Virus record (IMG/VR): IMGVR_UViG_3300032007_000071
Coordinates: 1 to 64,000 of that record
DNA: 64,000 nt
Origin: a virus
Taxonomy: Duplodnaviria > Caudoviricetes
Reading direction: 5' to 3' (one strand)
Shown here: positions 1 through 64,000 of the stretch, in pieces
Layout of the letters: each line of letters opens with the position of its first letter
How positions within the stretch are numbered: position 1 is the first letter of the stretch
Made by a program: the position numbers and the translations under genes
Notes under the pieces: model-generated
The model's input: the letters and a program-made list of their open reading frames with translations, nothing else
Database searches by the model: none
Told to the model about the DNA's origin: nothing

Positions 1-2
1 AC

Positions 3-3000
3 AACCGAGCCAATGCGGATGCCATAGCCAAGCATGAAGCCCTCGACAAAGCCAAGGCGGAGGGTAACAAGAAACTGCAAGAGGAAAGTCAGAAGCTCTC
101 TCAACTACAAGGTAAGCGTGAGGCAAATGTCGCCAGTCTCAACAAAGAGAAAGAGGCGATCAGACAGAAAAACGAGGCGGTAGATGCCCAAGCCAAGATC
201 ATCAACGACGCTCAGCAGACACAGGCTAAGAGCCGCCAGCTCTCCATCGAGAGCATCGAAAAGTCCATTGCCCTCCTCAAACAAGAGAACCGGGTCATCG
301 GCGACGAGACCAACCCGCAGTGGGTGGAGAACGAAAAGACCATCGGACGACTGAACAGACGGCTGGAGGAGATGAAACAACATGCAGCCGAGTTACGAGG
401 AGAGGTGATGTCGACTGGCGATGCTATGAACATTGCGTATGATCTGTCTGGAAAGAACGGGCCAGTACAGGGTTCTTACTCCATCGAGCAAATACAACAA
501 GGACTTACATCTTTGCAATCTGCCAAGAACACCGCGACTGCCCCAGCTTCGATAAAAGAAATCGGCGAGGCCATTGACATCCTTACCCAGAAGATCAAAG
601 AGGCGAAAGGGGAAGCTATATCTTTGCAGGACGCACTTTCCATCGGAAAACAGGCACTCTCCGGTAAGTCAACCTTTATAGGTACCGCGGAGGAACTGCG
701 GCAAGCGAAGCAAGTGTTAGAGAGTACGCTGGCTACCACCTCAAAAGGATCAGACCGGTACAAAGAGATCCGGGAGGCATTAGCGGGCATCGCCGTCGAG
801 GAGAAGCGCGTGGGAGGAGTGTCAGCGGAGGTGCAGAAGATCCTCGACGAACCCAAGGGCCGCTCGTTCAACGAACTAAAGGTAGCTGTGGAGCAAGGGC
901 GTAAGGAGCTGAACAGTATGACCCGTACCACCAAGGAGGGTCAGAAAGCCTACGACGAACTCGCGGAGAAGGTGAAAGCTGCCGACTTAGAGATGAAGAA
1001 TCTCGGCAATGAGTCTAAGGGAACCGCAAGCCCGTTCGAGAAGGCTGTGTCTCGTTTGAAGACTTACGTCACCCTTTACATGGGTACCGCCGTCGCCTTG
1101 CAGAAGTTGTCGGGGCTAATGGACGACACGATGACGCTCTCCGACAAGATGGGTGAGGTGCGTAAGACTACCGGCTTCTCTGCCGAAGAGGTAGGGCGGC
1201 TCTCTAACAACCTTGCGAAGCTCGACACCCGCACGCCTATCCAGAACCTCATGGACTTGTCTGCTGCTGCCGGACAGTTGGGCTTGCACACCCAGGAAGA
1301 CGTGCAGGGCTTCACCGAGGCTGCCAACAAGATGCTGGTCGCCCTCCCCGAGATGGGACAGGAAGGTGCTACGGAGATGATGAAGATTGCCATCTCGACG
1401 AAGGAGGTGGACAGGATCCGTAAGGAGATGGAAAATGGCACCATCGAGGGCTCGTCGGCTACCGCTGTGGCCATGGAGAAGATTGCGTCTACCATCGACC
1501 GTCTGCGTGCCACCACTGCTGCTGCCGCTCCACCTATTGCCGACTTCGTGAAGCGTGTCGGTGCCGTGGGTGCGCAGAGCGGTATCACTGTGGATCAGGT
1601 AGCCGCCCTCGGTGCCACCGTTGACTCTCTCGGTATGGGTACCGAGATGGCTGCCACGGCTATCTCCCGTATGATCCCGGCTATCAAGAACCATGCGTTT
1701 GATATTGCGCGGGCTATTGGAGTTACGCCAAAGACCATTCGTGATTTGTATGATGGCGGTAAGGCTATGGATGTCATTCTGATGATACTGCAACATATCC
1801 ACGACCAGAATTTGAACCCGGACGGTATCGAGAAGCTCTTGGGCACGGGCGGCATGGGCGAGATCATGAAGGAACTCGACCAGCAGGGTGCTCGTGCCGG
1901 CATCGTGTTCGCAGGACTGTCGCAGAACGTTGGCGAACTGCGTAAGAACCTCGGTACGGCCAAGGAAGCCTATGCCGACAATATTGCCATTCAGCAGGAA
2001 TATGACAAGATGAACGACACCACCGCTGCCAGATGGGAACGCTTAAAGAACCAGCTTCAAGAGTTTTTCGTTAGCGATTCCTCTCAGAAGTTCTTTGGCG
2101 GTATCATCAGTGCTTTACGTGTGTTGGTCAATATCATTACTGATGACGGGCCTATTGGCAAAGCCTTGCGATACACGGCCGTTTACCTCGCGATGCTGAA
2201 AGCGAAGTGGACCGAAGCTATCGGCTCTGGTATCATGTATTTGGGTAAGCTCGTCTTTACCACGAAAGCCTCTACTGCTGCGTCGGCTGCTGATGCCACC
2301 GCTAAGACCTTTGAGACTACCACAACCGTTGCACTCGGAAATGCCAATGCTACCGCCGCAGCTAAGACGAATCTGTTCACAGCTGCATGGCGTAAGTTGA
2401 ACGCAGCGCAAAAAGCGAATGTAATTGCAGCTGTGGCAATGGCTATCGTATTGCTGACTGTGGCTGCGGTAAGGTTTGTTGTGCAACTTGCTTCGATGAC
2501 GAGAGCTCAGAAAGAGATGAATAAAGTCCAAGACCAGGCGGAAGAAAAAGCAGCGGAAGAAAGTAGCCGCTTGGAGCATCTGAGAAAGATCGTCAATGAT
2601 AACACAAGATCGGTGAAAGAAAGAAAGGCGGCTATCCTTGATATACAGAAAGTCGTACCTAACTATATCGCCACCGTAAACGGAGAAGGAAACGCTTATA
2701 AGCGAAACACGGAGTTGTTAAATGGCTATATCAAGAAGCTCAAAGAAAAGGCGCTTGTCGAGGGAGCCAAGGAAGAAATGCAGTCTTTGGGTAAAGAGAT
2801 AGCTCATACAACGGTGCAAATTGCCAAGCAAGAAAAGGCCATTAAAGACCGGCGCAAGGAAGCATCTGACGCTATGCAAACAAGGCCGCAGACCTCGCAA
2901 GGATCTGCTGCCCCCGTAGGCGTACAAGCACGGGCCGCTGCGTCGATGGAAATGCTCGGAATGCAATCGAAGTTGAAAAGTCTGCAAAATAAGAACCGTG

Positions 3001-6000
3001 AGGCCAACGACGCATTGCAAACCTTACAAGACAACTTCGGAAAGCAAATTGCCGAAAGCGACCTTGCAAACTCTCCTGGTAAAAAAGGAAACGGAGATTG
3101 GAACGATGGTGGCACTGGTGGTACTGGTGGCGGCAAGGGTGGCACCGGCGGTGGCGGTGGCACCGATAAAAACAGCCCTTGGGGAGCAAATCCAGATGCC
3201 GCTTCTACCGACTGGAAAAAATACAATGGAAAAGAGTTGGTTGCCCGCCGCAAGCAGATGAATGAGTTTGTCTTGGCTCTCCAGGGCGACACCGATGTGG
3301 AGAGTGTGCTGAGCGAGGATCCCGCACTGATGGCGGCGATGAAGAAGGGAAAGGTGAAGAAGGATGCGAACAGCGTCATCGCGTGGTACGACAAGCAGCG
3401 TCTTGCCATACAGGACGTGCTCCACTCCCGTGCCCTCACCAACACCGGCAACTGGAAAGACCCGAAGGTGGCGCACCATCGGGCGAAGTCGATCAGTGCC
3501 ATGGTGAAGAACGATATGTCTTACTACATGGACGAGCTCGACGCTTACTACACCGAGCAGAAGTCGCAGATCGAGGACGCACAGAACAGTGGCTTGATCA
3601 CCGAAGAGGAGGGTTGGCGACGGCTCTTGGAGAACGAGCGCATCTACCGTCAGCGCCGTGCCGAACTGCAACAGCTCTATGCCGGGAAGACGAAGGAGGT
3701 GACGCGGCAGGAGGCCAACAACATCTATTCCATCATTGCCGAGCGCACGGGCGACAGCGCCGACTTCATCAAGGTGAATATCGGCAAGACCAACGACCTG
3801 ATCCATCAGGCGGGACTGAAGAACGCCGCCATCGAGCGAAAGATCATCGGAGACCTCGACAAAGGTACGGAACAGGACTTCCTGAAGATGCGCACGGCAG
3901 TGAAGAAACAACTCGATGCCATTGAGGAGATTGTCAGCAAAGAACGTCCTTTCGACGGGATCGTGAAGAACCTGCGGCAGAACGTGGAGAAGATGGGTAT
4001 CATCTATACCGACCTCGACAAGCAAAAGGAGAAGCTCATCCTCTCTGGCAAGGGAAATGGCAGTGACGAGATGAAGGCGCTCAACGAGGAGTATGCCAAG
4101 GAGCGTCCGAACCGTCTGACGTTCCTCTTGAAAGAGAGTGAGAACGCTTATCAGAAGACTGGCGACACCCTCCTGAGCGACATGCGCGCCAACGGCTTCT
4201 CCAGTTGGGCGGATGCCATCACTAAGAGCGACGATGCCGAGAAGCTCAAAGAGGCACTCGTAGCCCAGCTCCATACCGTCTACGACAGTGTGCAGGATGC
4301 CATCAAGAAAGAAGCTTCGGAGGTGAAGAAGCAGGTGGACATCGCCTGGAACGATACCAACGTCCCGCTTATCGGTGGCAAGAGCATGAAGAATCTCTAC
4401 GAAGCAGCGGCAAATGCCCTCGGCGTGGAGCAGCAGAGCGTGAGCCGTGCCAACAGTCTCATCGGGGCGGGTGCCGCCTCGGAGCGGGTGGCCGACAAGC
4501 TCGCCATCCGACAGCTCCAGATCCAACTCAACATGCAGGAGCACTACTATGCGCTTGTGCGCAAGATTGGCCAGCAGCGCGTCGACGACCTCAAACGTCA
4601 GGAGGAGCAGTACCGTAAGCAAGGTGACTACGCCAAGGCGGAGGAAGCGGCCCTCGATGCCAAGCACGCGAAGATGAGTCTTAACCTCACACTCTCGGAG
4701 GAGGAGACCGACCTCGCCAAGCAGCGTGCGGAGATCAACGCAAGGGTGGAGGAGAGTCAGAACCGCCTCTATACCTCACTGAAGGAATGGGGCACGTTGC
4801 TCTCATCGTCGATGCAGAGCATGTTCGAGGCGAGCAACACGGGTGCTGCTGACTATTACAACAACCTCGCGAAGATGCGCCTCACGGGTGAGGGAAGTGC
4901 GGGAGGCACTTATGTCATCATCGACAACGCCGGGACGAAGGATGCCCAGGCCCACTACGAGAACCTCGATGGTGAGGACGCTCTGAAACGGCAGTTGGAG
5001 ATTGAGCAGCAGAATGCCGTGGCGGATGCCTGGAAGAAGGTGATGGATGACATCAACAAGAAGATCTCCGACCAGATCACCGACTGGATGAACGCCGCCT
5101 TGCAGACACAGTCCATCGACGCCAACACCGCGGCCTTGGAAGCCAACACCGCTGCCCTCTATGCCACAAGACCGAAAAACGAAGGCACGGCTGCTCCGAC
5201 TACCGGCAAGTGGGAGATGGGAAAAGACGAGGACGGTAACACCCTCTATCCACTCCAGCCCACGGAGGAAGCAGAAAACGGGGATCTGAGCAAGTGGCCA
5301 AGAGCCCGCCGCAAGCGTGCAGGACTGAGTGAGGACGGAAAATACGACGCTCCCGCGTGGCAGCTCTCTCCCCTCCAGCAGGAGGACGAGAAGCAGCACA
5401 ACACGTGGACCGGCCTCAGTGAGTATGGTGGCGGAGACGAAGCGCAGCAAGGCGCATCCCCACTCCTCTCCGATGACCAGATGGCGGCAATCACCGACCA
5501 GAACATGCAGGTTGCCCAGTCGAAAATCGACGCCAGCAATGCCGCCACGGAAGCGGTGATAGCCGGAAACAAGGCACAGCTGCAATCCACCAAGGATACA
5601 GGCGGTAAGATGGCAAAAGCCAGTAAGAGCACCTTCTCGGTGATGGCGCAGGCGATGAACATGTACGGCTTGGCTTATCAGGTGATGAGCAACGAGAACA
5701 TGAGTTCGACGCAGAAGTTCCTCACCTTCGCTTTGCAGAGTGCCGGTCAGGTGGCCATCGCCATGTTGACAACGAACATGTTGCAGACCGACGCCCAGAG
5801 TAAGGTGGAGCTCCCAGGTATCCTCGGCAAGGCGGCCTCTCAGCTCGGCCCTATCGCCGGTCCTATCGCCTTTGCCGCTATGACGGCCCTCCTCGGCGGT
5901 TTGATGGCCGTGGCCACCAGTAAGGTGTCGAAGTCGAAGTCCCAGATCTCCCAGGTCACGGGTGCCAGCGTTTCTGCCGGCCGTCTCTCCACGGGTATGC

Positions 6001-6563
6001 TGACCTATGCCACGGGTAACGTCAATGAGTTCACCGACCCCTCGACGCTCACCACCGGTCAGCAGTATAATGTCGATGCCGCAGACGGCCACACCTACCG
6101 TGCTCGTTACATGGGTGCCAATCCCAAGACGCATCTCACCAACGGCCCTGAGTTCCATCTTGTCGGCGAGCGGGGCCGTGAGGCGATCATCGACGCCAAC
6201 ACCACCCGCCAGTTACAGATGGACGACACGGGGATCTGGAAGTCTATCCAGACGCTCTACAATGGTGGAAGCATCCGCTCGGTACGTCGTGGTGGCATGA
6301 AGGCTTTTGCTACGGGCAACATCGACGAACTTGGAGAGGGCGCGGCGACTGCGGAGGTTCCTTCCGACGGCACGGCTCCCGCCACGTCCAACACCGACCT
6401 CCTTGCCGCACTTCAGGCCAGTCTCGACCGCAACACCGAGGTGATGCAGAAAGCAGTGGAGCATGGTATCAAGGGCGTGTTCAACGTCTACGGGAAAGAC
6501 GGACTGATCGACAGCTATGACCGTGGAAAGAAAAACGCGAACCGGTACGGAGAGCGGTACTGA
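3..6563 (+). CDS. Phage tail tape measure protein (5'-truncated; frame is open from base 3, so >2180 aa)
   Basis: Long Ala-rich helical/coiled-coil ORF with a TMP-like core (MGEVRKTTGFSAEEV...LAKLDTRT...AAAGQLG) and a hydrophobic mid-segment; no stop in frame from position 3 to the ORF-track start at 324. Confidence 0.9.
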   Translation, partial: NRANADAIAKHEALDKAKAEGNKKLQEESQKLSQLQGKREANVASLNKEKEAIRQKNEAVDAQAKIINDAQQTQAKSRQLSIESIEKSIALLKQENRVIGDETNPQWVENEKTIGRLNRRLEEMKQHAAELRGEVMSTGDAMNIAYDLSGKNGPVQGSYSIEQIQQGLTSLQSAKNTATAPASIKEIGEAIDILTQKIKEAKGEAISLQDALSIGKQALSGKSTFIGTAEELRQAKQVLESTLATTSKGSDRYKEIREALAGIAVEEKRVGGVSAEVQKILDEPKGRSFNELKVAVEQGRKELNSMTRTTKEGQKAYDELAEKVKAADLEMKNLGNESKGTASPFEKAVSRLKTYVTLYMGTAVALQKLSGLMDDTMTLSDKMGEVRKTTGFSAEEVGRLSNNLAKLDTRTPIQNLMDLSAAAGQLGLHTQEDVQGFTEAANKMLVALPEMGQEGATEMMKIAISTKEVDRIRKEMENGTIEGSSATAVAMEKIASTIDRLRATTAAAAPPIADFVKRVGAVGAQSGITVDQVAALGATVDSLGMGTEMAATAISRMIPAIKNHAFDIARAIGVTPKTIRDLYDGGKAMDVILMILQHIHDQNLNPDGIEKLLGTGGMGEIMKELDQQGARAGIVFAGLSQNVGELRKNLGTAKEAYADNIAIQQEYDKMNDTTAARWERLKNQLQEFFVSDSSQKFFGGIISALRVLVNIITDDGPIGKALRYTAVYLAMLKAKWTEAIGSGIMYLGKLVFTTKASTAASAADATAKTFETTTTVALGNANATAAAKTNLFTAAWRKLNAAQKANVIAAVAMAIVLLTVAAVRFVVQLASMTRAQKEMNKVQDQAEEKAAEESSRLEHLRKIVNDNTRSVKERKAAILDIQKVVPNYIATVNGEGNAYKRNTELLNGYIKKLKEKALVEGAKEEMQSLGKEIAHTTVQIAKQEKAIKDRRKEASDAMQTRPQTSQGSAAPVGVQARAAASMEMLGMQSKLKSLQNKNREANDALQTLQDNFGKQIAESDLANSPGKKGNGDWNDGGTGGTGGGKGGTGGGGGTDKNSPWGANPDAASTDWKKYNGKELVARRKQMNEFVLALQGDTDVESVLSEDPALMAAMKKGKVKKDANSVIAWYDKQRLAIQDVLHSRALTNTGNWKDPKVAHHRAKSISAMVKNDMSYYMDELDAYYTEQKSQIEDAQNSGLITEEEGWRRLLENERIYRQRRAELQQLYAGKTKEVTRQEANNIYSIIAERTGDSADFIKVNIGKTNDLIHQAGLKNAAIERKIIGDLDKGTEQDFLKMRTAVKKQLDAIEEIVSKERPFDGIVKNLRQNVEKMGIIYTDLDKQKEKLILSGKGNGSDEMKALNEEYAKERPNRLTFLLKESENAYQKTGDTLLSDMRANGFSSWADAITKSDDAEKLKEALVAQLHTVYDSVQDAIKKEASEVKKQVDIAWNDTNVPLIGGKSMKNLYEAAANALGVEQQSVSRANSLIGAGAASERVADKLAIRQLQIQLNMQEHYYALVRKIGQQRVDDLKRQEEQYRKQGDYAKAEEAALDAKHAKMSLNLTLSEEETDLAKQRAEINARVEESQNRLYTSLKEWGTLLSSSMQSMFEASNTGAADYYNNLAKMRLTGEGSAGGTYVIIDNAGTKDAQAHYENLDGEDALKRQLEIEQQNAVADAWKKVMDDINKKISDQITDWMNAALQTQSIDANTAALEANTAALYATRPKNEGTAAPTTGKWEMGKDEDGNTLYPLQPTEEAENGDLSKWPRARRKRAGLSEDGKYDAPAWQLSPLQQEDEKQHNTWTGLSEYGGGDEAQQGASPLLSDDQMAAITDQNMQVAQSKIDASNAATEAVIAGNKAQLQSTKDTGGKMAKASKSTFSVMAQAMNMYGLAYQVMSNENMSSTQKFLTFALQSAGQVAIAMLTTNMLQTDAQSKVELPGILGKAASQLGPIAGPIAFAAMTALLGGLMAVATSKVSKSKSQISQVTGASVSAGRLSTGMLTYATGNVNEFTDPSTLTTGQQYNVDAADGHTYRARYMGANPKTHLTNGPEFHLVGERGREAIIDANTTRQLQMDDTGIWKSIQTLYNGGSIRSVRRGGMKAFATGNIDELGEGAATAEVPSDGTAPATSNTDLLAALQASLDRNTEVMQKAVEHGIKGVFNVYGKDGLIDSYDRGKKNANRYGERY

Positions 6564-6597
6564 TTTTTCCGACTGAAACTTACCCAAACCTTGAAAT

Positions 6598-6638
6598 GAA
6601 AAATCGGCCATACCAATTAAGGTGTGACCGATTTTTAT
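6598..6638. terminator. Bidirectional intrinsic terminator after the TMP gene
   Basis: aaaaatcggccatacc-aattaa-ggtgtgaccgattttt hairpin with A- and T-tracts, between convergent genes. Confidence 0.65.
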
Positions 6639-6756
6639 ATTGCCTTTTTTATATTAAGTGCCGTAAAACCAACAAGTCTTTAGCTTGCGGGATATAAGAC
6701 GCCATCCTTGTTGTTTAATATATTCTCTTATGATGTTATGTCTGTTTTTACGCAAA

Positions 6757-6802
6757 GGCTGCGGGAATGCCCATAGCCTTTAGGCATGGGATGAGAGCAG
6801 CC
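6757..6802. mobile_element. IS200/IS605-type end palindrome (non-autonomous remnant)
   Basis: ggctgc-gggaatgcccatagcctttaggcatgggatgaga-gcagcc; the ccca..gcctttaggcatggg hairpin resembles IS605-family subterminal hairpins. Confidence 0.45.
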
Positions 6803-6927
6803 GTCATACTTTTTTTTGGTCTTCAATGTATCTTATAATTGTATTTTCTGATATATGACCTATTGTCTCGCATTTACCGAGCAATAAAAAGTCGAGCAAT
6901 GTCCAATAGAACATTACCCGATTTTGA

Positions 6928-8868
6928 CTAACCGAACATGGCGATATTCCCGAATCTTCCTCTCAGTGTCCCTCCGACTTTACTTCGTCCGTCACCACAT
7001 ACATCGACGCCGATAACAAGGTCGTCGAGGGCATCGGTGATGTCGGTTCGTGTACGGGGGTCTCCGCCTAACGATCCCTCGGAGGTCGCTTTGAGTTTTT
7101 CTTTACTTTTGTCCTTGCGAAAATCATCGAGCACTCCACAGTTCTCGATAGCCGCTATGAGGTATTCATTGTATCCTGGCGAACCGTTAATGCAAATCCA
7201 GAATGGGGTACCACTGGCACCGGCCAGGATGTCGTTGATGAATTGGAACTTTCGAGCGTGTTTCCACGGTGCACCGAAGTAGCCTGCATCCGGGTCTATC
7301 TTCCAGCCGAGCGATGTTAGTTCGTTGGCCACCACTCGGTCGAAACGTGAGTCCTCGCCATTTTCTACGGCGTAGGCCGTGGCACCACCCTGCTTGATGG
7401 TACTGGAATAGTAGAACAAAATATCTTTACACCCCATACGTTTCAGCGGCCCGTAGTAATCGTCGAAATCACGAATAAGGCTTCGCAACTTACGGTTGTT
7501 CATGGTGAAGAAAGAACGGAGGATAAAGAGCGTCGGTCTGTTGTTCCAGGTACGCAGTTGTCCGACCACCATGCAGTTCAGATTGGCGTTGCAGTCGATG
7601 GCGATACGCAACGGCAGGGTCGGGTCCAAATCTACATCGCATAGGCAGTTGAGCACCGAAGCCTCACATTGCTTCAGGTCCAATTCTTCCGTCTCGTATT
7701 CGGTAGGATAACGGTGTACGTCCAAGGCAGTACCCTTGCGCTTCACGGTGAACTTATCGGCAAGAAGATCGTAGGTGTTCGTTTTTATGGCCGACACATC
7801 ATCGGGGTTGTAGGTATGGATAGATGCGTCGAAATTGGCATAGTAGCCATCCTTTGCGCTGCGTGCCATACGTCCCAATACTTGTATCTCGAACATCACC
7901 CTCGGAAGCTGACGTTCAAGACTACGAATGAAGTCGAGCGACACCATGTTAAGGTTCTCTATGGTGCTCCAGTTCCAGAACACAACGCTTTTGCTTCTGA
8001 GCGCATTGAGCTTGCGCAGGTAGTTGTCATTCTGTGCCAATCGTACAGCAAGCTTCGGATCATGCTTCTCCAAGTATTTCAACTCGGCCAGCATCTCAGC
8101 TATCTGCTTATTGACCTCTGTGGTCTCGTTTTCTTTCTCTTTCTCCCACTCACATTGAGCCTGGCTGAGTCCTGCATCACTTACCCATAATTGTGACAAC
8201 CAATAGGGGTTCCTGTCTGTTGTACCGTATCCATAACGCTTCGCTTCCGTCTTGCGTGCCGACTCTGGCATGAAGTCACCACGAAGGGTGGGCAGCACCT
8301 CTTCTTTTACTCTCTGCCAAGGAAGGTATTTTGTCTCGTCACCTACGAGCGCAGCAAGGTTGAGACCGTTGGCAGACCCTTGCCGGACAGCCATACTCAA
8401 CATCTGCCAAACGAAGCCATTGGAGAAGTGTACGCAATTCTCCCACACTCTCGGTTTGGCCAATGGTGTATCCCAATGTAACTTCGCTGGTGCCTGTCCG
8501 AGAAAGTAGAAACCCTCGAAACCGAGTTGGTTGACAACCTTTAGAGCGTTGGGCATGGTACGCGTGTAGAGCTGTTTGGCGCTCATTCCGACGAAACCAC
8601 CCATCTGCCTGGGCATACCTAAGACACACTTCATCATGTGAAGGCCGATGTAAGAGGTCTTACCGAAACCGCGGGCGGCACGCACGTAAGTGGTGCGTGC
8701 CTGCCAGTTGTACATTTCCAGCTGGGCCCGATGCAGGTATATCTTATGCACGCCGTCTCCGGCAAGGTCTATCTCGCCGCCATCGTCCTTGGCACGCTCG
8801 ACATCGGGCATCATACGAGCCTCCAGTTTGTCACTGCTCCTGTCGAGATTCGTCCCCACTCTGCTCAT
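6928..8868 (-). CDS. terL: Terminase large subunit
   Basis: Walker A ARGFGKT, Walker B LVGDETKY, C-terminal RNase H-like nuclease (IAIDCN...DITDALDD). Confidence 0.9.
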   Translation of the reverse strand: MSRVGTNLDRSSDKLEARMMPDVERAKDDGGEIDLAGDGVHKIYLHRAQLEMYNWQARTTYVRAARGFGKTSYIGLHMMKCVLGMPRQMGGFVGMSAKQLYTRTMPNALKVVNQLGFEGFYFLGQAPAKLHWDTPLAKPRVWENCVHFSNGFVWQMLSMAVRQGSANGLNLAALVGDETKYLPWQRVKEEVLPTLRGDFMPESARKTEAKRYGYGTTDRNPYWLSQLWVSDAGLSQAQCEWEKEKENETTEVNKQIAEMLAELKYLEKHDPKLAVRLAQNDNYLRKLNALRSKSVVFWNWSTIENLNMVSLDFIRSLERQLPRVMFEIQVLGRMARSAKDGYYANFDASIHTYNPDDVSAIKTNTYDLLADKFTVKRKGTALDVHRYPTEYETEELDLKQCEASVLNCLCDVDLDPTLPLRIAIDCNANLNCMVVGQLRTWNNRPTLFILRSFFTMNNRKLRSLIRDFDDYYGPLKRMGCKDILFYYSSTIKQGGATAYAVENGEDSRFDRVVANELTSLGWKIDPDAGYFGAPWKHARKFQFINDILAGASGTPFWICINGSPGYNEYLIAAIENCGVLDDFRKDKSKEKLKATSEGSLGGDPRTRTDITDALDDLVIGVDVCGDGRSKVGGTLRGRFGNIAMFG

Positions 8869-9547
8869 GTTGCGCCTCCTTGGTCTCGTTTTCTTCCTGC
8901 TGGTTCTCTATGTCGGCATCGGCACCGTTGCCGCTTCTGGCTTCCATCGTGGCCACCTCGTCCTCTACCATCGTGCGTTTCTCGTCGATGTAAGCACCGT
9001 ATTTCTCGGCAATGCGCTTCACCTCCTCGTCGTCGATGTTCTCTCTGTCGCTGTCTACCTCCTTGATGTTCGTGACCACCACGGACGGCAGGAATGACAC
9101 TTTATTGATGTCGGCTCTGTTATCCTCCGGCTTGTCGAGCCCAGCCACCTGAAACAGTCGTTGACTGCCTTTATCCAGAGCCATCACGTTGTCAGTTTCC
9201 ATGCCGATGCTGATCATCTTCTCCGCAGCGACCTGCACCTTCATACGTGCCTCGTTGCGTGACATCGGACTGACGGTATCACGGATATACTCGAAGAGTT
9301 GGATGTCTTTTTGTGCCGCGCGTGTCTCCGAGGGTGGGTCAGCGAAATGACCTTTCACGAGCTGGCGGAGCAGTGCCTTGTAGTCTATGGTGAAGGGGTT
9401 GCGGATCCACTGCCAGTAGACGTGGCTCACCCTTGCCAGTCTCCGTTTCTGGTCTTGACGCAGGGCGAGGTCGTCGATCGGAACTCCGCTCTCAAAATGG
9501 AGCAGCGAGTAGGACATCAGGTCTGGCGGTAATGATGATTGATTCAT
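8831..9547 (-). CDS. Hypothetical protein directly upstream of terL (possible small terminase)
   Basis: 238-aa helical ORF overlapping the terL start; role inferred from position only. Confidence 0.55.
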   Translation of the reverse strand: MNQSSLPPDLMSYSLLHFESGVPIDDLALRQDQKRRLARVSHVYWQWIRNPFTIDYKALLRQLVKGHFADPPSETRAAQKDIQLFEYIRDTVSPMSRNEARMKVQVAAEKMISIGMETDNVMALDKGSQRLFQVAGLDKPEDNRADINKVSFLPSVVVTNIKEVDSDRENIDDEEVKRIAEKYGAYIDEKRTMVEDEVATMEARSGNGADADIENQQEENETKEAQHEQSGDESRQEQ

Positions 9548-9565
9548 AATAAAAACCTCCTTTCC

Positions 9566-10081
9566 TTAACCTACCACTTTCTCCACACTGGCGATCATGG
9601 CGCACATGGTCTTGTAGTAGTTGGGGTCGGTGGCATATTTACAGCCAGTGTTATTCACAATGCGCTTGGCGAACTCACGTGCGTTCTTACGGTAGGGCCA
9701 GGCATCGGCATAGCCGGGCTTCTGGAACAACCGTAGATGTTCCTGCAAGCACTCCTCGTAGGATGAGAAGTTCTTAAACAACCGATACACCTTATAGCGG
9801 TAGCCCCCTGCCGGACGTTTCGTCACACTGACCACCTTCTCGGGTGCCACGAACTTCTTGTTCGGTACGGAGAAGACCTCAGAGGTCAGTACGAGGATGC
9901 AGCGGTTGGCGGGCCACGTACCCCGTGTGATACCGAAGACGTTGTAGTTGCCAATCTTCTTCAGTCCCCAGCTCGACTCCAGGCACGCCTGAGCCGCCAC
10001 GAAGACGGGGTTGATCTCATTGAGTTTCAAGGCTGCCTGATAGATCGCCTTGCAAAAATCCTGTTGTGCTTTAGTTGCCAT
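9566..10081 (-). CDS. Endolysin, GH73 glucosaminidase
   Basis: AAQACLESSWG catalytic Glu, NVFGI, and YATDPNY motif typical of GH73/FlgJ. Confidence 0.88.
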   Translation of the reverse strand: MATKAQQDFCKAIYQAALKLNEINPVFVAAQACLESSWGLKKIGNYNVFGITRGTWPANRCILVLTSEVFSVPNKKFVAPEKVVSVTKRPAGGYRYKVYRLFKNFSSYEECLQEHLRLFQKPGYADAWPYRKNAREFAKRIVNNTGCKYATDPNYYKTMCAMIASVEKVVG

Positions 10082-10120
10082 GTTATTTTGTGTTTGTGAT
10101 TATTGTCTGTTTCGACGGGA

Positions 10121-10465
10121 CTAATCCCCGTCATACTCCTCTGCCTCCTGCCATCCCGTCGGTGGCTCGTAGCCGTCTTTCTCTTTGAGGTACATCACGC
10201 GCTTGCCCGACAGCCAGTGCCAGACGAAGCCCATGTCGAGCAGTCCCCGTTCCGCCTCCGGCCATGGGTCTCCGAGGTCGATGGTGGCACGCAGTCCCAT
10301 AGCGTCGCGTAGCTGTCCCACGTCCATGACCTCCACGCCGATGTCGAACTTCGGCCACGGGATCCAGCGGTCGGCAAAGGCTTCGACCATCGCGTCGATG
10401 TTCGCCTTGGCAGCACTGATGTCCGTCACCTTGATCGGTTTCTTCTCTCCGTCTTCCATAGTCAC
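10121..10465 (-). CDS. Hypothetical phage protein
   Basis: 114-aa ORF coupled to its neighbours in the minus-strand operon. Confidence 0.65.
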   Translation of the reverse strand: MTMEDGEKKPIKVTDISAAKANIDAMVEAFADRWIPWPKFDIGVEVMDVGQLRDAMGLRATIDLGDPWPEAERGLLDMGFVWHWLSGKRVMYLKEKDGYEPPTGWQEAEEYDGD

Positions 10466-10656
10466 CTCCGTTCCTTACGCATCGCCTTGACGACCTTGGT
10501 GTAGAAGCCGTCGTAGGACTTCGAGCCGCACCATTCCTCACAGCTCATCCGTGCGTTGACGGCAAATTCGTTGAGCCTACAATGCCATTCCTTGATTCCG
10601 CCGGCGGCGGCATTGCCTACCGCCTGTAGACAGTTCATACAGTTCTTTTCCATCAT
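10462..10656 (-). CDS. Small Cys-rich hypothetical protein
   Basis: 64 aa, CxxC...C...C, 4-bp overlaps with both neighbours. Confidence 0.55.
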   Translation of the reverse strand: MMEKNCMNCLQAVGNAAAGGIKEWHCRLNEFAVNARMSCEEWCGSKSYDGFYTKVVKAMRKERR

Positions 10657-11177
10657 TTTGTTTCGTTTGGATAAAGATCTTTATTCACACAGAGGTTCAG
10701 CGGCTCCTCCCGTTGCATCTGGATGAGTACGGCAAACCATCCGTTCTCCAAGGGACCCACCGACTGATACGACACCGTGGCGTCGTCGAGGTCGATGCGT
10801 GCGAAGTCGCCATCCATCTTCCCGTTGGAGATCTCTTCATCGTGCTTCTTCAGGAGCCAGGCGAGGAAGTCACGGGCATGAACCAGTGCCTCCTGCTTGG
10901 CCACGGCCGCCTCCATGCCGTCCGCCATCTTCTCCGCACGCACGAAGAAGTAGATGGGGTAATTGAAGGTCGGACGTGCGATCGGTCCGTCACCCTCTAC
11001 GGCACTCTCCATGACGACACATGGCGACTGTAGGTTGCTGATGCCTTTCGCCATCTCCACCACTCCCCTCCAGGAGTCGGTGAACATAAACCGGATATTC
11101 CCGGTACCGGGGTTGTGGAGCATATACTTATACTGCGCACACCACTGCTCTACAATAGAATAGAATGAGAATGTCAT
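10653..11177 (-). CDS. Hypothetical virion protein (possible tail-completion type)
   Basis: 174-aa alpha/beta ORF in the late operon; function inferred from context. Confidence 0.6.
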   Translation of the reverse strand: MTFSFYSIVEQWCAQYKYMLHNPGTGNIRFMFTDSWRGVVEMAKGISNLQSPCVVMESAVEGDGPIARPTFNYPIYFFVRAEKMADGMEAAVAKQEALVHARDFLAWLLKKHDEEISNGKMDGDFARIDLDDATVSYQSVGPLENGWFAVLIQMQREEPLNLCVNKDLYPNETK

Positions 11178-11204
11178 TGTTGTATTGTGTTTACGTTATT
11201 CATT

Positions 11205-11449
11205 CGGTCGCAAGCTCCCTTGTTGTGGGGTCGCAGAGCTCCCTTGTTGTTGGGCGCTTCGCTTGAAATTTTATTTAGAATTTATATTTATAATTTAATT
11301 TAAAATTTTCCTGCCCACCACTTCCTGCGGATAGGGTAATTCTACGCGAACACGTACCGCGCCAGCCAATTATAAATATAATTCTAAATAACAATTATAA
11401 ATATAATTTCAAGCGAAGCGCCCCCATAATCAGGGAGCGGAGCGACCCG
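11205..11449 (-). repeat. Modular AT-rich inverted-repeat element, copy A
   Basis: ggtcgcaagctccct...gggcgcttcgcttgaaatt[AT tract]cctgcccaccacttcctgcggatagg-core-cgcgccagccaatt[AT tract]aatttcaagcgaagcgccc...agggagcggagcgacc. Confidence 0.9.
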
Positions 11450-11450
11450 G

Positions 11451-12623
11451 CTATATTCCTTTCGGCATCTTCACGCCGTAGTGCTCTCCCGCCTTGACAA
11501 TGCTCTTAGTCACGCGTCCGCCGAGGGCGATGAGCTCCTTGATGTTCAGTCCCCACTGCTTCTTGCGCTCCGGGGTCGCCTCCGGCCGTGGGTCACGCAG
11601 CCACTTCTGGAGATAGGAGATGCGCTTTTTCTTCTCCTCGTCGGTCATCGTCTTTTCGGACTCCGCCTTCTTATGGTGCGACCGCTTCGGCTTTGTTGTT
11701 CCCTTTTTGTCGTCGGTGGGGATTGTTACCTTCGGCTTCGGGTCTGCGACCTTCCCCGTCTCGGGATCGACGAGATGCGCCATGCCGAGGTCGTCGAGGA
11801 CCACATGCCCCGTGGCCACTACCCTCCCCCACTCGTCATCCAGTTCCTTGCGGAGGGCGGCGATGCGGTTGTCGATCTTCACGGCAGCTTTCGCCCACCG
11901 CTCCCGTTCGGTGGCTGTTGATTGAGGATCGTCGAGGAGCAACCGCATGTTAGTGCGTGCCGTGCCGAGGTCGTTCATCAGAGCACCATATTGTGCGGCC
12001 CGCTTCTGGGTGTCCTCGGGAAGGAGATGGATATACTGGTCGATATGCTTCGGCCGGGGCACGATGGTATTGAGGTCGGTCGTCAACAACTTGGTGTTTT
12101 GTGCCACTTTCTTGGTGTCCTGTGACAGATTATTGTCACTCGGTGACGGATTTTCGTCTTTTGCCAGCTTCTCTTTCGGGGGCCGTCCCCTACCCCTCCG
12201 TTTGGGTTCCACTTCTGGAGACGGCTTTTCTGCATCCGACGGCACCGGCTTCTGGGGCGCTACCGACTCTGGGGTGGTCGTGAGCTTCGGTCGGAACGTC
12301 GTGAGCACGTCGATGATATGGAGCACACTCCGCTTCACCGACTTCTTATAGATGGCTTCGGGGAGCCAGGTGTCGGTGGCTCTCGCAAAGGACGTCATCA
12401 GTTTCACGCCCTTCATGAAGGCCTCCTGCTCCTCGGCGCTCCACGCCCCGCTCATCTGCATCACGTCCTGCACCCTCGCCAGTGGTTCCCCGGTCTTGGG
12501 GACGAGGATCGGTGCCTGACGTTTCAGCCACTCCCCTACCCTTTCGGCCAACTTCAGACGCTCGTCTTCGGTCATGTTGTCGTAGCGTTTCAGCCACTCC
12601 CCTACCGTTATTCTTTTGATCAT
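11451..12623 (-). CDS. Hypothetical protein with AT-hook-like motif
   Basis: 390 aa; KRRGRGRPPK in a Pro-rich linker; first gene behind the promoter at 12653-12689. Confidence 0.7.
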   Translation of the reverse strand: MIKRITVGEWLKRYDNMTEDERLKLAERVGEWLKRQAPILVPKTGEPLARVQDVMQMSGAWSAEEQEAFMKGVKLMTSFARATDTWLPEAIYKKSVKRSVLHIIDVLTTFRPKLTTTPESVAPQKPVPSDAEKPSPEVEPKRRGRGRPPKEKLAKDENPSPSDNNLSQDTKKVAQNTKLLTTDLNTIVPRPKHIDQYIHLLPEDTQKRAAQYGALMNDLGTARTNMRLLLDDPQSTATERERWAKAAVKIDNRIAALRKELDDEWGRVVATGHVVLDDLGMAHLVDPETGKVADPKPKVTIPTDDKKGTTKPKRSHHKKAESEKTMTDEEKKKRISYLQKWLRDPRPEATPERKKQWGLNIKELIALGGRVTKSIVKAGEHYGVKMPKGI

Positions 12624-12652
12624 ATATAAATAAGGTATTTGTTTTTTTCAGA

Positions 12653-12689
12653 CAAAGATAATGTAGGGTGGATAAGAAGTCAAGGGCAA
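12653..12689 (-). promoter_or_regulatory. Putative late promoter (GCCCTTGAC extended -33, TAtcTTTG -7)
   Basis: Minus strand TTGCCCTTGACTTC, 20 nt from CTTG to TATCTTTG. Confidence 0.7.
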
Positions 12690-12747
12690 GGGGGAGCGTG
12701 CCTGACGGAGGCGGTCTGTTAATCTTGCTTAAATAATTGATTAATTG

Positions 12748-12779
12748 TTTGCTTGTTTGCTTAGATACTCGTATCTTTG
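12748..12779 (+). promoter_or_regulatory. Bacteroidota primary-sigma promoter for parA, overlapped by TTGCTT boxes
   Basis: TTTG(12748)-20 nt-TAtcTTTG(12772); three ttgctt motifs within 12725-12762. Confidence 0.7.
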
Positions 12780-12847
12780 CCACAGCTACAACAAAAAGAG
12801 CGATGGGTATCGCTCAACGATTATTCATTTTTAAAAGCTACAATAAT

Positions 12848-13711
12848 ATGGTAAAGAAACAGCGTACTCACGAGCTGCGTCATATCGTGGCCGTGTCCAA
12901 CAACAAAGGTGGGGCAGGCAAGACCTCTACCGTGCTCAACCTTGCGTCAGCCATCTCCCGTCGTGTGGAGGGTTATCGGGTGCTCGTCATCGACTGCGAT
13001 CCGCAGCACAACCTCTCCCAACTGCTGAAATGGGAGGACAAGATGGAACTCGACGGCAACCCCACCATTTTTAATGCACTCTGCAACCAACAGGGGCTCC
13101 CCGTTTATAAGGCACAAAACGGACTTTACTTCACCCCGGCCAGTATGAAGCTCAACGGCATCGACGTCTTCCTCTCGCAGCTGCCCAACCCTAACAAAGC
13201 ACTCCAGGAACTCTTGGAACGGCCTATCGACGACCGTACCACAACCCTACTCGGTGACACCATCGGGGAAAAGCAGTCGGTGCTCTCCCCTACCATCGCC
13301 GATAGCTTCGACTTCGTGTTCCTCGACACACAGCCTGCCATGAGCCGCATGACCTACAACGCCCTTTATGCGGCCGACGGGGTTATCATCACGACCGAGC
13401 TCGAGGAGACAAGTATCAGTGGTATGGTCAACGTGGCCGTTGCTGCCGGGAAAGTGATTGCCGATACCGGGAAACTCAATATACAAGGAATCCTGATCAC
13501 CAAGTCGGATGCCCGCTTGCGTATTGCCAAACACTACGAACCGCAGATCCGCCAGTCGTTTTGTGAGACGTTCCGCACCGTCATCCGTCAGAGCAAGGAC
13601 ATATCGGAGAGTCGTGCCCTGCATGAGGACGTGTTTACTTCTTATGCCGGTGGACGTGCCGCCGAGGACTTCATCGCCCTGGCCAACGAGTATCTGGAGA
13701 AGTTTGCTTAA
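12848..13711 (+). CDS. parA: ParA/Soj partition ATPase (type Ib-like, no N-terminal HTH)
   Basis: Deviant Walker A NNKGGAGKT, VIDCDPQ, FLDTQP; ATG at 12848 lies downstream of the promoter. Confidence 0.92.
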   Translation: MVKKQRTHELRHIVAVSNNKGGAGKTSTVLNLASAISRRVEGYRVLVIDCDPQHNLSQLLKWEDKMELDGNPTIFNALCNQQGLPVYKAQNGLYFTPASMKLNGIDVFLSQLPNPNKALQELLERPIDDRTTTLLGDTIGEKQSVLSPTIADSFDFVFLDTQPAMSRMTYNALYAADGVIITTELEETSISGMVNVAVAAGKVIADTGKLNIQGILITKSDARLRIAKHYEPQIRQSFCETFRTVIRQSKDISESRALHEDVFTSYAGGRAAEDFIALANEYLEKFA

Positions 13712-13745
13712 CCACTTGGTTACTGCATTACTTGTTTAAGCATAC

Positions 13746-13913
13746 AAGCAATACATTTATCAAGTAGAAAAGCAATACATTTATCAAGTAGAAAAGCAAT
13801 ACATTTATACAGTAGACAAGCAATACATTTATCAAGTAGAAAAGCAAAACATTTATCAAGTAGAAAAGCAATACATTTATCAAGTAGAAAAGCAATACAT
13901 TTATCAAGTAAGA
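13746..13913 (+). repeat. 24-bp tandem array (about 7 units), putative centromere/parS
   Basis: aagcaatacatttatcaagtagaa repeated directly after parA. Confidence 0.85.
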
Positions 13914-13980
13914 AAGCAAGCAATTGCCCAATTAGTAAAGCAATTAATTGTATAAGCACAACATTAAACAAGCAGACAAT

Positions 13981-14424
13981 ATGGCAAAGAAAGACAAATT
14001 CGCACAGCTCCATGCACAAGGTGGGGGGATGCTTGGTTCGGTGGGATCGTTCCAGAATCTCGCGGCAACCGTGGCAGCTATCGACCAGCAGGAGCAGCAG
14101 GAGGAAAAAGAGAACGCACATACGGAGAAAGCCACTACTCCTTCCCGGGCTAAAGAGGAGAAGCAAACGGAAAGCGCTGTCGAGGAAGAACGCTTCATGC
14201 GACTTCCCAACCCGAAGATTCCATTGACGGAATACAACCTTGTAAGCAACTATTGCAACTCGCTTCCGAACATGACAAGGCAGGACTTCGTGGAGCTGGC
14301 CATTCTCGAAAAACTCTATAAGGACTGCGGACTGCCCAAAGCACAGTTTGATAAACGTTACAAGGAGATACGCAACCGTCCGCCACGCGGACACCGGAAA
14401 GGAACTAAGCAATCAAGCAAATAA
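13981..14424 (+). CDS. Small ParA partner (ParG/ParB type Ib-like centromere-binding adaptor)
   Basis: Follows parA, flanked by repeat arrays; flexible N-terminus plus a C-terminal strand-helix-helix-like segment. Confidence 0.6.
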   Translation: MAKKDKFAQLHAQGGGMLGSVGSFQNLAATVAAIDQQEQQEEKENAHTEKATTPSRAKEEKQTESAVEEERFMRLPNPKIPLTEYNLVSNYCNSLPNMTRQDFVELAILEKLYKDCGLPKAQFDKRYKEIRNRPPRGHRKGTKQSSK

Positions 14425-14426
14425 TG

Positions 14427-14625
14427 TATTGCTTGATAAATCTAACAAGGCAATGCTTGGATAAATCTAACAAGGAAATGCTTGGATAAGCTAACAAGGC
14501 ATTGCTTTAACAAGCTAACAAGACATTGCTTGAATAATCTAACAAGGTAATGCTTGAACAAGCTAACAATACATTGCTTGAACAATACATTGCTTTGTTA
14601 AGCTAACAAGGCATTGCTTGAATAA
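14427..14625 (-). repeat. Second 24-bp degenerate tandem array (about 8 units), putative centromere
   Basis: (c/a)attgcttg(g/a)ataa(a/g)ctaacaagg units; shares the AAGCAAT core with the first array, on the opposite strand. Confidence 0.8.
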
Positions 14626-14647
14626 TTGGATAAGTAATCAATGAACC

Positions 14648-15097
14648 ATGGAGAACAAAGAGAAACCATCTGCAACAAGCAGAGAAGGGAAGGATGAGAT
14701 CACGGAGATGGTCAAAAATTTCGAGCAAGTGTTGGAAGGGCAGGACACCACAACGTTGGCACTCGAACACGAACTCGTGCGTACAATAGGGGAAAGGATA
14801 CAAGAGAGGCTCGCACGGATCAAGCAACAGACCTCCGAGGAGACGAGCAACGATCAAGAGTCTGTTGACGGGACAGCCGAGAAAGCGGTAGGGGCGTTGT
14901 GCTACCTGCCGAAATCCATTCATCGACTGGCCACACGCTATGCCGACGACCATGATGTCACCGCCAAGCGGTTCTTCTTCGAGACGATGCTGATCGGACT
15001 GGAACAGCAGGGGATCATCACCCACGAGCAGCACCTTCAGGCCCTCACGCTCCCCAACGAGTATGGCTGGAAGGGACGTGGCAGTAAGAAACCGTAA
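14648..15097 (+). CDS. Hypothetical protein (possible ribbon-helix-helix DNA binder)
   Basis: 149-aa ORF after the par arrays. Confidence 0.6.
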   Translation: MENKEKPSATSREGKDEITEMVKNFEQVLEGQDTTTLALEHELVRTIGERIQERLARIKQQTSEETSNDQESVDGTAEKAVGALCYLPKSIHRLATRYADDHDVTAKRFFFETMLIGLEQQGIITHEQHLQALTLPNEYGWKGRGSKKP

Positions 15098-15160
15098 GGC
15101 AATAACTCATCAACTTATCAACCAACTCAATAACTCAACAACTCATAAACTCAAAAAAAC

Positions 15161-15595
15161 ATGAAACACACAAAATTATTCTCAATCCTCATGCTCTTCT
15201 TCCTGGGCATGATGGCCATCAGCTTCTCAGCATGCAGCAGCAGCGACGATGACGTGGATCCGACACAGCGGTACAGGAGCCAAATCCTTGGCGAGTGGTA
15301 TTGCGACAACATTGAATATCGGTTCGAGCCGGATGGCACCGGATGGCGTAACTGCGGGGACATCATTGCCGACTTCAAGTACACCATCTATGGACAGGGC
15401 GTAAGTATGCGTCTGTTCACCTATGTCAACACTGCCACGGGAAGCATCTGGAAAGATGATGAGGGCGATGACGCTGTCTATAATCCCGAGCAGAACACCA
15501 TGCGCATCGAAGGACGTATTTTTACGCGTCAGAAGCCGACACCCAAACCGACCACGTCCACAGAGGAACCGGCCGACACCGTGGTGACGGAGTGA
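15161..15595 (+). CDS. Bacteroidota-type lipoprotein
   Basis: Signal peptide and lipobox FSAC followed by SSSDDD export-like signal. Confidence 0.75.
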   Translation: MKHTKLFSILMLFFLGMMAISFSACSSSDDDVDPTQRYRSQILGEWYCDNIEYRFEPDGTGWRNCGDIIADFKYTIYGQGVSMRLFTYVNTATGSIWKDDEGDDAVYNPEQNTMRIEGRIFTRQKPTPKPTTSTEEPADTVVTE

Positions 15596-15617
15596 TTGTG
15601 TAAATTGTAATAGGGTA

Positions 15618-15648
15618 GGGGGCACCGATCATCGGCGCCCCCTTTTTT
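15618..15648 (+). terminator. Intrinsic terminator
   Basis: gggggcaccgatcatcggcgcccccttttttt. Confidence 0.8.
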
Positions 15649-15652
15649 TGTT

Positions 15653-16165
15653 GGTCGCTCCGCTTGAAATTATACTTAAAATTTGGCCTTAAAATTTTAC
15701 TTAAAATTTGGCTGGCGCGACGAGGGTCGGTCGCAAGCTCCCTTGGTGGGGCGCTCCGCTTGAAATTCTATTTATAATTTATATTTAAAATTCTATTTAT
15801 AATGGCTGGCGCGATGATTGTTGGTCGCAAGCTCCCTTGTTGATGGGCGCTCCGCTTGAAATTTGCTTTATAATTTATATTTATAATTTTATTTAGAATT
15901 GGCTGGCGCGATGATTGATCGCCTACGGATCCGGGGTTGCCTTCATCGTAGCACCTGTACAAGACGCATGAAAGGGTGGGCAGGAAAATTTTAAATCAAA
16001 TTCTAAATAAAAATTATAAATACAATTTCAAGCGAAGCGCCCCGAAGCAGCGCGAAGCGCAAAACAATCGGTGGCTGGAAAATTTTAAGTCAAATTTTAA
16101 GTAAGAATTTTAAGTAAAATTTCAAGCACGAAGTGCGCCCCTAACAAGGGAGCTTGCGACCCGAC
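15653..16165 (+). repeat. Modular AT-rich inverted-repeat element, copy B (3 left arms, core, 2 right arms)
   Basis: Three ..gcttgaaatt[AT]ggctggcgcga units, core ending gcatgaaagggtgggcagg, two inverted units. Confidence 0.9.
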
Positions 16166-16173
16166 CATCCGAC

Positions 16174-16790
16174 ACTTCCGTTTTTGTCGGGATCTCCCTG
16201 GGAAAAGAGAGACTTCCGTTTTTGTCGGGAAATCAAGACCTATATATTTGTCCCCCAAGGCTATAAATCTGTCTTCAACGGGAAGTTATAAGAATGTCCC
16301 CAGGTTCACATTCTCGTTATCAGTCTGATAATAGCATAGTTACGTATTTGTCGTGGAAGTTGTGTTTTTCCGACCGCTTTGATTATCAATGAGTTATAGT
16401 TTTCCGACAAAAACGGAACTAAAAAAATCTCTTTATTTATTTTATTTATTACTATATATATTATATATTTATAGGTACGCGTAACTTGCTGATAATCAAA
16501 GGTTAGCCGTGTAGTTTACCGACAAAACCGTAGCTTTTTACCGACAAAAGCGGAAGTATTTACCGACAAAAGCGGAGCTTTTCTCCGACAAAAGCGGAAG
16601 TATTTGCCGACAAAAACGGAGGTCTATTCCGACAAAAACGGAGGTGGGGACAGATTCAGAGTTTTCTGTCCTTGCAGTACGACGCATTTCTCCGACAAGA
16701 AAGTAACTTGATTAAAAAGTTTCAAGTGTTAATATTTTGCAAGTTGCTGAAAATAAACAAGAAAACACTTGTCAGTTTACCGACAAATTA
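16174..16790. promoter_or_regulatory. Plasmid-type replication origin: iterons plus AT-rich element
   Basis: ccgacaaaa(a/g)cggaag iterons: two inverted (16174, 16212), one at 16402, six at about 22-bp period (16518-16645), one inside the rep promoter (16779); AT-rich stretch 16420-16475. Confidence 0.85.
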
Positions 16791-16791
16791 G

Positions 16792-16799
16792 TAACTTTG
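16792..16799 (+). promoter_or_regulatory. -7 element of the rep promoter
   Basis: TAacTTTG about 65 nt upstream of the rep ATG, with an iteron immediately upstream. Confidence 0.65.
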
Positions 16800-16862
16800 C
16801 CGTGCAATAACACCAATGAAGCTACAACACGTTGGTGTTCACCACATTAAAAAGCTACTATT

Positions 16863-17858
16863 ATGGCAAGAAAAACTCGCAAGGCCGAGCAGCTCAAACA
16901 AGAGATTGTCAACAGTGTGCCTGTAGAACAGCGTGAGATGATTACGCAGCCAATCACATTCACCTATCTCAATGGGGAAATGACGATGTTACAGACGCGC
17001 ATACAGACGATGATCATGGAGAAGCTGCAAGAGCGTATCGCCAATGCTCTTCAGAAGAGAGCGAAGGGTGGATTCACCGGGGAGCTGTTCACGGATGACG
17101 ACTTCGCGCCGCTACCAAACGGACACACGAAGTACCTCACGTTTGAGGTGAAATACTCCGAGTTGGGCGTGGAGCCTTCACACTATGAGGACATCGACAA
17201 AGCAGCACTCGCTATGCAGTCGATTATCCACTCAAAAGAGTTGACCGACGAACATGGAAAGAAATACGTCGAGTACACGGTGGTTTTTGACAAGGTAACG
17301 ATCCCCGTCAAGACAAAGGGTAGGGTAGAGCGACGTGACAGCATCAAGCTGCGGATGTTGCCGGAAACGGCACATGACCTGTTCAACATCATTCCCTACC
17401 ACCGCTATCTCAAAGATGCTGTATTCCTCTTTAGCAGTGGTTATTCGGGGCGTATATATCTTCTCATCAATGCCAACAAACGACTCGGCACTTGGAAAAT
17501 CTCCTATGAGAAACTTCGCAAGATTTTGCTCGCAAGTTATGACAATGACACAAAGCAGCTGTCAGTAGAGAAATACCCGGAGGTCTATGATTTCAAGCGT
17601 CGTGTGCTCGACGTGGCCAAAAAGGAGATTGATAAAGCCGCCGACCGCGTGGACTGCACCTTTGACTATGAGCTGGAATACCCTCATGGCAAGCACCGTG
17701 GAACACCTGAATACGTCGTGTTCCATATCCACATGACCGACTTGGGAAATCGCATCCTCCAGAAGAAGCTCGACTGCAAGCCGGCAGAGGCCATAGAGAT
17801 AAAGGAGGAAAACGAACCAAAGAATACGAACCCTATAAATGATATGAGCAAATGGTAA
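16863..17858 (+). CDS. Plasmid replication initiator (Rep_3/RepB-like winged-helix)
   Basis: QPITFTYL..MTMLQTRI; FSSGYSGRIYLLI; KYPEVYDFKRRVLDVAKKEI pattern of Rep_3 proteins; directly downstream of iterons. Confidence 0.85.
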   Translation: MARKTRKAEQLKQEIVNSVPVEQREMITQPITFTYLNGEMTMLQTRIQTMIMEKLQERIANALQKRAKGGFTGELFTDDDFAPLPNGHTKYLTFEVKYSELGVEPSHYEDIDKAALAMQSIIHSKELTDEHGKKYVEYTVVFDKVTIPVKTKGRVERRDSIKLRMLPETAHDLFNIIPYHRYLKDAVFLFSSGYSGRIYLLINANKRLGTWKISYEKLRKILLASYDNDTKQLSVEKYPEVYDFKRRVLDVAKKEIDKAADRVDCTFDYELEYPHGKHRGTPEYVVFHIHMTDLGNRILQKKLDCKPAEAIEIKEENEPKNTNPINDMSKW

Positions 17859-18751
17859 AAAAGCAAACCCCCAATTACCCCCAGCTCTGGCAGCAGTGCC
17901 TGGCAACCATCAGAAGCCAATACCCCAAGGGGGAGAAATACGACCACTGGTTCAGTGTGTGGTTCGGTGACGTGGCACTCGATGCCTACGATCCCGACAA
18001 ACGGCAGCTGCGGTTACGGGTGCCGTCACGCTACGTCTATGAGTTCCTTGAAAGCTATATGCTCAAACCGCTCAGAGCGGCCCTACAAGCCACGTTCGGG
18101 GAGCAGGTGGCACTGACGTACCGCATCATGCCGCAAGCCCCGTCATTTGCGGATATGGCCGCTTATCTGCAACATCAGTCGGGTGGGGGAGCACGACGCG
18201 ACAACCGCATCCATCTCGACAATGCTAAGGAACGGCTCGAGGACGGTCTGCGCTATTTCCTGAAAGATAAGCCGATGGAGTGGGTGAGCGGCTACGAGGA
18301 CGTGGTGAAGTTCCTCACCGACAACGACCGCCGGGGACTGCTCATCGTGGGGACACCGGGACTTGGCAAGTCGCTCATCGCCTGTCGCATCCTCCCCGTA
18401 CTACTCGCCAACGGCGTGAAGACGCCGCCCGTGGTGAGGGCCACCGACCTGCGGAAGCGGTTAGAGGAACTCAAACGCGAGCGGGTGGTCATCATCGACG
18501 ACCTCGGCAAGGAGCCCCGCAAACACTATGGCGACACCGATCAGTCTTTCTTCGAGCTCTGCGACAATGCCGAGCGCACGGGGGCGATCCTGATCATCAC
18601 CACGAATCTCGCTACCACGCCCACCGACGACCCCCGCTACTCCGATGACATCGAGACACGCTACGGAGAAGCCGTGCTCAGTCGGCTGAAGGCCATCACG
18701 CACGTCGCTGTCTTTGAGGGCAACGGACTGAGGGAGGAGGAGAAGAAGTAG
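17852..18751 (+). CDS. DnaA N-terminal domain fused to a DnaC/IstB-like AAA+ ATPase (putative helicase loader)
   Basis: N-terminus LWQQCLATI...WF..V...LRVPSRYVYEFLE like DnaA domain I; Walker A GTPGLGKS, Walker B IIDDLGKE, IITTN, SRL finger. Confidence 0.75.
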   Translation: MVKKQTPNYPQLWQQCLATIRSQYPKGEKYDHWFSVWFGDVALDAYDPDKRQLRLRVPSRYVYEFLESYMLKPLRAALQATFGEQVALTYRIMPQAPSFADMAAYLQHQSGGGARRDNRIHLDNAKERLEDGLRYFLKDKPMEWVSGYEDVVKFLTDNDRRGLLIVGTPGLGKSLIACRILPVLLANGVKTPPVVRATDLRKRLEELKRERVVIIDDLGKEPRKHYGDTDQSFFELCDNAERTGAILIITTNLATTPTDDPRYSDDIETRYGEAVLSRLKAITHVAVFEGNGLREEEKK

Positions 18752-18756
18752 AAGAC

Positions 18757-19347
18757 CTATTCGCTTCGTTCCCGGCAACGTTTCTGACGACGCTGCCATT
18801 CCCGCCGCATCGCTTCTACATACACGTCGTCGGTGCGGTATTCTTTGCAGAACGCCTCGATCATCTCCACCTGGGCATAACGCTCCCCCTTGTGCGCTTG
18901 CTGGTACTCCTTGCTGAAGACCCCTACGGCCTGCCAGAACGCCTCCCGGATGAGCCGTAGGAGCGATGCTGCCTGCTGCTGGCCAAAGCTCGTGTCACTG
19001 TCCCACGGATGTACCGTGCCGTCCTCGTACATGGCATACGGGGGACAGGCCACGGGGAGGTACTGGACAAACAGCTCCCGCGTGACGCCGAATACCTTCT
19101 CCACGCTCTGCGCGTCCATCTCCAGCCCTACCTCCAGGGCAGCGTGCCAGGTATCGCAGATCACGTTACCGGGCACGACATCAGGGTGGAGCTCATCGTC
19201 GGCAGGCATCTCCATCACCGCTTGAACTCCATCTATATTCTGCACTTCTATCACCGGGTTATCTTTCACCCGTTTCGGCCCGCCCAGTGTCCTGCGTGCC
19301 CATCCTCGCATATAATCTGTTATTTTAAGCCAGCAAATCGGTTCCAT
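18757..19347 (-). CDS. Hypothetical protein
   Basis: 196-aa ORF, convergent with the rep operon. Confidence 0.65.
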   Translation of the reverse strand: MEPICWLKITDYMRGWARRTLGGPKRVKDNPVIEVQNIDGVQAVMEMPADDELHPDVVPGNVICDTWHAALEVGLEMDAQSVEKVFGVTRELFVQYLPVACPPYAMYEDGTVHPWDSDTSFGQQQAASLLRLIREAFWQAVGVFSKEYQQAHKGERYAQVEMIEAFCKEYRTDDVYVEAMRREWQRRQKRCRERSE

Positions 19348-20049
19348 TCTTAGTCACTCTTTGGTCAGTCTGGAAAGGCTATAAGCGTATAACTTACTCA
19401 TTTCCAACTACAAAGGTACAAAATATTCCGTCAACATCCAAGTGCTCAGCCATCTTTAATCGTTTGAATCGTCACTCAAAATCCACTCAAACGAAAAGGC
19501 TACTGATTATCAACGAGTTACAACGAGCGTCGAGAAAAATGGCTATTTCTGTGAGTGGCTCTTGAATTTATGGCCCAGAGTTCTCAAAGACTTAACTACT
19601 TAGTTATCAGCCAAATAGAAATCCGTTGCGCACGAAGGGAGAGAAATACCCCTATTTTTGGTGAAACTCCTCTCTTCTATTTTTTAATCACACACATGCG
19701 GCAAATTCCCCGCACCCCAATCAAAATAAATAATAGGTTATAAAAATAAGAAAAGAAGTTGATTATCAGATAGTTATATATTATATAATATATTACGTCG
19801 TAAAATTTTAAATTAAAATTAGAATATATAAGTAATACTTATACTAAATAACCGCGCAGATTTTTTGTAAATCGTTGAAAACCAACGAGTTACAAGCGGC
19901 AAAACGGAATCCGTCAATTCAAGACAAACCGCAAAGCGATGATGTAACACGCTGATAAACAAACTATTGCACGTTTGAACGGCAACTTAAAACGAGGATG
20001 GGTGCAATTAAAACGGCTGCATTGTTGGCAGTCTCCCGGTTTCTTCGTA

Positions 20050-20205
20050 CCTTTGCAGTAGGTAATCACAGCTTTGAATCTTCAATAGGCATTTGTCTTT
20101 GGCTCGAAAGCATGAAGTATATACCGGATGGCCGAGTACTATCCGTCACGCGTCGCCGCTCCCTTGTTGTAGCTTTTGGGGGAAGGCGGCGCGTTCTTCT
20201 TTGAT
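20050..20205 (+). ncRNA. Candidate small regulatory RNA
   Basis: TAccTTTG promoter at 20050, hairpin cggatgg/ctatccg, then a strong terminator-like hairpin 20148-20194 with loop GTTGTAGCTTTT and a T-rich tail; no credible ORF. Confidence 0.55.
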
Positions 20206-20238
20206 AGCCATTGATGTTTTTGTGCCACATGTATGCGC

Positions 20239-20275
20239 TTGCCCTTGACTTCAAGGCGCTCGCACCCTATCTTAG
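20239..20275 (+). promoter_or_regulatory. Putative late promoter (GCCCTTGAC extended -33)
   Basis: TTGCCCTTGACTTC, 20 nt from CTTG to TAtcTTAG, ahead of the spanin-like gene. Confidence 0.65.
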
Positions 20276-20293
20276 CGACAAAAAACAGAATTT

Positions 20294-20776
20294 ATGGTAA
20301 GACAGAATCCCTATTATAACAACGACCCACGGCCGTTCCTCCTCCTGCTCTATGCGATGCTGGTGATGATGTTCCTCGCCCTGTTCGGTGGCTGCACCAC
20401 CACCCGTTACGTCCAGGTGCCGGTGAGACATACCGACACGCTCCGTCTCGTCCATGAGCGGCATGACAGCGTATGGCTGCACGACAGTATCTACCAGCGT
20501 GAGTACATGCGTGGCGATACCGTCTACCGCTACATCGACCGATGGCACAACCAGTACATCAAGCAGCTCCTCCGTGACACCGCCTATATCTCCCGTCGTG
20601 ACACCGTGCCGGTGCCTTACCCCGTGGAGAAGAAGGTCCCCGCCCAGCTCGCGTGGCATCAGCAGGCACGGCTCTGGCTGGCCAACCTCGTCCTCGTGGC
20701 ACTCGCCGTGGCTGCCGGGGTATGGATCATCAGAAAACGGAGCTGGTGGCTGGAGAAGATCCGGAAGCTGCTGTAA
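20294..20776 (+). CDS. Candidate unimolecular spanin (lipoprotein with C-terminal TM helix)
   Basis: Lipobox LFGGC, beta-rich DT/DS repeats, C-terminal TMD LWLANLVLVALAVAAGVWII followed by basic residues. Confidence 0.6.
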   Translation: MVRQNPYYNNDPRPFLLLLYAMLVMMFLALFGGCTTTRYVQVPVRHTDTLRLVHERHDSVWLHDSIYQREYMRGDTVYRYIDRWHNQYIKQLLRDTAYISRRDTVPVPYPVEKKVPAQLAWHQQARLWLANLVLVALAVAAGVWIIRKRSWWLEKIRKLL

Positions 20777-20789
20777 GCCAGTTCCCCAT

Positions 20790-21225
20790 CGGTCGCAGTG
20801 CTCCCTTATTTGGGGGCGCACTTCGTGCTTGAAATTTTACTTAAAATTTGGCCTTAAAATTTTACTTAAAATTTGGCTGGCGCGATGATGGGCGGTCGCA
20901 GAGCTCCCTTATTTGGGGGCGCTCCGCTTGAAATTATATTTAAAATTTATATTTAAAATTTTATTTAGAATTGGCTGGCGCGGTGCTTGTTTCCGCATGG
21001 ACCCTATCCGCATGAAAGGGTGGCAGGAAAATTTTAAATTCAATTCTAAATAATAATTCTAAATATAATTTCAAGCGAAGCGACCAGAAGCAGCGCGAAG
21101 CGCTCCAAGCAATCGGTGGGCAGGAAAATTTTAAGTCAAATTTTAAGTAAGAATTTTAAGTAAAATTTTAAGCGGAGCGACCCCATAAAAAGCGAAGCGC
21201 CCATCAGCAAGGGAGCTTGCGACCG
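20790..21225 (+). repeat. Modular AT-rich inverted-repeat element, copy C (2 left + 2 right arms)
   Basis: Same arm and core motifs as copies A, B, D-G. Confidence 0.9.
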
Positions 21226-21259
21226 ACAAAACGAATACGAAAACAAAATATAGACAACT

Positions 21260-21529
21260 ATGAAGCAACTTGCATTATCCGAGCTCCGGCGTGTCGCCGA
21301 GCGGTTCACAGGAGCTCACGAGCGCATCCCCTGGCGGGTGTGGTACGTCGCCGCCAACAACGGCGATGTCATCCGTGGCGAGGAGGTCATCACCCTCAGT
21401 GTCGATGTGCCGCCCAACTGCCCCGGTGCCTACCCCTCCCGACTGGTACAGTTCACCGCCAGCGGCCAGACCCGCCGCCTCCGTGACTGCTGTATACTAA
21501 GGGCTGACGACTACGAGTTGGTCGTGTGA
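21260..21529 (+). CDS. Hypothetical protein
   Basis: 89-aa ORF with an A-rich leader (gacaactatg). Confidence 0.65.
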   Translation: MKQLALSELRRVAERFTGAHERIPWRVWYVAANNGDVIRGEEVITLSVDVPPNCPGAYPSRLVQFTASGQTRRLRDCCILRADDYELVV

Positions 21530-21618
21530 TGGAGTTAGGAGCTATTAGGAGTTAGGAGATAGGAGTTAGGAGTTAGGAGTTAATTTGGCACACACGATTA
21601 AAAACAATTAATAATATC

Positions 21619-22119
21619 ATGGAACCCAAGAAGTATTTACATAAACTCGCGCAAGCCGTGAGCCGACGCAGTGGCATCAGTATCAACACCTGCTTGGTGG
21701 TACTCCCTGCCCTCTTCGACGAGATGCGCTACATGCTCTGTGAGGGCGACTACCGTTGCGTGACGGTGGAGAGCTTCGGCACCCTCACCGTCAAGGAGCG
21801 GCCCCGCCGTCACTACCGCCGCCTCTTCCCCGACGGCACGAGTCAGCTCATCGAACTGCCACCGAAGCTCATCGTGAAGTTTCTCCCCACCGCCAACCTG
21901 CGGAGGGAGGTGGAGTCCTCCAGTTTCGATCCCACCCGCCAGTCGTTCGTCATCCATCCCGACGATCATGGCATCCGCACGCGGAAGGCGGTGAAGAGTA
22001 AGGCGAAGAAGCACGACCTGTTCTTTGCCATCGACGGCGTGGTGAAACGTGACGACCCGGTGCCCGACCACCCCAAGCGCATCCGTATCATCCGTGGAAA
22101 GGACAGCTCAGAGGAATAA
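21619..22119 (+). CDS. HU/IHF-family DNA-binding protein
   Basis: VTVESFGTLTVKERPRR...IELPPKLIVKFLPTANLR, HU fold signature. Confidence 0.8.
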   Translation: MEPKKYLHKLAQAVSRRSGISINTCLVVLPALFDEMRYMLCEGDYRCVTVESFGTLTVKERPRRHYRRLFPDGTSQLIELPPKLIVKFLPTANLRREVESSSFDPTRQSFVIHPDDHGIRTRKAVKSKAKKHDLFFAIDGVVKRDDPVPDHPKRIRIIRGKDSSEE

Positions 22120-22201
22120 GCGGTCTTTGGCACACAGCTTTCACGATGATTAAGCGAACGGGGCACGGAGCGTCCGAGCAGTCAGTAAGGCTGAATTTTC
22201 A

Positions 22202-22268
22202 AATCAGTACTACTGATTTCCAGCAATCAGTACTACTGTTTTCTCGCAATCAGTACTACTGATTTCTC
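22202..22268. repeat. Three tandem 23-bp palindromic units
   Basis: aatcagtactactgatt core, three times. Confidence 0.8.
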
Positions 22269-22290
22269 GGGGCCCCTTTCGGGGGTTGGG

Positions 22291-22715
22291 TGGGGCGCAC
22301 TTCGTGCTTGAAATTTTACTTAAAATTTGGACTTAAAATTTTACTTAAAATTTTACTGCCACCGATTGCTCTGGGCGCTTCGCGCTGCTTCCCTGGGTTC
22401 GGGGCGCTTCGCTTGAAATTGGATTTATAATTTTTATTTAGAATTTGATTTAAAATTTTCCTGCCCACCCTTTCCTACGGATAGGCGGATAGCCGAACTG
22501 GATGATCCTATGGGAACGCGTACCGCGCCATCCAAATTTTAAGTAAAATTTTAAGTAAGAATTTTAAGTAAAATTTTGAGCGGAGCGACCATACAGCAAG
22601 GGAGCTTGCGACCGACAATCATCGCTCCAGCCAATTCTAAATAAAATTATAAATAGAAATTCTAAATAAAATTTCAAGCGGAGCGCCCAAAAAAAAGAGG
22701 AAGCGGAGCGACCGG
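22291..22715 (-). repeat. Modular AT-rich inverted-repeat element, copy D (core reversed)
   Basis: cctgcccaccctttcctacggatagg-core-cgcgccatccaaatttt between inverted arms. Confidence 0.9.
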
Positions 22716-22768
22716 AATATAGAAAACACTTTTTGTACCACATAATTAACAATTAAACACAAAAGACT

Positions 22769-23305
22769 ATGGCTACCATCAAGTATCAAGTCAAGGAGAA
22801 CAATACCATCGGTACTCACTCCTTCTATGCACAAGCAGTCAGTTACAGCACCCTCGACATCTCCGACCTCGCGTCAGAGGTGGCCGAGAACATCGGCATC
22901 TCGCCGTCTACCGTGAAGATGGTGCTCGAACGTTACGCTGTCGTGGCAGAGCGCAGCATCATGCGTGGCCACCGTGTGAAGCTCGGCGACCTCCTCACCT
23001 TCTATCCGCAGATCAGTGCCTCCGTCAAGGATGAGCTCGACAAGGAGGGACACGTCGTGAAGAAAGCCACAGCCGACATGCTGAAGATCTCCGGCTGTAA
23101 GAGCACCATCGGTGCCACCATCTCCCAGGCGGTGCAGCAGCAGTTCGCCGCCAAGGTGTCGTGGAAGCGTGCCGGCGAAGACGATGCTGTGACGAAGGAC
23201 GACGGCACAACGGGTGGCAGCACGCCTGGCGCATCCGGCAGTTCGTCGGAGGGTGGCAGCGCTTCCGGTTCGGGCGACTCAGGTTCTTACGGAACCAACG
23301 AGTGA
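22769..23305 (+). CDS. Bacteroidota HU-like DNA-binding protein with low-complexity tail
   Basis: DLASEVAENIGISPSTVKMVL...GHRVKLGDLLTFYPQIS typical of Bacteroidota HU variants. Confidence 0.78.
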   Translation: MATIKYQVKENNTIGTHSFYAQAVSYSTLDISDLASEVAENIGISPSTVKMVLERYAVVAERSIMRGHRVKLGDLLTFYPQISASVKDELDKEGHVVKKATADMLKISGCKSTIGATISQAVQQQFAAKVSWKRAGEDDAVTKDDGTTGGSTPGASGSSSEGGSASGSGDSGSYGTNE

Positions 23306-23333
23306 CGACAGGGGCTAAGACCCAATTCTATTA

Positions 23334-23366
23334 AGAGGACTGCTTAGCGCAACAGTCCTCTTTTTT
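23334..23366 (+). terminator. Intrinsic terminator
   Basis: aagaggactg..cagtcctctttttt. Confidence 0.8.
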
Positions 23367-23376
23367 ATAGATATAG

Positions 23377-23473
23377 GGTGAAATAAAAACACATATAAAA
23401 TGTTAAATTTGTAGGCTTGAAGAAAATTTCTCCCGAAATTGTTTGGAGGTGAAATAAAAACACATTACCTTTG
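23377..23473 (+). promoter_or_regulatory. Promoter with duplicated 18-bp operator-like repeat
   Basis: TTTG(23442)-20 nt-TAccTTTG(23466); ggtgaaataaaaacacat at 23377 and 23448. Confidence 0.7.
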
Positions 23474-23500
23474 CAGCGAACAATTAAAGCTACAACAATT

Positions 23501-24049
23501 ATGGATACAGCAAAAGTGAAGATGACGCAGGATGCGCTCTATAAATACCTAACCGACCACGACGTGAAAATCTCACGCATAGCGGAGCTAATGGGGTTAG
23601 GTCCGAATTGCGTTATATCATGTTTTCGGCATAATAACAACAGTCATGGGAATCCGAGATATTTCAGTGTGGAGAATATTCAGAAGCTGAACGAAGCGCT
23701 TCCTAAACTCGCTATGCAACTGCGATTTAGCTTGATAACCTTTGGTAGTGACAAGATGTACGCCAATAGGCATGGTCGTGTATATGATCCTGGGATGATC
23801 GAGCCACTCAACGAACTTGGCGAGCTTATGAATCTAATTGGCCTTACCGGACGTTTGTTAGGATGGAGTAAGTCTAAGAAAATGAGTGTGTTCAGCTCTC
23901 CAACAAGTAAGGCTTATGGGCATATCACCGAGTCGGACATAACAACTATAAATACGGAAATAATTTCCGTTGCAGGTGTATTGGAGAATGTAGAAATAGT
24001 TCCTGATGACAATGCCTATGATGGCAACCCTACCTCTTCTAAGGAATAA
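23501..24049 (+). CDS. Hypothetical, probable HTH transcriptional regulator
   Basis: Monocistronic; N-terminal KISRIAELMGLGPNCVISCF HTH-like; two internally similar halves. Confidence 0.6.
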   Translation: MDTAKVKMTQDALYKYLTDHDVKISRIAELMGLGPNCVISCFRHNNNSHGNPRYFSVENIQKLNEALPKLAMQLRFSLITFGSDKMYANRHGRVYDPGMIEPLNELGELMNLIGLTGRLLGWSKSKKMSVFSSPTSKAYGHITESDITTINTEIISVAGVLENVEIVPDDNAYDGNPTSSKE

Positions 24050-24111
24050 GAGACACCTTATTATATATATGTATTCGCAAAGGTAATATATACTTGTTTT
24101 ACTTTTGATAA

Positions 24112-24150
24112 TAAACGGCAGTCTGCAATAAATGCGGATTGCCGTTTGTT
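24112..24150. terminator. Bidirectional terminator
   Basis: aaacggcagtc..gattgccgttt flanked by T tracts. Confidence 0.65.
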
Positions 24151-24289
24151 TTTATTATTTTCTCCCTTAATTCGCTATATATGCGCAAAAAAGATAAAAA
24201 AAAAATTTGAATCGAAATATTTACCCCGCGCCTCGCTAAGCGGTGTGGGGCGTCCGGCGGGTTCTGGCGTCCTCCGCAAATATGCAAAG

Positions 24290-24448
24290 GTAGTGCAGCG
24301 TTGGGGATAGGTAGTGCAGCGTTGGGGGATAGATAGTGCAGCGTTGGGGATAGGTAGTGCAGCGTTGGGGATAGGTAGTGCAGCGTTGGGGATAGGTAGT
24401 GCAGCGTTGGGGATAGATAGTGCAGCGTTGGGGATAGGTAGTGCAGCG
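24290..24448. repeat. 21-bp tandem array (7 full units + 1 partial)
   Basis: gtagtgcagcgttggggatag repeated almost perfectly with no spacers. Confidence 0.92.
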
Positions 24449-24645
24449 GCAAAAGGTATCCAGGGCAGCGAGAAAAGGTTTTTTGCGTATATAAGGTTCG
24501 CGCGTGCGTTAAAGAGGTACGCGCGCATGAAGCCCTCAGAACATAGTGTAAACAAACGTAAACAAATGTAACAAAACCTTTCAAACCCCTTATATAATAG
24601 GTAAAACAAAAAACGGTAACTTTATTGTTAAAAGTGTTAAGAGCA

Positions 24646-24677
24646 TTTGGAGCGTAAAAGAAAACATAGTAACTTTG
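24646..24677 (+). promoter_or_regulatory. Consensus promoter for the early/accessory block
   Basis: TTTG(24646)-20 nt-TAacTTTG(24670). Confidence 0.7.
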
Positions 24678-25182
24678 CAAGCGTAAAACAGAAACAAACG
24701 TTTTACACTCGCTCTTTGATTTGCTTACATACGATACGGAGTGGTACATTGGGAGGCTGCACTTTATCATCATTTCGGTAAAGTGTACATCAACGTTTCA
24801 GGCTGCAATGCCTGTTTGGCTAACTCTTTTATAGGTTTTGGCTACTCTTTGAGTCGCTCGAAAGGCATACATACGGTGGGCGGTATGATGAAAATCATAT
24901 ATAACCCGTATGTAGATAGTCAAGCAATGTATTTAGTACGTATCCGAAAAGTTTGTAATAAGCTATTTACTTATTGGCACTATATGGAGGCTAACGTCTC
25001 AAGCTACGGGTGTATTGGCAATATTAATGCACCTAAAAGTATTGCATATTGTCTTCAGTGCGGCTAACGTCTCAAGCGACTTTTCAGGCTATTTGCCTAT
25101 TGCCTGAAAACAACGTATTGCATATTGCCAAACTGCAAAGCATATAGAAAGTAGTAAGTAGGTAGTGGGGGCAAAGTACCAA

Positions 25183-25238
25183 CCCTAAATGGTTGCGCCC
25201 TGTTGGGCGTCTTAGGTTCGATTCCTTTGAGTTAGGGG
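25183..25238 (+). ncRNA. tRNA-like fold 1 (not a complete tRNA)
   Basis: Closing stem ccctaa/ttaggg, tggt linker, gcgccc/gggcgt hairpin, T-arm agg-TTCGATT-cct. Confidence 0.5.
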
Positions 25239-25269
25239 CTAATTGTTTCACTTTCAAAATTTTATAACT

Positions 25270-25947
25270 ATGTTGTACAAAAAGAATTCAATCAATGCAG
25301 GTGTTAAGTCTATGATTAAGAAGTCGGCATCCCTTACGCAGGTATGCAAGGCTATCAGCGGTGTGGGCGGTTATATCGCTATCAGCGACAAGGAGAAGGT
25401 GCGCCCTCTGGAGCTTATGCAGTCATTGGGCGTGCACGTTCCTAAGAACTCCTACAAGCCAAATGACATCCTTTTGGCATGGTCTGCTCGTCTCAAAGAC
25501 GGCAAGCAGATACTGATGGCTCACGCTATCCCCTACGTAGTGGACTTTATGGGCTTCGACTATCCGCTCTATCGTCTCAAAGACGATAAGTATCAGCGTG
25601 TATCAGTGCAGCACCTGTGCCGTGTTGTCAATGCGGAGGATAAGTCCGACGCTACCGACGTTGTAATCAGTGCCGCAAATGTGCTTCGTGGCTTGCAGCA
25701 GAGCGTCTATGTGGAGGATACCCTCGCAAAGGTCGCAAAGTCGGAGGCTGCCTGTGCAGCTATCAAGGAGGGCTACATCAACGTATCTACCGACAAAAAG
25801 AGCGAGGAGTGGGTGCGCATCGTCAAGGGTGACGATGGCGTATGGTCTATCGCTACGGAGGAGGAGCAGGTAGCCTCCAACGCAAAGAATGAGGCTAAAA
25901 AGTCTACTCGCAAAGGTACTCGCAAAAGTGCAAAGAAAGCAGCTTGA
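25270..25947 (+). CDS. Hypothetical early protein (Lys-rich tail)
   Basis: First clear ORF of the early block, ataactATG leader. Confidence 0.75.
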   Translation: MLYKKNSINAGVKSMIKKSASLTQVCKAISGVGGYIAISDKEKVRPLELMQSLGVHVPKNSYKPNDILLAWSARLKDGKQILMAHAIPYVVDFMGFDYPLYRLKDDKYQRVSVQHLCRVVNAEDKSDATDVVISAANVLRGLQQSVYVEDTLAKVAKSEAACAAIKEGYINVSTDKKSEEWVRIVKGDDGVWSIATEEEQVASNAKNEAKKSTRKGTRKSAKKAA

Positions 25948-25962
25948 TGCTTAGGCACTCTA

Positions 25963-26017
25963 TCCGTGCATGGTGTGGCATCGCATAGGTGCTATGGGGT
26001 TCGATTCCCCACACGGA
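25963..26017 (+). ncRNA. tRNA-like fold 2 (not a complete tRNA)
   Basis: Closing stem tccgtg/cacgga, tggt linker, small hairpin, T-arm gggg-TTCGATT-cccc. Confidence 0.5.
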
Positions 26018-26048
26018 ACTATTGTATAACTTTCAAAAAATTACAACT

Positions 26049-26471
26049 ATGGCAACACTGAAAGACGTATGTGCTTCTTTGCCTACGGAGTGGGTAGAGC
26101 ACGAGGAGAAGAAAGAGCGCAACGAGGCTATCCGCTTGTCGGAACGCCTCGCTTGGAAAGTGCAGCGCAAAGCAGAGCATGACCGCTATCGTGCTTATCG
26201 TCAACGTGAGAAACGTCGTGCCATCCGTCGGGGTGAGCATGGCGTTTCGCTTGAAAGCAGCCGCAAGGCGGTGCGCCGTGAGACGATGCCAGAGCCTATG
26301 CGCAAAGAGAGCACCAAAGAGATGTTCTTCTATGGACAGGGGGTGCGTCAGCCAAAGAAGGCTAAAAACAAAGCGTCAAGCGAGGAAATGGGCACTATTG
26401 GTCGTCGTATCGTGGTGAAAAGGTTTGCAGGTAGCCGTATCACCTGCGTATGTAAAAGCAGAATTTATTAA
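26049..26471 (+). CDS. Hypothetical basic protein
   Basis: ttacaactATG leader; 140 aa. Confidence 0.65.
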   Translation: MATLKDVCASLPTEWVEHEEKKERNEAIRLSERLAWKVQRKAEHDRYRAYRQREKRRAIRRGEHGVSLESSRKAVRRETMPEPMRKESTKEMFFYGQGVRQPKKAKNKASSEEMGTIGRRIVVKRFAGSRITCVCKSRIY

Positions 26472-26490
26472 ATATTTGGAGGACAAAACT

Positions 26491-26727
26491 ATGGCAAACA
26501 ACGTTTTTACACTTTATCAGACCAACGAGCCTAACATCTTGGGTGGGCTCATGACGTATAACAGCCTATCGGAGGCTATGGACCACGTGGGAAAGATGGG
26601 CTGCTTCGGCAGACGCATCACGAAGGTCTATGCGGTAACATACGTGAACTCGGAATGGTGGCGCGGTCACTATACGGGCTACCTGTGCGAGGTGCTGGGA
26701 CAAGGTTTAATATATTCAATCGACTAA
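26491..26727 (+). CDS. Hypothetical protein
   Basis: atatttggaggacaaaactATG leader. Confidence 0.65.
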   Translation: MANNVFTLYQTNEPNILGGLMTYNSLSEAMDHVGKMGCFGRRITKVYAVTYVNSEWWRGHYTGYLCEVLGQGLIYSID

Positions 26728-26744
26728 TATTTGGAGGACAGACT

Positions 26745-27035
26745 ATGAACGCATTATGGTTACTCAACGCCCTGCTTGATACGCAGGTGAATATGGAGGC
26801 CGTGGGCAAAACGCGGCTATCCAGTAAGAATGACGTGTGGGAGTTGCTCGGCTATCCCGTTGAAAAGGACATCGAGCCGGGAGTGTATATGTACGCATGC
26901 TCTGACTCTCTCAACGACTCGCAATTCGAGTATCTCGAATCTGGAGCGGACGCTATCGTGTGGACGGACGAGCCGAGCAAGGACGGCAGCGATGCTCCTA
27001 TGTGCTATCTTCTGTTCCGCATAGACGGAATGTAA
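26745..27035 (+). CDS. Hypothetical acidic protein
   Basis: atatttggaggacagactATG leader, near-identical to that of the previous gene. Confidence 0.65.
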   Translation: MNALWLLNALLDTQVNMEAVGKTRLSSKNDVWELLGYPVEKDIEPGVYMYACSDSLNDSQFEYLESGADAIVWTDEPSKDGSDAPMCYLLFRIDGM

Positions 27036-27045
27036 CAATATCGCT

Positions 27046-27225
27046 ATGGCAGAGAAAACGCTAATCGTAAGGCTCGTTCCGCACTATCTCCAGCTGCGGA
27101 ACGAGCGGACCTACACCGAGGTGCAGGTGAAAAACATTCTATACGCTTTCGCCCGTGATTTGGGGTGCAAGTGGACAGAGGCTAAATTGCGGGCTTTTAT
27201 CGAGTCCGTTTTCGACTTCGATTAA
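27046..27225 (+). CDS. Hypothetical 59-aa protein (below ORF-track cutoff)
   Basis: MAEKTLIVRLVPHYLQ...FIESVFDFD; fills the gap between co-oriented genes. Confidence 0.55.
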   Translation: MAEKTLIVRLVPHYLQLRNERTYTEVQVKNILYAFARDLGCKWTEAKLRAFIESVFDFD

Positions 27226-27238
27226 ACACTATTCGCTT

Positions 27239-27460
27239 ATGAAAACTATGCTTCGTATGTTCGTGGCTATCATTGTGGCCATGAACGCAGGCGTTGTCGC
27301 TATCCTGCTCGACTGGAGCGACAACGCAGTCGTCGCCGTGACGTTCACGGTGCTAATCGTTGTGGGTTTCGTCGTCGGTGTGTTTGATATTCCTGACGAC
27401 AACCATCGTGCTATCCGCAAGGATATGTACCACGACAAGGACATGGGCAAAGCAGCCTAA
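27239..27460 (+). CDS. Small two-TM membrane protein
   Basis: Two hydrophobic segments, 73 aa. Confidence 0.6.
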   Translation: MKTMLRMFVAIIVAMNAGVVAILLDWSDNAVVAVTFTVLIVVGFVVGVFDIPDDNHRAIRKDMYHDKDMGKAA

Positions 27461-27541
27461 GACTAAAAGACATGTTTTTCTAAGACAGAAAGACAAAAAG
27501 AACATATTTTTACGCTAAAACTTTCAAAAATCACACAAAAA

Positions 27542-27760
27542 ATGAAAAAGATTATTCGTACTATCATTGCATATATCGTTATCGTGACCAATTTCGGTGT
27601 GGCTATCGTGGCTGCACTTCGGGTCGGATTCTACATGATTGACACCCTCAACCTCGTCGGGTTCTGGGTGTTCTTCGACGCGATTGCTACTATCAGCGTG
27701 TTCACACTCACGTTCCTTGCATTGGAGCGTGGTGCAAATGCGCTCAATCTCGACATCTAA
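27542..27760 (+). CDS. Small two-TM membrane protein
   Basis: Two hydrophobic segments, 72 aa. Confidence 0.6.
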   Translation: MKKIIRTIIAYIVIVTNFGVAIVAALRVGFYMIDTLNLVGFWVFFDAIATISVFTLTFLALERGANALNLDI

Positions 27761-27801
27761 ATCAACAATCAACAATTACATCAACTTTCAAAACTACAGC
27801 T

Positions 27802-28050
27802 ATGATTATCAAATTCGATTTCCACAAGCATATCAGTAATCTTAACGTCAAGAAGAGCGTCAAGCGTGTATCTCTCGCAGCTGCCACAGCTGCTATGTGC
27901 CTGAATCTCGGTCTCAGTGCGGAGGACACTGAGGCTGCCGAGGCTGCTATGCACGACATCGCACAGGAGAAGGGCGCTGCTAAGGCACGTGCCGTCATCG
28001 CAGATATGAACAACGACCACGACCCGTTCGACGGGCCGTTCATCGCATAG
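27802..28050 (+). CDS. Hypothetical protein
   Basis: actacagctATG leader. Confidence 0.6.
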   Translation: MIIKFDFHKHISNLNVKKSVKRVSLAAATAAMCLNLGLSAEDTEAAEAAMHDIAQEKGAAKARAVIADMNNDHDPFDGPFIA

Positions 28051-28095
28051 ACAGAGAGACAGGTTCAAGACAGAAAGACATAAAAAACATATCCT

Positions 28096-28353
28096 ATGGA
28101 AAAATTTAATGGCAGCGCTTTCATGCGCGACGTCTATCTGCACTCAACTCCGAGTGTGGACATCGACAAGGTAGAGGGGGCTATCACCCCCTGGTACTAT
28201 ACCATCCACGAGCACACCGTCTATGCGCTGATGCGCAAGTATGGAGTGCTCGACAGCAACAACAAGGTTCTAAACGCTGACTGGAACGTTGGCGTGAATA
28301 TGTGGCTCCTAAGCAAGGGGCCACGTGTAGTACGTGACACTAAAGCAGCATAA
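28096..28353 (+). CDS. Hypothetical protein
   Basis: 85-aa co-oriented ORF. Confidence 0.6.
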   Translation: MEKFNGSAFMRDVYLHSTPSVDIDKVEGAITPWYYTIHEHTVYALMRKYGVLDSNNKVLNADWNVGVNMWLLSKGPRVVRDTKAA

Positions 28354-28379
28354 TCTATTCACTTCAAAATTTTACAGCT

Positions 28380-29402
28380 ATGACGAACAATTTCAAGGCT
28401 GCCGACCTTATCGGCAAGGAGTTAATCGTGGGCAACGGCGTTGCCAAGTACATCATTAAGAGCGTCGAGGGCGACACCTGGCGCTGCATCTTCCATCGTG
28501 ACGGGGTCAAAGACCTCGAACTTCCTATGAAGGCAGCGAGCCTGCTGAAGATGGTCGAGGAAAAGCGTGTCGCATGGGCGGATGCGCCCACCGAGGCTAA
28601 GCCCGAGAGCACCAAGGACGAGACCGCTAAGCCCGAGACTAAGCCCGAGCCTACCAAGGCAGAAACTAAGGGCGATGCAGACGACGTCGAGGAGGTCGAT
28701 GCCGAGGAAATCGAAACCCCTAAACCGAAGGCTGCCAAGCCTAAGCTCCGTGTGGTCACGGGCAAAATCGTGAAGGAGAAGGTCCGGGAAGCTATCGAGG
28801 AAGCCGAGGAGGAGGAACCTACCGAGCCTATCGACGAGACCGAGGACGACGAGCCGGAGACCGAGACCGAGGAGGAAGTCGAGGAGACCCCGAAGCCGAA
28901 AGCTAAGGCACGTAAGCGTACCGTCAAGGGTAAGTACACCTTTGCTACCTACACTACCAAGCGTGGAAAGACGGCGGGTAAGATATGCGGACTCTCCGAG
29001 GATGAGCCAGCCTATCAGCGTGCAGGTGAAATCCATGCCTCTCATACCTGGGAGCGCAAGGACGGCAAGCGAGTCTATACGCTGCTGTTCGGTCCCCGCT
29101 ATACCGATGCCGCCAAGGAGGTGTGCCGTGCCCTTAACGAGGGTGCGGACTTCGATGAGCTTCTCGACATCGTAGAGACCAACACCGAGGCACTCGCCCA
29201 AAAGCGTGCCGAGATGAAGGCGGAATACCTCGAGAAGAAAGCTAAGCGTGAGGCAGAGAAGAAAGCTGCCAAGGGTGCTAAGGGCGAGGAACTCTACACC
29301 GAGGCACAGGTGAAGGAGCGCATCCGCGCTGCCTTTGCCATGGCCGCCAAGGCGTTGAAGATAAACATCGACGACCTGGAGCCTATCATCAAGGTCGCGT
29401 AA
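28380..29402 (+). CDS. Hypothetical protein with Glu/Pro/Lys-rich linker
   Basis: 340 aa, strong codon bias, low-complexity centre. Confidence 0.75.
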   Translation: MTNNFKAADLIGKELIVGNGVAKYIIKSVEGDTWRCIFHRDGVKDLELPMKAASLLKMVEEKRVAWADAPTEAKPESTKDETAKPETKPEPTKAETKGDADDVEEVDAEEIETPKPKAAKPKLRVVTGKIVKEKVREAIEEAEEEEPTEPIDETEDDEPETETEEEVEETPKPKAKARKRTVKGKYTFATYTTKRGKTAGKICGLSEDEPAYQRAGEIHASHTWERKDGKRVYTLLFGPRYTDAAKEVCRALNEGADFDELLDIVETNTEALAQKRAEMKAEYLEKKAKREAEKKAAKGAKGEELYTEAQVKERIRAAFAMAAKALKINIDDLEPIIKVA

Positions 29403-29408
29403 CCCGAT

Positions 29409-29613
29409 CGGTCGCGAAGCTCCCTATCTATTGGTCGCTTCGCTTGAAATTGGATTTAGAATTATTATTTAAAATTTTATTTAGAATTGGCTGCGCGGTG
29501 ATGGTTGGTCGCCGTGCTCTCATACCGCCCTATTCGCATGAAAGGGTATGCAGGAAAATTTTAAACCCAATTCTAAATATAAATTCTAAATAAAATTTCA
29601 AGCGGAGCGACCC
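29409..29613 (+). repeat. Modular AT-rich inverted-repeat element, copy E
   Basis: Starts 7 nt after a stop codon; arm-core-arm structure. Confidence 0.9.
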
Positions 29614-29639
29614 TTCAAACTTTCAAAAACATTACAACT

Positions 29640-30104
29640 ATGAAGATTGATTTATCAGCTATCAATGCCGCTGCCGAGGCACTGAAGCAGCAGCGTGCAG
29701 GAGAGGCTCAACCCAAGCGTGAGCCTAAGCGTGAAGCAAGTGCGGCAAGTACGCATAAAACAAAGCGTGCGACTAAGAGCGCACCTAAGAGTGCACCTAA
29801 GACGGACACCCCCAAGACCAAGGACGGGGCGAGCTACGTCATCCCCGCCGAGTTCAAGGAAGCTATCGAGGTGTACCTCTATTCCAGACCCGACATCATC
29901 GACAATCTCGTAAAACCCGATAAGAGCATTGACGGGTGCTGCGATTATATATTCAGCAAGATGCTGAAGGTCGCCAAGAAAAACCGCAACGGAAAGACAG
30001 CCGTGGGCATCTTCCGTTCGCCAGATGAGATATACGCTATGGCAGTGCACTATTACGACGAGACCGACGAGGACTTAAAGAAGGAGGCCGACGATGACGA
30101 ATGA
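29640..30104 (+). CDS. pcfK: PcfK-like protein (family includes the anti-CRISPR AcrIIA9)
   Basis: KPDKSIDGCCDYI...DEIYAMAVHYYDE signature; followed by pcfJ. Confidence 0.8.
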   Translation: MKIDLSAINAAAEALKQQRAGEAQPKREPKREASAASTHKTKRATKSAPKSAPKTDTPKTKDGASYVIPAEFKEAIEVYLYSRPDIIDNLVKPDKSIDGCCDYIFSKMLKVAKKNRNGKTAVGIFRSPDEIYAMAVHYYDETDEDLKKEADDDE

Positions 30105-31494
30105 TGATTTCAAGAAGCGGTGCTTGCAACTTAACAAACGTCTGAGTTGCAATCCGGGTCCCACGGCGCCCCAACGTCTCTATCGCCGTGCGTTCAAGCC
30201 GGGGCTTGCTTCCCGTATGTATCGTGGCAAGCTCATCTACTTCTGCACGGAGTGTGGATGCACCATCAACCCTATCGGACAAAAGGAGTGCCCACAATGC
30301 CACGCCAAGTGGACGGAGAAGAAGACCGTAGAACTCTACAACCGTACCACCGACCGGTCTATGAACGACATTGCCGTCTTCGAGGCACATGGCGACATCC
30401 AGATGGTGCGCCAGATACGGGTGGAGCGTATCCTGCAATATGGCAAGCCCGTCCAGGTCACTGCCTATGAGGTGGTGCGCTTCATGTATGCCCCTAACGG
30501 GGAACGGATGGTATGGGAGCGTCCTGTACAGATGATGACCTAGGCCTACGATCTATTCTCTAAGTGGTCCGATATGGTGCTCCGTCGGGAGTTGTCGCCT
30601 AAAAGTATGTCGTATGGCGGTTGGTTGCGGAAAAACATGTGGGTGTACGACTATCAGATTAAGTCGCTCACGAAGCAGTGGAAATATAAAAACATTCCGC
30701 AGTTGATGGAGGACTATTCGTATAGCCTCAGTGCTATCCGTGTCATCGCCTATCCCTATGGCGAGACGATGCTGAAATGCGGACAGAAAGCCCTCTTCGA
30801 CCACCTCGTCCATCAGCGTGAGCGTCTGCCTAAAGGGGCAGAGAAGGCGGTGAATATCTGCATCCGCCACCACTACACCATCGACGACCCCTCGCTATGG
30901 CTCGACACGCTCTATATGCTTATGAACGAGAAGAAAGATATTCATAACCCAAAGTTCGTATGCCCCGACGACCTCGTGGCACTACATCAGCAGCTCTATG
31001 ACCGCAAGTGTAAACGTGAGGGCGCTATCCATGCCAGATGGGAGGCGGTCCGTGCCGCACGTGAGGAACAAGCGCGGGCGGCTTGGGACAAGCAGTATGC
31101 GGAGATGCTAAGGAAACGGGAGGAATCCGTGAAAGACTATCCTGAACATTTCGGGAAGCTACTCTCGCTCACACTTACTGCCCCGAACCTCTCTATCCGC
31201 CCGTTGCAGAACGTGGAGGAGTTCAAGGACGAGGGAAAACACATGCACCACTGTGTGTACAAGGCGTACTACTGGGACTATCACGCTCACCCCACGTCAC
31301 TCATCCTATCTGCCAAGGACGACAATGGCAAACGGCTCGCCACCATCGAGTACAATATCGAGACCAACACCATCGTGCAGTGTCGTGCCGTACTCAACGA
31401 GGTGCCTAAACGTGACAAGGAGATACGGCAGCTCATCACGGACAACAAGGCACAGTTCGTGAAGTTGGAGCGGACAGTAAAGAGAGCAGCCTAA
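30094..31494 (+). pseudogene. pcfJ: PcfJ-like gene interrupted by one in-frame TAG at 30541-30543
   Basis: ORFs 30094-30543 and 30574-31494 are in the same frame; C-terminal PcfJ motif EGKHMHHCV...ILSAKD..GKRLATIE. Confidence 0.75.
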
Positions 31495-31520
31495 TTTATA
31501 ACTATCAAAAATTATATACT

Positions 31521-32357
31521 ATGAATCCGAAAGTATATGTTGGCACATACGCCAAGTACAACAACGGCTCTATTGCCGGTGGCTGGATAAGCCTAAAGAG
31601 TTGTAAGAACTACGATGACTTCCTCAGTAAGTGTTATGCGCTCCACAGTGATGAGCGTCAGCCGGAACTGATGGTGCAGGACACCGACGACTTCCCCGAC
31701 GGACTCTCCTGCGGTGAGAGCTTCGGCGAGGAAGAGTTCAACGATGTCATGGCCGCTATCAAGTCCGAGGAAGCGGAGGAGAAAAAGCCGTCGGGCGACA
31801 AGGCCTTGTTGCCCGAGTTCAGACGGGAGATGTCTAAGGCGTGGAGCGGTCACATGCTTGACTATCATTGCAAGAAGTTCTCTTATGCCGTGCGTTTGCA
31901 GAATGGCGGCATCCTCAGATTTGAAAAGCCGTCTATCGAAAACCGCTTCTGTTGGCCTGACGAGGGGCCGGGCCTTGACGCTTACAACCGCGTCACATCG
32001 AGCGAGGAGCGGCTGAAACAATACTTCCTCCGTGAGAACCTTGCACAGTTCGACAAGGATATAGAGCAGCTTAAATCGCTGTCGCATGATGGCAAGACAC
32101 TCTATCTCGTGCGTGAGAGCTATTCCAACGAGACCCCGATGAACATATGGGAGTGGGGATTGTGGGCGGAATGGGACGTTCAGGAAAACCCTTGGAGATA
32201 CAAAGATGGCTACGAGAAGATGACGGAGACCGACCGCAAGGCGATCTTAGAAGGTGTGAAGCATGAGCGTGAGAAGTTTGAGAAACGTCTCAACGCCTAT
32301 CTGAAACGCTATGGCACCCGTAAGATTAAAACGTGGACTTACTGGGCGGATGCTTAA
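31521..32357 (+). CDS. ardA: ArdA-type antirestriction protein (N-terminal ArdA domain plus a different C-terminal domain)
   Basis: KVYVGTYAKYNNGSIAGGWISL...ELMVQDTDDFP, classical ArdA N-terminus. Confidence 0.78.
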   Translation: MNPKVYVGTYAKYNNGSIAGGWISLKSCKNYDDFLSKCYALHSDERQPELMVQDTDDFPDGLSCGESFGEEEFNDVMAAIKSEEAEEKKPSGDKALLPEFRREMSKAWSGHMLDYHCKKFSYAVRLQNGGILRFEKPSIENRFCWPDEGPGLDAYNRVTSSEERLKQYFLRENLAQFDKDIEQLKSLSHDGKTLYLVRESYSNETPMNIWEWGLWAEWDVQENPWRYKDGYEKMTETDRKAILEGVKHEREKFEKRLNAYLKRYGTRKIKTWTYWADA

Positions 32358-32388
32358 AATAATCACATAAATTTTTGGAGGAACTATT

Positions 32389-33480
32389 ATGGCAAAGGAA
32401 AAGAAAAGTCACAAGGGTCTGCGCATGACGGACTCTATGAAGCAGAAGTACGCCCAGCTCTTTCTCGATGAGCTGGACAGTCTGGAAGCCCACGACTTCA
32501 AGATGCCGTGGGTCAATCCCCGGCTCGGTGCGCCGTGTAATATCTATCGGCAGGGCAAACCCTACCGAAAGGGTAACGCCTTCTTCCTCGCTATGCTCGT
32601 GAGTTTGAAGGGCTGGAACACGCCGCTCTTCATCACGAAAACGCAGATGGAGAATGAGGACGGCAAACTAAAGTATGATGGCCTCCGTGCCAACGCCACG
32701 CCTATCCTTGACGAGGACGGGATGGTAACGCTCGACAAGCGGGGGATGCCCGCTATGGATTACGAGCGGCGGTTCCCGGTCATCTATTACCGACCGCTCC
32801 ACTACGATGCAGACGGGAACAAAATCTCGGACGAGGACTGGGACGAGATGTCATACGATGAGCAGAAGGAGTGCAAGACGTGGTTCGTTCAGAAAACCTA
32901 CGGGGTCTACAACATCGACCAGACCAACTTCAAGGAGCTCTACCCCGACGACTATGCGGAGTTCCAACAGACACCCGAGCACGACTACAAGGAGGGGGTA
33001 CACGACTTGACGTTGGAGACGATGATTGCCGGCGGTGCCTGGCGCTGCCCTATCTACTTCGGAGGCACACAGAGTTGCTTCAATGTGACACGGGACGAGA
33101 TTCACCTGCCGAAGCGTGAACACTTCTTAGGTGATGAGCAGTTCTATGCCACCGCCCTACACGAGATGGCACACTCCACGGGTAAGGAGCTCGGCCGTGA
33201 CCAGCATGGTGCCTTTGGTACAGAGGACTATGCGATGGAGGAGTTTGTGGCAGAACTCAGCTCTGCCTGCGTATGCTCTATGCTCGGCATCGGCAAGTTG
33301 CTCGATGAGAACCATATCGCCTACGTCGATTCCTGGCGCAGGGCGTTGAAGTCCAACAAGGACTTTATCCCCGTCGTCATCGACGACGTGCAGAAAGCCG
33401 TCAACTATATTCTCCGCAAGTACGATGCGGTTGCAGAGGACCAGAAACATCCACGGCTGCTCACCGTATCTGCTGCCTAA
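32389..33480 (+). CDS. ardC: ArdC-like ssDNA-binding antirestriction protein with zincin-like MPTase domain
   Basis: KMPW...YRKGNAFFL (DUF1738-like), YNIDQT, HEMAHST, YAMEEFVAELSS. Confidence 0.85.
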   Translation: MAKEKKSHKGLRMTDSMKQKYAQLFLDELDSLEAHDFKMPWVNPRLGAPCNIYRQGKPYRKGNAFFLAMLVSLKGWNTPLFITKTQMENEDGKLKYDGLRANATPILDEDGMVTLDKRGMPAMDYERRFPVIYYRPLHYDADGNKISDEDWDEMSYDEQKECKTWFVQKTYGVYNIDQTNFKELYPDDYAEFQQTPEHDYKEGVHDLTLETMIAGGAWRCPIYFGGTQSCFNVTRDEIHLPKREHFLGDEQFYATALHEMAHSTGKELGRDQHGAFGTEDYAMEEFVAELSSACVCSMLGIGKLLDENHIAYVDSWRRALKSNKDFIPVVIDDVQKAVNYILRKYDAVAEDQKHPRLLTVSAA

Positions 33481-33492
33481 GACTTTATTTTT

Positions 33493-33702
33493 GGGGCGCT
33501 TCGCTTGAAATTGTATTTATAATTTTTATTTAGAATTTTATTTATAATTGGCTGGCGCGGTACGTGTACCGCAGGTTTATCCTATCCGCATGAAAGGGTG
33601 TGCAGGATAATTTTAAATCCAATTATAAATATAAATTCTAAATAAAATTTCAAGCGAAGCGACCAACAAAAAAAGGAGCGGAGCGACCCCCGATAAGCGA
33701 AA
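33493..33702 (+). repeat. Modular AT-rich inverted-repeat element, copy F
   Basis: Arm-core-arm structure just after the ardC stop. Confidence 0.9.
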
Positions 33703-33730
33703 CGACATAAACAATTAAACACACAGAAAA

Positions 33731-34084
33731 ATGGAAAGTTTACACGTTTGTTCAAAGTATGAGATCGAGTATGGTCATACCACCTGCAGCCCCCGATGGC
33801 AGGGCAGTCTCTATAACGCCTTTGATATTTTGGGTGCCGACCCTAACGCCACTGACGGATCCGACGATATGTATCCGGACAATTTCGAGTGTCCCGTGGA
33901 GAGCTATGACGAAGCCATCGAGGAGCTGAAAGAAGAGATTGCAGCCCCCGAGGGGATGTCGTTCAACCTCAAATGTGAGCTTGACGCACTTGACATGACC
34001 GCCGAGGAACTGCTCAGCTACATGGAGCGTTTCCGCAAGGAGGCAGATACACGTGATGGCTATCTTCACTTCATGAAGTTCTAA
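33731..34084 (+). CDS. Hypothetical acidic protein
   Basis: 117 aa, Asp/Glu rich. Confidence 0.7.
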   Translation: MESLHVCSKYEIEYGHTTCSPRWQGSLYNAFDILGADPNATDGSDDMYPDNFECPVESYDEAIEELKEEIAAPEGMSFNLKCELDALDMTAEELLSYMERFRKEADTRDGYLHFMKF

Positions 34085-34124
34085 AAATCCCCGGTCACCC
34101 CTGCAAAATGTGCAAAGGTTTTTG

Positions 34125-34235
34125 TACCTTTGCACCCATGAAAGGAGAACCCAAAACTTACATTCTTCAAGTAGTTGTAAGATTTTTGAAAGTTAGACCA
34201 AGCCGACCCGTCGTGAGACGCGTCGGCTTTTTTCA
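34125..34235 (+). ncRNA. Candidate ~100-nt small RNA (promoter plus terminator)
   Basis: TAccTTTG at 34125; gccgac-ccgtcgtgagacgc-gtcggc-tttttt terminator at 34202-34233. Confidence 0.45.
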
Positions 34236-34270
34236 TTCTAAGACAGAGTAACAAAACAACATATACGACT

Positions 34271-34531
34271 ATGGAGCAGATTATCTATCAACTTGTCGAG
34301 CATTGCCCTAACGGGGCACGTGTAACCGATTACGAGAACAGCACACGTGAGGACGTGATGCGCTATGCAAGTGACTGCGTTAGCCCATACGAGCTATACG
34401 AAATCAAGCAAGTGAGCGAGGCCAAACCTGTCTATCCTGTCTATAATCCGTTTACGCATAAATGTATCGGTATGAGCGAGGGAACGGACTGGAGAACGGT
34501 ATCAAAAGAAATCATCAAAAAGAAATCATGA
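34271..34531 (+). CDS. Hypothetical protein
   Basis: atacgactATG leader. Confidence 0.65.
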   Translation: MEQIIYQLVEHCPNGARVTDYENSTREDVMRYASDCVSPYELYEIKQVSEAKPVYPVYNPFTHKCIGMSEGTDWRTVSKEIIKKKS

Positions 34532-35136
34532 TTATGGAGCAGAAAGAAATCAACTATCGCATCGCCATGTCGATGCTGATGCAGTGCAAAGCCGTGTGGG
34601 AAATCGCTACGACGTGCTACACTGAGGGCGATTTCCGCTATACCCTCCAAGACGTGCTGAAGGGTATGGAGGCCACAAAAAAGGCTGCAAGCGGAAGAAG
34701 AATGTTTTTTATCAAGGACGCCTATTTCTATATGCATTTCGACGAGTATAACGTACTTGCCGAGCGGATAAAAGCTATCCCCTGTGTGGTGGGGTATCGG
34801 GTGATCGAGGTAACACTGTTTGTCGGTACGAGCGACACCGACCCCAAGCAAGGGTTCGGTTGCACTTATCCGCTCATCGACGTTTACAGGATGTGCTATC
34901 AGTTCTGCCGCAAGCAAGGGTTCAACACCTTGCTAAAGAAAGCCGTGTTCGGGCGAGACGCTGATGGCTTCTATGCCATCCTGCCGGAGTGGAAGATTCC
35001 GAAAGAGCGGGTGCCCGCTCGGAAGCCAGTAGCTGCTAAGCCATCCGCAAAGGTTGTGGAGGTCCGGATAACGATTGACCCCCAGGCGGTGCTCGAAGCC
35101 GCAAGGGAACTTGCTAAGCAACGAAAAATAGCATGA
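34528..35136 (+). CDS. Hypothetical protein
   Basis: ATGA overlap with the upstream gene. Confidence 0.7.
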   Translation: MIMEQKEINYRIAMSMLMQCKAVWEIATTCYTEGDFRYTLQDVLKGMEATKKAASGRRMFFIKDAYFYMHFDEYNVLAERIKAIPCVVGYRVIEVTLFVGTSDTDPKQGFGCTYPLIDVYRMCYQFCRKQGFNTLLKKAVFGRDADGFYAILPEWKIPKERVPARKPVAAKPSAKVVEVRITIDPQAVLEAARELAKQRKIA

Positions 35137-35384
35137 CTATGACGAAAGAAAACAAATCAAACCTGCAACAGGCCCTCGACTATGTACGGGAGCAGATGGA
35201 CGATTACAAGTTGACTGTGGTGCGTGCACAACGTAACCATAACTGGGTACACCGCATGCTTGTTCAGACCGACTATGACGAGGAAATCTTCGACCTGCTC
35301 GAAGAGTGGGGCGAGGAGCATGACCTGCCCGAAGGATGGTGGGCTAACGAAGCAGACATGGAGGATATATTGGAAATCATCTAA
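35133..35384 (+). CDS. Hypothetical acidic protein
   Basis: ATGA overlap; acidic C-terminus. Confidence 0.65.
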   Translation: MTMTKENKSNLQQALDYVREQMDDYKLTVVRAQRNHNWVHRMLVQTDYDEEIFDLLEEWGEEHDLPEGWWANEADMEDILEII

Positions 35385-35390
35385 AACGCA

Positions 35391-36107
35391 ATGAATATGA
35401 AAGGTTTGAAAGCAGACAACAGCAAGAGTTTTAAGTATGGCGGTTACACATTCGTACCGCTTGGGCAGTTTACCGATGCGGGCTATAAGGAAGACGCACC
35501 GATCAACAAGATTATGAATGATCTCTACTTCATCAACCGTGGTTGTGTGGCCGACGGTCACGAGAAGTACAACTACTCCGACTTCTATAAGGCAGCCAAG
35601 GCAGCCGGGTGTGGAGACAGTGACATCTTCCTCTGCAAAGAGACGGCGGAGATGTATGTACCTTGTCAGAACGCCCTGCCTATCTTCGACAAGACCGCCA
35701 TGGACACCGAGGAGGTAATGAAGCGCTTTAACCACCGCAAGGAGCCGTGCCCTATCAACAATGGATCGGACCTTAACAGTGACGCTATGCTCGAAGCCCT
35801 CTTCGACGACGGGCAGTATGTAGAGCGGCAGGAAGGCAACTTGTATAAGGCGCTCGGGTTTATCTGCGAACATCCGATGCTGGTGAGATACTCGCTCCGA
35901 CATTCGGTCATCGACATCGAACGTCTCGACAAGTCGCATATCTGGAACCATGAGCAAGTCGAGAAAGAAATAACTTCCCGACTACGGTGCGAGGACACCG
36001 AAGCGGAGCTGCACTACGATGGCGATTCGTGGTGCCAGTCATGGCGGGTACACTTCTACTATACCCCCGCCTATGTGGTCGAGAACCTCTATCCGAAAGA
36101 TGAGTAA
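35391..36107 (+). CDS. Hypothetical protein
   Basis: 238-aa co-oriented ORF. Confidence 0.7.
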   Translation: MNMKGLKADNSKSFKYGGYTFVPLGQFTDAGYKEDAPINKIMNDLYFINRGCVADGHEKYNYSDFYKAAKAAGCGDSDIFLCKETAEMYVPCQNALPIFDKTAMDTEEVMKRFNHRKEPCPINNGSDLNSDAMLEALFDDGQYVERQEGNLYKALGFICEHPMLVRYSLRHSVIDIERLDKSHIWNHEQVEKEITSRLRCEDTEAELHYDGDSWCQSWRVHFYYTPAYVVENLYPKDE

Positions 36108-36122
36108 CGAAATAAATTAATC

Positions 36123-36290
36123 ATGTTTGAAGAAGAATATCGCGGCAATAGTATTGATGTCAACGATTGCTCCAGCTGCCCCTTTAACCTTGGGGAGCGT
36201 GGCGGAAAGATATGGTGCGACCACTATGAGGACTTCGTGAGCAATTGCGCTTGCGGAGGAAGTTGGAATACGAAAATTATAGACGTATGA
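36123..36290 (+). CDS. Small Cys-rich protein (55 aa, below ORF-track cutoff)
   Basis: MFEEEYRG..CSSCPF..WCDH..CAC; ATGA overlap with the next gene. Confidence 0.5.
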   Translation: MFEEEYRGNSIDVNDCSSCPFNLGERGGKIWCDHYEDFVSNCACGGSWNTKIIDV

Positions 36291-37678
36291 TACACGATTA
36301 TTTCAACGACTGCATGACCCTCGAAGCGTTGGAGCAGAAGCACCGAAAGCTGGTGCTTCAGCTCCACCCCGACCGCAACCCCGACAAGGCGGATGCTACC
36401 CGGGAGTTTCAGGAGATGCAGCAACAGTACGAGGAGCGCAAGGCCGAGCTCAACGGTGACTACTCGGGCAGTCAGCGGGCACGGCAGCGTCGGGAACAGG
36501 CTGAGCGTGAGGAGCGTGAACGGGAGCGCCGAGAACGGGAAGCCCATATAGTGGACGACGTTCTCAATGAGGCACGCCGCAACAAAGGTGTCAGATTCGA
36601 CACCTTTAAGGCTGGTGCTTACGTCTATGCCCGAAAGGTAGACCAAGTGGCGGACGGATCCTACGACTGGGACAGTATGAGTGGCAACGACCTCATTCAT
36701 GTGTTCTATAAATACGCCGCCGAGTCGGAGACGGTGGTAAAGATAGAGACCATCGTTGAACTGGACGACAAGGAGATCATGGGCAATGTCCTAAGCAACT
36801 ATCTCAACGACGTCTATGGCGGATGGGAGATATTGCAGAGTGCTAACCCTAACAAGGGTGTGAAAGGTAAGCGGGTGGCCAAGGTGGTGATGTTCCGATC
36901 GAAGCGCTATTGCTTCTTCGGCAACCCGATGGGCGACCATGTTATCAGCGACTACTACGTCCCTGTCAACTGCGCTATTATGTTCGGTGTCCTTCTCGGC
37001 GACATCTCTACCCAGGAGCGACGGAAAGAGGAGGAGCGTCAGCGTGAGATGGCCAAGCTGAAGGCAAAGATAGTTGCTGAGCAACAGCCGTTGATTGCGG
37101 CGTGGAGCGACAAGCTGATAGCTATCTCGGCCGCCCTCACCGACGAAGAGAAAGAGACTGTGGCCGTCAGCAACCTGCGCAAGATACTAAAGTCTCGGTT
37201 TCCCGGTGCGGCAATACGCGTAACGAAAAGCAAGGTGATAAGCTATGCCTACCAAGTCGTTTGGGAGGACGGCCCGATGCTGGATGAGGTGAACGAGACA
37301 GCGTGCCTGTTCGAGACTTACAACTCAGCCTATGGCAACATTGTTACCCCGTGGAACGAGCGGTTCGGACGCATCTCGCTGTTCGACGCGGTGCGAGTTA
37401 TGAGCACACTCGCTAAAGCCTCTATCCTGGAACAGCTCGGAGAGGTGTCGGACGTATTCACCACGGCCGGCTATGACGATTACGTGGAGGTCAGCGATAT
37501 GGACTGGACGATGATAAACCTTATGGTGGGTAAGATGGTGGAAGAAGGCAAGGGCGACTGGTTCTGCCACATGCAGAATGGTAAGCGCATGGTGGTGGTG
37601 CGTAATGTCGTGGAATACATCTTCGACAATACGAGCTATGCGAAGAAGCCTAAAGCCAAGAAGCGCAAGGCCGCGTAG
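36287..37678 (+). CDS. J-domain protein with an LPD29-like C-terminal domain
   Basis: LQLHPDRNP (HPD motif); NLRKILKSRFPGAAIRV...VVWEDGPMLDEV resembles large-polyvalent-protein domain 29. Confidence 0.75.
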   Translation: MIHDYFNDCMTLEALEQKHRKLVLQLHPDRNPDKADATREFQEMQQQYEERKAELNGDYSGSQRARQRREQAEREERERERREREAHIVDDVLNEARRNKGVRFDTFKAGAYVYARKVDQVADGSYDWDSMSGNDLIHVFYKYAAESETVVKIETIVELDDKEIMGNVLSNYLNDVYGGWEILQSANPNKGVKGKRVAKVVMFRSKRYCFFGNPMGDHVISDYYVPVNCAIMFGVLLGDISTQERRKEEERQREMAKLKAKIVAEQQPLIAAWSDKLIAISAALTDEEKETVAVSNLRKILKSRFPGAAIRVTKSKVISYAYQVVWEDGPMLDEVNETACLFETYNSAYGNIVTPWNERFGRISLFDAVRVMSTLAKASILEQLGEVSDVFTTAGYDDYVEVSDMDWTMINLMVGKMVEEGKGDWFCHMQNGKRMVVVRNVVEYIFDNTSYAKKPKAKKRKAA

Positions 37679-37811
37679 GACAGAAGCACATGTTTTTCTA
37701 AGACAGAAAGACACAAAGGACATATTTCTGGACAGAAAGACAGAAAGAACATATTTCTGGACAGAAAGAACAGATTAAGCAGAAAGACAAATTTTTATAC
37801 GATATACGACT

Positions 37812-38033
37812 ATGGCAAATTTCAAAGTAAAGTATGCAATTGTGATGGAGTTGGAGGGAGCCATGGATACATGGACACAGATAGACGTGTTCGACACGGA
37901 GAAAGACTGCTCCAAGTTTATGCACGACGAGTTCGAGACCAACCTCTATCATGGAGAGCCACGCGTCGTCTATGGAGACAACCTCGTAAAGAGCTGCAAG
38001 ATTCAGCGAGTGTTCGATTACAGTAAGAAATAA
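37812..38033 (+). CDS. Hypothetical protein
   Basis: atacgactATG leader. Confidence 0.65.
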   Translation: MANFKVKYAIVMELEGAMDTWTQIDVFDTEKDCSKFMHDEFETNLYHGEPRVVYGDNLVKSCKIQRVFDYSKK

Positions 38034-38045
38034 AACGAGATAACG

Positions 38046-41000
38046 ATGACTATATTACAGAGATTAAGGAATAACGTCGAGGCGATCAAGTACGCCTTGA
38101 CGGGACGTGGCAATGCCAGCGCACTGGATATGTATTCCGGCTTCGGTGGCATCGGAGCCGTGCTCTATGCCGGACGCCCCAAGGAGCAGTGGCCCAAGAG
38201 TATGCTGCCCTATTGGGACGACATAGAGCGCTTGAAGCAGGTGATTGCATCGATGGGCGGTGGCGTGGATAGCTTTGTGGATTCACTGAAGTCGTCCACC
38301 CTCACCGCATACTATACGCCTATGAAGTTTGTGAGCGGCATTGCGAAAGCCCTCGACAGCAAGTTGCTGATTGGCGACCGCGTCCTCGACCCCGCTGCTG
38401 GCAGTGGTGCGTTCGTGGTTGGTCTCCTCAACTGGTGTCATCAGGATCCCAGCAAGATTGTGGCCTACGAGAAAGACCTGCTGACGGGTGTGATACTCAA
38501 TGCCCGTATGAAACGTGACAGCGACATCGTGGATGTGAGGATCAACGGGTTTGAGACGATCTCGAAAGATGAGCTGGGCACCTACGACCTCGTGACAACC
38601 AATGTGCCGTTTGGTGACTTCGCTATCTATGACCCCGACTATACGGTTAGCAAGGACACGGAGTTGAGAAAGGCAGCTAAGTATATCCATCGCTACTACG
38701 TGCTGAAAGGTCTCGACTGTTTGCGTGACGGAGGTATCGAGGCGTACATCATCACGAGCAACTATCTCAACCATGACTTCACGCAGGTCGTGAAAGCCTT
38801 GGAGCAAGCCCGTCTGATTGGTGCCTACCGGTTGCCGAATAACCTCTTCAAGGAGGCGGGCACGGAGGTGGGTACTGACCTACTGGTGTTGCAGAAAGAC
38901 GAGCAGAAAGGCGGACTGACCGTGGACGAGACGATGCTGATCACGCCCTATACCGAGGACGGCTGTTACACAAACATGTACTTCGTTATGAACCCGGACC
39001 ACGTCATCGCCACCCATACGGAGAAAGGAACGGACGCTTACGGCAAGCCGACCTTCATCTATAAGTATGAGGGCGAAGAGCAAGCGATGGCCAAAGCGAT
39101 GCGAATGGTGCTGAGCAAGGACTTGGCGGACAACGTGGACTTCGAGTTGTACAAGAAAGGGGCTAAGAAGAAGGCCGAGAACAAGCAGCAGAAGCAGGAG
39201 AAGCAGCAGACAAACAGTAAGAACCGCTACCGCTATACGGACAACGAGACGGGCGACCTGATTAAGTCTATCGCCGAGGTGTATAACCAACTCTTCATTA
39301 CCGAGGCCACGACGTTCACCGAGGACACCGAAGACCGCAAGCAACTCAACGAGCTCTATGACAAGTTCGTGGAGAAGCACGGAGCCTTCAACAGTAACCC
39401 CTTCAACAAAGGGGCGGTGACGGACATCGCCAGGGAGCTGCTGAGTCTGGAGGTGAAGGACGGCAAGCAGTGGGTGAAGGCCGACATCTTCTACAAGCCC
39501 GTGGCGTTCGACACCAGCGAGCTGCATAGTGCCGATACCCCGCAGGAAGCACTGGCTCAGAGCTTGAACGACTGTGGCTATCCCGACGTGGAGTACATGA
39601 TGGCACTCACGGGACTGACCGAGACGGAGCTGATGACGAAACTCGACGGCGATGTCTATTACAATCCCCTCACGAACAAGTACGAGATTACCGCTAAGTT
39701 CATCAGTGGCAATGTCGTGGAGAAAGCCAAGGCGATCCGCAAGGCTTTCGGTATCAACGAGGACGAGCGTGACGGCAAGGACGAACTAACCAAGACCATT
39801 GACCCGAGGGTGGTCCGTTCACTGAGAGCCTTGGAGGATGCGGTGCCCACCCCGATCCCCTTTGAGGAATTGGACTTCAACCTCGGTGAGCGGTGGATCG
39901 ACACCAAGCTCTATGAGCAGTTCGGTTCCGAGCTTTTCTCCATCCCCGGTGGAAATGGTATCTGTGATCGGGTTGACCTCGAAGTGAAGTACGACGCTAA
40001 CCTCGACCAGTTCGTCGCCAGTGCGGAAAACTACTGGAATGAGAAGGTGACCACGCAGTATTACGTGAAGAGTGAGTGCTCGCATTATAACGGCATCGAC
40101 CTCTTCGTCTATGCGCTGGAAGACACCTGTCCGAAGATGTGGAGATACAAGCGCGACTCCCTGGGCTGCAAAGAGACCGACGGAAACGGCAAGTACCTCA
40201 AAGAGGAAGACCCCGAGAAGACACAGCTCGCCAACAGTAAGATTGCGGAGATACGTAACGCTTGGGTTGACTGGCTGATGCGTCAGCCGAGAGAGTTGAA
40301 AGACCAGCTCGCCAAGGAATACAATGAGCGGTTCAACTGCTTCGTCAAGCCCCACTATGACGGCAGCCACCAACGTTTCCCCGGTCTCGACCGAAAGGCA
40401 CTGGAGGAGAAGTATGGCGTGAAAGACCTCTACCAGAGTCAGAAGGACTGCATCTGGATGCTCGTACAGAACCAGGGCGGTATCTGCGACCATGAGGTAG
40501 GCAGTGGCAAGACGCTCATCATGTGTATCGCTGCCCACGAGATGAAGCGGTTGGGCATCGTCCACAAGCCGATGATTATCGGACTGAAGGCGAATGTCGG
40601 TGCCATCGCCGAGACCTACCAGACCGCCTATCCGAACGCCAAGATTCTCTACGCACAGAACAAGGACTTCCACGAGAGTGAGCGCGTCAACTTCTTCAAC
40701 CGCATGAAGAATAACGACTACGACTGCATCATCATGTCGCACGACCAGTTCGGCCGTCTGCCACAGAGCAAGGACGTGCAGCGAAAGATTATCCTCAATG
40801 AGCTGAAGCAGTTGGATGATGCCATGACTGCCGCCAAGGATTATAGCTGGGAGAACAGCCGGGTCATCTTGCGAGGACTGGAGCGAAGGAAGAAGAACCT
40901 TGAAGCCAAGCTCGCGAATGTCGTGGCGGAGATCAACGAAGCCAAGGACGACGTGTCCGACTTCGAGATGATGGGTATCGACCATATCTTTGTGGACGAG

Positions 41001-43034
41001 AGCCACATGTTCAAGAACCTCGGTTTCACTACCCGTCATAACCGTGTGGCAGGGCTCGGCAACAGTGAGGGTTCGAAGCGTGCCTTCAACCTTCTCATGG
41101 CGATCCGCACGATACAGAAGCGCACGGAGAGAGACCTCGGGGCTACCTTCCTTAGTGGTACGACGGTGACCAACTCCCTCACGGAGCTCTATTCTCTCTT
41201 CCGCTATCTGCGGCCACTGGCCATGAAGAAGCAGGGCATCACCTGTTTCGATGCGTGGGCTGCTATCTTCACGAAGAAGAGCACCGAGTTTGAGTTCTCC
41301 ATCACCAACCAGATCATCATGAAGGAGCGGTTCCGCTACTTCATCAAGGTGCCGGAGCTGGCACAGTTCTACAACGAGATCACCGACTTCCGCACGGCGG
41401 AGGATGTGGGTATCGAGCGTCCGAAAAAACACGCCCGGTTGCTGAACATCGAGCCGACCCCCGACCAGCAGGAATATACCCAGACCTTGATGGAGTTTGC
41501 CAAGACCGGCAACTTCTCACTCATCGGCATGGACTATGTCACCGACGCCCAGCAGAAAGCCAAGATGCTCTATGCAACAGATCTGGCCCGCAAGATGAGT
41601 CTCGATATGCGGATGATAGACCCGAGCTATCCCGACCATCCACGGAGCAAGTCGTCGATGTGCGCCAAACTCGTGAAGCAGTATTACGACAAGTACGACA
41701 GCGTGAAAGGTACGCAGCTCATCTTCTCCGACCTCTCTACCTATCAGGGTAAGAACAAAGGTTGGAACGTCTATGAGGACATCAAGCAGAAGCTCGTAGC
41801 GATGGGTATTCCCAGCAGTGAGATCCGTTTCATCCAGGAGTGTAAGAACGATGTGGCGAAGGCGAAGATGGTGCAGGACGTCAACGACGGAAAGGTGAGG
41901 GTACTCTTCGGTTCTACCTCGATGCTCGGCACGGGTGTCAACGCCCAGAAGCGAGTGGTGGCCGTGCATCACCTCGACACGCCGTGGAGACCGTCCGACC
42001 TGGAGCAGCGTGACGGCCGGGCTATCCGTAAGGGTAACGAGGTGGCGAAGCTCTATGCCGACAACACCGTGGATGTCATCATCTACGCTGTGCGCCGTTC
42101 GCTCGACGCTTACAAGTTCGGCTTGCTGAACAACAAGCAGTTGTTTATCTCTCAGCTCAAACGTGGTCAGCTCAGTGTCCGTACCCTCGACGAGGGGTCT
42201 ATGGACGAGAAGAGCGGCATGAACTTCGCCGAGTATATGGCCGTGCTCAGTGGCAACACCGACCTCTTGGAGCGTGCCAAGTTGGAGAAGCGGGTCGCTG
42301 CCTTAGAGTCGGAGCGCAAGGCGTTCTATCGTGACAAATCCGCTCAGACGAAGAAGCAGGAGCGGCTGCGTGAGGACAACGAGCGCAACAAGAAGAATAT
42401 CGCCGATGCCAAGAGCGACCTCGAGAAGTTCAACGCCGTTGTCAAGCGTGACGAAGCCGGACGTGCTATCAGCATGATCACCCTCGACGGCTTCACCCCA
42501 TACGCCAAAGGGAAGGACGGAAAGCTCACCGACAGGGTGCTGACCGCCGACGATGGGGAAGACTTCGACAAGGCTATCGGTGAGCAGCTCATCAAGATAG
42601 ACAAGTCTGCCCGCACCGGTGGAGCGATGCTGACCATCGGCAACGTCTATGGCTTCCCCATCAGTGTGAAGACGAAGCAGTATGACAATGCTTATGACCG
42701 TGAGGTGGAGTTTGAAAACAACTTCTACGTCAGTGGGCAGCGACTGGTCTATGGCATCAACAACGGCCACGGCACCATCAATCGGGTGGCCAAGGGACTG
42801 ACGGGCCGTATGCCGGTGCTCGCCCTGAACCGTCTGCCGGAGGTCATCAGCGGATGGCAGCAGCTCTATGACGAGAACGAGTCACGCATCAAGCAGCTCG
42901 ACACGATCATTCAGCAACCGTGGGGCAAGGACGCCGAACTCACGAAGTTGCGTACCGACCTCTCCGACCTCGACGTGAAGATTGGGAAGAGCTTGAAAGA
43001 GGATAAGCAGAAAGAGCAGAAGGAAGCAGCGTGA
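38046..43034 (+). CDS. DarB-like N6-adenine methyltransferase / SNF2 helicase fusion
   Basis: SGFGG, MTase motif I DPAAGSG, motif IV NVPF; helicase DHEVGSGKT, DESH, SGT, GVNAQ, QRDGR. Confidence 0.9.
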   Translation: MTILQRLRNNVEAIKYALTGRGNASALDMYSGFGGIGAVLYAGRPKEQWPKSMLPYWDDIERLKQVIASMGGGVDSFVDSLKSSTLTAYYTPMKFVSGIAKALDSKLLIGDRVLDPAAGSGAFVVGLLNWCHQDPSKIVAYEKDLLTGVILNARMKRDSDIVDVRINGFETISKDELGTYDLVTTNVPFGDFAIYDPDYTVSKDTELRKAAKYIHRYYVLKGLDCLRDGGIEAYIITSNYLNHDFTQVVKALEQARLIGAYRLPNNLFKEAGTEVGTDLLVLQKDEQKGGLTVDETMLITPYTEDGCYTNMYFVMNPDHVIATHTEKGTDAYGKPTFIYKYEGEEQAMAKAMRMVLSKDLADNVDFELYKKGAKKKAENKQQKQEKQQTNSKNRYRYTDNETGDLIKSIAEVYNQLFITEATTFTEDTEDRKQLNELYDKFVEKHGAFNSNPFNKGAVTDIARELLSLEVKDGKQWVKADIFYKPVAFDTSELHSADTPQEALAQSLNDCGYPDVEYMMALTGLTETELMTKLDGDVYYNPLTNKYEITAKFISGNVVEKAKAIRKAFGINEDERDGKDELTKTIDPRVVRSLRALEDAVPTPIPFEELDFNLGERWIDTKLYEQFGSELFSIPGGNGICDRVDLEVKYDANLDQFVASAENYWNEKVTTQYYVKSECSHYNGIDLFVYALEDTCPKMWRYKRDSLGCKETDGNGKYLKEEDPEKTQLANSKIAEIRNAWVDWLMRQPRELKDQLAKEYNERFNCFVKPHYDGSHQRFPGLDRKALEEKYGVKDLYQSQKDCIWMLVQNQGGICDHEVGSGKTLIMCIAAHEMKRLGIVHKPMIIGLKANVGAIAETYQTAYPNAKILYAQNKDFHESERVNFFNRMKNNDYDCIIMSHDQFGRLPQSKDVQRKIILNELKQLDDAMTAAKDYSWENSRVILRGLERRKKNLEAKLANVVAEINEAKDDVSDFEMMGIDHIFVDESHMFKNLGFTTRHNRVAGLGNSEGSKRAFNLLMAIRTIQKRTERDLGATFLSGTTVTNSLTELYSLFRYLRPLAMKKQGITCFDAWAAIFTKKSTEFEFSITNQIIMKERFRYFIKVPELAQFYNEITDFRTAEDVGIERPKKHARLLNIEPTPDQQEYTQTLMEFAKTGNFSLIGMDYVTDAQQKAKMLYATDLARKMSLDMRMIDPSYPDHPRSKSSMCAKLVKQYYDKYDSVKGTQLIFSDLSTYQGKNKGWNVYEDIKQKLVAMGIPSSEIRFIQECKNDVAKAKMVQDVNDGKVRVLFGSTSMLGTGVNAQKRVVAVHHLDTPWRPSDLEQRDGRAIRKGNEVAKLYADNTVDVIIYAVRRSLDAYKFGLLNNKQLFISQLKRGQLSVRTLDEGSMDEKSGMNFAEYMAVLSGNTDLLERAKLEKRVAALESERKAFYRDKSAQTKKQERLREDNERNKKNIADAKSDLEKFNAVVKRDEAGRAISMITLDGFTPYAKGKDGKLTDRVLTADDGEDFDKAIGEQLIKIDKSARTGGAMLTIGNVYGFPISVKTKQYDNAYDREVEFENNFYVSGQRLVYGINNGHGTINRVAKGLTGRMPVLALNRLPEVISGWQQLYDENESRIKQLDTIIQQPWGKDAELTKLRTDLSDLDVKIGKSLKEDKQKEQKEAA

Positions 43035-43050
43035 AAAAGTTCCTATACTA

Positions 43051-43228
43051 ACTCCGGGAAGAAGATATACCATCTTTTCGGAGAATGTATACCATCTTCT
43101 GGGAGAAGGTATACCAACTTTTGGAAGGGGTTAACCTCGACCGATGCTCCAAGTTAACTTCGAGCAGTGGTCCAAGTATACCTCGACCGATGCCCCAGGT
43201 ATACCTCGACTATCGGTCGAGGTATACA
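43051..43228. repeat. Degenerate ~22-bp array ending in a perfect palindrome
   Basis: Repeated gtatacc/gttaacc cores; gtatacctcgac-tatcg-gtcgaggtatac at 43199-43227. Confidence 0.75.
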
Positions 43229-43256
43229 TAAATTAAATCAATAAAAGCTACACAAT

Positions 43257-43502
43257 ATGAGCAAAGAAACCATAACGGCAAAAGAATATCTCGACCTGCC
43301 GTACAAACTGAAAAACAAATTCCTAAGCGATTGGTCATTCAAGCACGGCATGACCTCTACTCTTTACGGAATCCGTGTATGCCTGCTTAGTGGATTTGGC
43401 TACATGGGCGAGACGAGGATGGACGTAAACTTTATCCGCTCCCTCGACGAGAACGACAAGAATATATTACGGAAAGGCTATGCCTTCCTGCTAAAGAAAT
43501 AA
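43257..43502 (+). CDS. Hypothetical protein
   Basis: 81-aa ORF with an A-rich leader. Confidence 0.6.
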   Translation: MSKETITAKEYLDLPYKLKNKFLSDWSFKHGMTSTLYGIRVCLLSGFGYMGETRMDVNFIRSLDENDKNILRKGYAFLLKK

Positions 43503-43545
43503 ATCACATACGACTATATAAGTTTCACATTTAATACACACAACA

Positions 43546-44220
43546 ATGAACAACGACAAGAATTACGCGGCTGACATCAACCGCATCAGTACCGAGAACT
43601 GCAAGAAGGCAAGCAACCTGCTCAACGACATCTGCAAGCAGATACAGGGCGACAAGACGCTGCCGGAGGTTATCAAGGACAGCGACCTCTATTGCGACAC
43701 CTACAAGCTGTTGATGGCTGCCACCGGACGGGCTGTCAATCACGACCGCAAGATGATGGCCTACGATGACGAGCACAACATGGAAGAGCTGCTGCGTCAG
43801 CTCTTCGACCGTCTGTACTTCTTCTACCACAACGGGGCGGCTAAGGGTCGTGACCTGCCTGGCATCCGTTGGACGATGGACAACGGCACGTTTGTGGTGT
43901 GGTTGAACTCATGCGCGATCAACATGGAGCACTCGGTGGAGGTCACGGAGAGCACAGGCACCGGCTTCTCTATCACCAAGCGCGGCAAGGTCTTCAACCT
44001 CTGGCTCGACATCCCCGACATGGAGGACGACTCGGACGGTGTAGACAACGGCTATAAGTTTGTCGGCTTCTCTGCCGACTTCATGCCGAACGATGGTGGA
44101 CGTGAGGACGTGACTTTTGCCCCCGACGACCAGGACTTCAAACATCTCACCCTCGTGCGGTCTATCCTCGCCGACTTCGACATGATAGGCGACATGATAC
44201 AGGAGAAAGAGAACCAGTAA
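43546..44220 (+). CDS. Hypothetical protein
   Basis: 224-aa ORF, strong codon bias. Confidence 0.7.
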   Translation: MNNDKNYAADINRISTENCKKASNLLNDICKQIQGDKTLPEVIKDSDLYCDTYKLLMAATGRAVNHDRKMMAYDDEHNMEELLRQLFDRLYFFYHNGAAKGRDLPGIRWTMDNGTFVVWLNSCAINMEHSVEVTESTGTGFSITKRGKVFNLWLDIPDMEDDSDGVDNGYKFVGFSADFMPNDGGREDVTFAPDDQDFKHLTLVRSILADFDMIGDMIQEKENQ

Positions 44221-44315
44221 TTGCGAATTTCATACGGCAAAGGTTGGAAGTTACAGAAATTCTTCCTATCTTTGCCGTAGCTACAACAAAAATATTCATT
44301 TCAAAAATTAAACCA

Positions 44316-44375
44316 ATGAGTTTTATCTTCGCGCTGATCTTGCTGTACGCGGTCGTCAAGTCCGTCAATAGCTAA
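44316..44375 (+). CDS. 19-aa hydrophobic peptide with its own promoter
   Basis: MSFIFALILLYAVVKSVNS; TAtcTTTG about 50 nt upstream; GC inverted repeat downstream. Confidence 0.4.
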   Translation: MSFIFALILLYAVVKSVNS

Positions 44376-44457
44376 GACAGAAGCGCACGGGAGGGCGGTC
44401 CGCCCTAAACAAATCAACCATTAAGAACCCCGACTGATGGGCTAAACAGTTAGAAAT

Positions 44458-45183
44458 ATGGCAAACGTATTTTTTATCACTTATGGCGGGTACGCCAAGA
44501 ACGGGTACAAGTATGTGCCTTACAAAGCAATCGTTCATTCCCCAGAGGAAGCTATTGCAACGATCAACACCTGGAAATCTTATGGACGGAAAAATTCTAC
44601 CGCTCCCGGTGACTGCATCGTGGTCAACGAGGTAACGGAGAAGAAGATCCGAGCATTGTTTGCGAACGGACTCGGAACGTATCCTAACGGAGAGTCCTGC
44701 ACCTATGTGGGCGTAAGAACCACAGGCTGTGGTGCATGGGAGATCGGCTTCTCCTATCCACTCGCCGACACGCTTCAAGAGCATGAGCGTATCTACAACG
44801 AGCACCAGGCGGTACAGGAGGCGCTACGCAAGGAGCGTGAGATCAAGCGAGAAAGAGAGGCGGCACTCAATGAGGTACGCCGTGGCTGGTATCATGTGGA
44901 GATGAACATCACGCTTTACGTCTTCGCTCGACACGGCAATGACCATTTCGCCAACACCACATTCTGTGGAACCGTCCTCGCAGAGAGCGGGGCGGACGCC
45001 TACGACAAGGCGCTAAGCGAGATGGAGAACAACCCCATGCTTTACCATGGAAATCCCACCGTGGTACACGCTATCCCCGATGCCTGGTCGGACGACTTCT
45101 CATTCACCTTCCTCGGTATGAGAACCGACGAGGGCTATTCCGTTAAAGAGTGGGAGAAGTGGAAAGAGACTAACACTAAATAA
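44458..45183 (+). CDS. Hypothetical protein
   Basis: 241-aa ORF. Confidence 0.7.
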   Translation: MANVFFITYGGYAKNGYKYVPYKAIVHSPEEAIATINTWKSYGRKNSTAPGDCIVVNEVTEKKIRALFANGLGTYPNGESCTYVGVRTTGCGAWEIGFSYPLADTLQEHERIYNEHQAVQEALRKEREIKREREAALNEVRRGWYHVEMNITLYVFARHGNDHFANTTFCGTVLAESGADAYDKALSEMENNPMLYHGNPTVVHAIPDAWSDDFSFTFLGMRTDEGYSVKEWEKWKETNTK

Positions 45184-45200
45184 CTAAAATCTGAACAACT

Positions 45201-45524
45201 ATGGCAAAACTTACAAAGTTCTATTTCGATGAGCTTCCTAAAGAGCAGCAGCGTCGAGTCACGGAATCTTTCCTCGATAACGGTGGCAGTGAAGACTACT
45301 TGAATGGAAAGTTCTCTCGTGAGGAAGTCAATGTGGAGGTAGTGATTGACGAGGATGGCACGCTCTATGACTTCCGAGTATTCGACCCATTCCAGCTTGT
45401 AGATAAAGAGTTATACGTCTATGCAGACGGCTGGTCCAACTGGTTGCTCGAGTATCGTGACAACGCCGGACACGACGTGGACGAAATCCTCGATGAGTTC
45501 GACGGAGTGCCACAGGACGACTAA
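45201..45524 (+). CDS. Acidic hypothetical protein, tandem paralog 1
   Basis: MAKLTKFYFDEL...WSNWLLEYRDNAGHDVDEILDEFDGVPQDD. Confidence 0.8.
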   Translation: MAKLTKFYFDELPKEQQRRVTESFLDNGGSEDYLNGKFSREEVNVEVVIDEDGTLYDFRVFDPFQLVDKELYVYADGWSNWLLEYRDNAGHDVDEILDEFDGVPQDD

Positions 45525-45588
45525 CAAACAGGGCGTGGGGAAGCCCCGCCTAAAACAACACAACTAACAACTAACAAAGAAAGCAACT

Positions 45589-45924
45589 ATGGCAAAACTT
45601 TCAAAGTTCTATTTCGATGAGCTGAATAAAGATCAGCAGTGTCGAGTCATGATTGATTTCCGCGATAACGGTGGAAATCTCGACTACCTGAATGGAAAGT
45701 TCTCTCGCTCGGTCGTCAGTGCAGAGGTAGTCGTGGACGAGGATTTCGTCCTTTACGATATTCGGGTCTTTGATCCGTATCATCATGTAAAGAATGAGGG
45801 AGGAACCCCGATCTATATCGGGCCCGTTGGGTGGTCCAACTGGCTGTTCGAGTATCGTGACAACGCCGGGCACGACGTGGACGAGATCCTCGACGAGTTC
45901 GGCGGAGTGCCGCAGGACGACTAA
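45589..45924 (+). CDS. Acidic hypothetical protein, tandem paralog 2
   Basis: MAKLSKFYFDEL...WSNWLFEYRDNAGHDVDEILDEFGGVPQDD. Confidence 0.8.
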   Translation: MAKLSKFYFDELNKDQQCRVMIDFRDNGGNLDYLNGKFSRSVVSAEVVVDEDFVLYDIRVFDPYHHVKNEGGTPIYIGPVGWSNWLFEYRDNAGHDVDEILDEFGGVPQDD

Positions 45925-45984
45925 CAAACAGGGCGGGGGAAACCCCGCCACTATTACAACCAATAACCACCAAAACATACGATT

Positions 45985-46320
45985 ATGAAGACAACGAAGA
46001 TTACAAAGGATCAAGCTATCACAATCATCAAAAACATCTTACGTGAGGGTTGTTCAATACCAATGGCTTCCCTCGGAAATGGTGGTGGCGGGTTGTGTTA
46101 CTTGGACCCTCCACCTTCCAACGACGAAACCCCAGAGTTCCTCTCAACTCTCAAAGACAAGTCCTTCCGTATCGTTCCAACCTCTGAAATCTCAGAGGAG
46201 TTCGGAGGTCTTCACTTTTCCGAAGACTACGACGTATGCGTCGAGTTTTCATCCATGGACGGCAGTAACCCCAGTCGCGAGCAATACCTTTTGTGGAACA
46301 TCGACTATTACAAAGATTAA
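45985..46320 (+). CDS. Hypothetical protein
   Basis: atacgattATG leader. Confidence 0.6.
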   Translation: MKTTKITKDQAITIIKNILREGCSIPMASLGNGGGGLCYLDPPPSNDETPEFLSTLKDKSFRIVPTSEISEEFGGLHFSEDYDVCVEFSSMDGSNPSREQYLLWNIDYYKD

Positions 46321-46359
46321 CATTCTAAGCCCTACCGCAACACGGTTGAGCGGGAAACT

Positions 46360-46449
46360 ATGACCGATGATGTAGAGGAGGAAATCGAGTTCAGCGACGA
46401 CTATGCCGTGGACGAAGTAGGCCGCCCATACCGTGAAGATGAAGAATAA
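46360..46449 (+). CDS. 29-aa highly acidic peptide
   Basis: MTDDVEEEIEFSDDYAVDEVGRPYREDEE, aaactATG leader. Confidence 0.4.
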   Translation: MTDDVEEEIEFSDDYAVDEVGRPYREDEE

Positions 46450-46503
46450 GACTGATGGATCGGTCTTATTCCGCCCAACAACAACCCATTAAACACAATC
46501 ACT

Positions 46504-46707
46504 ATGTCTTACCGCAAACTTCGCAAGCGCTATCAGCGCATGGACCACGGCAATACCGTGCAGTTCAAACTCTACGACAAAGACCATCGGGTAATGAAGA
46601 AAGCGACCAAGAAAGCCACCGCAAAGATCATGAAGCAGTGCGTGTGGCGGAACTGGAACGCCTTGCACTATCTCGCAGTGGCCGCTAAAGAATGTCAGCA
46701 TGAATAA
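46504..46707 (+). CDS. Small basic hypothetical protein
   Basis: 67 aa, aatcactATG leader. Confidence 0.55.
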   Translation: MSYRKLRKRYQRMDHGNTVQFKLYDKDHRVMKKATKKATAKIMKQCVWRNWNALHYLAVAAKECQHE

Positions 46708-46872
46708 CCAACCCGCTTATGGTGCTTGCTCCGTCGTCTACCGTTTGGCAGACGGCAGGGAGCAGCACCTGGCTGCCTATATCCCCAACGAGAAGGTACG
46801 CCAAACCTACATCGAACGAGCCAACAAGTTTGGACTCGAAATAACAATAACACCCATCAAAAACAAATAGCT

Positions 46873-47154
46873 ATGTATCAAGCATCCGTTTCAAACCAGC
46901 ACGGTAATTATGTTGTGACCGTCTGCATGGACGACATTCACGGCTTCCGTCCTTTTGCCAACTTCGGTTGGAATCAAGGGGCAGCTATGGAGACCCGCGA
47001 CCTGATTAATCGTGGTCGTATCGAATACGAGCGGGTATGCGCCAAGATCCGCCTATACGACCCAAAGGTGCTCTACGGTTATCCTCGTTATCGTGGCAAC
47101 CGCATCGAATTCACACGCCGTAGAAAATACGTCGGGGAGACCTTCGAAGAATAA
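46873..47154 (+). CDS. Hypothetical protein
   Basis: aatagctATG leader; in frame with ORF-track 46726. Confidence 0.6.
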   Translation: MYQASVSNQHGNYVVTVCMDDIHGFRPFANFGWNQGAAMETRDLINRGRIEYERVCAKIRLYDPKVLYGYPRYRGNRIEFTRRRKYVGETFEE

Positions 47155-47232
47155 GCAATCAATACGAGCTTTATCTGCCTCGTCCGAAAATCGGGCGAGG
47201 ATTTTTTTATCATCAACCTAAAATCAAAAGCT

Positions 47233-48132
47233 ATGAGAAATCTGTTTTCTTTCGCAGCCGTGGCACTCGTCTGTGCCGCTTGTACCAATCAGACCGAACT
47301 GGCAGAGACCAGTGAAGCATCAGTAGAGAAGCAGCGGGTGACGCTCTCTTTCTCGCCCTTCACGATGACCCCCATGGGAGCCAAGGCAAGAGTGACAACC
47401 CGTGCTACGGTGCCGGTCAGTGACGTGGTGAACCGCCTCGACGTGTGGCTGATGGAGGGAGACTCCACCACGGCCCTCACGAAACGTGAGGTGGTAGCGG
47501 AAAGTCACCAGACCGCCACAGACGATGGCTTCGGCTCGTTGTCGCTCACACTCGACAAGAGCAAGACCTACACCCTCTATGCCATCGGCCACAAGGAGAG
47601 TGCGCCCACGACACTCTCCACGGGGGTGGTATCGTTCCCGGACACGAAGAAGTCGCAGACGCTCTATTATTCTACTACCTTCACGCCCGCCACAACAACG
47701 ACCCTTGAATGTAAGATGCTTCGGGCGGTGGGTATGTTCCGGGTCGTCATCGAAGACGAGATACCCTCTGAGGTGAAGAAGATTTCTATCACCGCGGACG
47801 GAACGCCGACACAGTGGAGCTTCCCACAACATGCGGGCATCACGCCGACGGACACCTACTCCATATCGTGGACGAGTTTCAAGCACGAGGCGGACGGCAC
47901 CATGTCGTTTAGTATCTATATCTTAAGCAGTGACACGGAGAAACGCTATTCCATCACGGTCTCTGCCTATGGCGCCGACGGAGCCGTGTTGAAGACCCGC
48001 ACATTCACGGACGTGCCTATCCGCAACAACTACCGCACGATCTACACCGGCCGCTTCTTTAAGGACACGCCCTTTTCCTCTAAGTTTCGGGTGGAGGAAG
48101 ACTGGCTGGAATATGACGCAGTAGCGTATTAA
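47233..48132 (+). CDS. FimB/Mfa2-family (type V pilus) lipoprotein
   Basis: Lipobox CAAC, propeptide ending VTTRA, beta-sandwich pattern, C-terminal VPIRNNYRTIYTGRFF..F.V..DW strand. Confidence 0.72.
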   Translation: MRNLFSFAAVALVCAACTNQTELAETSEASVEKQRVTLSFSPFTMTPMGAKARVTTRATVPVSDVVNRLDVWLMEGDSTTALTKREVVAESHQTATDDGFGSLSLTLDKSKTYTLYAIGHKESAPTTLSTGVVSFPDTKKSQTLYYSTTFTPATTTTLECKMLRAVGMFRVVIEDEIPSEVKKISITADGTPTQWSFPQHAGITPTDTYSISWTSFKHEADGTMSFSIYILSSDTEKRYSITVSAYGADGAVLKTRTFTDVPIRNNYRTIYTGRFFKDTPFSSKFRVEEDWLEYDAVAY

Positions 48133-48138
48133 TCTCAT

Positions 48139-48332
48139 CGGTCGCTTCGCCCCCTTCCTTTTGGGCGCTACGCTTGAAATTTTACTTAAAATTTCTACTT
48201 AAAATTTTACTTAAAATTTGGCTGACGCGACGATTGTTGGTCGCTTCGCTTGAAATTTTACTTAAAATTCTTACTTAAAATTTTACTTAAAATTCCATGC
48301 GGAACCGGATGCAGTAGGGAGCGGAGCGACTG
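48139..48332 (-). repeat. Modular inverted-repeat element, copy G left arms
   Basis: Two gcttgaaattttacttaaaatt units then ccatgcggaaccggatg, upstream of GxxExxY. Confidence 0.88.
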
Positions 48333-48360
48333 CTTATCGTTTTCTTAAATTTAATTCGCC

Positions 48361-48783
48361 ATGAATGTAATAGAAGAACATAACGCTCCGTTGGAACCGA
48401 TGCGGGTCATCACGGGCGTTGCAATGAAAGTACATGCAAAATTCCGTTCCGGTCTGTTGGAATCCGCTTATGAGGCAGCAATGGAATACTTGCTGAAGAA
48501 AGGCGGCCATGTAGTAGAGCGGCAGAAAGAGCTGCCCATATTTTGGGACGATGTTCGCTTGAATCAAACTTACCGTATGGACTTGGTGATTGACGGAGTG
48601 ATTGTAGAGCTCAAATCCGTCAGCCATACGACCGATGCACACCTTCGCCAACTGTGGAACTACATGCGTCTTACTCATACGGAGTATGGTATGCTTATCA
48701 ATTTTGGTGCTGAGCATCTGTTCTCTGTGTGGTTTCGTCGTGATCCGATTACTAACCGCATCGAGCGGGTAAAGCTCCTTTAG
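48361..48783 (+). CDS. GxxExxY protein (PD-(D/E)XK nuclease superfamily)
   Basis: GLLESAY motif, RMDLVIDGVIVELKS catalytic core, QLWNYM..GMLINFG. Confidence 0.9.
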   Translation: MNVIEEHNAPLEPMRVITGVAMKVHAKFRSGLLESAYEAAMEYLLKKGGHVVERQKELPIFWDDVRLNQTYRMDLVIDGVIVELKSVSHTTDAHLRQLWNYMRLTHTEYGMLINFGAEHLFSVWFRRDPITNRIERVKLL

Positions 48784-48789
48784 CGGTTT

Positions 48790-48878
48790 GCGCCAGCCAA
48801 ATTTTAAGTAAAATTTTAAGTAAGAATTTTAAGTAAAATTTCAAGCGAAGCGCCCCGTAACAAGGGAGCTTGCGACCG
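48790..48878 (-). repeat. Modular inverted-repeat element, copy G right arm
   Basis: gcgccagccaaattttaagtaaaatt...tcaagcgaagcgcccc..aagggagcttgcgaccga; inverted relative to the left arms. Confidence 0.9.
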
Positions 48879-48911
48879 AAACCAAACGAATCGTTTGCAC
48901 TTGCAAACAAC

Positions 48912-48952
48912 AAAGGGAGCTATCGGCCCAAGCACCGATGGCTCCCTTTTCT
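48912..48952. terminator. Bidirectional terminator
   Basis: aaagggagctatcgg..ccgatggctccctttt between convergent genes. Confidence 0.75.
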
Positions 48953-48975
48953 TTTCCTTTGCTTGAAAATCCAAA

Positions 48976-49458
48976 CTAAGCAGTTATCAGCTGTAGTCCC
49001 ATGAGGTTATCCACCTTGAACGACACGCTTGTCTTGGCATCCTCCCGGTTCACCTCACACGCGTAGGTATCCTGAGTGGCTGTCACGAACGCACGCGCGC
49101 CCCCACGGAACGTGAGCAACAGATGGCACGGCGTGCGCTCCAGGGTCGTCAGATAGCCCCACGTCGTCTTGTCCCGGTCGTCGGCCTCACAAGACACCGT
49201 GACCGTGTGCTTGCGCCCGGCCACGCTGTCGCTCTCATCGTCCTTCACCTTTCCCGTGCCCCGCATGATCGGAATGAGTTTTCCGCCCGTCGTGGCAGGA
49301 AATGCCCCGATGACGATAGCGCTCGTGAGGGTAGGGGAGAAATCGGTACTCGGGATGGTCGGAGACACCTGCCAGGCATGAGTGCCCGGGGAGTAGTCAG
49401 TCACCGGGATGGCCGTGACCGACAACAGACCATTGAGGTCGAACTCCTTGCAGTCCAT
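48976..49458 (-). CDS. Hypothetical virion protein (tail-tube-like beta protein)
   Basis: Last gene of the head/tail operon; beta-rich. Confidence 0.6.
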   Translation of the reverse strand: MDCKEFDLNGLLSVTAIPVTDYSPGTHAWQVSPTIPSTDFSPTLTSAIVIGAFPATTGGKLIPIMRGTGKVKDDESDSVAGRKHTVTVSCEADDRDKTTWGYLTTLERTPCHLLLTFRGGARAFVTATQDTYACEVNREDAKTSVSFKVDNLMGLQLITA

Positions 49459-49461
49459 GGC

Positions 49462-50151
49462 TTAGTCCTCCTCTGACTGTTCTGACCGAATGACCGTCGC
49501 AGACGACTCTTCTTGGGTCTCGTCCATGCTCACGGGCAGGCTCCCTGCCTCTGGCTCTGTGGCACTCTCTGCCTTTGGCTCGTCGGCACTCTCTGTCTTA
49601 CGCTCGGCTTTCTGCTTGCGTGCGGTACGCTTGGTGGGCTTCGCCACTTCCGTGTAACGTTTCCAAAGGGCATCTACCTCTCCTTGTACAGCTGTGGCCT
49701 CACAGACGAAGTGTTCCCCATAGCGGAAGTTGAGTGGTCCCGTCACCGCAAGGTCGGGGAGCAGCAGCACGGTGTCGGTCTGTGCCTTGTCCACAAGCGT
49801 CAGTCGGTCGGGGAACGGATTGTTCTTGACCCACTGGGAGGCCTTGGGAGAGGCACTGTCGCCTAAGTCGGCAATGATCGTCAGCTTGTGCAGGCAGTTC
49901 ATGCGGCCTTTTCCGTCCATGCGTCCCCACGTCCGTCTCATCCATTCGTAGATGATGTCGGCAGCCTGGTCGGGAACGGCCGGCGCCGCTATGATCATGT
50001 CGATCTCGACATAGCGTGAGAGGATGGCTGGCAGCAGTTCAGTCAGCGACATATCTCCGTAGCCTTCAAAAAGCGTTTTCCCGTTGTCTCCTATCGCGTC
50101 GCGCAACATCGGGAATTGTTTCTGTGCGCAACATGGTTCTATTGTCATCAT
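49462..50151 (-). CDS. Hypothetical protein
   Basis: 229-aa ORF in the structural operon. Confidence 0.65.
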   Translation of the reverse strand: MMTIEPCCAQKQFPMLRDAIGDNGKTLFEGYGDMSLTELLPAILSRYVEIDMIIAAPAVPDQAADIIYEWMRRTWGRMDGKGRMNCLHKLTIIADLGDSASPKASQWVKNNPFPDRLTLVDKAQTDTVLLLPDLAVTGPLNFRYGEHFVCEATAVQGEVDALWKRYTEVAKPTKRTARKQKAERKTESADEPKAESATEPEAGSLPVSMDETQEESSATVIRSEQSEED

Positions 50152-50161
50152 AGTCGTTGTG

Positions 50162-51388
50162 TTATTTGATGTTAGTGGTTGGTATGTGGTAGGTCGCTGG
50201 GAACGCCGTGAAGAGTTTCTTGTGACGCAGTTCCCGGGCCTCCCGTGCTTGTCGTTCCTTCGCTTCCTCCACGTTCTTTGCGTCCCGTTCTTTTTGCGCC
50301 TCCCGCTCCTTCACCTGATTGTAGATAGGGGTGTCGATGACGGCATCGCCGAGTGCGGAGAGGTTGTCCTCGACATACTGGCACGCCATGGCCATCGCTT
50401 GCTGGGCGTCCGACATCGCGTCCCGTTGCAACAATCTCTCTTTGGAAGGCGTGAGCGTGGTGCGACGGCTGTCTACATAGAAAGCCAGGGCCGTGCGGAG
50501 CATGGAAAGCAACTCCTCGGCAGCGTTGGTAGGAATCGGATTTTTGGTCTCTCCGTCTGAGGTGGTCGTGGCATCGGACTCCAGTCCGTTTGAATAGTTG
50601 ACGATCGCCTTCAGCAACTTGGCACCGATCCGTGGCTTGATGTAGGTGTTCTGGCAAAAGCGGATGTCACGCACCAATGATACGTAGGTCATGCGGTCGC
50701 CGTTGATGTTCAGATACTCGTTGAGCACCCTTGCCGTCTGAAAGAGCAGGTCACGATGGAGATAGAACGCGTCGGCTTCCTTCCACAGTTCCGTGAAGAG
50801 GCGGTCGCCTTTGGCATCGGCTTCGAGGAAGAGGAGAAGCGTATCGACAGCCCGTCCCGCACTCATGTAGGCATCCTTTGCCACACGTTCCATGCGCTTG
50901 TCGTCGGCAGGATCGTAGCCGTCAGCACTCACCACGTTCATGCCGCCACCCTCGTTGAAGGAGACGGTGAGCAGTCCTGCCTTGTGCGCCAACATCTTGT
51001 AGAACTCAATCTGTTGGCAGATACGCAGCAGTCTGACGGTCTGCAGGTCTTCCGCCGTGACGTCGCTGTCCTCGGCCGATGGCTCTGACGCGTCGGCAGA
51101 GAGATTGCCGTTGGAGATGTCGTTGAGACGGTCGGTCACGTGCGCATAGGGCACGGCGGGGTTCTTTCGCGCCTTGCCAGTGGGGGAGATGGTCGTCGAG
51201 GTGATGTCGGTATAGCTTTCGCGCAGTCGCTCGCACTCCGTGCACAGATGTGCGTAGAGCGCAGCTCCCAACAGGGGTTCCAGGGCTACCCGCTCTTCCT
51301 CTTCGAGATAGCCATAGAGCTGTTGCGGTCGGCTCCAGCGTGCCGTGGGCATCAGACTGACGATTTCGTTTTCGGTCTTTATAAACAT
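50162..51388 (-). CDS. Probable head-completion/adaptor protein (DUF6712-like)
   Basis: Two internally repeated helical halves; position after capsid and tail tube genes. Confidence 0.55.
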   Translation of the reverse strand: MFIKTENEIVSLMPTARWSRPQQLYGYLEEEERVALEPLLGAALYAHLCTECERLRESYTDITSTTISPTGKARKNPAVPYAHVTDRLNDISNGNLSADASEPSAEDSDVTAEDLQTVRLLRICQQIEFYKMLAHKAGLLTVSFNEGGGMNVVSADGYDPADDKRMERVAKDAYMSAGRAVDTLLLFLEADAKGDRLFTELWKEADAFYLHRDLLFQTARVLNEYLNINGDRMTYVSLVRDIRFCQNTYIKPRIGAKLLKAIVNYSNGLESDATTTSDGETKNPIPTNAAEELLSMLRTALAFYVDSRRTTLTPSKERLLQRDAMSDAQQAMAMACQYVEDNLSALGDAVIDTPIYNQVKEREAQKERDAKNVEEAKERQAREARELRHKKLFTAFPATYHIPTTNIK

Positions 51389-51407
51389 ATCGTATCGTTT
51401 TATGGGT

Positions 51408-51452
51408 TAAAAAGAAAGAGGCCCAGGCCGCTGATGCAGTGCCTGGGCCTCG
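51408..51452 (-). terminator. Intrinsic terminator after the tail tube gene
   Basis: gaggcccaggc..gcctgggcctc followed on the minus strand by a T tract. Confidence 0.7.
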
Positions 51453-51486
51453 TGCCTATTGAGGATTGATACGCGGATGAGCTTGA

Positions 51487-52092
51487 TTATCCGTGAGACT
51501 CAGAAGAGGAAGGGGTAGTGGAAGCAGCCGTCGCATCGGCCTGGTCGATGTTGCCGTACCACTTGGTCTTGGAGTAGAGCTGATAGTCGCACTTCACGGT
51601 GAAGGTCTGACCGTGGTCGTCGGTGCGCTTGGTGCCGGTGTCTGACTTCACAGACCACTCTGCCTCGCCGTTCTCATTACCAACGACGATGAACTCCTTC
51701 AGGCCGTCGGCGTTTGTCTGGCCGGTGAAGAAGAAGTAGAGGAACTTGTCGCTGTTGTGCAGGACACGGCTGGTGAAAACCATATCGTCCTCGGAGAGCT
51801 CCACACGGCCCGTAGCGGTGCCGCTCCAGCCTTTGCCCGTGCCGTTGTCGTCGGAAGAGTACTGACCCGTCTGACTCTTATAGTCGATACGGTAGCCTTG
51901 AAGGGCGGGCGTAGCAGAAGCTGACTCTCCGGCCTTTGCCTTAGCCTTGATGTCGTACTGGTTCTTCTCGGCGTTGGCGGTGATGGACGCAATGTTCTCG
52001 AGAGGTACGGCAAACAGATAGTTGCCGAGACCTGCAGGATTCTCTGTGCAAGTTGCGCCGGAGATAACGGATTTTGGAATACAAGATGTCAT
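51487..52092 (-). CDS. Probable major tail tube protein
   Basis: Directly after the capsid gene; C-x-ENPAGL start and beta-rich pattern, high-expression codon bias. Confidence 0.6.
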   Translation of the reverse strand: MTSCIPKSVISGATCTENPAGLGNYLFAVPLENIASITANAEKNQYDIKAKAKAGESASATPALQGYRIDYKSQTGQYSSDDNGTGKGWSGTATGRVELSEDDMVFTSRVLHNSDKFLYFFFTGQTNADGLKEFIVVGNENGEAEWSVKSDTGTKRTDDHGQTFTVKCDYQLYSKTKWYGNIDQADATAASTTPSSSESHG

Positions 52093-52194
52093 AGTCGTAA
52101 TTGTTATTTTGTGTTTGTGTTGTTGTTTGAATGGGCCGATAAGAGGGCGGCGACTGACTCAGCGGCCAGCCGCCGCAGCACCTCCTATGACTTG

Positions 52195-53562
52195 TTAGGG
52201 CTCGGGCTGTTTACCGCCCTCAGAGCCCGATTCTGTGCCTGTGCCTGCGCCAGCACCTGTGCCTGCGCCTGCGGAAGCGCCAGCACCTGCGGGAGCGGTC
52301 TCAGCCTTCTCGAACTGAGCCAGCAGCTTGACGTTGCCACCACCGAACTTGTAGTTGTAGGGGTTCTCTTTTGCGCCGTCGTTCCAACCTACGAACTTAT
52401 AGCCGCTTGCAGGAGTAGCCTTGACGGTGATGACGTCACCCTCCTCGTAGAGGTCCTTCTTGCCGGAAGTGATCTCGGCCGTACCCTCCTTCGTGTCGGA
52501 AGAATCAACGGTGAACACGTCAGCGATGTAGTCGCCGGCAGGCACGTTGTTAGGCACGTTGGTCTGGTCGTTGACACAGATAGAGCGCGGAGAGTAGTCG
52601 CGGACACGCGTATCCTGGGCGGTCTGAACCTGATAGTCGTAGAGGTTGTGATCGTCGCTGTTGCGCTCAACGGTGATGTTGGCCTGACCCTCCGGACGGA
52701 TGTCACAGATGTACTCCAAGATACCTGGGAGAGCGAAGATAATCTCCGATCCCTTACCCATAGCAGAGTGCGTGACGAGCGTAACGTTCTTCATCTGAGA
52801 GAACTTCCAACCCTCCTTCAGTGTATCGGGAGCCAGCTGCGGGTGCTTGACCATGTAACCCTCGACGATCTTGTCGGCGAGAGGAGAGCTGACGTATGCC
52901 ATCAACTCCTCGGCAGCACGCAGGTCGTCGTTGAGCGCCTGATACATAGCCTTGAACGCTTCATAGGCTTCCTCTGGATCGACGCTTGATGACATCAGAT
53001 CGCCTGTCTTGACAAGGTTGCCGATAGCCTCGCTGATGGTGCCATCGGTGATAGCCTTGGCAATCTTGGTGTAGATACCATCGTAGAGTGAAAGGCCGAG
53101 TTTCACCTGGTTCTCTGCTGTCTCTGGCAGCTTGGCGTTGGCCTTGTTACCGAAGAAGACGTTTGCACGTACATCCCGTGCGTGGCTCTCAGCGATCTTG
53201 TTGAGCAGGAACTGCGTCTGCTCAGCGTTTGTCGTGCCGTCGGGATTGACGTGGAAAGGCTCCTTCTCGCGGTACTTCTGTACGTTGTCCTGCGGGTGTG
53301 TGACAGCGAGGATCACCTTTGCGGGGTTCTCGATGACCTTACCCAGCTGGACTTTCTTTACGGCACCCGGATGGTACTGGCGAGCCTGCAGTCCCTTGTC
53401 GTTGAAGAGGAAGAGCTTGTCGAGGTTCTCTACGTCGGTGGTGATGGTGAACTTAAGGTTTGGGAGCATCTGGTCGTTGAGCATGGAAGCACGAGAGACC
53501 AGATCGGTGTGCAACTGCTCAGTGACAGTCTGCACTTGGCTAAGACTAATTGCGTATGCCAT
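52195..53562 (-). CDS. Major capsid protein with C-terminal InlB-B/Flg_new-like repeat domain
   Basis: Follows the prohead protease, own promoter, HK97-like size; C-terminal GDVITVKATPASGYKFVGW motif. Confidence 0.75.
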   Translation of the reverse strand: MAYAISLSQVQTVTEQLHTDLVSRASMLNDQMLPNLKFTITTDVENLDKLFLFNDKGLQARQYHPGAVKKVQLGKVIENPAKVILAVTHPQDNVQKYREKEPFHVNPDGTTNAEQTQFLLNKIAESHARDVRANVFFGNKANAKLPETAENQVKLGLSLYDGIYTKIAKAITDGTISEAIGNLVKTGDLMSSSVDPEEAYEAFKAMYQALNDDLRAAEELMAYVSSPLADKIVEGYMVKHPQLAPDTLKEGWKFSQMKNVTLVTHSAMGKGSEIIFALPGILEYICDIRPEGQANITVERNSDDHNLYDYQVQTAQDTRVRDYSPRSICVNDQTNVPNNVPAGDYIADVFTVDSSDTKEGTAEITSGKKDLYEEGDVITVKATPASGYKFVGWNDGAKENPYNYKFGGGNVKLLAQFEKAETAPAGAGASAGAGTGAGAGTGTESGSEGGKQPEP

Positions 53563-53615
53563 AATCTAACTGTTTATGTGTTTGTGTTCGAAAATTTGTG
53601 TTTGTGTTGTTGCTG

Positions 53616-53651
53616 CAAAATTAATGCGTTGGCTGTCAGAAGTCAAGGGCG
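53616..53651 (-). promoter_or_regulatory. Putative late promoter for the capsid gene
   Basis: Minus strand CGCCCTTGACTTC, 20 nt from CTTG to TAatTTTG. Confidence 0.7.
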
Positions 53652-53661
53652 TCGTTGAGAC

Positions 53662-55701
53662 TTATCGGCGGCGACGCTTTTCGGCCATCTCCTTGTCTTG
53701 CTTGCGCAGCCGCTCGCGGATCTCGTCAGCACTCATGTCAGAGGTGACAATACTCTTCACGGCTCCTGTCATCACGGCACCAGTGCCATTGTCCTTGGGT
53801 ACGCCAGCTTCGTCGTTGGCCATGGGAGCGGGCTCGGCAGCGAGCTCCTTGACCTCTCCACGCAGCTCGGAGACCTGCTTCTTCAGTGCGGCAACGGATT
53901 CCGTCAGTACCTTGATGCTCTTGTCACGGTCGGCGATGGCGACAAGGTTCTTCGAGTTGTCCTTCGACTTCTCTTCGAGCTGCTTCTGTAACTCGGCAAT
54001 CTTGCTGTCCTTTGCCTTGATGGTCTTGTCGCGTTCGGCTACAAGACTCTCGGCATTGCGCAGAGCGTCGTTGGCGTTGTCGTCCTTCTTGGGCTCTCCG
54101 CCACCGCATTTCTCGTCGGGTTCCTCACCCTTTTTCTTCTTCGGGTCGTCCTCCGGCTCGTTGGGCTCTGTGGCTGGTTCCTCGTTGGGATCCTCACCTT
54201 TGGGTTCCTCGGCTGGCTCCTCGTTGGGATCCTCGCCTTTAGGCTCCTCGTTGGGCTCTGTGGCGGGCTCCTCGTTAGGATCCTCACCCTTTGGCTCCTT
54301 GTTGGGCTCTGTAGCGGGCTCCTCGTTGGGGTCTTTCTTCTTAGGATCGTCCTCGCCTTTGGTAGGTTCGGTCTTGGGTGCCTCGGCAGTCTGTGCGGTC
54401 TGCTGGGCTTTCTTCTCTTTGTCTTCCATATTGTTATTGTGTTGTGGTTTAGCGATCTCTTTTTCTACCGGGCCAAATATCGTCTCGTGGACTTCCTTAA
54501 CGTGTCCGTTGTTTACGATCTTTGTTGTGCCTTTCCTCGTAGATATGGCAGCCTTCTGCTGCTCGTTGAGTTTAGACATCTCGTCCTGCTCTTTCTTGTT
54601 GGCCGTGTTACCAATCTCCGGCTCATCTTCCGGGCCTTCGGGAACAGGCTGTGCGTCGGGGTTGGGGTCGGGTTCCGGCTCTTTCTGTGGGTCTGGCTCC
54701 ACCTTGGGCTCTTCCTTCGGCTCGTCGTTAGTCTTGGAAGGCTCGGCTTTCTTTGCCTCACGTGCAGGAGTCAGTCTACCATCGGCCAACTCAAAGATGC
54801 ACTCGATGGCGCGGTCGAGCGTGCCAATCTCATCGACGAGTGCCGGCATCACTTCCTGAGCCTCGAACACGTTGCCGCTCAACATCCAGTCCTCCACCAA
54901 CGGACGGTTGTCGCGGACGGTCTGGTGGAACTCGTCGGTGTCCTTGTTGATGAGTGCCTGTAACTTCTCGTAGTCGCCCTCGGCGGCATTGCGATACCAG
55001 TCGTTCTTTTCTGGAGCGTTGTCGCCTACTATCTCGATGTATCGGGAGCCGTCCACGTCCTTTGCACCATCGGGGGTAGCCCAGAACGCAGCCATCGAGC
55101 CAATGCAGCCGATGTCGTCCTTGGGGTTCCGTACCACCATACGGTCGCAACGGCATCCGAGGTTGATGAGAGAGGAACAAGCCATGCCATCGACAAACAT
55201 CACGGCCGGTTTCTTATGCGCACGCCAGTCCTCCATCATCAGGTCGTAATCCTTACGGCATGCGCTCTCACCACCGGGACTGTTGACGATGAAGAGGTGG
55301 CCGACGACCTGTGGGATCGTATCGGCATAGAGAATCTGGTCGCGCCAGTCCTTGGTGCCATACGAACAGGCACCACCGTCACGGGTGACAGGGCCGTTAA
55401 TAGTTACCACGTTGATGACCTGATCGTCGTCGGCCAGTTCCTCGTCGTTCCAATATAGATGGTTCTCGACGCTGTGGATGTTGCCGACATAGAGTTTGTC
55501 CTGGAAGTTGCCGGCGATTGACTTCTTGGGGTCTTTAGAGATGATGCCTTTCTTGGAGAGGAAGTAACCCTGCTCCTTCTCTACATCATTATTAAGATGC
55601 ACCTCGATGGCCTTCTTCAGGCCGTTGGCATAGTTCTGTGCCATATCGCGGCGGAAGTCCCATGACACCGTGCGAAGAATATTCAAGAGTGAAATGTCCA
55701 T
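53662..55701 (-). CDS. S49 (SppA/ClpP-like) prohead protease fused to a scaffold-like acidic/coiled-coil region
   Basis: VNSPGGE, DGMACSS, IGCIGS S49 motifs; C-terminal Pro/Glu repeats and coiled coil. Confidence 0.85.
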   Translation of the reverse strand: MDISLLNILRTVSWDFRRDMAQNYANGLKKAIEVHLNNDVEKEQGYFLSKKGIISKDPKKSIAGNFQDKLYVGNIHSVENHLYWNDEELADDDQVINVVTINGPVTRDGGACSYGTKDWRDQILYADTIPQVVGHLFIVNSPGGESACRKDYDLMMEDWRAHKKPAVMFVDGMACSSLINLGCRCDRMVVRNPKDDIGCIGSMAAFWATPDGAKDVDGSRYIEIVGDNAPEKNDWYRNAAEGDYEKLQALINKDTDEFHQTVRDNRPLVEDWMLSGNVFEAQEVMPALVDEIGTLDRAIECIFELADGRLTPAREAKKAEPSKTNDEPKEEPKVEPDPQKEPEPDPNPDAQPVPEGPEDEPEIGNTANKKEQDEMSKLNEQQKAAISTRKGTTKIVNNGHVKEVHETIFGPVEKEIAKPQHNNNMEDKEKKAQQTAQTAEAPKTEPTKGEDDPKKKDPNEEPATEPNKEPKGEDPNEEPATEPNEEPKGEDPNEEPAEEPKGEDPNEEPATEPNEPEDDPKKKKGEEPDEKCGGGEPKKDDNANDALRNAESLVAERDKTIKAKDSKIAELQKQLEEKSKDNSKNLVAIADRDKSIKVLTESVAALKKQVSELRGEVKELAAEPAPMANDEAGVPKDNGTGAVMTGAVKSIVTSDMSADEIRERLRKQDKEMAEKRRRR
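54135..54365 (-). repeat. Coding tandem repeats (EPKGEDPNEEPATEPN, about 51 bp)
   Basis: Four degenerate units inside the protease-scaffold ORF. Confidence 0.8.
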
Positions 55702-55728
55702 AACCTTTGCGTTTGTTGAATTTTGGCC

Positions 55729-55765
55729 GAAAGTTAATACATTGAGGAACTTAGGTCAAGGGCAA
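55729..55765 (-). promoter_or_regulatory. Putative late promoter for the protease/scaffold gene
   Basis: Minus strand TTGCCCTTGACC, 20 nt from CTTG to TAacTTTC. Confidence 0.65.
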
Positions 55766-55922
55766 AGTATTTCCGTAAGGTAGATACAAAAAATCAGCCT
55801 TAGTGACTTTGAGAAGTCTCTAATGCTGAATTTTAGAATCAGAAGTACTGATTGCGAGCAAACACAATGCTGTTTGCTCGAAAACAGTACGGTGATTTTT
55901 TGGGGGCTGTTTTTGGGGGTAT

Positions 55923-55962
55923 AAAAAAGGCAGACGTTTTGATCGTCTGCCTTGTCTTTTTT
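55923..55962. terminator. Terminator after the HTH regulator
   Basis: aaaaaggcagacg..cgtctgcctt hairpin. Confidence 0.65.
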
Positions 55963-55971
55963 GGTGGTTGG

Positions 55972-56685
55972 TTATTTCTCTCCGGGTTGTTTCTCTGCCG
56001 CCATGTCCACGCGGTCGTTGATGCCGATGTGAGAGTTGTGAACGTCTTGGATGTTGACGGGCATCCGGCGGAGGAAGGTCTCTTGGTTGCGCAGCAGCTC
56101 TGAGAACTTCGCCTTCAGTTCGGCAATGTCGTGCTCCAAGAGATCCACCCGATGGGCAAGCTCAGCATAAGAGGGAGCGGTGCGCTCTTCCGTTTTTGTG
56201 GCACAGCCCCGGTTGGGGTCGTTGAGAAAGAGGAAAGGTGAGAGGGAGAAGGCGTTGCAGGTGGCGAAGAAGTCCGTTACCTTGAACCGCCGTTTGAGTG
56301 AAAAGCGTTCGTGTGGCTTCTGTGCACTGGCTTTCATCACCACAGCCACGTCTTTCCAGTTGATCCGTCCGTTGCCGTCGCCAAAGGTGTTCTCTACCGC
56401 CTCGTAGTTCCACGACACGGGCTTCCACTGGTCGAGCGGGATGGTAGCACTTTCCCGGTTGGGGATGATGAAATTGTTGTCCTCGGCCACAAAAAGGTAT
56501 AACGGCATCCGCAGGGAGTTGCAGAGGTTGAGTAGAACTTGTATGCTTACAACATTTTCGTTTGTTGTGTAGCGACTCAGTACCTGCTGGCGTAGTCCGC
56601 AGCGACGTGCTATCTCAGTACCCGTGATGTCTAACACCTCGGATAACCGACTGAATAGCGGTAAGTTAAAGCTCCATTTGTCCAT
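55972..56685 (-). CDS. XRE-family HTH regulator with two HTH-like halves (repressor candidate)
   Basis: ITGTEIARRCGLRQQVLSRY HTH; second HTH-like NWKDVAVVMKAS; divergent from the replication operon. Confidence 0.75.
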   Translation of the reverse strand: MDKWSFNLPLFSRLSEVLDITGTEIARRCGLRQQVLSRYTTNENVVSIQVLLNLCNSLRMPLYLFVAEDNNFIIPNRESATIPLDQWKPVSWNYEAVENTFGDGNGRINWKDVAVVMKASAQKPHERFSLKRRFKVTDFFATCNAFSLSPFLFLNDPNRGCATKTEERTAPSYAELAHRVDLLEHDIAELKAKFSELLRNQETFLRRMPVNIQDVHNSHIGINDRVDMAAEKQPGEK

Positions 56686-56814
56686 GATCGCATATTCTTT
56701 ATGGTTGATACTCTAAAATTTTAACATATAGTTTTGGTGAATATATCTCCAAAACTCTTTGTCATTTCGCACAAAAGTTATACCTTTGTGGCAAAGTTAC
56801 AACAAATATGTGAA

Positions 56815-57174
56815 ATGAGCAACCAAAAACATAAAATCAAACCCGCGGTAAAGCACTACTTCCTCCGCCTTTGGGCAGCCCTCTGTGGCCGCGACCTATA
56901 TAATAAGGAGAAGAAGGAGCTGGAGCAGCGCCTTGACAAGGCCACTGCCGAGTTGGGCAAACTGAAAGAGATGTATGCCACGGCTTTGGACCAGTGGAGC
57001 AACGCACAGGTTATGGCCAGGGATTTGGACGAACAGAACACAGTGCTGACGCATGATCTTGCCGAGTTCCGTGATTCCCTCTCCTCGTGCCGCCGTCTCG
57101 TCGAGACCCTCCGTGAGCACCTCCGGGAAAAGGACAAGCAGCTCGACGCTTATGTAAAAGGAGCACATATATAA
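56815..57174 (+). CDS. Coiled-coil hypothetical protein
   Basis: ATG after promoter TAccTTTG at 56781. Confidence 0.65.
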   Translation: MSNQKHKIKPAVKHYFLRLWAALCGRDLYNKEKKELEQRLDKATAELGKLKEMYATALDQWSNAQVMARDLDEQNTVLTHDLAEFRDSLSSCRRLVETLREHLREKDKQLDAYVKGAHI

Positions 57175-57197
57175 TAAGGTGTACCAAAACAAGAAGA

Positions 57198-57491
57198 ATG
57201 AATATAGGACAAGCAATCAAGATGCTTCGTCAGAAGCGAAATATGACACAAGGCGATCTGGCTTCACGTATCGGAATGAGCGTGAATGCGGTGAGCTCGT
57301 GGGAGCTGGGTAAGTCGTTCCCGCCCAAGGAGAGCATCAACCTCGTCTGTGAGGCTTTCGGCATCCCCGAGAGCTACCTCATGCTTGCTTGTCTGGAGGA
57401 GAAAGATGTACCCGAAGAGAAGCGGGCGGTCTATCGTGCGTTGATAGATCCGTTGAAGAATATTCTGTTGGAGAAAGGTGACGAGAAGTGA
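57198..57491 (+). CDS. XRE/Cro-family HTH protein
   Basis: LRQKRNMTQGDLASRIGMSVNAVSSWELG. Confidence 0.88.
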   Translation: MNIGQAIKMLRQKRNMTQGDLASRIGMSVNAVSSWELGKSFPPKESINLVCEAFGIPESYLMLACLEEKDVPEEKRAVYRALIDPLKNILLEKGDEK

Positions 57492-60400
57492 GAAAGGAGA
57501 GTCTGGACATACTTCGTAACATCTCACTCGTAGAGGTGATGCGCGCCAACGGCTATGAGCCTGTCCGGTTGCCGAAGGGTGACGGCCGAGTGCTCTATCT
57601 CTGTCCGTTCCACGATGACCATGATGCCTCGTTTGCTGTTGATCAGCGTGTGAAGGATGGTGCGGACGCACCGGGATGGGGATGCTTCGGATGTGGACGG
57701 AAAGGTTATGGAGCCATAGCACTGCAGGCTGCCCTGTTGGGGTACGACTGCACCTCACTCACTGCCGAGCAGATGCGTGAGGTATGCCAGCGGCTCGTCG
57801 ATGACCACGCCATTGAGCTCCCGGACGTGAAACCCACGGAGCCGAGCGAGCGTACCGAGGCCATCAACCCGCAGGATTGTGAGTTTGACCTTACGCCCTG
57901 GACGGCGCAACATCTCAATGCGCTGGGCTTCGCCACCAAGATAGCGACGGAGCAGCAGGGCGATGCGCTGATCGTGAAGCGGAAAGCGGCCGACACGAAG
58001 GACACAGACAAAGAGCAACCGCTCTACCGCTGCTCCATCGACAGAGACTATTGGCGGGGTAGGGGAGAAAGCCGTACCGCTAAGGAGTGGGGCGAGATCC
58101 TCGAAAAGACGTTCGACGTCTATCCCGTGGAAACGTTTACCACTGCTCCCGTGACTGTCACCAATGGCAGTGGCAAGGTGTCGTTGAAGATACCGTCACG
58201 GCCGAGCTATCCCATCTTCGCCTTCACATACGATTGGGGCATTAAGAAATATGAGCCGAAAGGTGGACCCTCGCACAAATGGTACTGGAGTCGGAGCGAG
58301 GGACTGGCTACCAAGATCTATGGTGATAACGTGGCGGTAGTAGCCCTCCGGCAAGCCGCCAAGACGAACACCGACGATGGGAAGTCGGAACGCCCGTGGT
58401 TCGCTGACTCGCTGAAAGACCGTCGTCACCCGGTCATCGTCACCGAGCGTGACAGTGACAAGAATCCCGTCAAGGCAAAGATGAAACGACTGGTGCTTTG
58501 TAGTGGTCCGAGAGATGCCATGCAGATGTGGGCGGCAACAGACGCTCATGTGCTGTGGCTTCACAATGAGTTGGCAGGTATCAAGGACGGGATGGTGGAC
58601 GACTGGCTGAAAGCACTCTTAGTGAGAATGTCGTCAGTGGCCGTGAATATCTACGTCTGCTACGACCTCGACACCACGGGCGTGACAAGCAGTGCTGCCA
58701 TTGCCCTGGAAAACCCCAAGGTACACTGGGTGCGCTTGCCGCAGGAGATGACGGCCGTCACCCTCCCTGCTAAGAAGAAAGGGGAAGTGAAACGATTAAA
58801 GGATGTAACCGATTTCGTGACACGCTTCCATCAGATACAGAAACACTTCGCTCCCGACCTTCGCAAGAACAACCCCTCGGAGGCACTGATGCGCTTGTTG
58901 AAGAATGCGCTGACGATGCAGTTCTGGATCGACAAGCCGACAACGAAGAAAGACAAGGACGGAGCGCGGGAGACCAACGTGCGCTATGTGCTGAGCGTGG
59001 CCAACCTCCTTCAGTTCCTCGGAGCGAAAGGAATCCGTTGCGTGCAGGACGAGCACGGTCAACGGGCGTTCTACCAGCTCTCCTACAACAATACCTACCG
59101 CTACCTCGACACGTCGAGAGCGGGCAGTCAGCTGGAGAGTGTCTGCCGCACGGCGATGCTCAACTGGATAGACGCACATATCACCGACGAGGACGCGCCT
59201 TATAAGGCCAACCTCGTGAACACCATCTTCACCGGCAAGGGGCTCGACCCTCGCACGATGAACACGATGTCGACAACACCCATCAACGAACACTCGTGGG
59301 GAGAGGACTTCGACCATTTCTTCTTCGCCAACTGTGCCGTGAGGGTGACGAAAGACGAGATCAAGGCGGTGCAATATGCCCAGCTTCCCTATGTCACCAA
59401 CGAGGAGTGTATCCTGCCTGGCGACTACTCCTATATCAAGCAGCCGTGGCGCATCATCATCCATCCGAGATACGAGGCGGAGAAGAAACGGCATGAGGAG
59501 ATCAGTAAGGAGTGCAGCACCCCCGCCATGCGTGCCGCCGAGAACAGACGGTGGACACAATGGGAGCAACTCTGGAAATATAAGCTCGTCATGGACAAGC
59601 CGCTCAACGAGATGCCGCTTCACTTCCGGTTCCTCTACAACCTCGGACGGATTTTCTGGGAGAAGGAGAGTTTCGGAGAGAAACTGACGGAGACGGAGAA
59701 GCAGATGCAGGACATGCACTTCATCAATAAGGTACATGCCATTGGCTATGCCATCACGCGCCATCGGAGCCGTGCCCGTCAGCAGATCGTTCACTTCACT
59801 GACTATGCAGTGAGTGACGAACAGAAAGCAAGCGGGAGAAACGGCAAGAGTGCGGTCATTGACATGTTGGCTTCCGTAAGACCCTCATCGGCAAACGTGG
59901 CGGGAAAGAGTATCAACGGTAACAACATCACGTTGAGCATCATGCTCGGAGATGTGGTGGCTGGCGTACACAGTCTGGTATGCGTCGATGAGCTGCCCGA
60001 CGGCTTCAAGGCAGAGGAGCTCTACAATGCCCCGGTATCACTCGTGTGCAAGACATTATATAAGCAGCCCGTGACCCTCCGGGGCGACGACGTTCCCAAG
60101 CTCTTCATCGCAAGCAACAAGCCCTTCGACCGCTCCAGCGGTTCAACGAAAGGACGTATCTATCCTTGCTTCACGAGCGACTACTACCATGCCGCCACAG
60201 ACGACGGACGATGGTTGGACTTCTCGCCAAAGGATGAATTTATGGAGCAGTATGGCGTGCAGGAGGTGGCGAACGGACTGTCCGACGACCTGCTGAACGA
60301 GTTGCGCAACCTGCTCCTCGCTTGTGCGCAGTTCTTCTTCCAACACCCGACCGACACCATCCTCCCACCGACGGAGAGCCGATCATTGCGACGTGAGATC

Positions 60401-60955
60401 TATGCGATGACAAAGGACGCGGGACTCACCGACTGGCTCCTCGCTTACTTTGAGGACACGCCCGACAATGCCCACTACGGGCAACCGATACCCCCGCAGG
60501 AGATGGCGATCAGTCTGTTAGACTCGGAGAGCGATACCGTCACGACGGCGACAATCGAGAAGGCGAAGAAGCGGATTATGAAATACCTCAAACCCTGTCT
60601 GAACCGCATGGGGGTGGTCATGGATCCGGACGTGGTACTGAACACGGCTTCTTACCGACGACACGGCGGACGACAGATGCGGGCATGGCTCACACAACTC
60701 GATGCCGAGGGGAAGCCGATCGAGAAAATGACCAAGAACAAATATCGGCAGGTGGTGAGCACGGGCGAAAGGGTGCCGAGAGAGTTGAGTGCGCATGTCT
60801 TCGTCCACTACTTCTACCACAATCGACCGGGAGCCATCCCCACCAACCCCTACGAGCCGGGGCATGAGGGCAACGAAAGCTATGTGCAGGCCGCTCTCGA
60901 TCACGACCCGGAAGCGGTGGGAGAGACCGAGAAAGAAGATAAACAAACCGAATAA
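57488..60955 (+). CDS. DNA primase-helicase (CHC2 zinc finger, TOPRIM, P-loop helicase)
   Basis: CPFHDD..WGCFGC zinc finger; CSGPRDA / YDLDTTG TOPRIM; ASGRNGKS Walker A; CVDE Walker B. Confidence 0.88.
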   Translation: MRKESLDILRNISLVEVMRANGYEPVRLPKGDGRVLYLCPFHDDHDASFAVDQRVKDGADAPGWGCFGCGRKGYGAIALQAALLGYDCTSLTAEQMREVCQRLVDDHAIELPDVKPTEPSERTEAINPQDCEFDLTPWTAQHLNALGFATKIATEQQGDALIVKRKAADTKDTDKEQPLYRCSIDRDYWRGRGESRTAKEWGEILEKTFDVYPVETFTTAPVTVTNGSGKVSLKIPSRPSYPIFAFTYDWGIKKYEPKGGPSHKWYWSRSEGLATKIYGDNVAVVALRQAAKTNTDDGKSERPWFADSLKDRRHPVIVTERDSDKNPVKAKMKRLVLCSGPRDAMQMWAATDAHVLWLHNELAGIKDGMVDDWLKALLVRMSSVAVNIYVCYDLDTTGVTSSAAIALENPKVHWVRLPQEMTAVTLPAKKKGEVKRLKDVTDFVTRFHQIQKHFAPDLRKNNPSEALMRLLKNALTMQFWIDKPTTKKDKDGARETNVRYVLSVANLLQFLGAKGIRCVQDEHGQRAFYQLSYNNTYRYLDTSRAGSQLESVCRTAMLNWIDAHITDEDAPYKANLVNTIFTGKGLDPRTMNTMSTTPINEHSWGEDFDHFFFANCAVRVTKDEIKAVQYAQLPYVTNEECILPGDYSYIKQPWRIIIHPRYEAEKKRHEEISKECSTPAMRAAENRRWTQWEQLWKYKLVMDKPLNEMPLHFRFLYNLGRIFWEKESFGEKLTETEKQMQDMHFINKVHAIGYAITRHRSRARQQIVHFTDYAVSDEQKASGRNGKSAVIDMLASVRPSSANVAGKSINGNNITLSIMLGDVVAGVHSLVCVDELPDGFKAEELYNAPVSLVCKTLYKQPVTLRGDDVPKLFIASNKPFDRSSGSTKGRIYPCFTSDYYHAATDDGRWLDFSPKDEFMEQYGVQEVANGLSDDLLNELRNLLLACAQFFFQHPTDTILPPTESRSLRREIYAMTKDAGLTDWLLAYFEDTPDNAHYGQPIPPQEMAISLLDSESDTVTTATIEKAKKRIMKYLKPCLNRMGVVMDPDVVLNTASYRRHGGRQMRAWLTQLDAEGKPIEKMTKNKYRQVVSTGERVPRELSAHVFVHYFYHNRPGAIPTNPYEPGHEGNESYVQAALDHDPEAVGETEKEDKQTE

Positions 60956-60968
60956 ACGATAAACAGAT

Positions 60969-61430
60969 ATGGTCAACAAAAAGGACTGCAAAGTCGTCGT
61001 CTTGAAACGCTCCTGCCTGACGGGAAGAATCGTCTGGGCATATCGGGGCGACAGTGAGGAGGGTGCCCGCAAAGCCTATTGGCGAGCCTGTAAGAAAGAG
61101 GTGAGACGTGTGCGCAACTGGATGAAGCGTATGGCAAACCGCCGCCGACAACTGCTACGCATCATCACCCACGGCGACAACACTTCGGTGAGCAGCTCCA
61201 TGCTAAAGAGTATGAATCCTCAGCAACGGGCGGCAGCGCGCAAAATTATGCAACTCGCCAAGAAAGAGCCGCCGTTGGACAGAGCATTCTATGACCATAT
61301 CATCGAGGAAGCGAAAAGACGCAACTGGCAGTCGGGACGGTGGAAAGAAACCCGTGAGAAGATGATACGCTACGGTCAGACCCACACGGCCAGCGAATAC
61401 CAACCCAAGGACAAAAAGAAAAAACAATAG
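60969..61430 (+). CDS. Basic hypothetical protein
   Basis: 153-aa ORF in the replication operon. Confidence 0.65.
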   Translation: MVNKKDCKVVVLKRSCLTGRIVWAYRGDSEEGARKAYWRACKKEVRRVRNWMKRMANRRRQLLRIITHGDNTSVSSSMLKSMNPQQRAAARKIMQLAKKEPPLDRAFYDHIIEEAKRRNWQSGRWKETREKMIRYGQTHTASEYQPKDKKKKQ

Positions 61431-61474
61431 ATAATGAATTTTACATAATTCGTATTTAAGAATAAAAGAAAACA

Positions 61475-62359
61475 ATGAGATACATTAATCCAATCGTAGA
61501 ATACTGGCAGCAGTCGAAAGACCGTGCGGCACATGTGGCGAAATGCGCCCGTGTGTGCTACGCCTCAGAGAAGACCACCGACAACGAGCAGATGGTGGCT
61601 CGGCTCGAAGCCAACAAGCACATGTCGATGTTCCGCCACGAGAGCCGCTACTATATTGTCCCGGATATTAAACTATTGAAAGCCGACTGGGTGATCCACT
61701 TCCTACAGAACAAGGACTATGTCGGGTGCTACGTGCTGAACAAGCGTTCCGCATGGATCAGTACCAACGGGCAGTTCGTGCGCGAGCATACCGCCATATT
61801 TGAGGGAGAGCTGGGGAAGTATGAAGTGGACCCGTCGGTGTTCCGGGCCAAGGCACGGGAGAGCAAGCAGAAAGCTATCATGATGCTGGTGCGCCACACA
61901 CTCTGCGTGACGACGAGCATTGCCATCACCAGGGAGCTGAACCGCAAGTCGCCCAACAGCATCGCCGAGCAGAGTACGAGATACGTCAACTTCGGAAAGA
62001 AGTTCGGTGGTATCACCATCTGCCGGTCGTGGTTTCAACTGGCATGGCACAAAGACAAGATGAGCCATTCATGGTGGCGCACGCTGCCCATCCGCCTCTC
62101 ATGGCATGTCGCTGATTGGGCTTACCGCTTGTCATTGCGGTTGGGTGTGAAGCCACAGGACGCACGAGCCTGTCTGCCCTTGGAGACCGCCAGTCGTGCC
62201 GTCTATACCTACAACGGCTTCGAGTGGAAAGAGATCCTCGATCTGCGATTGCGTCAGCTCACCGGACCTGCACACCCCGATGCGGTGATCATCGCCGAAA
62301 AGATACAACATGCGATCCTATGGCAGATGAACCTGTGCGGAATAAACATCAGTATTTAG
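61475..62359 (+). CDS. thyX: Flavin-dependent thymidylate synthase
   Basis: KCARVCYAS, HMSMFRH, ITRELNR...EQSTRY, QDARACLP, LDLRL..AHPDA. Confidence 0.85.
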   Translation: MRYINPIVEYWQQSKDRAAHVAKCARVCYASEKTTDNEQMVARLEANKHMSMFRHESRYYIVPDIKLLKADWVIHFLQNKDYVGCYVLNKRSAWISTNGQFVREHTAIFEGELGKYEVDPSVFRAKARESKQKAIMMLVRHTLCVTTSIAITRELNRKSPNSIAEQSTRYVNFGKKFGGITICRSWFQLAWHKDKMSHSWWRTLPIRLSWHVADWAYRLSLRLGVKPQDARACLPLETASRAVYTYNGFEWKEILDLRLRQLTGPAHPDAVIIAEKIQHAILWQMNLCGINISI

Positions 62360-62570
62360 GGCATACGGAGCATGGACTTCGTGCAGTTTTTGCACGTACT
62401 GCCCTACCCGCACATAGTACTGATTATGATAAATCTCAGAGCACAAACGTGTGTACGATAAATGATGAAATGAAAGGTATGTGTTATCTGTTCCTACCCC
62501 TTCGGAACCTTTCTTGCCATTGATGGACTGGAGGTGGTAAATACGGACCAATTAGAAATTGAAATAGACC

Positions 62571-62771
62571 ATGACAGAATATGAATACAGACAACGACGG
62601 CTACTGCTGCAAGAGCGGTTCCTGGCGATCCCCAACCCGAAAGTGCTGCGGCATACGGCCAACAGAGTGATGCGGATGATGGCCGCTCTCGACGCGGAAT
62701 ATACGGGTCGGCCAGAGGAGGACTGCTATAATCAGCTCGTGAAGGTACTAAAAGAGAAAGGAAAACTATGA
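62571..62771 (+). CDS. Hypothetical protein
   Basis: 66 aa, ATGA overlap with the next gene. Confidence 0.6.
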   Translation: MTEYEYRQRRLLLQERFLAIPNPKVLRHTANRVMRMMAALDAEYTGRPEEDCYNQLVKVLKEKGKL

Positions 62772-63313
62772 AGAAGAAAGTGCTGTGCATCATCGGCCAT
62801 TCAGGGAGTGGCAAGACGACCATCGAGGAGATATTGGCGAGAACCTTCCCGTTGCATTTCAACCGGGTGGTGAGCTACACCACTCGTCCGATGCGGGAAG
62901 GAGAGCAGGAAGGCGTGGAGCACCATTTCGTCGGGAAGGACAAAGTGCCGACGGGCAAGGATGTGCTGGCCTATACCAAGTATGGAGACTACGAGTATTG
63001 GGCGTTACCCGGCGACCTTGCGACGGGGAAGATCAATACCTACGTCATCGACGTGGAGGGCTACCGCTACCTGCAACGGTTCTATGGCGACCAGTTGGAA
63101 CTTCGGGTGATGTACGTCAAACGAAGCACGTGCAGCGACATAGACCCAGAGCGGGCGCACAGAGATGAGGGACGGATGCAGCTGGAACCGGACGACATCG
63201 ACGTGTTGCTTCGGAACAATGGAAGCATCAGTGATCTGATCGCCAACGTGACGAACAATATCATCTATTACATCATGAGCATCTTCAACGAGAACCCTTT
63301 GGATGCCAAATAG
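62768..63313 (+). CDS. Guanylate-kinase-like nucleotide monophosphate kinase
   Basis: GHSGSGKT, VSYTTRPMREGE..GVEHHF, YGDYEY. Confidence 0.88.
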   Translation: MKKKVLCIIGHSGSGKTTIEEILARTFPLHFNRVVSYTTRPMREGEQEGVEHHFVGKDKVPTGKDVLAYTKYGDYEYWALPGDLATGKINTYVIDVEGYRYLQRFYGDQLELRVMYVKRSTCSDIDPERAHRDEGRMQLEPDDIDVLLRNNGSISDLIANVTNNIIYYIMSIFNENPLDAK

Positions 63314-63346
63314 GGAAAAGTAGTATAATCATAAAAACTAAAAGCA

Positions 63347-63844
63347 ATGAAATCAAAGACAAGTTTGTGGTTTGAAACCAAGGTCCGCCTTGACAAAGTA
63401 CAGGAAGACGGAACCCAGAAGAAAGTGACGGAACTTTACGTCGTCGAAGCAATGAGCTTCACCGAGGCCGAGGCGAAGATTACTGCCGTGGCAAAAGACT
63501 ATACGTCGGGCGAGTTCTCTGTCAAGAATATCACGCCAACGAGCTATCACGAGATCTTCTTCTCGGAAAACAGCAAGGACGACAAGTGGTACAAGGCCAA
63601 GCTCCAGTTTATCACCATCGACGAGAAGACGGAGAAGGAAAAGCACCAGACCATCTACTACCTCGTGCAGGGCAGCTCCACCGAGAGTGCACAAAAGACT
63701 ATCAACGAGGTTATGGGCCACACGATGATAGATTATGTTATCGTAAGCATCGTCGAGACGAAGATCCTTGATGTCTTTGAGCATAAAGCCAACGATGGCG
63801 CAGCAGAGACTGGAAGCAATAAAACCATTGATGAGTTTGAATAA
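63347..63844 (+). CDS. DUF4494-like Bacteroidota protein
   Basis: WFETKVR...YVVEAMSFTEAEAKI...KWYKAKLQFITIDEKTEKEK...YLVQG. Confidence 0.8.
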   Translation: MKSKTSLWFETKVRLDKVQEDGTQKKVTELYVVEAMSFTEAEAKITAVAKDYTSGEFSVKNITPTSYHEIFFSENSKDDKWYKAKLQFITIDEKTEKEKHQTIYYLVQGSSTESAQKTINEVMGHTMIDYVIVSIVETKILDVFEHKANDGAAETGSNKTIDEFE

Positions 63845-64000
63845 TGGCTAAGTTGACCGACGAAGAGCGCAAGCGCATATTGGCGAAGATCAAGAAGCTC
63901 CTGGCCCTAAAAGAGGGAGCTGAGAAGATTGGCAGTGAGGGCGAAGCCTATGCTGCCGCCAATGGCGTGCACCGGCTGCTGACAGAGTACAATCTGTCGA
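63844..64000 (+). CDS. DUF2786-like protein (3'-truncated)
   Basis: RILAKIKKLLALKE...EGEAYAAA..HRLLTEYNL. Confidence 0.7.
   Translation, partial: MAKLTDEERKRILAKIKKLLALKEGAEKIGSEGEAYAAANGVHRLLTEYNLS

Follow-up and report, generated by a model that had tools for sequence, protein, structure and literature searches.

Seven repeat sites, one with a nuclease gene

The window, i.e. the whole 64,000-nucleotide stretch of rumen Prevotella phage DNA that was analysed, contains seven sites (S1-S7) at which palindromic repeat arms stand opposed across a GC core or, at S7, across a gene for a GxxExxY-type nuclease (Table 1). A profile built from the arms identifies 22 arm units, with E values of 1e-14 to 1e-23, all of which lie within the seven sites; the rest of the 74,073-bp contig has none. 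Within the window there are 20 matches to the arm-head pattern, compared with 0 in 100 dinucleotide-preserving shuffles. Each unit (~77 nt) comprises a GC mini-hairpin head, four AT boxes at ~12.5-bp spacing, and a junction of one of two types; units are stacked or nested, with 1 to 3 per side.

Table 1. Repeat sites and associated features (arms given as left + right)
Feature	Position	Strand	Description
S1	11205..11449	-	gene-less, 1+1 arms, core reversed
S2	15653..16165	+	compound gene-less, 3+2 arms
S3	20790..21225	+	nested, 2+2 arms
Purine-rich microsatellite	21530..21580	.	in 90-bp spacer between 89-aa gene and HU gene
S4	22291..22715	-	compound, 2+2 arms, core reversed; downstream of HU-like gene and terminator-like hairpin
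S5	29409..29616	+	simple gene-less, 1+1 arms
S6	33493..33702	+	simple gene-less, 1+1 arms
S7	48139..48878	+	gene-bearing, 2+1 arms
GxxExxY / PDDEXK_3 nuclease gene	48361..48783	+	140 aa; PF13366 and TIGR04256 profiles

The six gene-less copies are non-coding, of 205-513 bp, and have inverted arms, as is characteristic of MITEs in size and termini. Their internal organization ranges from simple to nested, e.g. in S3 an outer A-type unit encloses, within its core, a B-type unit that has inverted head motifs at its own ends. In S7 the outer left arm is followed by a further inner unit, which is truncated, and then by the nuclease gene and the inverted right arm. The single strands are predicted to fold into long hairpins (z of -6.8 to -12.3 versus shuffles). 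The two arms within one element match each other at 80-85%, compared with 92-98% among same-side arms of other elements; thus, pairing is not what is maintained.

All seven sites are intergenic and are confined to the replication/anti-defence half of the contig (11-49 kb), with none among the structural genes. Five begin directly after a stop codon, at a distance of 3 nt (S1), 13 nt (S3), 6 nt (S5 and S7) or 12 nt (S6); the other two, S2 (58 nt past the stop) and S4 (171 nt), are each preceded by a terminator-like hairpin, which at S2 is followed by the element and then by a 22-bp iteron array and a Rep3-type gene. At S1, S3, S5 and S6 the next co-directional start codon is 26-34 nt past the element. 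S1 is bordered by two genes on the minus strand, following the stop codon of one (11451-12623), with the start codon of the other (10653-11177) 27 nt on; S5 follows 28380-29402 with the next start 26 nt on, and S6 follows an ArdC-like gene with the next start 28 nt on. Most copies are probably transcribed as long hairpins within polycistronic RNA and, like REP and Correia elements, may incidentally protect 3' ends, cause pausing or be cleaved by RNase III.

The S7 protein scores far above the cut-offs of both family profiles, i.e. PF13366 (E 1.3e-30, 106.5 bits, cut-off 22) and TIGR04256 (GxxExxY; E 2.1e-32, 111.9 bits, cut-off 35). Residues G31, E34 and Y37, together with D74, E83 and K85, are invariant in 39 homologues, and the D...ExK motif is intact. 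The gene is under strong purifying selection (dN/dS 0.05-0.13), which, with the invariant D...ExK residues, indicates that the nuclease is maintained. An AF2 model (pLDDT 95.9) has an alpha-beta core, for which the nearest solved folds by Foldseek are Cas4, lambda exonuclease, Uma2-like proteins and Hjc; these are generic PD-(D/E)XK neighbours only (TM about 0.45), and the substrate is therefore not readable from the fold.

A preliminary description of this DNA had located all seven sites correctly, and its account of arm number, of cores in both orientations, of copies mostly just behind a stop codon and of long hairpin folding is borne out. It had assigned a GC core to every copy, which is true of S1-S6, whereas in S7 the nuclease gene takes the core position; this gene, the defining partner of the repeats, had gone unmentioned.

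Distribution and turnover in related genomes

The family is not a peculiarity of phages; it lives in rumen Prevotellaceae chromosomes, throughout which it is present, and in their phage-plasmids, with several phages carrying it. Five Bacteroidales/Prevotellaceae genomes each have at least 4-25 arm matches on many contigs (lower bounds, with at least 16-25 in four of them), versus 1-3 PF13366 genes, while the stoichiometry in the phage is 22 arms to one nuclease gene. The nuclease is flanked both 5' and 3' by repeats at S7, in the phages G002 and G004, in L142 (a contig binned to a Prevotella MAG), at the P0027 and P0052 loci, and in L253-L256; in G001 an arm comes after the end of the nuclease gene. 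The distance from nuclease ORF to arm is 4-12 nt across independent contexts. With P0027, of which the nuclease is 76% identical, the package is at a different position in related phage-plasmids. With P0052, one identical nuclease protein occurs with arms in at least three chromosomal neighbourhoods, an arm ending ~12 nt before the ATG and the next arm lying ~6 nt after the stop; the sequence common to the neighbourhoods stops at the inverted termini. The arms co-diverge with the nuclease: homologues at 58-63% identity retain the arm grammar with boxes and head stems of their own, and at least five head stems are compensated. One homologue at 65% identity (P0120) is without arms. The box flavour of the gene-less copies, in this phage and in G002, differs from that of the arms around the resident nuclease gene.

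The syntenic phage G002 (70-80% identical) enables copies to be compared site by site. S1-S4 are not at orthologous places in G002, which has two sites of its own. G002 lacks S1 at the orthologous junction, while S1 is 100% identical in the close relative L055; the gap orthologous to S2 lacks any arm match and is shorter by about 490 bp, while the L056 sequence is identical at 1337/1341 positions. S3 and S4 are missing along with neighbouring ORFs (20294-20776 and 22769-23305, respectively), and in L056 S4 is diverged, with core indels. By contrast, S5 has an orthologue in G002 (95528-95695) within a collinear block, albeit with the box flavour of G002, S6 has a probable one at the G002 circular junction, as suggested by about 35 nt of matching right flank, and S7 is conserved in syntenic position in G002 and ten close relatives. 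Thus, part of the set is old and fixed. It had been proposed that fixation of all copies at orthologous sites in distant relatives would mark them as static; this pattern extends to S5, S7 and probably S6, but not to S1-S4. Within a genome, paralogous copies are 84-90% alike, compared with 75-81% for orthologous copies.

The head motif is the point at which arm units are gained and lost, and units nest within one another's cores. S7 has two left arms here versus one in the relatives, the extra unit having been gained between two head motifs. Three relatives (L056, L057 and L058) have an eighth element (1+1 arms, about 255 bp) where the window has the microsatellite; the difference is at the edge of a recombinant mosaic segment that is 87% identical, versus 99.7-100% elsewhere.

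Bacterial strains that share one identical Rce1-like protein, and in which the flanks are 97% identical, are polymorphic for a gene-bearing copy, the site being filled in four and empty in three. In one pair, L243 (filled) and L242 (empty), the flanks are identical at 581/599 positions and the insert is 692 bp; the two differ by the element together with flanking stretches of about 40 and 97 nt that end in a host repeat. Ordinary homologous recombination between host repeats would suffice for this, no nuclease being needed. Target duplications were not seen: in the L243/L242 pair a host repeat of roughly 50 bp occurs a second time, but no short duplication is present, and no bordering direct repeat was found at any of the seven sites. 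Among the relatives compared, none has a clean empty site for any of the phage's own copies.

Comparison with known repeat and nuclease systems

The earlier view that the repeats match no known family was upheld. The whole window has no Rfam match at gathering score, a permissive scan giving only sub-threshold generic long hairpins (about 30 bits, versus gathering scores of 89-211); no DNA-level match to the family was found in phage or plasmid records, nor a published description in the literature. The closest analogues are the REPIN-RAYT and Ssn-NTS systems.

REP/REPIN sequences are 20-40-bp imperfect palindromes with a GTAG or CGTC tag, and their partner, RAYT, is a Y1/HUH transposase (PMC3733652). 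The present family is similar in that extragenic palindromes lie mostly downstream of coding regions, often as inverted doublets folding into larger hairpins, in that gene-less doublets far outnumber one or a few dedicated genes flanked by inverted repeats, and in that recognition is likely to involve a small hairpin next to a fixed motif. By contrast, the flanked gene encodes a PD-(D/E)XK nuclease rather than a Y1/HUH enzyme, each arm is a 60-80-nt array built of four phased AT boxes, with no GTAG/CGTC tag in the arm alignment, and the family occurs in phages too. The earlier comparison with REP, BIME or MITE sequences thus stands as regards dispersed, modular, palindromic intergenic repeats that are present or absent between relatives; with no target duplication and no classical transposase found, they are not MITEs in the strict sense. 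Searches of the contig, which belongs to a record estimated to be 66% complete, gave no match to Y1/HUH transposases (PF01797), tyrosine recombinases/integrases (PF00589) or GIY-YIG nucleases (PF01541); the transposase search covered the first two of these on the contig, with DDE families and host genomes covered less than exhaustively. Integron attC cassette sites were considered and rejected, there being no PF00589 match on the contig and the genes between S3 and S4 occurring in G002 without the elements.

Ssn enzymes are small GIY-YIG nucleases, the genes for which are flanked by hairpin repeats with hundreds of gene-less copies elsewhere, cut as single-stranded DNA; Ssn modulates transformation and has not been proposed as mobile (PMC11893778). 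A small nuclease gene flanked on both sides by hairpin repeats, many gene-less copies elsewhere, and a repeat sequence that co-varies with the nuclease across taxa are features shared with Ssn-NTS/SRM. The differences are that the enzyme here is a predicted nuclease of the PD-(D/E)XK type, that the gene-plus-arms unit is in multiple contexts, and that the repeats are multi-unit arrays, unlike the short single hairpins of NTS/SRM.

Phages also have free-standing nuclease genes, e.g. the T4 seg/mob homing genes, which are not known to have long inverted repeat arms or many gene-less derivatives. As with homing genes, a small nuclease gene lies between conserved phage genes and is present or absent among relatives, and the flanks seem co-converted in the L243/L242 pair; the long inverted arms and many gene-less derivatives set the present nuclease apart. 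Correia elements of Neisseria, which carry TA duplications, and the BIMEs of E. coli are likewise modular, palindromic and intergenic, and are co-transcribed with neighbouring genes, and can act as RNA-processing, stabilizing or protein-binding sites; neither is known to have an embedded PD-(D/E)XK gene, and their sequence families and hosts are unrelated to those described here.

A candidate nuclease-driven element and its alternatives

The partnership of repeat family and GxxExxY nuclease is very probably real, and genuine turnover or mobility of the copies is likely. The reading that is modestly favoured is of a palindromic family that has this nuclease both as partner and as driver, and that is represented at the seven sites by six copies without the gene and one copy with it. 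Taken separately, the role of the nuclease in driving spread, as judged from sequence comparisons, is tentative, and homing-like copying as the route is a doubtful proposal; the family is probably a selfish DNA element. The nuclease would bind the box array and cut at or near the head hairpin, and the break would be repaired from another copy by gene conversion or homing-like repair. Such repair would homogenize copies within a genome and alter unit numbers, with an occasional new copy at an intergenic spot offering short homology. In the phage, copies may survive only in slots just behind stop codons, where inserts would be harmless. Several observations weigh against this reading, namely the differing box flavour of the gene-less copies and of the arms around the nuclease gene, the armless homologue P0120, the fixation of S5-S7, the placing of the eighth element in a recombinant segment, and the sufficiency of host-repeat recombination for the filled/empty pair.

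One alternative, judged unlikely, is a partnership as in Ssn but without self-mobility, in which the GxxExxY protein is a sequence- or structure-specific nuclease and the repeats are its recognition sites for a cellular or phage function (e.g. recombination control, competition between elements or DNA uptake). The repeats would increase in number through slippage and ordinary recombination, and would flank the gene for its regulation, not for transposition. The published Ssn family has the same layout (PMC11893778), the nuclease is under purifying selection, some copies are fixed across 20-30% nucleotide divergence, as would be expected of functional sites, and the filled/empty pair is explicable by host-repeat recombination. 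However, the same nuclease allele with its arms is in several unrelated neighbourhoods, ending at defined inverted termini, the package is at different places in related phages, and copies nest in each other's cores; a unit that is itself copied fits these observations better than does a set of recognition sites.

Intergenic RNase III sites in T7 are a precedent for static phage hairpins, and the seven sites might similarly be terminators, RNase III-type sites or operator arrays, kept because they are needed by the phage, into one of which a nuclease gene merely landed. The placement of all seven between genes in the replication/anti-defence half, the short spacing from stop codons at five and to start codons at four, the two HU-like genes (candidate DNA-binding proteins) beside S3 and S4, and the conservation of S5-S7 in G002 are consistent with this proposal, and a single binding protein co-evolving with the boxes would likewise account for their concerted change per genome. 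It is nonetheless quite improbable, in that the family has dozens of copies over Prevotellaceae chromosomes, where the arm-gene-arm package recurs, four of the seven sites are dispensable in G002, arm number varies between near-identical genomes, arm pairing is not what is maintained, and terminator and promoter consensus counts equal chance. MITEs common to Prevotella and its phages feature in a bulk catalogue (PMC11602168), and the present repeats resemble these in being short, non-coding, intergenic, dispersed and multi-copy, with terminal inverted repeats and an ability to nest. They differ in that the ends are multi-unit and variable in number, in that a nuclease gene, and no transposase gene, is present in the gene-bearing form, and in that no target duplication, related IS or classical transposase was found, DDE families and host genomes having been searched less than exhaustively. 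That they are ordinary MITEs moved in trans by a conventional host-encoded transposase, with the nuclease gene as passenger, is very improbable: neither the seven sites nor the filled/empty pair shows a target duplication, and the contig has no Y1/HUH transposase or tyrosine recombinase. Co-diverging arms within 4-12 nt of the ORF in independent contexts would not be expected of a random passenger.

Returning to the nuclease-driven reading, it is suggested speculatively that the arm-GxxExxY-arm unit may propagate itself as a mobile element, of a type that has yet to be published. A minimal PD-(D/E)XK nuclease would recognize phased boxes and a terminal mini-hairpin, break the DNA, and be copied with its gene-less derivatives by repair, with phage-plasmids as vehicles moving the family between Prevotellaceae hosts. 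Were the nuclease to act on the arms, RAYT and Ssn would be joined by a third class of enzyme associated with hairpin repeats in genomes, from which DNA tools with structure or sequence specificity might be obtained, while the repeats would be a marker linking rumen phages to their hosts. What is added here is an anatomy in which the head hairpin, the phased boxes, both types of junction, nesting, and single-unit gain and loss are well resolved, one repeat family in phages and host chromosomes, and a gene-bearing copy polymorphic in presence between strains with near-identical flanks.

PF13366/TIGR04256 is a very common small nuclease family, to which a self-propagating element, if true, would supply a role; the sole survey listing it gives its function as unknown (PMC3424549). 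For the subfamily of the S7 nuclease alone, 4,926 proteins pass E 1e-10. The repeats described here also fragment short-read assemblies; many of the homologues are on contigs of about 1 kb.

Modular anatomy of the repeat family

The seven intergenic sites located in the preliminary description (S1-S7) are all present, and a profile built from the arms, the repeat units of which they are composed, identifies 22 arm units (E 1e-14 to 1e-23) in the whole 74,073-bp contig, the first 64,000 bases of which form the window; every one of these units is within S1-S7. The arm-head pattern matches 20 times, compared with 0 in 100 shuffles, and the range of one to three arms proposed previously agrees with the counts in the table.

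Alignment of the 22 units defines an arm of ~77 nt, which comprises a GC head (consensus GGKCGCTYCGC), four boxes and a junction, with 30 columns being invariant in 22 of 22 units. The first box is TTGAAATT and the next three are TTRRAATT-like, with box starts 12, 13 and 12 nt apart; the junction is of two types, alpha (GGCTGGCGCG) and beta (CCTGCCCACC), and the boxes are of two flavours, A (ACTTAAAATT) and B (ATTTAGAATT and similar). The simple elements, S1, S5 and S6, have a GC core of ~45 nt, conserved at its ends and variable in the middle, between one alpha arm and one beta arm in inverted orientation. At compound sites, e.g. S3, an inner unit with its own inverted terminal head motifs lies within the core of the outer unit and thus reads as a nested insertion. 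The sites constitute a repeat family with a defined modular anatomy. A GC core had been ascribed to every copy; this does not apply to S7, which carries a 140-aa ORF at the core position, with a truncated inner unit preceding this gene.

The predicted folds of the elements are very long hairpins (z-scores -6.8 to -12.3). Selection for perfect hairpin pairing within elements can be ruled out, as the grouping of arms follows their type across all sites and not the element they belong to. The two arms of the same element are only 80-85% identical, so within-element pairing is not the property preserved, and same-side arms across elements, at 92-98%, are more alike than arm partners, which argues that whole elements are copied from a master.

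The sites span 11-49 kb, all in intergenic positions, and are absent from the structural part of the contig. Most copies were said to start just past a stop codon, and five of the seven do begin 3-13 nt after one. Terminator-like hairpins precede S2 and S4, and at S1, S3, S5 and S6 the element is followed by the start of the next co-directional gene at 26-34 nt.

Repeat sites and other features of the window
Feature	Position	Arms (left+right)	Description
S1	11205-11449	1+1	
S2	15653-16165	3+2	
S3	20790-21225	2+2	
S4	22291-22715	2+2	
S5	29409-29613	1+1	
S6	33493-33702	1+1	
S7	48139-48878	2+1	
Nuclease gene in S7	48361-48783		140 aa; PF13366 PDDEXK_3 (E 1.3e-30), TIGR04256 GxxExxY (E 2.1e-32)
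Iteron array	16165-16650		22 bp, TTCCGTTTTTGTCGG-like
Rep3-type gene	16863-17858		
Tandem array	13690-13992		period 24 bp
Tandem array	14415-14649		period 24 bp
Tandem array	24261-24469		period 21 bp
Tandem array	43134-43225		period 23 bp
ORF	53662-55701 (-)		679 aa
Coding repeats in this ORF	54100-54350		imperfect, 39/51 bp

Association of the arms with a GxxExxY nuclease gene

Homologues of the S7 nuclease show no variation at the GxxExxY and D...ExK residues, and dN/dS is 0.05-0.13 where dS is unsaturated; judged from its sequence, the protein is maintained. The AF2 model is confident (pLDDT 95.9), with Cas4, lambda exonuclease, Uma2-like proteins and Hjc as solved fold neighbours (TM ~0.45); these are generic for the PD-(D/E)XK superfamily and give no pointer to the substrate. 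Searching the PDB by sequence gave chance matches only (E above 0.2), and no family was found for the nuclease in PHROGs.

The arm-gene-arm package recurs in two other virus records, G002 (a syntenic relative) and G004, on a contig binned to a Prevotella MAG and, with a 76%-identical homologue, at another position in related phage-plasmids, after a DnaA_N-like gene; in the record G001 an arm follows the end of the nuclease gene. One identical chromosomal protein, P0052, occurs with arms in at least three chromosomal neighbourhoods. In its copies an arm ends ~12 nt before the ATG, an inverted arm begins ~6 nt past the stop, and 0-2 additional arm-pair hairpins lie downstream; between contexts, similarity ends at inverted termini (left CATGGGTCGC, right GCGACCCATG). 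Phage homologues with 58-63% identity have the same grammar, i.e. head hairpin, GAAATT and phased boxes, with their own box and stem sequences. The head is a GC stem of 2-5 bp with a 3-nt loop, and compensated stems include GCG/CGC, GCAC/GTGC, GACC/GGTC, GCCGC/GCGGC and CCGTC/GACGG. Arms are lacking at one 65% homologue, and one 58% homologue has a weak arm only. At the level of sequence, the arm family is tightly associated, and co-diverges, with a maintained PD-(D/E)XK nuclease gene.

The arm may supply the promoter for the nuclease gene, since in several contexts the ATG lies 4-12 nt past the arm; in one of these the gene upstream is divergent. The idea that arms act as sigma-70 promoters or intrinsic terminators was rejected, consensus counts being equal to the shuffled expectation; the Bacteroidota promoter type lies outside the scope of the tool used.

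A 40%-identical PF13366 gene in the viral contig L257 is bracketed by a different repeat, of CACGAAG-type heptamers (~1350-1500 and 1830-1930). A second, unrelated repeat of ~50-190 bp, belonging to the host, borders most chromosomal P0052 elements in both orientations; it is seen at the flanks of the bacterial loci L190 and L243, at L189, L191, L193 and L195, and in tandem at a locus encoding an Rce1-like protein.

Gain, loss and homogenisation of copies in phages and host chromosomes

The family is present both in phages and in host chromosomes. A search with the arm model found it in four other virus records of 57-141 kb (G001-G004). Of the 185,579 species genomes scanned by pattern, true matches to the arm profile came from 13 loci, ~107 of the 120 genome pattern matches being due to chance, without arm-profile support. 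Where the source is known, the 13 loci are all from rumen Prevotellaceae or Bacteroidales MAGs, the contigs of which may contain misbinned phage DNA, yet several contexts carry housekeeping genes. Five such bacterial genomes have 4-25 or more arms (lower bounds) and only 1-3 PF13366 genes each. Their arms are scattered across numerous contigs, in most cases as plus/minus pairs, and frequently lie at the end of a contig; there are many gene-less copies per nuclease gene. Among the loci compared, the GC core motif of the phage's gene-less copies occurs in close relatives only. A single core-motif match in metagenome contigs was rejected as chance, in unrelated GC-rich DNA.

Among bacterial loci with an identical 273-aa Rce1-like protein, the gene-bearing element is present in four and absent in three. 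One filled/empty pair has flanks identical at 581 of 599 positions (97%), and its 692-bp insert consists of the element together with ~40 and 97 nt of flanking sequence, ending in a second copy of the ~50-bp host repeat; no short target duplication was found in this pair. Recombination between host repeats can still account for the polymorphism.

G002 is syntenic with the contig at 70-80% nucleotide identity. S5 and S7 are at orthologous positions in it, and S6, from sequence comparison, probably has an orthologous copy; S1 and S2 are missing at the orthologous junctions, S3 and S4 are missing each along with one adjacent ORF, and G002 has two private sites, one immediately 5' of the ArdC-like gene, at a position occupied in the window by a 31-bp spacer. 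Within a genome, copies are 84-90% (contig) or 86% (G002) identical, compared with 75-81% for orthologous or cross-genome pairs, and the gene-less copies of G002 have a box flavour private to it; thus copies are homogenised within genomes, as well as being gained and lost. No clean empty site was found for the phage's own copies, the ends of S1 and S2 not being placeable in G002 because the intergenic DNA is too diverged. A composite transposon or cassette bounded by S3 and S4, with the HU gene as cargo, can be ruled out, as G002 has both enclosed genes and neither element.

Among near-identical relatives, i.e. those encoding the same Rep protein, S1-S3 are 99.7-100% identical. An eighth element (1+1, ~255 bp) lies in these relatives between an 89-aa gene and the HU gene, a place taken in the window by a 52-bp GGAGTTAGGAG-type microsatellite; this difference (relative L056 versus window) falls in a recombinant mosaic segment. 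S7 has one left arm, not two, in ten relatives, and the extra unit of the window (~76 nt) is exactly bounded by two head motifs.

A ~12-kb segment is inverted between the window (6600-18750) and G002 (76794-85473), with a lone arm and core remnant at one boundary in G002 (76694-76755) and no arm found at the other. An N6/N4 DNA methyltransferase gene directly follows the right arm of S7 in L045, L050, L051, L053, L054 (~10604-11353) and G002 (~14975-15700), and is missing in the window and L046-L049. Element borders are indel hot spots, and short purine-rich microsatellites (GAATGAA-, GATGGAT- and GGAGTTAGGAG-type) adjoin or replace elements in three phages (L011, 340-380; L015, 1680-1710; window, 21530-21580).

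Candidate mechanism and genomic setting

The nuclease would bind the phased boxes and cut at or near the head hairpin, with repair off another copy spreading and homogenising the elements in a homing-like gene conversion. Such a process, if it operates, would explain why no target duplication is seen, why flank is co-converted, why units change at head motifs and why elements nest in cores. Phage copies would be tolerated only just past stop codons, where they would probably be transcribed as hairpins. REP and Correia elements have side effects on RNA, and it is possible, by analogy, that the phage elements do too.

With both REPIN-RAYT (PMC3733652) and Ssn-NTS/SRM (PMC11893778) the family shares many hairpin repeats and a dedicated gene flanked by repeats. 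However, the defining enzymes, Y1/HUH and GIY-YIG, respectively, were not found on the contig, and the repeats of both systems are short single palindromes. Of the main rival readings, an Ssn-like recognition system lacking self-mobility is rather unlikely, static regulatory hairpins are improbable and classical MITEs very improbable. MITEs are common to Prevotella and its phages, as reported in bulk counts without family descriptions or a link to a nuclease (PMC11602168), and PF13366 has been entered as 'unknown' (PMC3424549). Full-text literature naming GxxExxY gave nothing on repeats, DNA similarity searches of deposited phages and plasmids were negative in both the near and the distant mode, and Rfam, at gathering and permissive thresholds, gave nothing meaningful.

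The contig, with an estimated completeness of 66% (IMG/VR virus record), carries plasmid-type and anti-defence genes, including ParA-like, Rep3-type, DnaA_N-like, HU-like, PcfJ/PcfK, ArdA and ArdC-like genes and one for a 1,662-aa SNF2 helicase; a tRNA scan found no tRNA genes. The iteron array that separates S2 from the Rep3-type gene is probably a plasmid-type replication origin. The four tandem arrays have no relation to the arm family; the two with a 24-bp period lie close to the ParA-like gene, perhaps serving as partition or centromere-type sites. The coding repeats of the 679-aa ORF encode a low-complexity acidic, proline-rich stretch.

Follow-up and report, generated by a model that had tools for sequence, protein, structure and literature searches.

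What does the short non-coding region just past the putative origin of this element do, and can it act in trans on genes located several kilobases away? The window is a 64-kb stretch out of a 74,073-bp IMG/VR virus record. The original prediction had proposed for this region a small transcript whose last hairpin exposes a loop antisense to a motif repeated in several 5' leaders. We consider it probable, though well short of certain, that the region encodes a trans-acting antisense sRNA of a Bacteroidales phage-plasmid, with the terminator loop as its seed, which represses the element's own genes to control copy number or immunity. Transcription, repression rather than activation, and the physiological role are inferred.

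Genes of plasmid type and of phage type were found together in the window (Table 1), and the phage-type set also included an anti-restriction protein. The promoters were of the TAnnTTTG type, which is the Bacteroidetes -7 promoter consensus (PMC7366714). Related records were 100-145 kb long, three of them with direct terminal repeats (G001, G002 and G006), and among named genomes the loader gene was found in a Bacteroidaceae MAG from buffalo rumen and in a Prevotella contig. From the two gene types, the promoters, the relatives and the hosts of the loader gene, the element was therefore read as a phage-plasmid of rumen or gut Bacteroidales. Its replicon was of the Rep_3 iteron plus loader type, not of the HUH type.

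Relatives were gathered by searching viral contigs, GTDB genomes and metagenomes with the loader protein and with an alignment of its relatives, and further ones through a look-up of contigs encoding the 182-aa regulator protein. A blastn search with positions 16500-24100 against phage and plasmid collections gave no match, an exact 17-mer scan of viral contigs gave only chance matches with nothing in common outside the 17-mer, and a promoter-gap-loop pattern search recovered G002 only. Upstream of parA, relatives carried a tmRNA gene and a tRNA-Gln (L037:4357-4666 and L039:2964-3034, both on the minus strand); the tmRNA scored 74.9 bits with Rfam, and its tag predicted by ARAGORN was AKVVNMTPRANMRAAA.

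Table 1. Positions of the features described for the window.
Feature	Position	Strand	Remark
Class I box AGCTACAAC, parA	12784-12792	+	4 nt past parA -7 box; predicted +1 of parA mRNA
Class II box AAAGCTACAAT, parA	12834-12844	+	3 nt ahead of parA ATG (12848)
ParA gene	12848-13711		Plasmid-type
rep-leader hairpin	16809-16839	+	Box displayed in 11-nt loop AAGCUACAACA (16819-16829), predicted
Degenerate class II box AAAAGCTACTATT, rep	16850-16862	+	Directly ahead of rep ATG (16863)
Rep_3-like initiator gene (rep)	16863-17858		Plasmid-type
DnaA_N/IstB-like loader gene	17852-18751		Plasmid-type
AT-rich origin-like block	19730-19990		Conserved AAGAAAAGAAGTTGATTATCA element and GATAAC/GATAAT repeats; equivalents in relatives
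Predicted -7 promoter box of sRNA gene, TAccTTTG	20048-20055	+	Matches TAnnTTTG
Predicted sRNA, ~143 nt	20060-20202	+	Start inferred 4-5 nt past -7 box; end is the T-run
Terminal (terminator) hairpin	20148-20194	+	Matched by covariance model R1
Seed, loop region UUGUUGUAGCUUUU	20164-20177	+	MFE loop 20167-20176
T-run TCTTCTTT	20195-20202	+	Directly 3' of hairpin
Class II box AAAGCTACAACAA, regulator	23486-23498	+	2 nt ahead of ATG (23501), 182-aa putative regulator
DarB-like antirestriction protein	38046-43034		Phage-type
Class II variant AAAGCTACAC	43244-43253	+	3 nt ahead of ATG (43257), 81-aa early ORF
Class I box	44279-44287	+	4 nt past -7 box; heads 19-aa hydrophobic peptide ORF and 241-aa ORF
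Head maturation protease	53662-55701		Phage-type
Variant AAAGTTACAAC	56793-56803	+	Past -7 box; heads coiled-coil ORF (56815-57174) and 1155-aa primase-type gene
CHC2 primase-type gene, 1155 aa	57488-60955		Phage-type

The predicted sRNA gene was located just past the AT-rich iteron origin. A promoter had been proposed at 20050, and the TAccTTTG found at 20048-20055 matches the consensus; the sequence around this box, CTTCGTACCTTTGCA, was identical in G000, G001, G002 and G003. The hairpin at 20148-20194 also folded as had been described, with 10 outer pairs, seven weaker inner pairs and a 10-nt loop UUGUAGCUUU in the minimum free energy structure, and it was directly followed by the T-run. 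Its fold energy was -27.5 kcal/mol (z -2.7). The whole-transcript fold was no more stable than shuffles (z -1.1); the terminal hairpin alone was. The three ORFs that overlap the region had no relative in eight related genomes by tblastn, so that a conserved coding ORF was ruled out as an explanation of the region and the claim that it is non-coding held. Rfam scans of the window gave no relevant match at the gathering score, at E<=10 in local mode or at E<=1 in global mode. The region thus has its own predicted promoter, no conserved ORF, and a GC-rich hairpin with a T-run, as an intergenic sRNA ended by a terminator should have. A scanner for sigma-70 promoters and terminators missed both features, since it allows loops of at most 8 nt and the promoter here is a Bacteroidetes one.

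Two side observations concern the surroundings of this gene. In most relatives one GATAAC/GATAAT repeat was located ~15-20 nt downstream of the predicted sRNA start, and given this position the initiator protein might also gate sRNA transcription. Past the hairpin, an element GCCCTTGA(C/T) was found at 20241-20273 of the window, and it occurred within ~20-70 nt past the sRNA terminator in G000, G004/G009, G007, G003 and L271.

The same hairpin was found, one per genome, in at least 20 divergent relatives (Prevotella/Bacteroidaceae phage-plasmids of 100-145 kb), always past an AT-rich region with GATAAC/GATAAT repeats. It was strong in these relatives, with a loop containing GUUGUAGC(U/A)UU followed by a T-run, and in all members the T-run was present 3' of the hairpin on one strand only, in register with the upstream promoter. 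The sRNA body between the predicted promoter and the hairpin was unconserved, and its length ranged from ~105 to ~460 nt. In G002 the origin-like region and the hairpin were still together though rep and the loader gene were 9 kb away. Through a search of 1.34 Mb with a covariance model built from seven hairpins (R1), we found exactly one copy in each of nine genomes, further metagenome loci, and only three off-site matches, all marginal.

In an alignment of 23 hairpin sequences, 95.7% of the cells were paired and compensatory changes were present in all 12 pairs; none of 500 shuffles reached these values, and slid controls were 36-66% paired. This alignment was fitted to the model, and the covariation figures are therefore somewhat inflated; the folds of the individual hairpins agree with the covariation picture. 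MAFFT alignments of the hairpins were inconsistent with the structure, and the model-based alignment was used in their place. The stems differed between the aligned relatives and the loop GUUGUAGC was invariant in 22 of the 23. What the original prediction had noted is real and strongly conserved, also outside the window.

Some relatives showed additional features around the hairpin. In G005 (L038:8307-8391, plus strand) a tRNA-Tyr(GTA) gene was located between the predicted sRNA promoter and two seed hairpins; here the enzymes of tRNA processing may free the seed RNA from a tRNA-sRNA co-transcript. A U-rich block ttttgatttgttttagtagattagtttttaagtagtttgttttt was common to the otherwise unrelated sRNA bodies of G004/G009 (L037 ~12205-12250) and G005 (L038 ~8490-8535), which could be a protein-binding or second functional module.

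The complement of the loop, AGCTACAAC, was found exactly at 12784, 16820, 23488 and 44279 on the plus strand and, within the hairpin gene itself, at 20166 on the minus strand. All four leader positions given by the original prediction were thus recovered, and the five sites stand against 0.38 expected; at least five were reached in none of 100 shuffles. Allowing up to two mismatches to the 13-mer AAAGCTACAACAA, we found 12 sites against 1.18 expected. Variants had been reported near 12836, 43246 and 56795, and they were confirmed at 12834, 43246 and 56793, the first and last being among these 12; the one at 43246 reads AGCTACACA and lies 4 nt ahead of an ATG. The exact leader sites had been said to lie within about 30 nt downstream of a -7 box, and all four were located even closer, 4-20 nt past a TTTG box.

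The box in the regulator leader (23486-23498) was perfectly complementary to the loop over 13 nt and was the best site of the genome. In the variant box AAAGTTACAAC, a U at the variant position is able to form a G-U pair with the loop; the coiled-coil ORF behind it, at 56815, heads the primase operon. Directly past this variant a minimal ATG-TGA ORF was observed at 56808-56813, 2 nt ahead of the start of the coiled-coil ORF. None of the boxes listed was in front of a virion gene. When the 74-kb genome was scanned by RNAduplex with the 14-nt loop, six of the seven best non-self sites were 5' leaders, and the boxes were predicted to be unpaired or in a loop and thus accessible. The loop alone was used since RNAduplex with the GC-rich flanks gave spurious background; genome-wide 9-mer counts with the loop and stem flanks were likewise too noisy to inform.

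Two box classes were drawn from ten genomes. In class I, GCUACAAC, the box lies 4-6 nt past the -7 box G, on or beside the base predicted to be transcribed first, and class II, AAAGCUACA(A/C), lies 2-7 nt ahead of an ATG that opens a real ORF. Sites of GCTACAAC were located 4-6 nt past TTTG in 16 of 76 cases, against 2 of 71 in the reversed control, and an ATG followed within 1-8 nt at 35 of 67 AAGCTACA-type sites, against 5 of 40 in the control. The distance of class II to the ATG was steady at 2-7 nt, and its distance to the promoter ranged from 14 to more than 50 nt. Class II therefore tracks the ATG and not the promoter, which argues for a role at the RNA level.

The genes with boxes recurred between genomes and comprised parA, rep, the gene of a 170-182 aa protein and a few early genes. 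The parA leader usually held both classes. At rep the class I-type box was often in the loop of a small hairpin, whose stems differed between genomes, and most of the relatives examined had the gene of the 170-182 aa protein 2-3.7 kb downstream from the sRNA. A host-wide start-codon motif was considered as a separate possibility and ruled out, since the start-codon box pattern had 8 matches in the host MAG against 11 in the control. As a side observation, AAGCTACAAC occurred 4 times in the host MAG G010 (3.5 Mb) against 28 times in the reversed control; avoidance of the box by the host genome is possible.

Whether loop and leader motifs change together in relatives had been set as a test of the antisense proposal. 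The loop was invariant save in two lineages, and in both the leader boxes carried the matching change. In G006 the loop reads GUUGUAACU, and AGUUACAAC was present in the parA and rep leaders and at other promoter-proximal sites. In G008 the loop reads GUUGUAGCAUU, and the regulator leader carried AAUGCUACAACG / AAAUGCUACAACG, a 13-nt match; four TGCTACA sites of this genome met the leader test, two of them in clear leaders (rep and regulator), against none of eight AGCTACA sites in a leader. At flanking positions, UUGUUGUAGCU was paired with AGCUACAACAA in G000 and G002 and UUCGUUGUAGCU with AGCUACAACGAA in G001 and G003, but G004 did not follow this at its class I boxes.

A subgroup with two hairpins (G005, L243, L248, L249, L254, L231 and L257) gave a further form of the same correspondence. 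Its loop 1, GUGUAGCU, is the complement of the AGCUACAC start-codon boxes common there, and its loop 2, CGUUGUAGCA, is the complement of the GCUACAACG 5' boxes. A matrix of each genome's own loop against the loops of other genomes separated G006 and G008 only, because the loops are identical in most lineages. The core co-variation thus rests on two lineages, plus flanking positions in some, and some predicted duplexes are only 7-8 nt long, for example at the G001 regulator leader and for loop 1 of the two-hairpin forms. The observations comprise the conserved structure, the positions of the boxes and their complementarity to the loop, with which they co-vary. Covarying stems, a near-invariant loop, loop-box co-variation, two-hairpin forms and the tracking of the ATG all support the trans-antisense reading, in which expression and repression are inferred.

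The putative target with the best box, the 182-aa protein (23501-24049), had no Pfam or PHROG match, and many homologues were found in Prevotella metagenomes. Its structure was predicted confidently (pLDDT 90), and the model had no significant PDB match (Foldseek E>=0.19, VIA-align Z<=4.7). Several weak rows of lambda-repressor/XRE-type HTH proteins over ~60 residues give only a hint, from a predicted model, of an XRE-type HTH. A longer homologue of 298 aa was observed in a chromosomal ENA contig (L273) between unannotated 300-aa and 265-aa genes and with host housekeeping genes (DnaJ, Mur ligase, GAPDH and MscL) as neighbours. In view of this chromosomal context the protein family is not confined to phage-plasmids.

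In the mechanism we propose, the sRNA would be transcribed from its own predicted promoter just past the iteron origin and would end at a predicted intrinsic terminator. The 10-14 nt terminator loop, (U)UGUUGUAGCUUU(U), would be the seed and may pair over 7-13 nt with boxes on the element's own mRNAs. Two kinds of box would be read, GCUACAAC at or near the predicted 5' end and AAAGCUACA 2-7 nt upstream of the start codon. The putative targets comprise a few early genes and the primase operon besides parA, rep and the 170-182 aa protein, which is unannotated and a putative HTH regulator. Where the box adjoins the start codon, pairing is proposed to block 30S binding and so to repress translation. 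A precedent is the Bacteroides sRNA GibS, which can repress by pairing at translation initiation regions without a Shine-Dalgarno (SD) sequence (PMC7366714). For the 5'-terminal box, a role as an entry site, in stability or in early termination is conceivable.

Since the box of the rep leader is predicted to be in a hairpin loop, a loop-loop kiss would form there, as in plasmid copy-control RNAs; we consider such kissing at rep likely, in the absence of binding data. The sRNA gene is physically linked to the origin, so the dose of the sRNA should follow copy number. A dose tied to copy number would place replication and partition under negative feedback, and the early genes would be kept quiet in the plasmid-prophage state. 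This suggests that dose-dependent feedback serves copy-number or incompatibility control, possibly together with early-gene silencing in the plasmid state.

The same boxes could also be DNA operators bound by a sequence-specific protein such as the putative HTH regulator, with the copy in the terminator being one more operator, perhaps for a late-type promoter ~70 nt downstream, and without RNA-RNA pairing. We judge this unlikely, though it is not formally excluded. A fixed place 4-6 nt past the -7 box, overlapping the +1, is the classic position of a repressor, but this holds for class I only, while class II keeps 2-7 nt to the ATG at promoter distances of 14 to more than 50 nt. The best box is in the regulator's own leader, which would fit autoregulation, and the GCCCTTGA element is found past the hairpin in several relatives; on the other hand, the box is a single asymmetric site of 8-11 nt, neither a palindrome nor a repeat. 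Loop-box co-variation would likewise arise from a double-stranded site bound by one protein. Such a site would not have to lie, as the box at the sRNA locus always does, antisense to transcription and in the loop of a hairpin that has covarying stems and is followed by a T-run. The two-hairpin relatives, moreover, put each variant in its own loop, and in several relatives the rep leader, too, displays its box in a hairpin loop, on stems that differ.

Slightly less credible still, in our opinion, is that a protein or the ribosome reads the boxes as RNA signals, such as an element-specific enhancer of translation or stability, and that the sRNA loop is an anti-box which titrates or masks them, so that net activation or a switch would be possible. 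The strict positions at the extreme 5' end and beside the ATG would suit such signals, as would the presence of the same box on many genes of the element and not in the host; there would also be room for other signals in Bacteroidetes, where initiation is not SD-led (PMC7366714). However, no candidate RNA-binding protein was identified, and the sRNA alone accounts for the pattern. The base pairing of the antisense sRNA is still needed in this case, and only the function of the free box differs. Very improbable in our estimation is a DNA-level role of the hairpin in the origin, for single-strand initiation or nicking, or as a mere terminator of an origin-proximal transcript, with a functionless likeness to the leader boxes. 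Rolling-circle origin hairpins likewise combine covarying stems with an invariant loop, and the hairpin found here always adjoins the AT-rich iteron origin, even in G002 with rep and the loader 9 kb off. But every member has its T-run on a single strand, in register with the upstream promoter, the replicon is Rep_3 iteron plus loader and not HUH, and the enrichment, placement and co-variation of the complementary boxes would be left unexplained.

The antisense sRNA, for which there are no expression data, points to a previously undescribed RNA master switch. A wider version of it is possible and remains doubtful to us: one origin-linked sRNA might be the central controller of a whole class of Bacteroidota phage-plasmids, reading two box types through one loop. 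The 5'-end box would then act by a mechanism not yet described for sRNAs in the phylum (e.g. early termination or decay once the nascent 5' end has been captured) and the start-codon box by blocking translation, so that copy number would be coupled to replication, partition, the lysis-lysogeny regulator and anti-defence early genes.

Gut and rumen Bacteroidales phage-plasmids have barely been studied, and very few sRNAs with known targets are available in the phylum. The RNA described here would be a family with its seed in the terminator loop and an unusually clear, computationally defined regulon made up of replication, partition and early genes, a regulator and the lytic primase operon. It would also be a direct model for chaperone-free kissing-loop control in Bacteroidota and could explain copy-number setting and the silence of early genes in elements of 100-145 kb. 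The short, portable pair of box and loop is a possible gene-control tool for Bacteroides and Prevotella. The family is absent from Rfam, and our alignment and model could seed an entry.

Among known systems, the c4 RNA of P1 and P7 (immI; Rfam clan CL00128) is likewise a small RNA of a phage-plasmid whose exposed loops pair in trans with short sites near the ribosome-binding region and repress a phage mRNA. Its two loops, a' and b', match a2 and b2, and the two-hairpin relatives mirror this two-loop layout. In P1, c4 RNA represses Ant synthesis in trans (PMC8546580). The resemblance to P1 C4 in the original prediction stood for function only, that is for the loop-box complementarity of 7-13 nt at the parA, rep, regulator and early-gene leaders; family membership did not stand, since no model of the c4 clan (C4, c4-2 and c4-a1b1) matched the window at the gathering score or at E<=1. 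As a positive control, a locus in the relative G007 (L041:14868-14951, plus strand) scored 42.2 bits on c4-2 (RF02944; gathering score 41). This true c4-2 RNA lies 2.7 kb downstream of the GUUGUAGCUUU hairpin of the same element, so the two RNAs are distinct and co-exist in at least one relative. The new sRNA has its own predicted promoter and terminator, whereas c4 arises by processing of its operon leader. Its seed is in the terminator loop, unlike in c4, and its putative targets, parA and rep among them, belong to at least five transcription units, against one operon for c4.

The CI RNA of satellite phage P4 confers immunity by pairing with short sites that recur on nascent early transcripts. 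This RNA is released by cleavage from the very transcript under its control and brings about premature termination, whereas nothing shows termination by the new sRNA, and the two have no sequence similarity. GibS and RteR (CTnDOT), like the new sRNA, come from Bacteroidota, a phylum without Hfq, and each has a promoter and a terminator of its own. The pairing sites of GibS are translation initiation regions, and RteR acts on an operon of the mobile element that encodes it (PMC7366714). The new sRNA has no sequence relationship to them, and Rfam families of GibS and other Bacteroides sRNAs did not match the window. The seed of GibS is a 5' single-stranded stretch and not a terminator loop, and the boxes at the 5' end of transcripts have no counterpart in GibS or RteR.

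Known properties of the copy-control RNAs CopA of R1, RNA I of ColE1 and the Inc RNA of IncI/IncB plasmids were also used for comparison. These are likewise linked to the origin, with a dose that follows copy number, and make a loop-loop kiss with a rep-leader loop that lowers Rep synthesis, both of which are predicted for the new sRNA. All of them are cis-encoded, fully complementary countertranscripts, whereas a distance of 3-7 kb separates the new sRNA gene from its putative targets (3.3 kb to the rep leader at 16820, 7.4 kb to parA, 3.3 kb to the regulator). A countertranscript of this type was ruled out, as sRNA gene and targets are all on the same strand and the complementarity is only 7-13 nt. 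The new sRNA, unlike copy-control RNAs, also addresses parA, the regulator and early genes, and its host phylum is Bacteroidota. Within antisense regulators encoded by phages and plasmids, the seed in the terminator loop, the two box types, the multi-operon regulon and the Bacteroidota host are distinctive.

Follow-up and report, generated by a model that had tools for sequence, protein, structure and literature searches.

The closest described counterparts of the locus examined here are the Ssn proteins, small GIY-YIG single-strand-specific nucleases whose genes are flanked by multi-copy hairpin repeats (NTS/SRM) that the enzymes cut as single-stranded DNA (PMC11893778). REPIN/RAYT pairs combine dispersed intergenic inverted repeat doublets with a repeat-flanked gene and many gene-less copies (PMC3116915, PMC3337134). 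The gene in question encodes RAYT, an HUH/Y1 transposase, and is usually single-copy. In MITE/IS pairs, long coding copies and short gene-less copies have common terminal inverted repeats. In eukaryotic foldback elements the arms consist of short repeats in tandem. Phages have free-standing homing endonuclease genes, which are small, selfish-looking nuclease genes placed in intergenic gaps, and in 23S rRNA intervening sequences an ORF occupies the loop position of a long stem. The segment of phage DNA described here, a cassette with a GxxExxY gene set between the arms of a foldback, recalls each of these in some respect.

Like the Ssn/NTS system, the GxxExxY cassette has a small single-domain nuclease gene with a hairpin repeat on both sides and many gene-less copies, the presence of the gene in a genome goes with that of the repeat, and every homolog is paired with a repeat variant of its own (PMC11893778). 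It differs from Ssn in the PD-(D/E)XK fold of the nuclease, in arms that are arrays of two to three phased units, in the placement of the gene inside the foldback and in having a phage-borne example; the GIY-YIG domain cd10448 is absent from the GxxExxY protein, and its nuclease activity is a prediction. Whereas RAYT is a transposase, GxxExxY proteins have a hydrolytic nuclease fold and occur as several paralogs per genome, each with its own arms, and the cassette arms, unlike REPINs, are built from tandem units. No HUH/Y1 (IS200/IS605-like) transposase is present in the element, where the enclosed gene has the PD-(D/E)XK fold. Unlike a MITE/IS pair, the cassette shows no transposase family and no target-site duplication, and the gene-less cores are conserved rather than random deletion products. 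It departs from homing endonuclease genes in that the arms travel with the gene and, among the relatives found, no filled/empty polymorphism was seen at the site, and from the 23S rRNA intervening sequences in lying outside rRNA: the window and 20 related loci contain no rRNA match, so that the location expected of such a sequence is not the one found. The element is thus not an Ssn system, a REPIN/RAYT pair, a MITE/IS pair or an rRNA intervening sequence, as a defining feature of each is absent. By analogy, it may function most like Ssn/NTS and REPIN/RAYT.

The original prediction, which proposed a new mobile system, overstated its novelty, since the work on Ssn already describes a nuclease gene with multi-copy hairpin repeats on both sides (PMC11893778). 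We found no description in print of a nuclease-repeat partnership around GxxExxY proteins. The literature searched contains few papers on GxxExxY, PDDEXK_3 or PF13366 and none on function, no report of cleavage, binding or transposition by any GxxExxY protein, and nothing useful on 'intervening sequence protein'.

The window, a stretch of 64,000 nucleotides, covers the initial 64 kb of one virus record of 74,073 bp (G000; 51% G+C, 66% complete according to CheckV), whose gene products include a head maturation protease, a replication-initiator-like protein and an anti-restriction-like protein. Its syntenic relative G001 (nucleotide identity 66-88%, mostly about 70-80%) is a phage genome of 101.7 kb, complete and with direct repeats at its termini. 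A 78%-identical protein named from a Prevotella MAG and an adjacent Mfa2-like fimbrillin domain make a host among the Bacteroidota probable. Among GenBank phages there was no DNA match to positions 46000-51500 and no protein match at E 1e-8, and IMG/VR yielded no relatives of the upstream Mfa2-like gene.

The enclosed gene had been taken for a GxxExxY nuclease of the PD-(D/E)XK type, and this identity is borne out. Its 140-aa product matches PF13366 (E 1.3e-30, 106.5 bits, cut-off 22) and TIGR04256 GxxExxY (E 2.1e-32, 111.9 bits, cut-off 35); only PDDEXK_3 / GxxExxY models match, and there is no GIY-YIG match. Residues G31, E34, Y37, D74, E83 and K85 are present and nearly invariant in an alignment of 44 diverse homologs. 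The initial 13 residues are conserved among relatives, which argues that the start of the 140-aa frame is the real one. An AlphaFold2 model (pLDDT 96) finds its best structural matches in Cas4 SSO0001, lambda exonuclease and the Holliday-junction resolvase Hjc, all PD-(D/E)XK nucleases, and the protein is predicted to be such a nuclease with an intact active site. A sequence search of the PDB returned no relative, and a homodimer prediction scored 0.00, which is evidence neither for nor against. Values of dN/dS of 0.13 (against L009) and 0.05 (against L001) establish, by this measure, strong purifying selection on the predicted nuclease. It is the sole ORF of the gene-bearing element, and a transposase of known family is absent. 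The family is large, with 6,736 clusters (50% identity) matching GxxExxY / PDDEXK_3 at E 0.001 or better.

The arms that enclose the gene (Table 1) pair as 48239-48294 with 48800-48855 (56 nt, 98% complementary) and as 48149-48228 with 48790-48869 (80 nt, 88% complementary), and on folding the 740-nt segment closes through them. Each arm has a GC-rich outer part with a GCGAAGC-type mini-hairpin motif, a GCTTGAAATT anchor and three phased 12-13-nt AT-rich TTACTTAAAATT units, which in this copy end in TAAAATT. The unit, with up to one mismatch, occurs 25 times in the window against 0.13 occurrences expected by chance. On the left the arm module is present twice, with starts at 48172 and 48248, and on the right once. 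When 48172-48238 of the window is compared with L009:2290-2400, the duplicated left module proves to be present in the window and in metagenome contigs L127-L129, and single in ten 97%-identical relatives (L009-L018).

Table 1. Modules of the gene-bearing copy and gene-less loci of the same repeat family (positions in the window; a dot stands where no strand applies)
Feature	Positions	Strand	Description
Outer left module	48139..48171	.	GGTCGCTTCGC...GGGCGCTAC; GC-rich, pairs with outer right module
Extra left arm module 1	48172..48238	.	GCTTGAAATT anchor, three TTACTTAAAATT-type units, then GGCTGACGCG junction
Left arm module 2	48239..48300	.	GGTCGCTTCGCTTGAAATT and three units; 98% complementary to right arm
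Left interior and leader	48301..48360	+	Starts CCATGCGGAACCGGATG (resembles TTCCTGC-type core junction), contains GGGAGCGGAGCGAC
GxxExxY / PDDEXK_3 nuclease gene, 140 aa	48361..48783	+	HMM; active-site residues E34, D74, E83, K85 all present
Right interior	48784..48798	.	Ends in GCGCCAGCC junction, as at one end of gene-less cores
Right arm	48799..48855	.	Three inverted units, AATTTCAAGC and GCGAAGC mini-hairpin motif
Outer right module	48856..48878	.	AAGGGAGCTTGCGACC
Gene-less copy, A-type arms	11205..11449	.	ssDNA fold: ~90-bp stem, -57.8 kcal/mol, z -9.2
Compound gene-less locus	15653..16165	.	Left modules T, A, A; core; right modules A, T
Compound gene-less locus	20790..21225	.	A-type hairpin nested within T-type arms
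Compound gene-less locus	22291..22715	.	Flipped orientation; T and A arms interleaved, not nested
Gene-less copy, A-type arms	29409..29613	.	Sole gene-less site common with G001 (95.55 kb there; arm units differ)
Gene-less copy, A-type arms	33483..33702	.	No G001 counterpart

Six gene-less loci of the same build lie in the 74-kb record, at 11.2, 15.6, 20.8, 22.3, 29.4 and 33.5 kb. The original prediction had counted six empty copies with the same arms as the gene copy; the number of loci and the common build stand, but each locus has one to three left and one or two right arm modules, and there are two arm types, of which the gene's own recurs at three compound loci only. A full gene-less copy runs from one to three modules ending in GGCTGGCGCG through a ~60-nt core to one or two modules beginning with GGCAGGAA, and the whole element is found in both orientations. 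Type A arms (TTATTTAGAATT-like) are on every gene-less locus. Type T arms (TTACTTAAAATT) occur outside the gene copy only as a second arm set, nested outside the A-type hairpins at 15.6 and 20.8 kb and interleaved with them at 22.3 kb; at these three loci they are 86-96% identical to the arms of the gene copy. Exact-pattern scans of IMG/VR for the T-type arm and the core motif gave nothing, and a degenerate arm pattern gave 117 single matches, with real arms in 0 of 80 fetched.

That the gene sits where the gene-less copies have their core was a central part of the prediction, and here it was right. A TTCC(A)TGCGG-type junction on the left and a GCGCCAGCC junction on the right flank the gene, and the same two junctions bound the gene-less cores at 11309-11367 and 22459-22533. 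The right junction gcgccagcc begins 7 nt past the stop codon, as claimed, whereas the left junction resembles the core of the 22.4-kb copy only weakly, over about 8-17 nt.

Arms recur around related genes. Similarly built arms accompany close homologs (58-97% identity) in at least five contexts, and the two closest homologs in IMG/VR (76% and 69% identity) are both arm-flanked. One 76%-identical relative at the same site (L001) has different arm units; others at 76% (L019-L023) lie in a Rep3/DnaA_N to Stealth_CR2 phage neighbourhood, with the same arm build and other unit sequences. Homologs L002 (69%), L189 (58%, from a phage) and L182 (65%, in a bacterial sugar-acid operon) are also armed. 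Arms of the phage clade consist of an anchor and two or three phased units ending in AAAATT-like cores, and in this clade the gene was never found without them. No close homologs (E 1e-35 or better) were found in 401 sampled Bacteroidota genomes.

A more distant set comprised 80 fetched GxxExxY loci from many bacterial and archaeal phyla together with all paralogs of five genomes; gene borders were placed from the motif, and an inverted repeat was counted at a score of at least 30. At this threshold, such a repeat spans the gene at 66 of the 88 bacterial and archaeal loci, whereas mismatched pairs of upstream and downstream flanks reach it in 66 of 600 cases. The arms abut the start and stop codons and contain about three units, with a commonest period of 9-10 nt and CAC-type cores (e.g. 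CACAGAG, CACGGAT, CACGAAG). Their sequences differ between the GxxExxY paralogs of one genome, and a minority of the distant genes lie between two complete hairpins and not inside one.

The distant units also mark genomes that hold the gene. Four of the five bacterial genomes, with 3-9 GxxExxY genes, contain tandem CACRGAG units 8-37 times against 0 in the reversed control, and the fifth, with one GxxExxY gene, contains none. Short hairpins that lack the gene and have loops of 37-66 nt make up many of the matches. Among 201 Bacteroidota genomes, the gene is present in 34 of the 35 with at least five matches and in 81 of the 166 others (Fisher p = 1e-8). The single exception, G039, has 14 tandem matches and no TIGR04256 match. 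The prediction was thus supported in both comparisons it had proposed: homologs do not generally lack arms, close or distant, and genomes rich in the repeat do not generally lack the gene.

Copies of one cassette have reached different places. An identical 140-aa protein (P0052) is encoded at loci in at least three neighbourhoods, of which L175 adjoins a RibD-like gene and L176 comes after RibF and Rce1-like genes. The DNA that L175 and L176 have in common is a single block of 573 bp, 99% identical, whose limits are the outer ends of the two arms, and the two chromosomal contexts are otherwise unrelated. These comparisons support gene and arms as one unit and not a coincidence, and they show that this unit is found repeatedly in phages and bacteria and has been copied into new locations.

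The segment is best explained as the gene-bearing member of a foldback-repeat family whose gene-less hairpins, with the same arms, populate the same genomes. We lean slightly towards reading nuclease and repeat as partners in a mobile unit. That the nuclease acts on the arms is suggested by the tight physical link, the co-occurrence, the purifying selection and the Ssn precedent. It would recognise the phased units, probably as a multimer, and would nick or cut the foldback, or DNA close to it, whenever replication or recombination of the phage leaves this structure extruded or single-stranded. Homology between the repeated arms would then guide break repair or template switching, which would duplicate arms, whole hairpins or the gene-bearing cassette, and the duplicates would land in new intergenic sites or in the cores of other copies. 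In effect the arrangement would be like the Ssn/NTS or RAYT/REPIN partnerships with another nuclease fold. Since a hydrolytic nuclease of the PD-(D/E)XK fold is unable to join DNA by itself, these repair steps would have to come from host or phage functions. No target-site duplication was found at the element ends, in G001 against G000 or at the L175 and L176 boundaries. The differences in arm sequence between paralogs argue against a single recognition sequence, unless protein and arms co-evolve. That its own nuclease drives the copying of the repeats is a proposal we make tentatively and consider less likely than not. More speculative still is its extension to the whole family, namely that GxxExxY cassettes may be a widespread, undescribed class of mobile DNA in which a minimal structure-specific nuclease recognises the phased units of its own foldback arms and cuts there, repair copies hairpins with and without the gene to new sites, and elements shuttle between Bacteroidota chromosomes and phages, as the present phage clade would illustrate.

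The alternative that survives best, although we consider it unlikely, is that the hairpins came first, as functional structures of phage or host (intercistronic sites of RNA processing or stabilisation, or signals on single-stranded DNA for replication or recombination), that the GxxExxY gene is a selfish gene homing specifically into their cores, and that the gene-less copies are its targets. The gene-less copies far outnumber the gene-bearing ones. All seven loci lie in intergenic gaps between co-directional genes, and in those read closely the repeat starts within about 60 nt of the stop codon of the upstream gene. The G000 copies have retained a core motif (CCTATCCGCATGAAAGGGTG...GCAGGAA) that can still be recognised in part in G001, the nested copies suggest that cores are insertion points, and GC-GNA-GC mini-hairpin motifs, of a kind that suits single-stranded DNA, are found at the arm ends. 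Homing of the gene into pre-existing hairpins with the same arms also predicts the 573-bp identity block equally well. Only part of the original reading, of a full-length autonomous element with internally deleted derivatives, can be retained: arms and gene are one unit, but the label 'autonomous' is unsupported, and deletion and entry of the gene into hairpin cores fit the gene-less copies equally well.

The comparison with G001 bears on this alternative in both directions. The two phages have in common the gene-bearing site and one gene-less site (29.4 kb in G000, 95.5 kb in G001), the latter conserved despite changed arm units, as would be expected of a functional hairpin. Five of the six gene-less G000 loci, however, have no counterpart at the homologous places in G001 and so appear dispensable, and the G001 copy at 98.5 kb corresponds to a 31-nt spacer in G000. 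A hairpin scan of G001 found three such loci in 102 kb, one arm pair bracketing the gene and two gene-less hairpins. Read by synteny, the two genomes document the gain and loss of gene-less copies between related phages. The A arms of G000 are closest (83-92%) to the arms of the G001 gene copy, and the arms of the gene-less G001 copies are closest (84-87%) to those of the L019 gene copy; by arm identity, every arm type found gene-less has a gene-bearing counterpart in the phage group. At the orthologous gene site, all six units differ alike between G000 and G001 (TTACTTAAAATT against TTATTTATAATT), which indicates that the units evolve in concert. Module and unit numbers vary among near-identical relatives, a variation to which collapse of repeats in short-read assembly may contribute.

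Hairpins with a role in RNA would be expected to keep a pairing transcript. In the bacterial set, mismatches between arms show no sense-strand bias of the wobble or G-T type (80 against 72), the transversion type being dominant (172), and at 22.3 kb the interleaved arms cannot all pair simultaneously. On both counts the arms behave as inverted repeat copies, for example protein-binding arrays or recombination partners, and not as a transcript-selected stem. No Rfam family reached its gathering score in the window, and Rfam searches of 20 related loci gave only chance matches to miRNA-precursor hairpins. The constant presence of arms around the gene in the phage clade also speaks against the hairpins having come first.

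A less probable alternative is a domesticated or static locus, in which neither gene nor hairpins would now be mobile. The arms would then be operator-like binding sites or would control expression of a nuclease that serves phage or cell in defence, counter-defence, repair or the regulation of recombination or transformation, and the copies lacking the gene would be relics or sites of regulation. The strong purifying selection on the protein would suit such a role, as would the Ssn nucleases, which are flanked by multi-copy target repeats and modulate natural transformation but do not transpose. The gene is also fixed at its site, being present in all of the at least 13 near-identical relatives of the phage, so that no filled/empty polymorphism was caught there. 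Gene-free alleles were absent among the relatives found, including those sought through neighbouring proteins. In that search, which covered repeat-free alleles as well, the 160-aa neighbour protein was always accompanied by the nuclease gene, the 166-aa protein was not on record, and the contigs with the 20.3-kb gene stop at the repeat. A static locus, however, fits poorly with a 99%-identical cassette in unrelated neighbourhoods, with hairpin positions that differ between related phages, and with copies in many unrelated operons in which each paralog has its own arms.

Chance placement of an ordinary small gene between two arms of a common intergenic repeat, suggested by the frequency of the repeat (seven loci in 74 kb), can be dismissed, as G001 has just three repeat loci in 102 kb with one arm pair exactly around the gene, a 76% homolog in another phage neighbourhood is armed, the same bracket occurs at 66 of 88 distant loci, and the 573-bp block comprises gene and arms together.

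Three additions come from the present analysis: a clade carried by phages whose arms have AT-rich units of 12-13 nt, a cassette that is 99% identical between unrelated contexts, and the turnover of copies between two syntenic phages. The family-wide link to phased inverted arms and gene-less hairpins gives the protein a concrete candidate substrate, its own arms. Should the nuclease be specific for arm structures, common intergenic palindromes in Bacteroidota and other phyla would be explained, partnerships of the Ssn type between nuclease and repeat would extend to a second nuclease fold, and new tools that cut DNA by structure or sequence might become possible. The phage setting offers a small, tractable genome in which repeat turnover is visible between relatives.

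Other repeats and accessory genes were noted at or near these loci. The P0052 cassette lies amid a second hairpin family (GGTGTCGGATTRCAAATCCGACAC followed by tandem CCGACACAAC units), seen at L176:1340-1420 and 2020-2100 and in the upstream flanks of L177 and L178, which suggests that different foldback families cluster in these bacterial chromosomes. An N6/N4 DNA methyltransferase gene (L009:3104-3853; also L010, L015-L017 and L001) is variably present among near-identical phages; the window is without it, and where present it is directly downstream of the right arm of the cassette. Intrinsic terminators were rejected as an identity for the arms, which have no T-run and whose ~90-bp stems far exceed terminator stems. 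Iterons of a Rep_3 replicon were likewise rejected, the true 22-bp iterons at 16515-16645 being unrelated to the foldback arms. These iteron-like sequences are six 22-bp direct repeats (TTTACCGACAAAAGCGGAGGTA) directly upstream of the replication-initiator-like gene at 16863-17858. Two 24-bp tandem-repeat arrays of about seven copies each (13746-13919 and 14414-14622; 93% and 78% matches) stand on either side of a small gene and may serve in partition or as binding sites. At 24288-24448 lie 7.6 tandem copies of a 21-bp repeat (AGGTAGTGCAGCGTTGGGGAT) with 95% matches, and 22-23-bp tandem-repeat arrays at 43060-43227 include a near-perfect palindrome (43176-43227) right after a 1662-aa gene.
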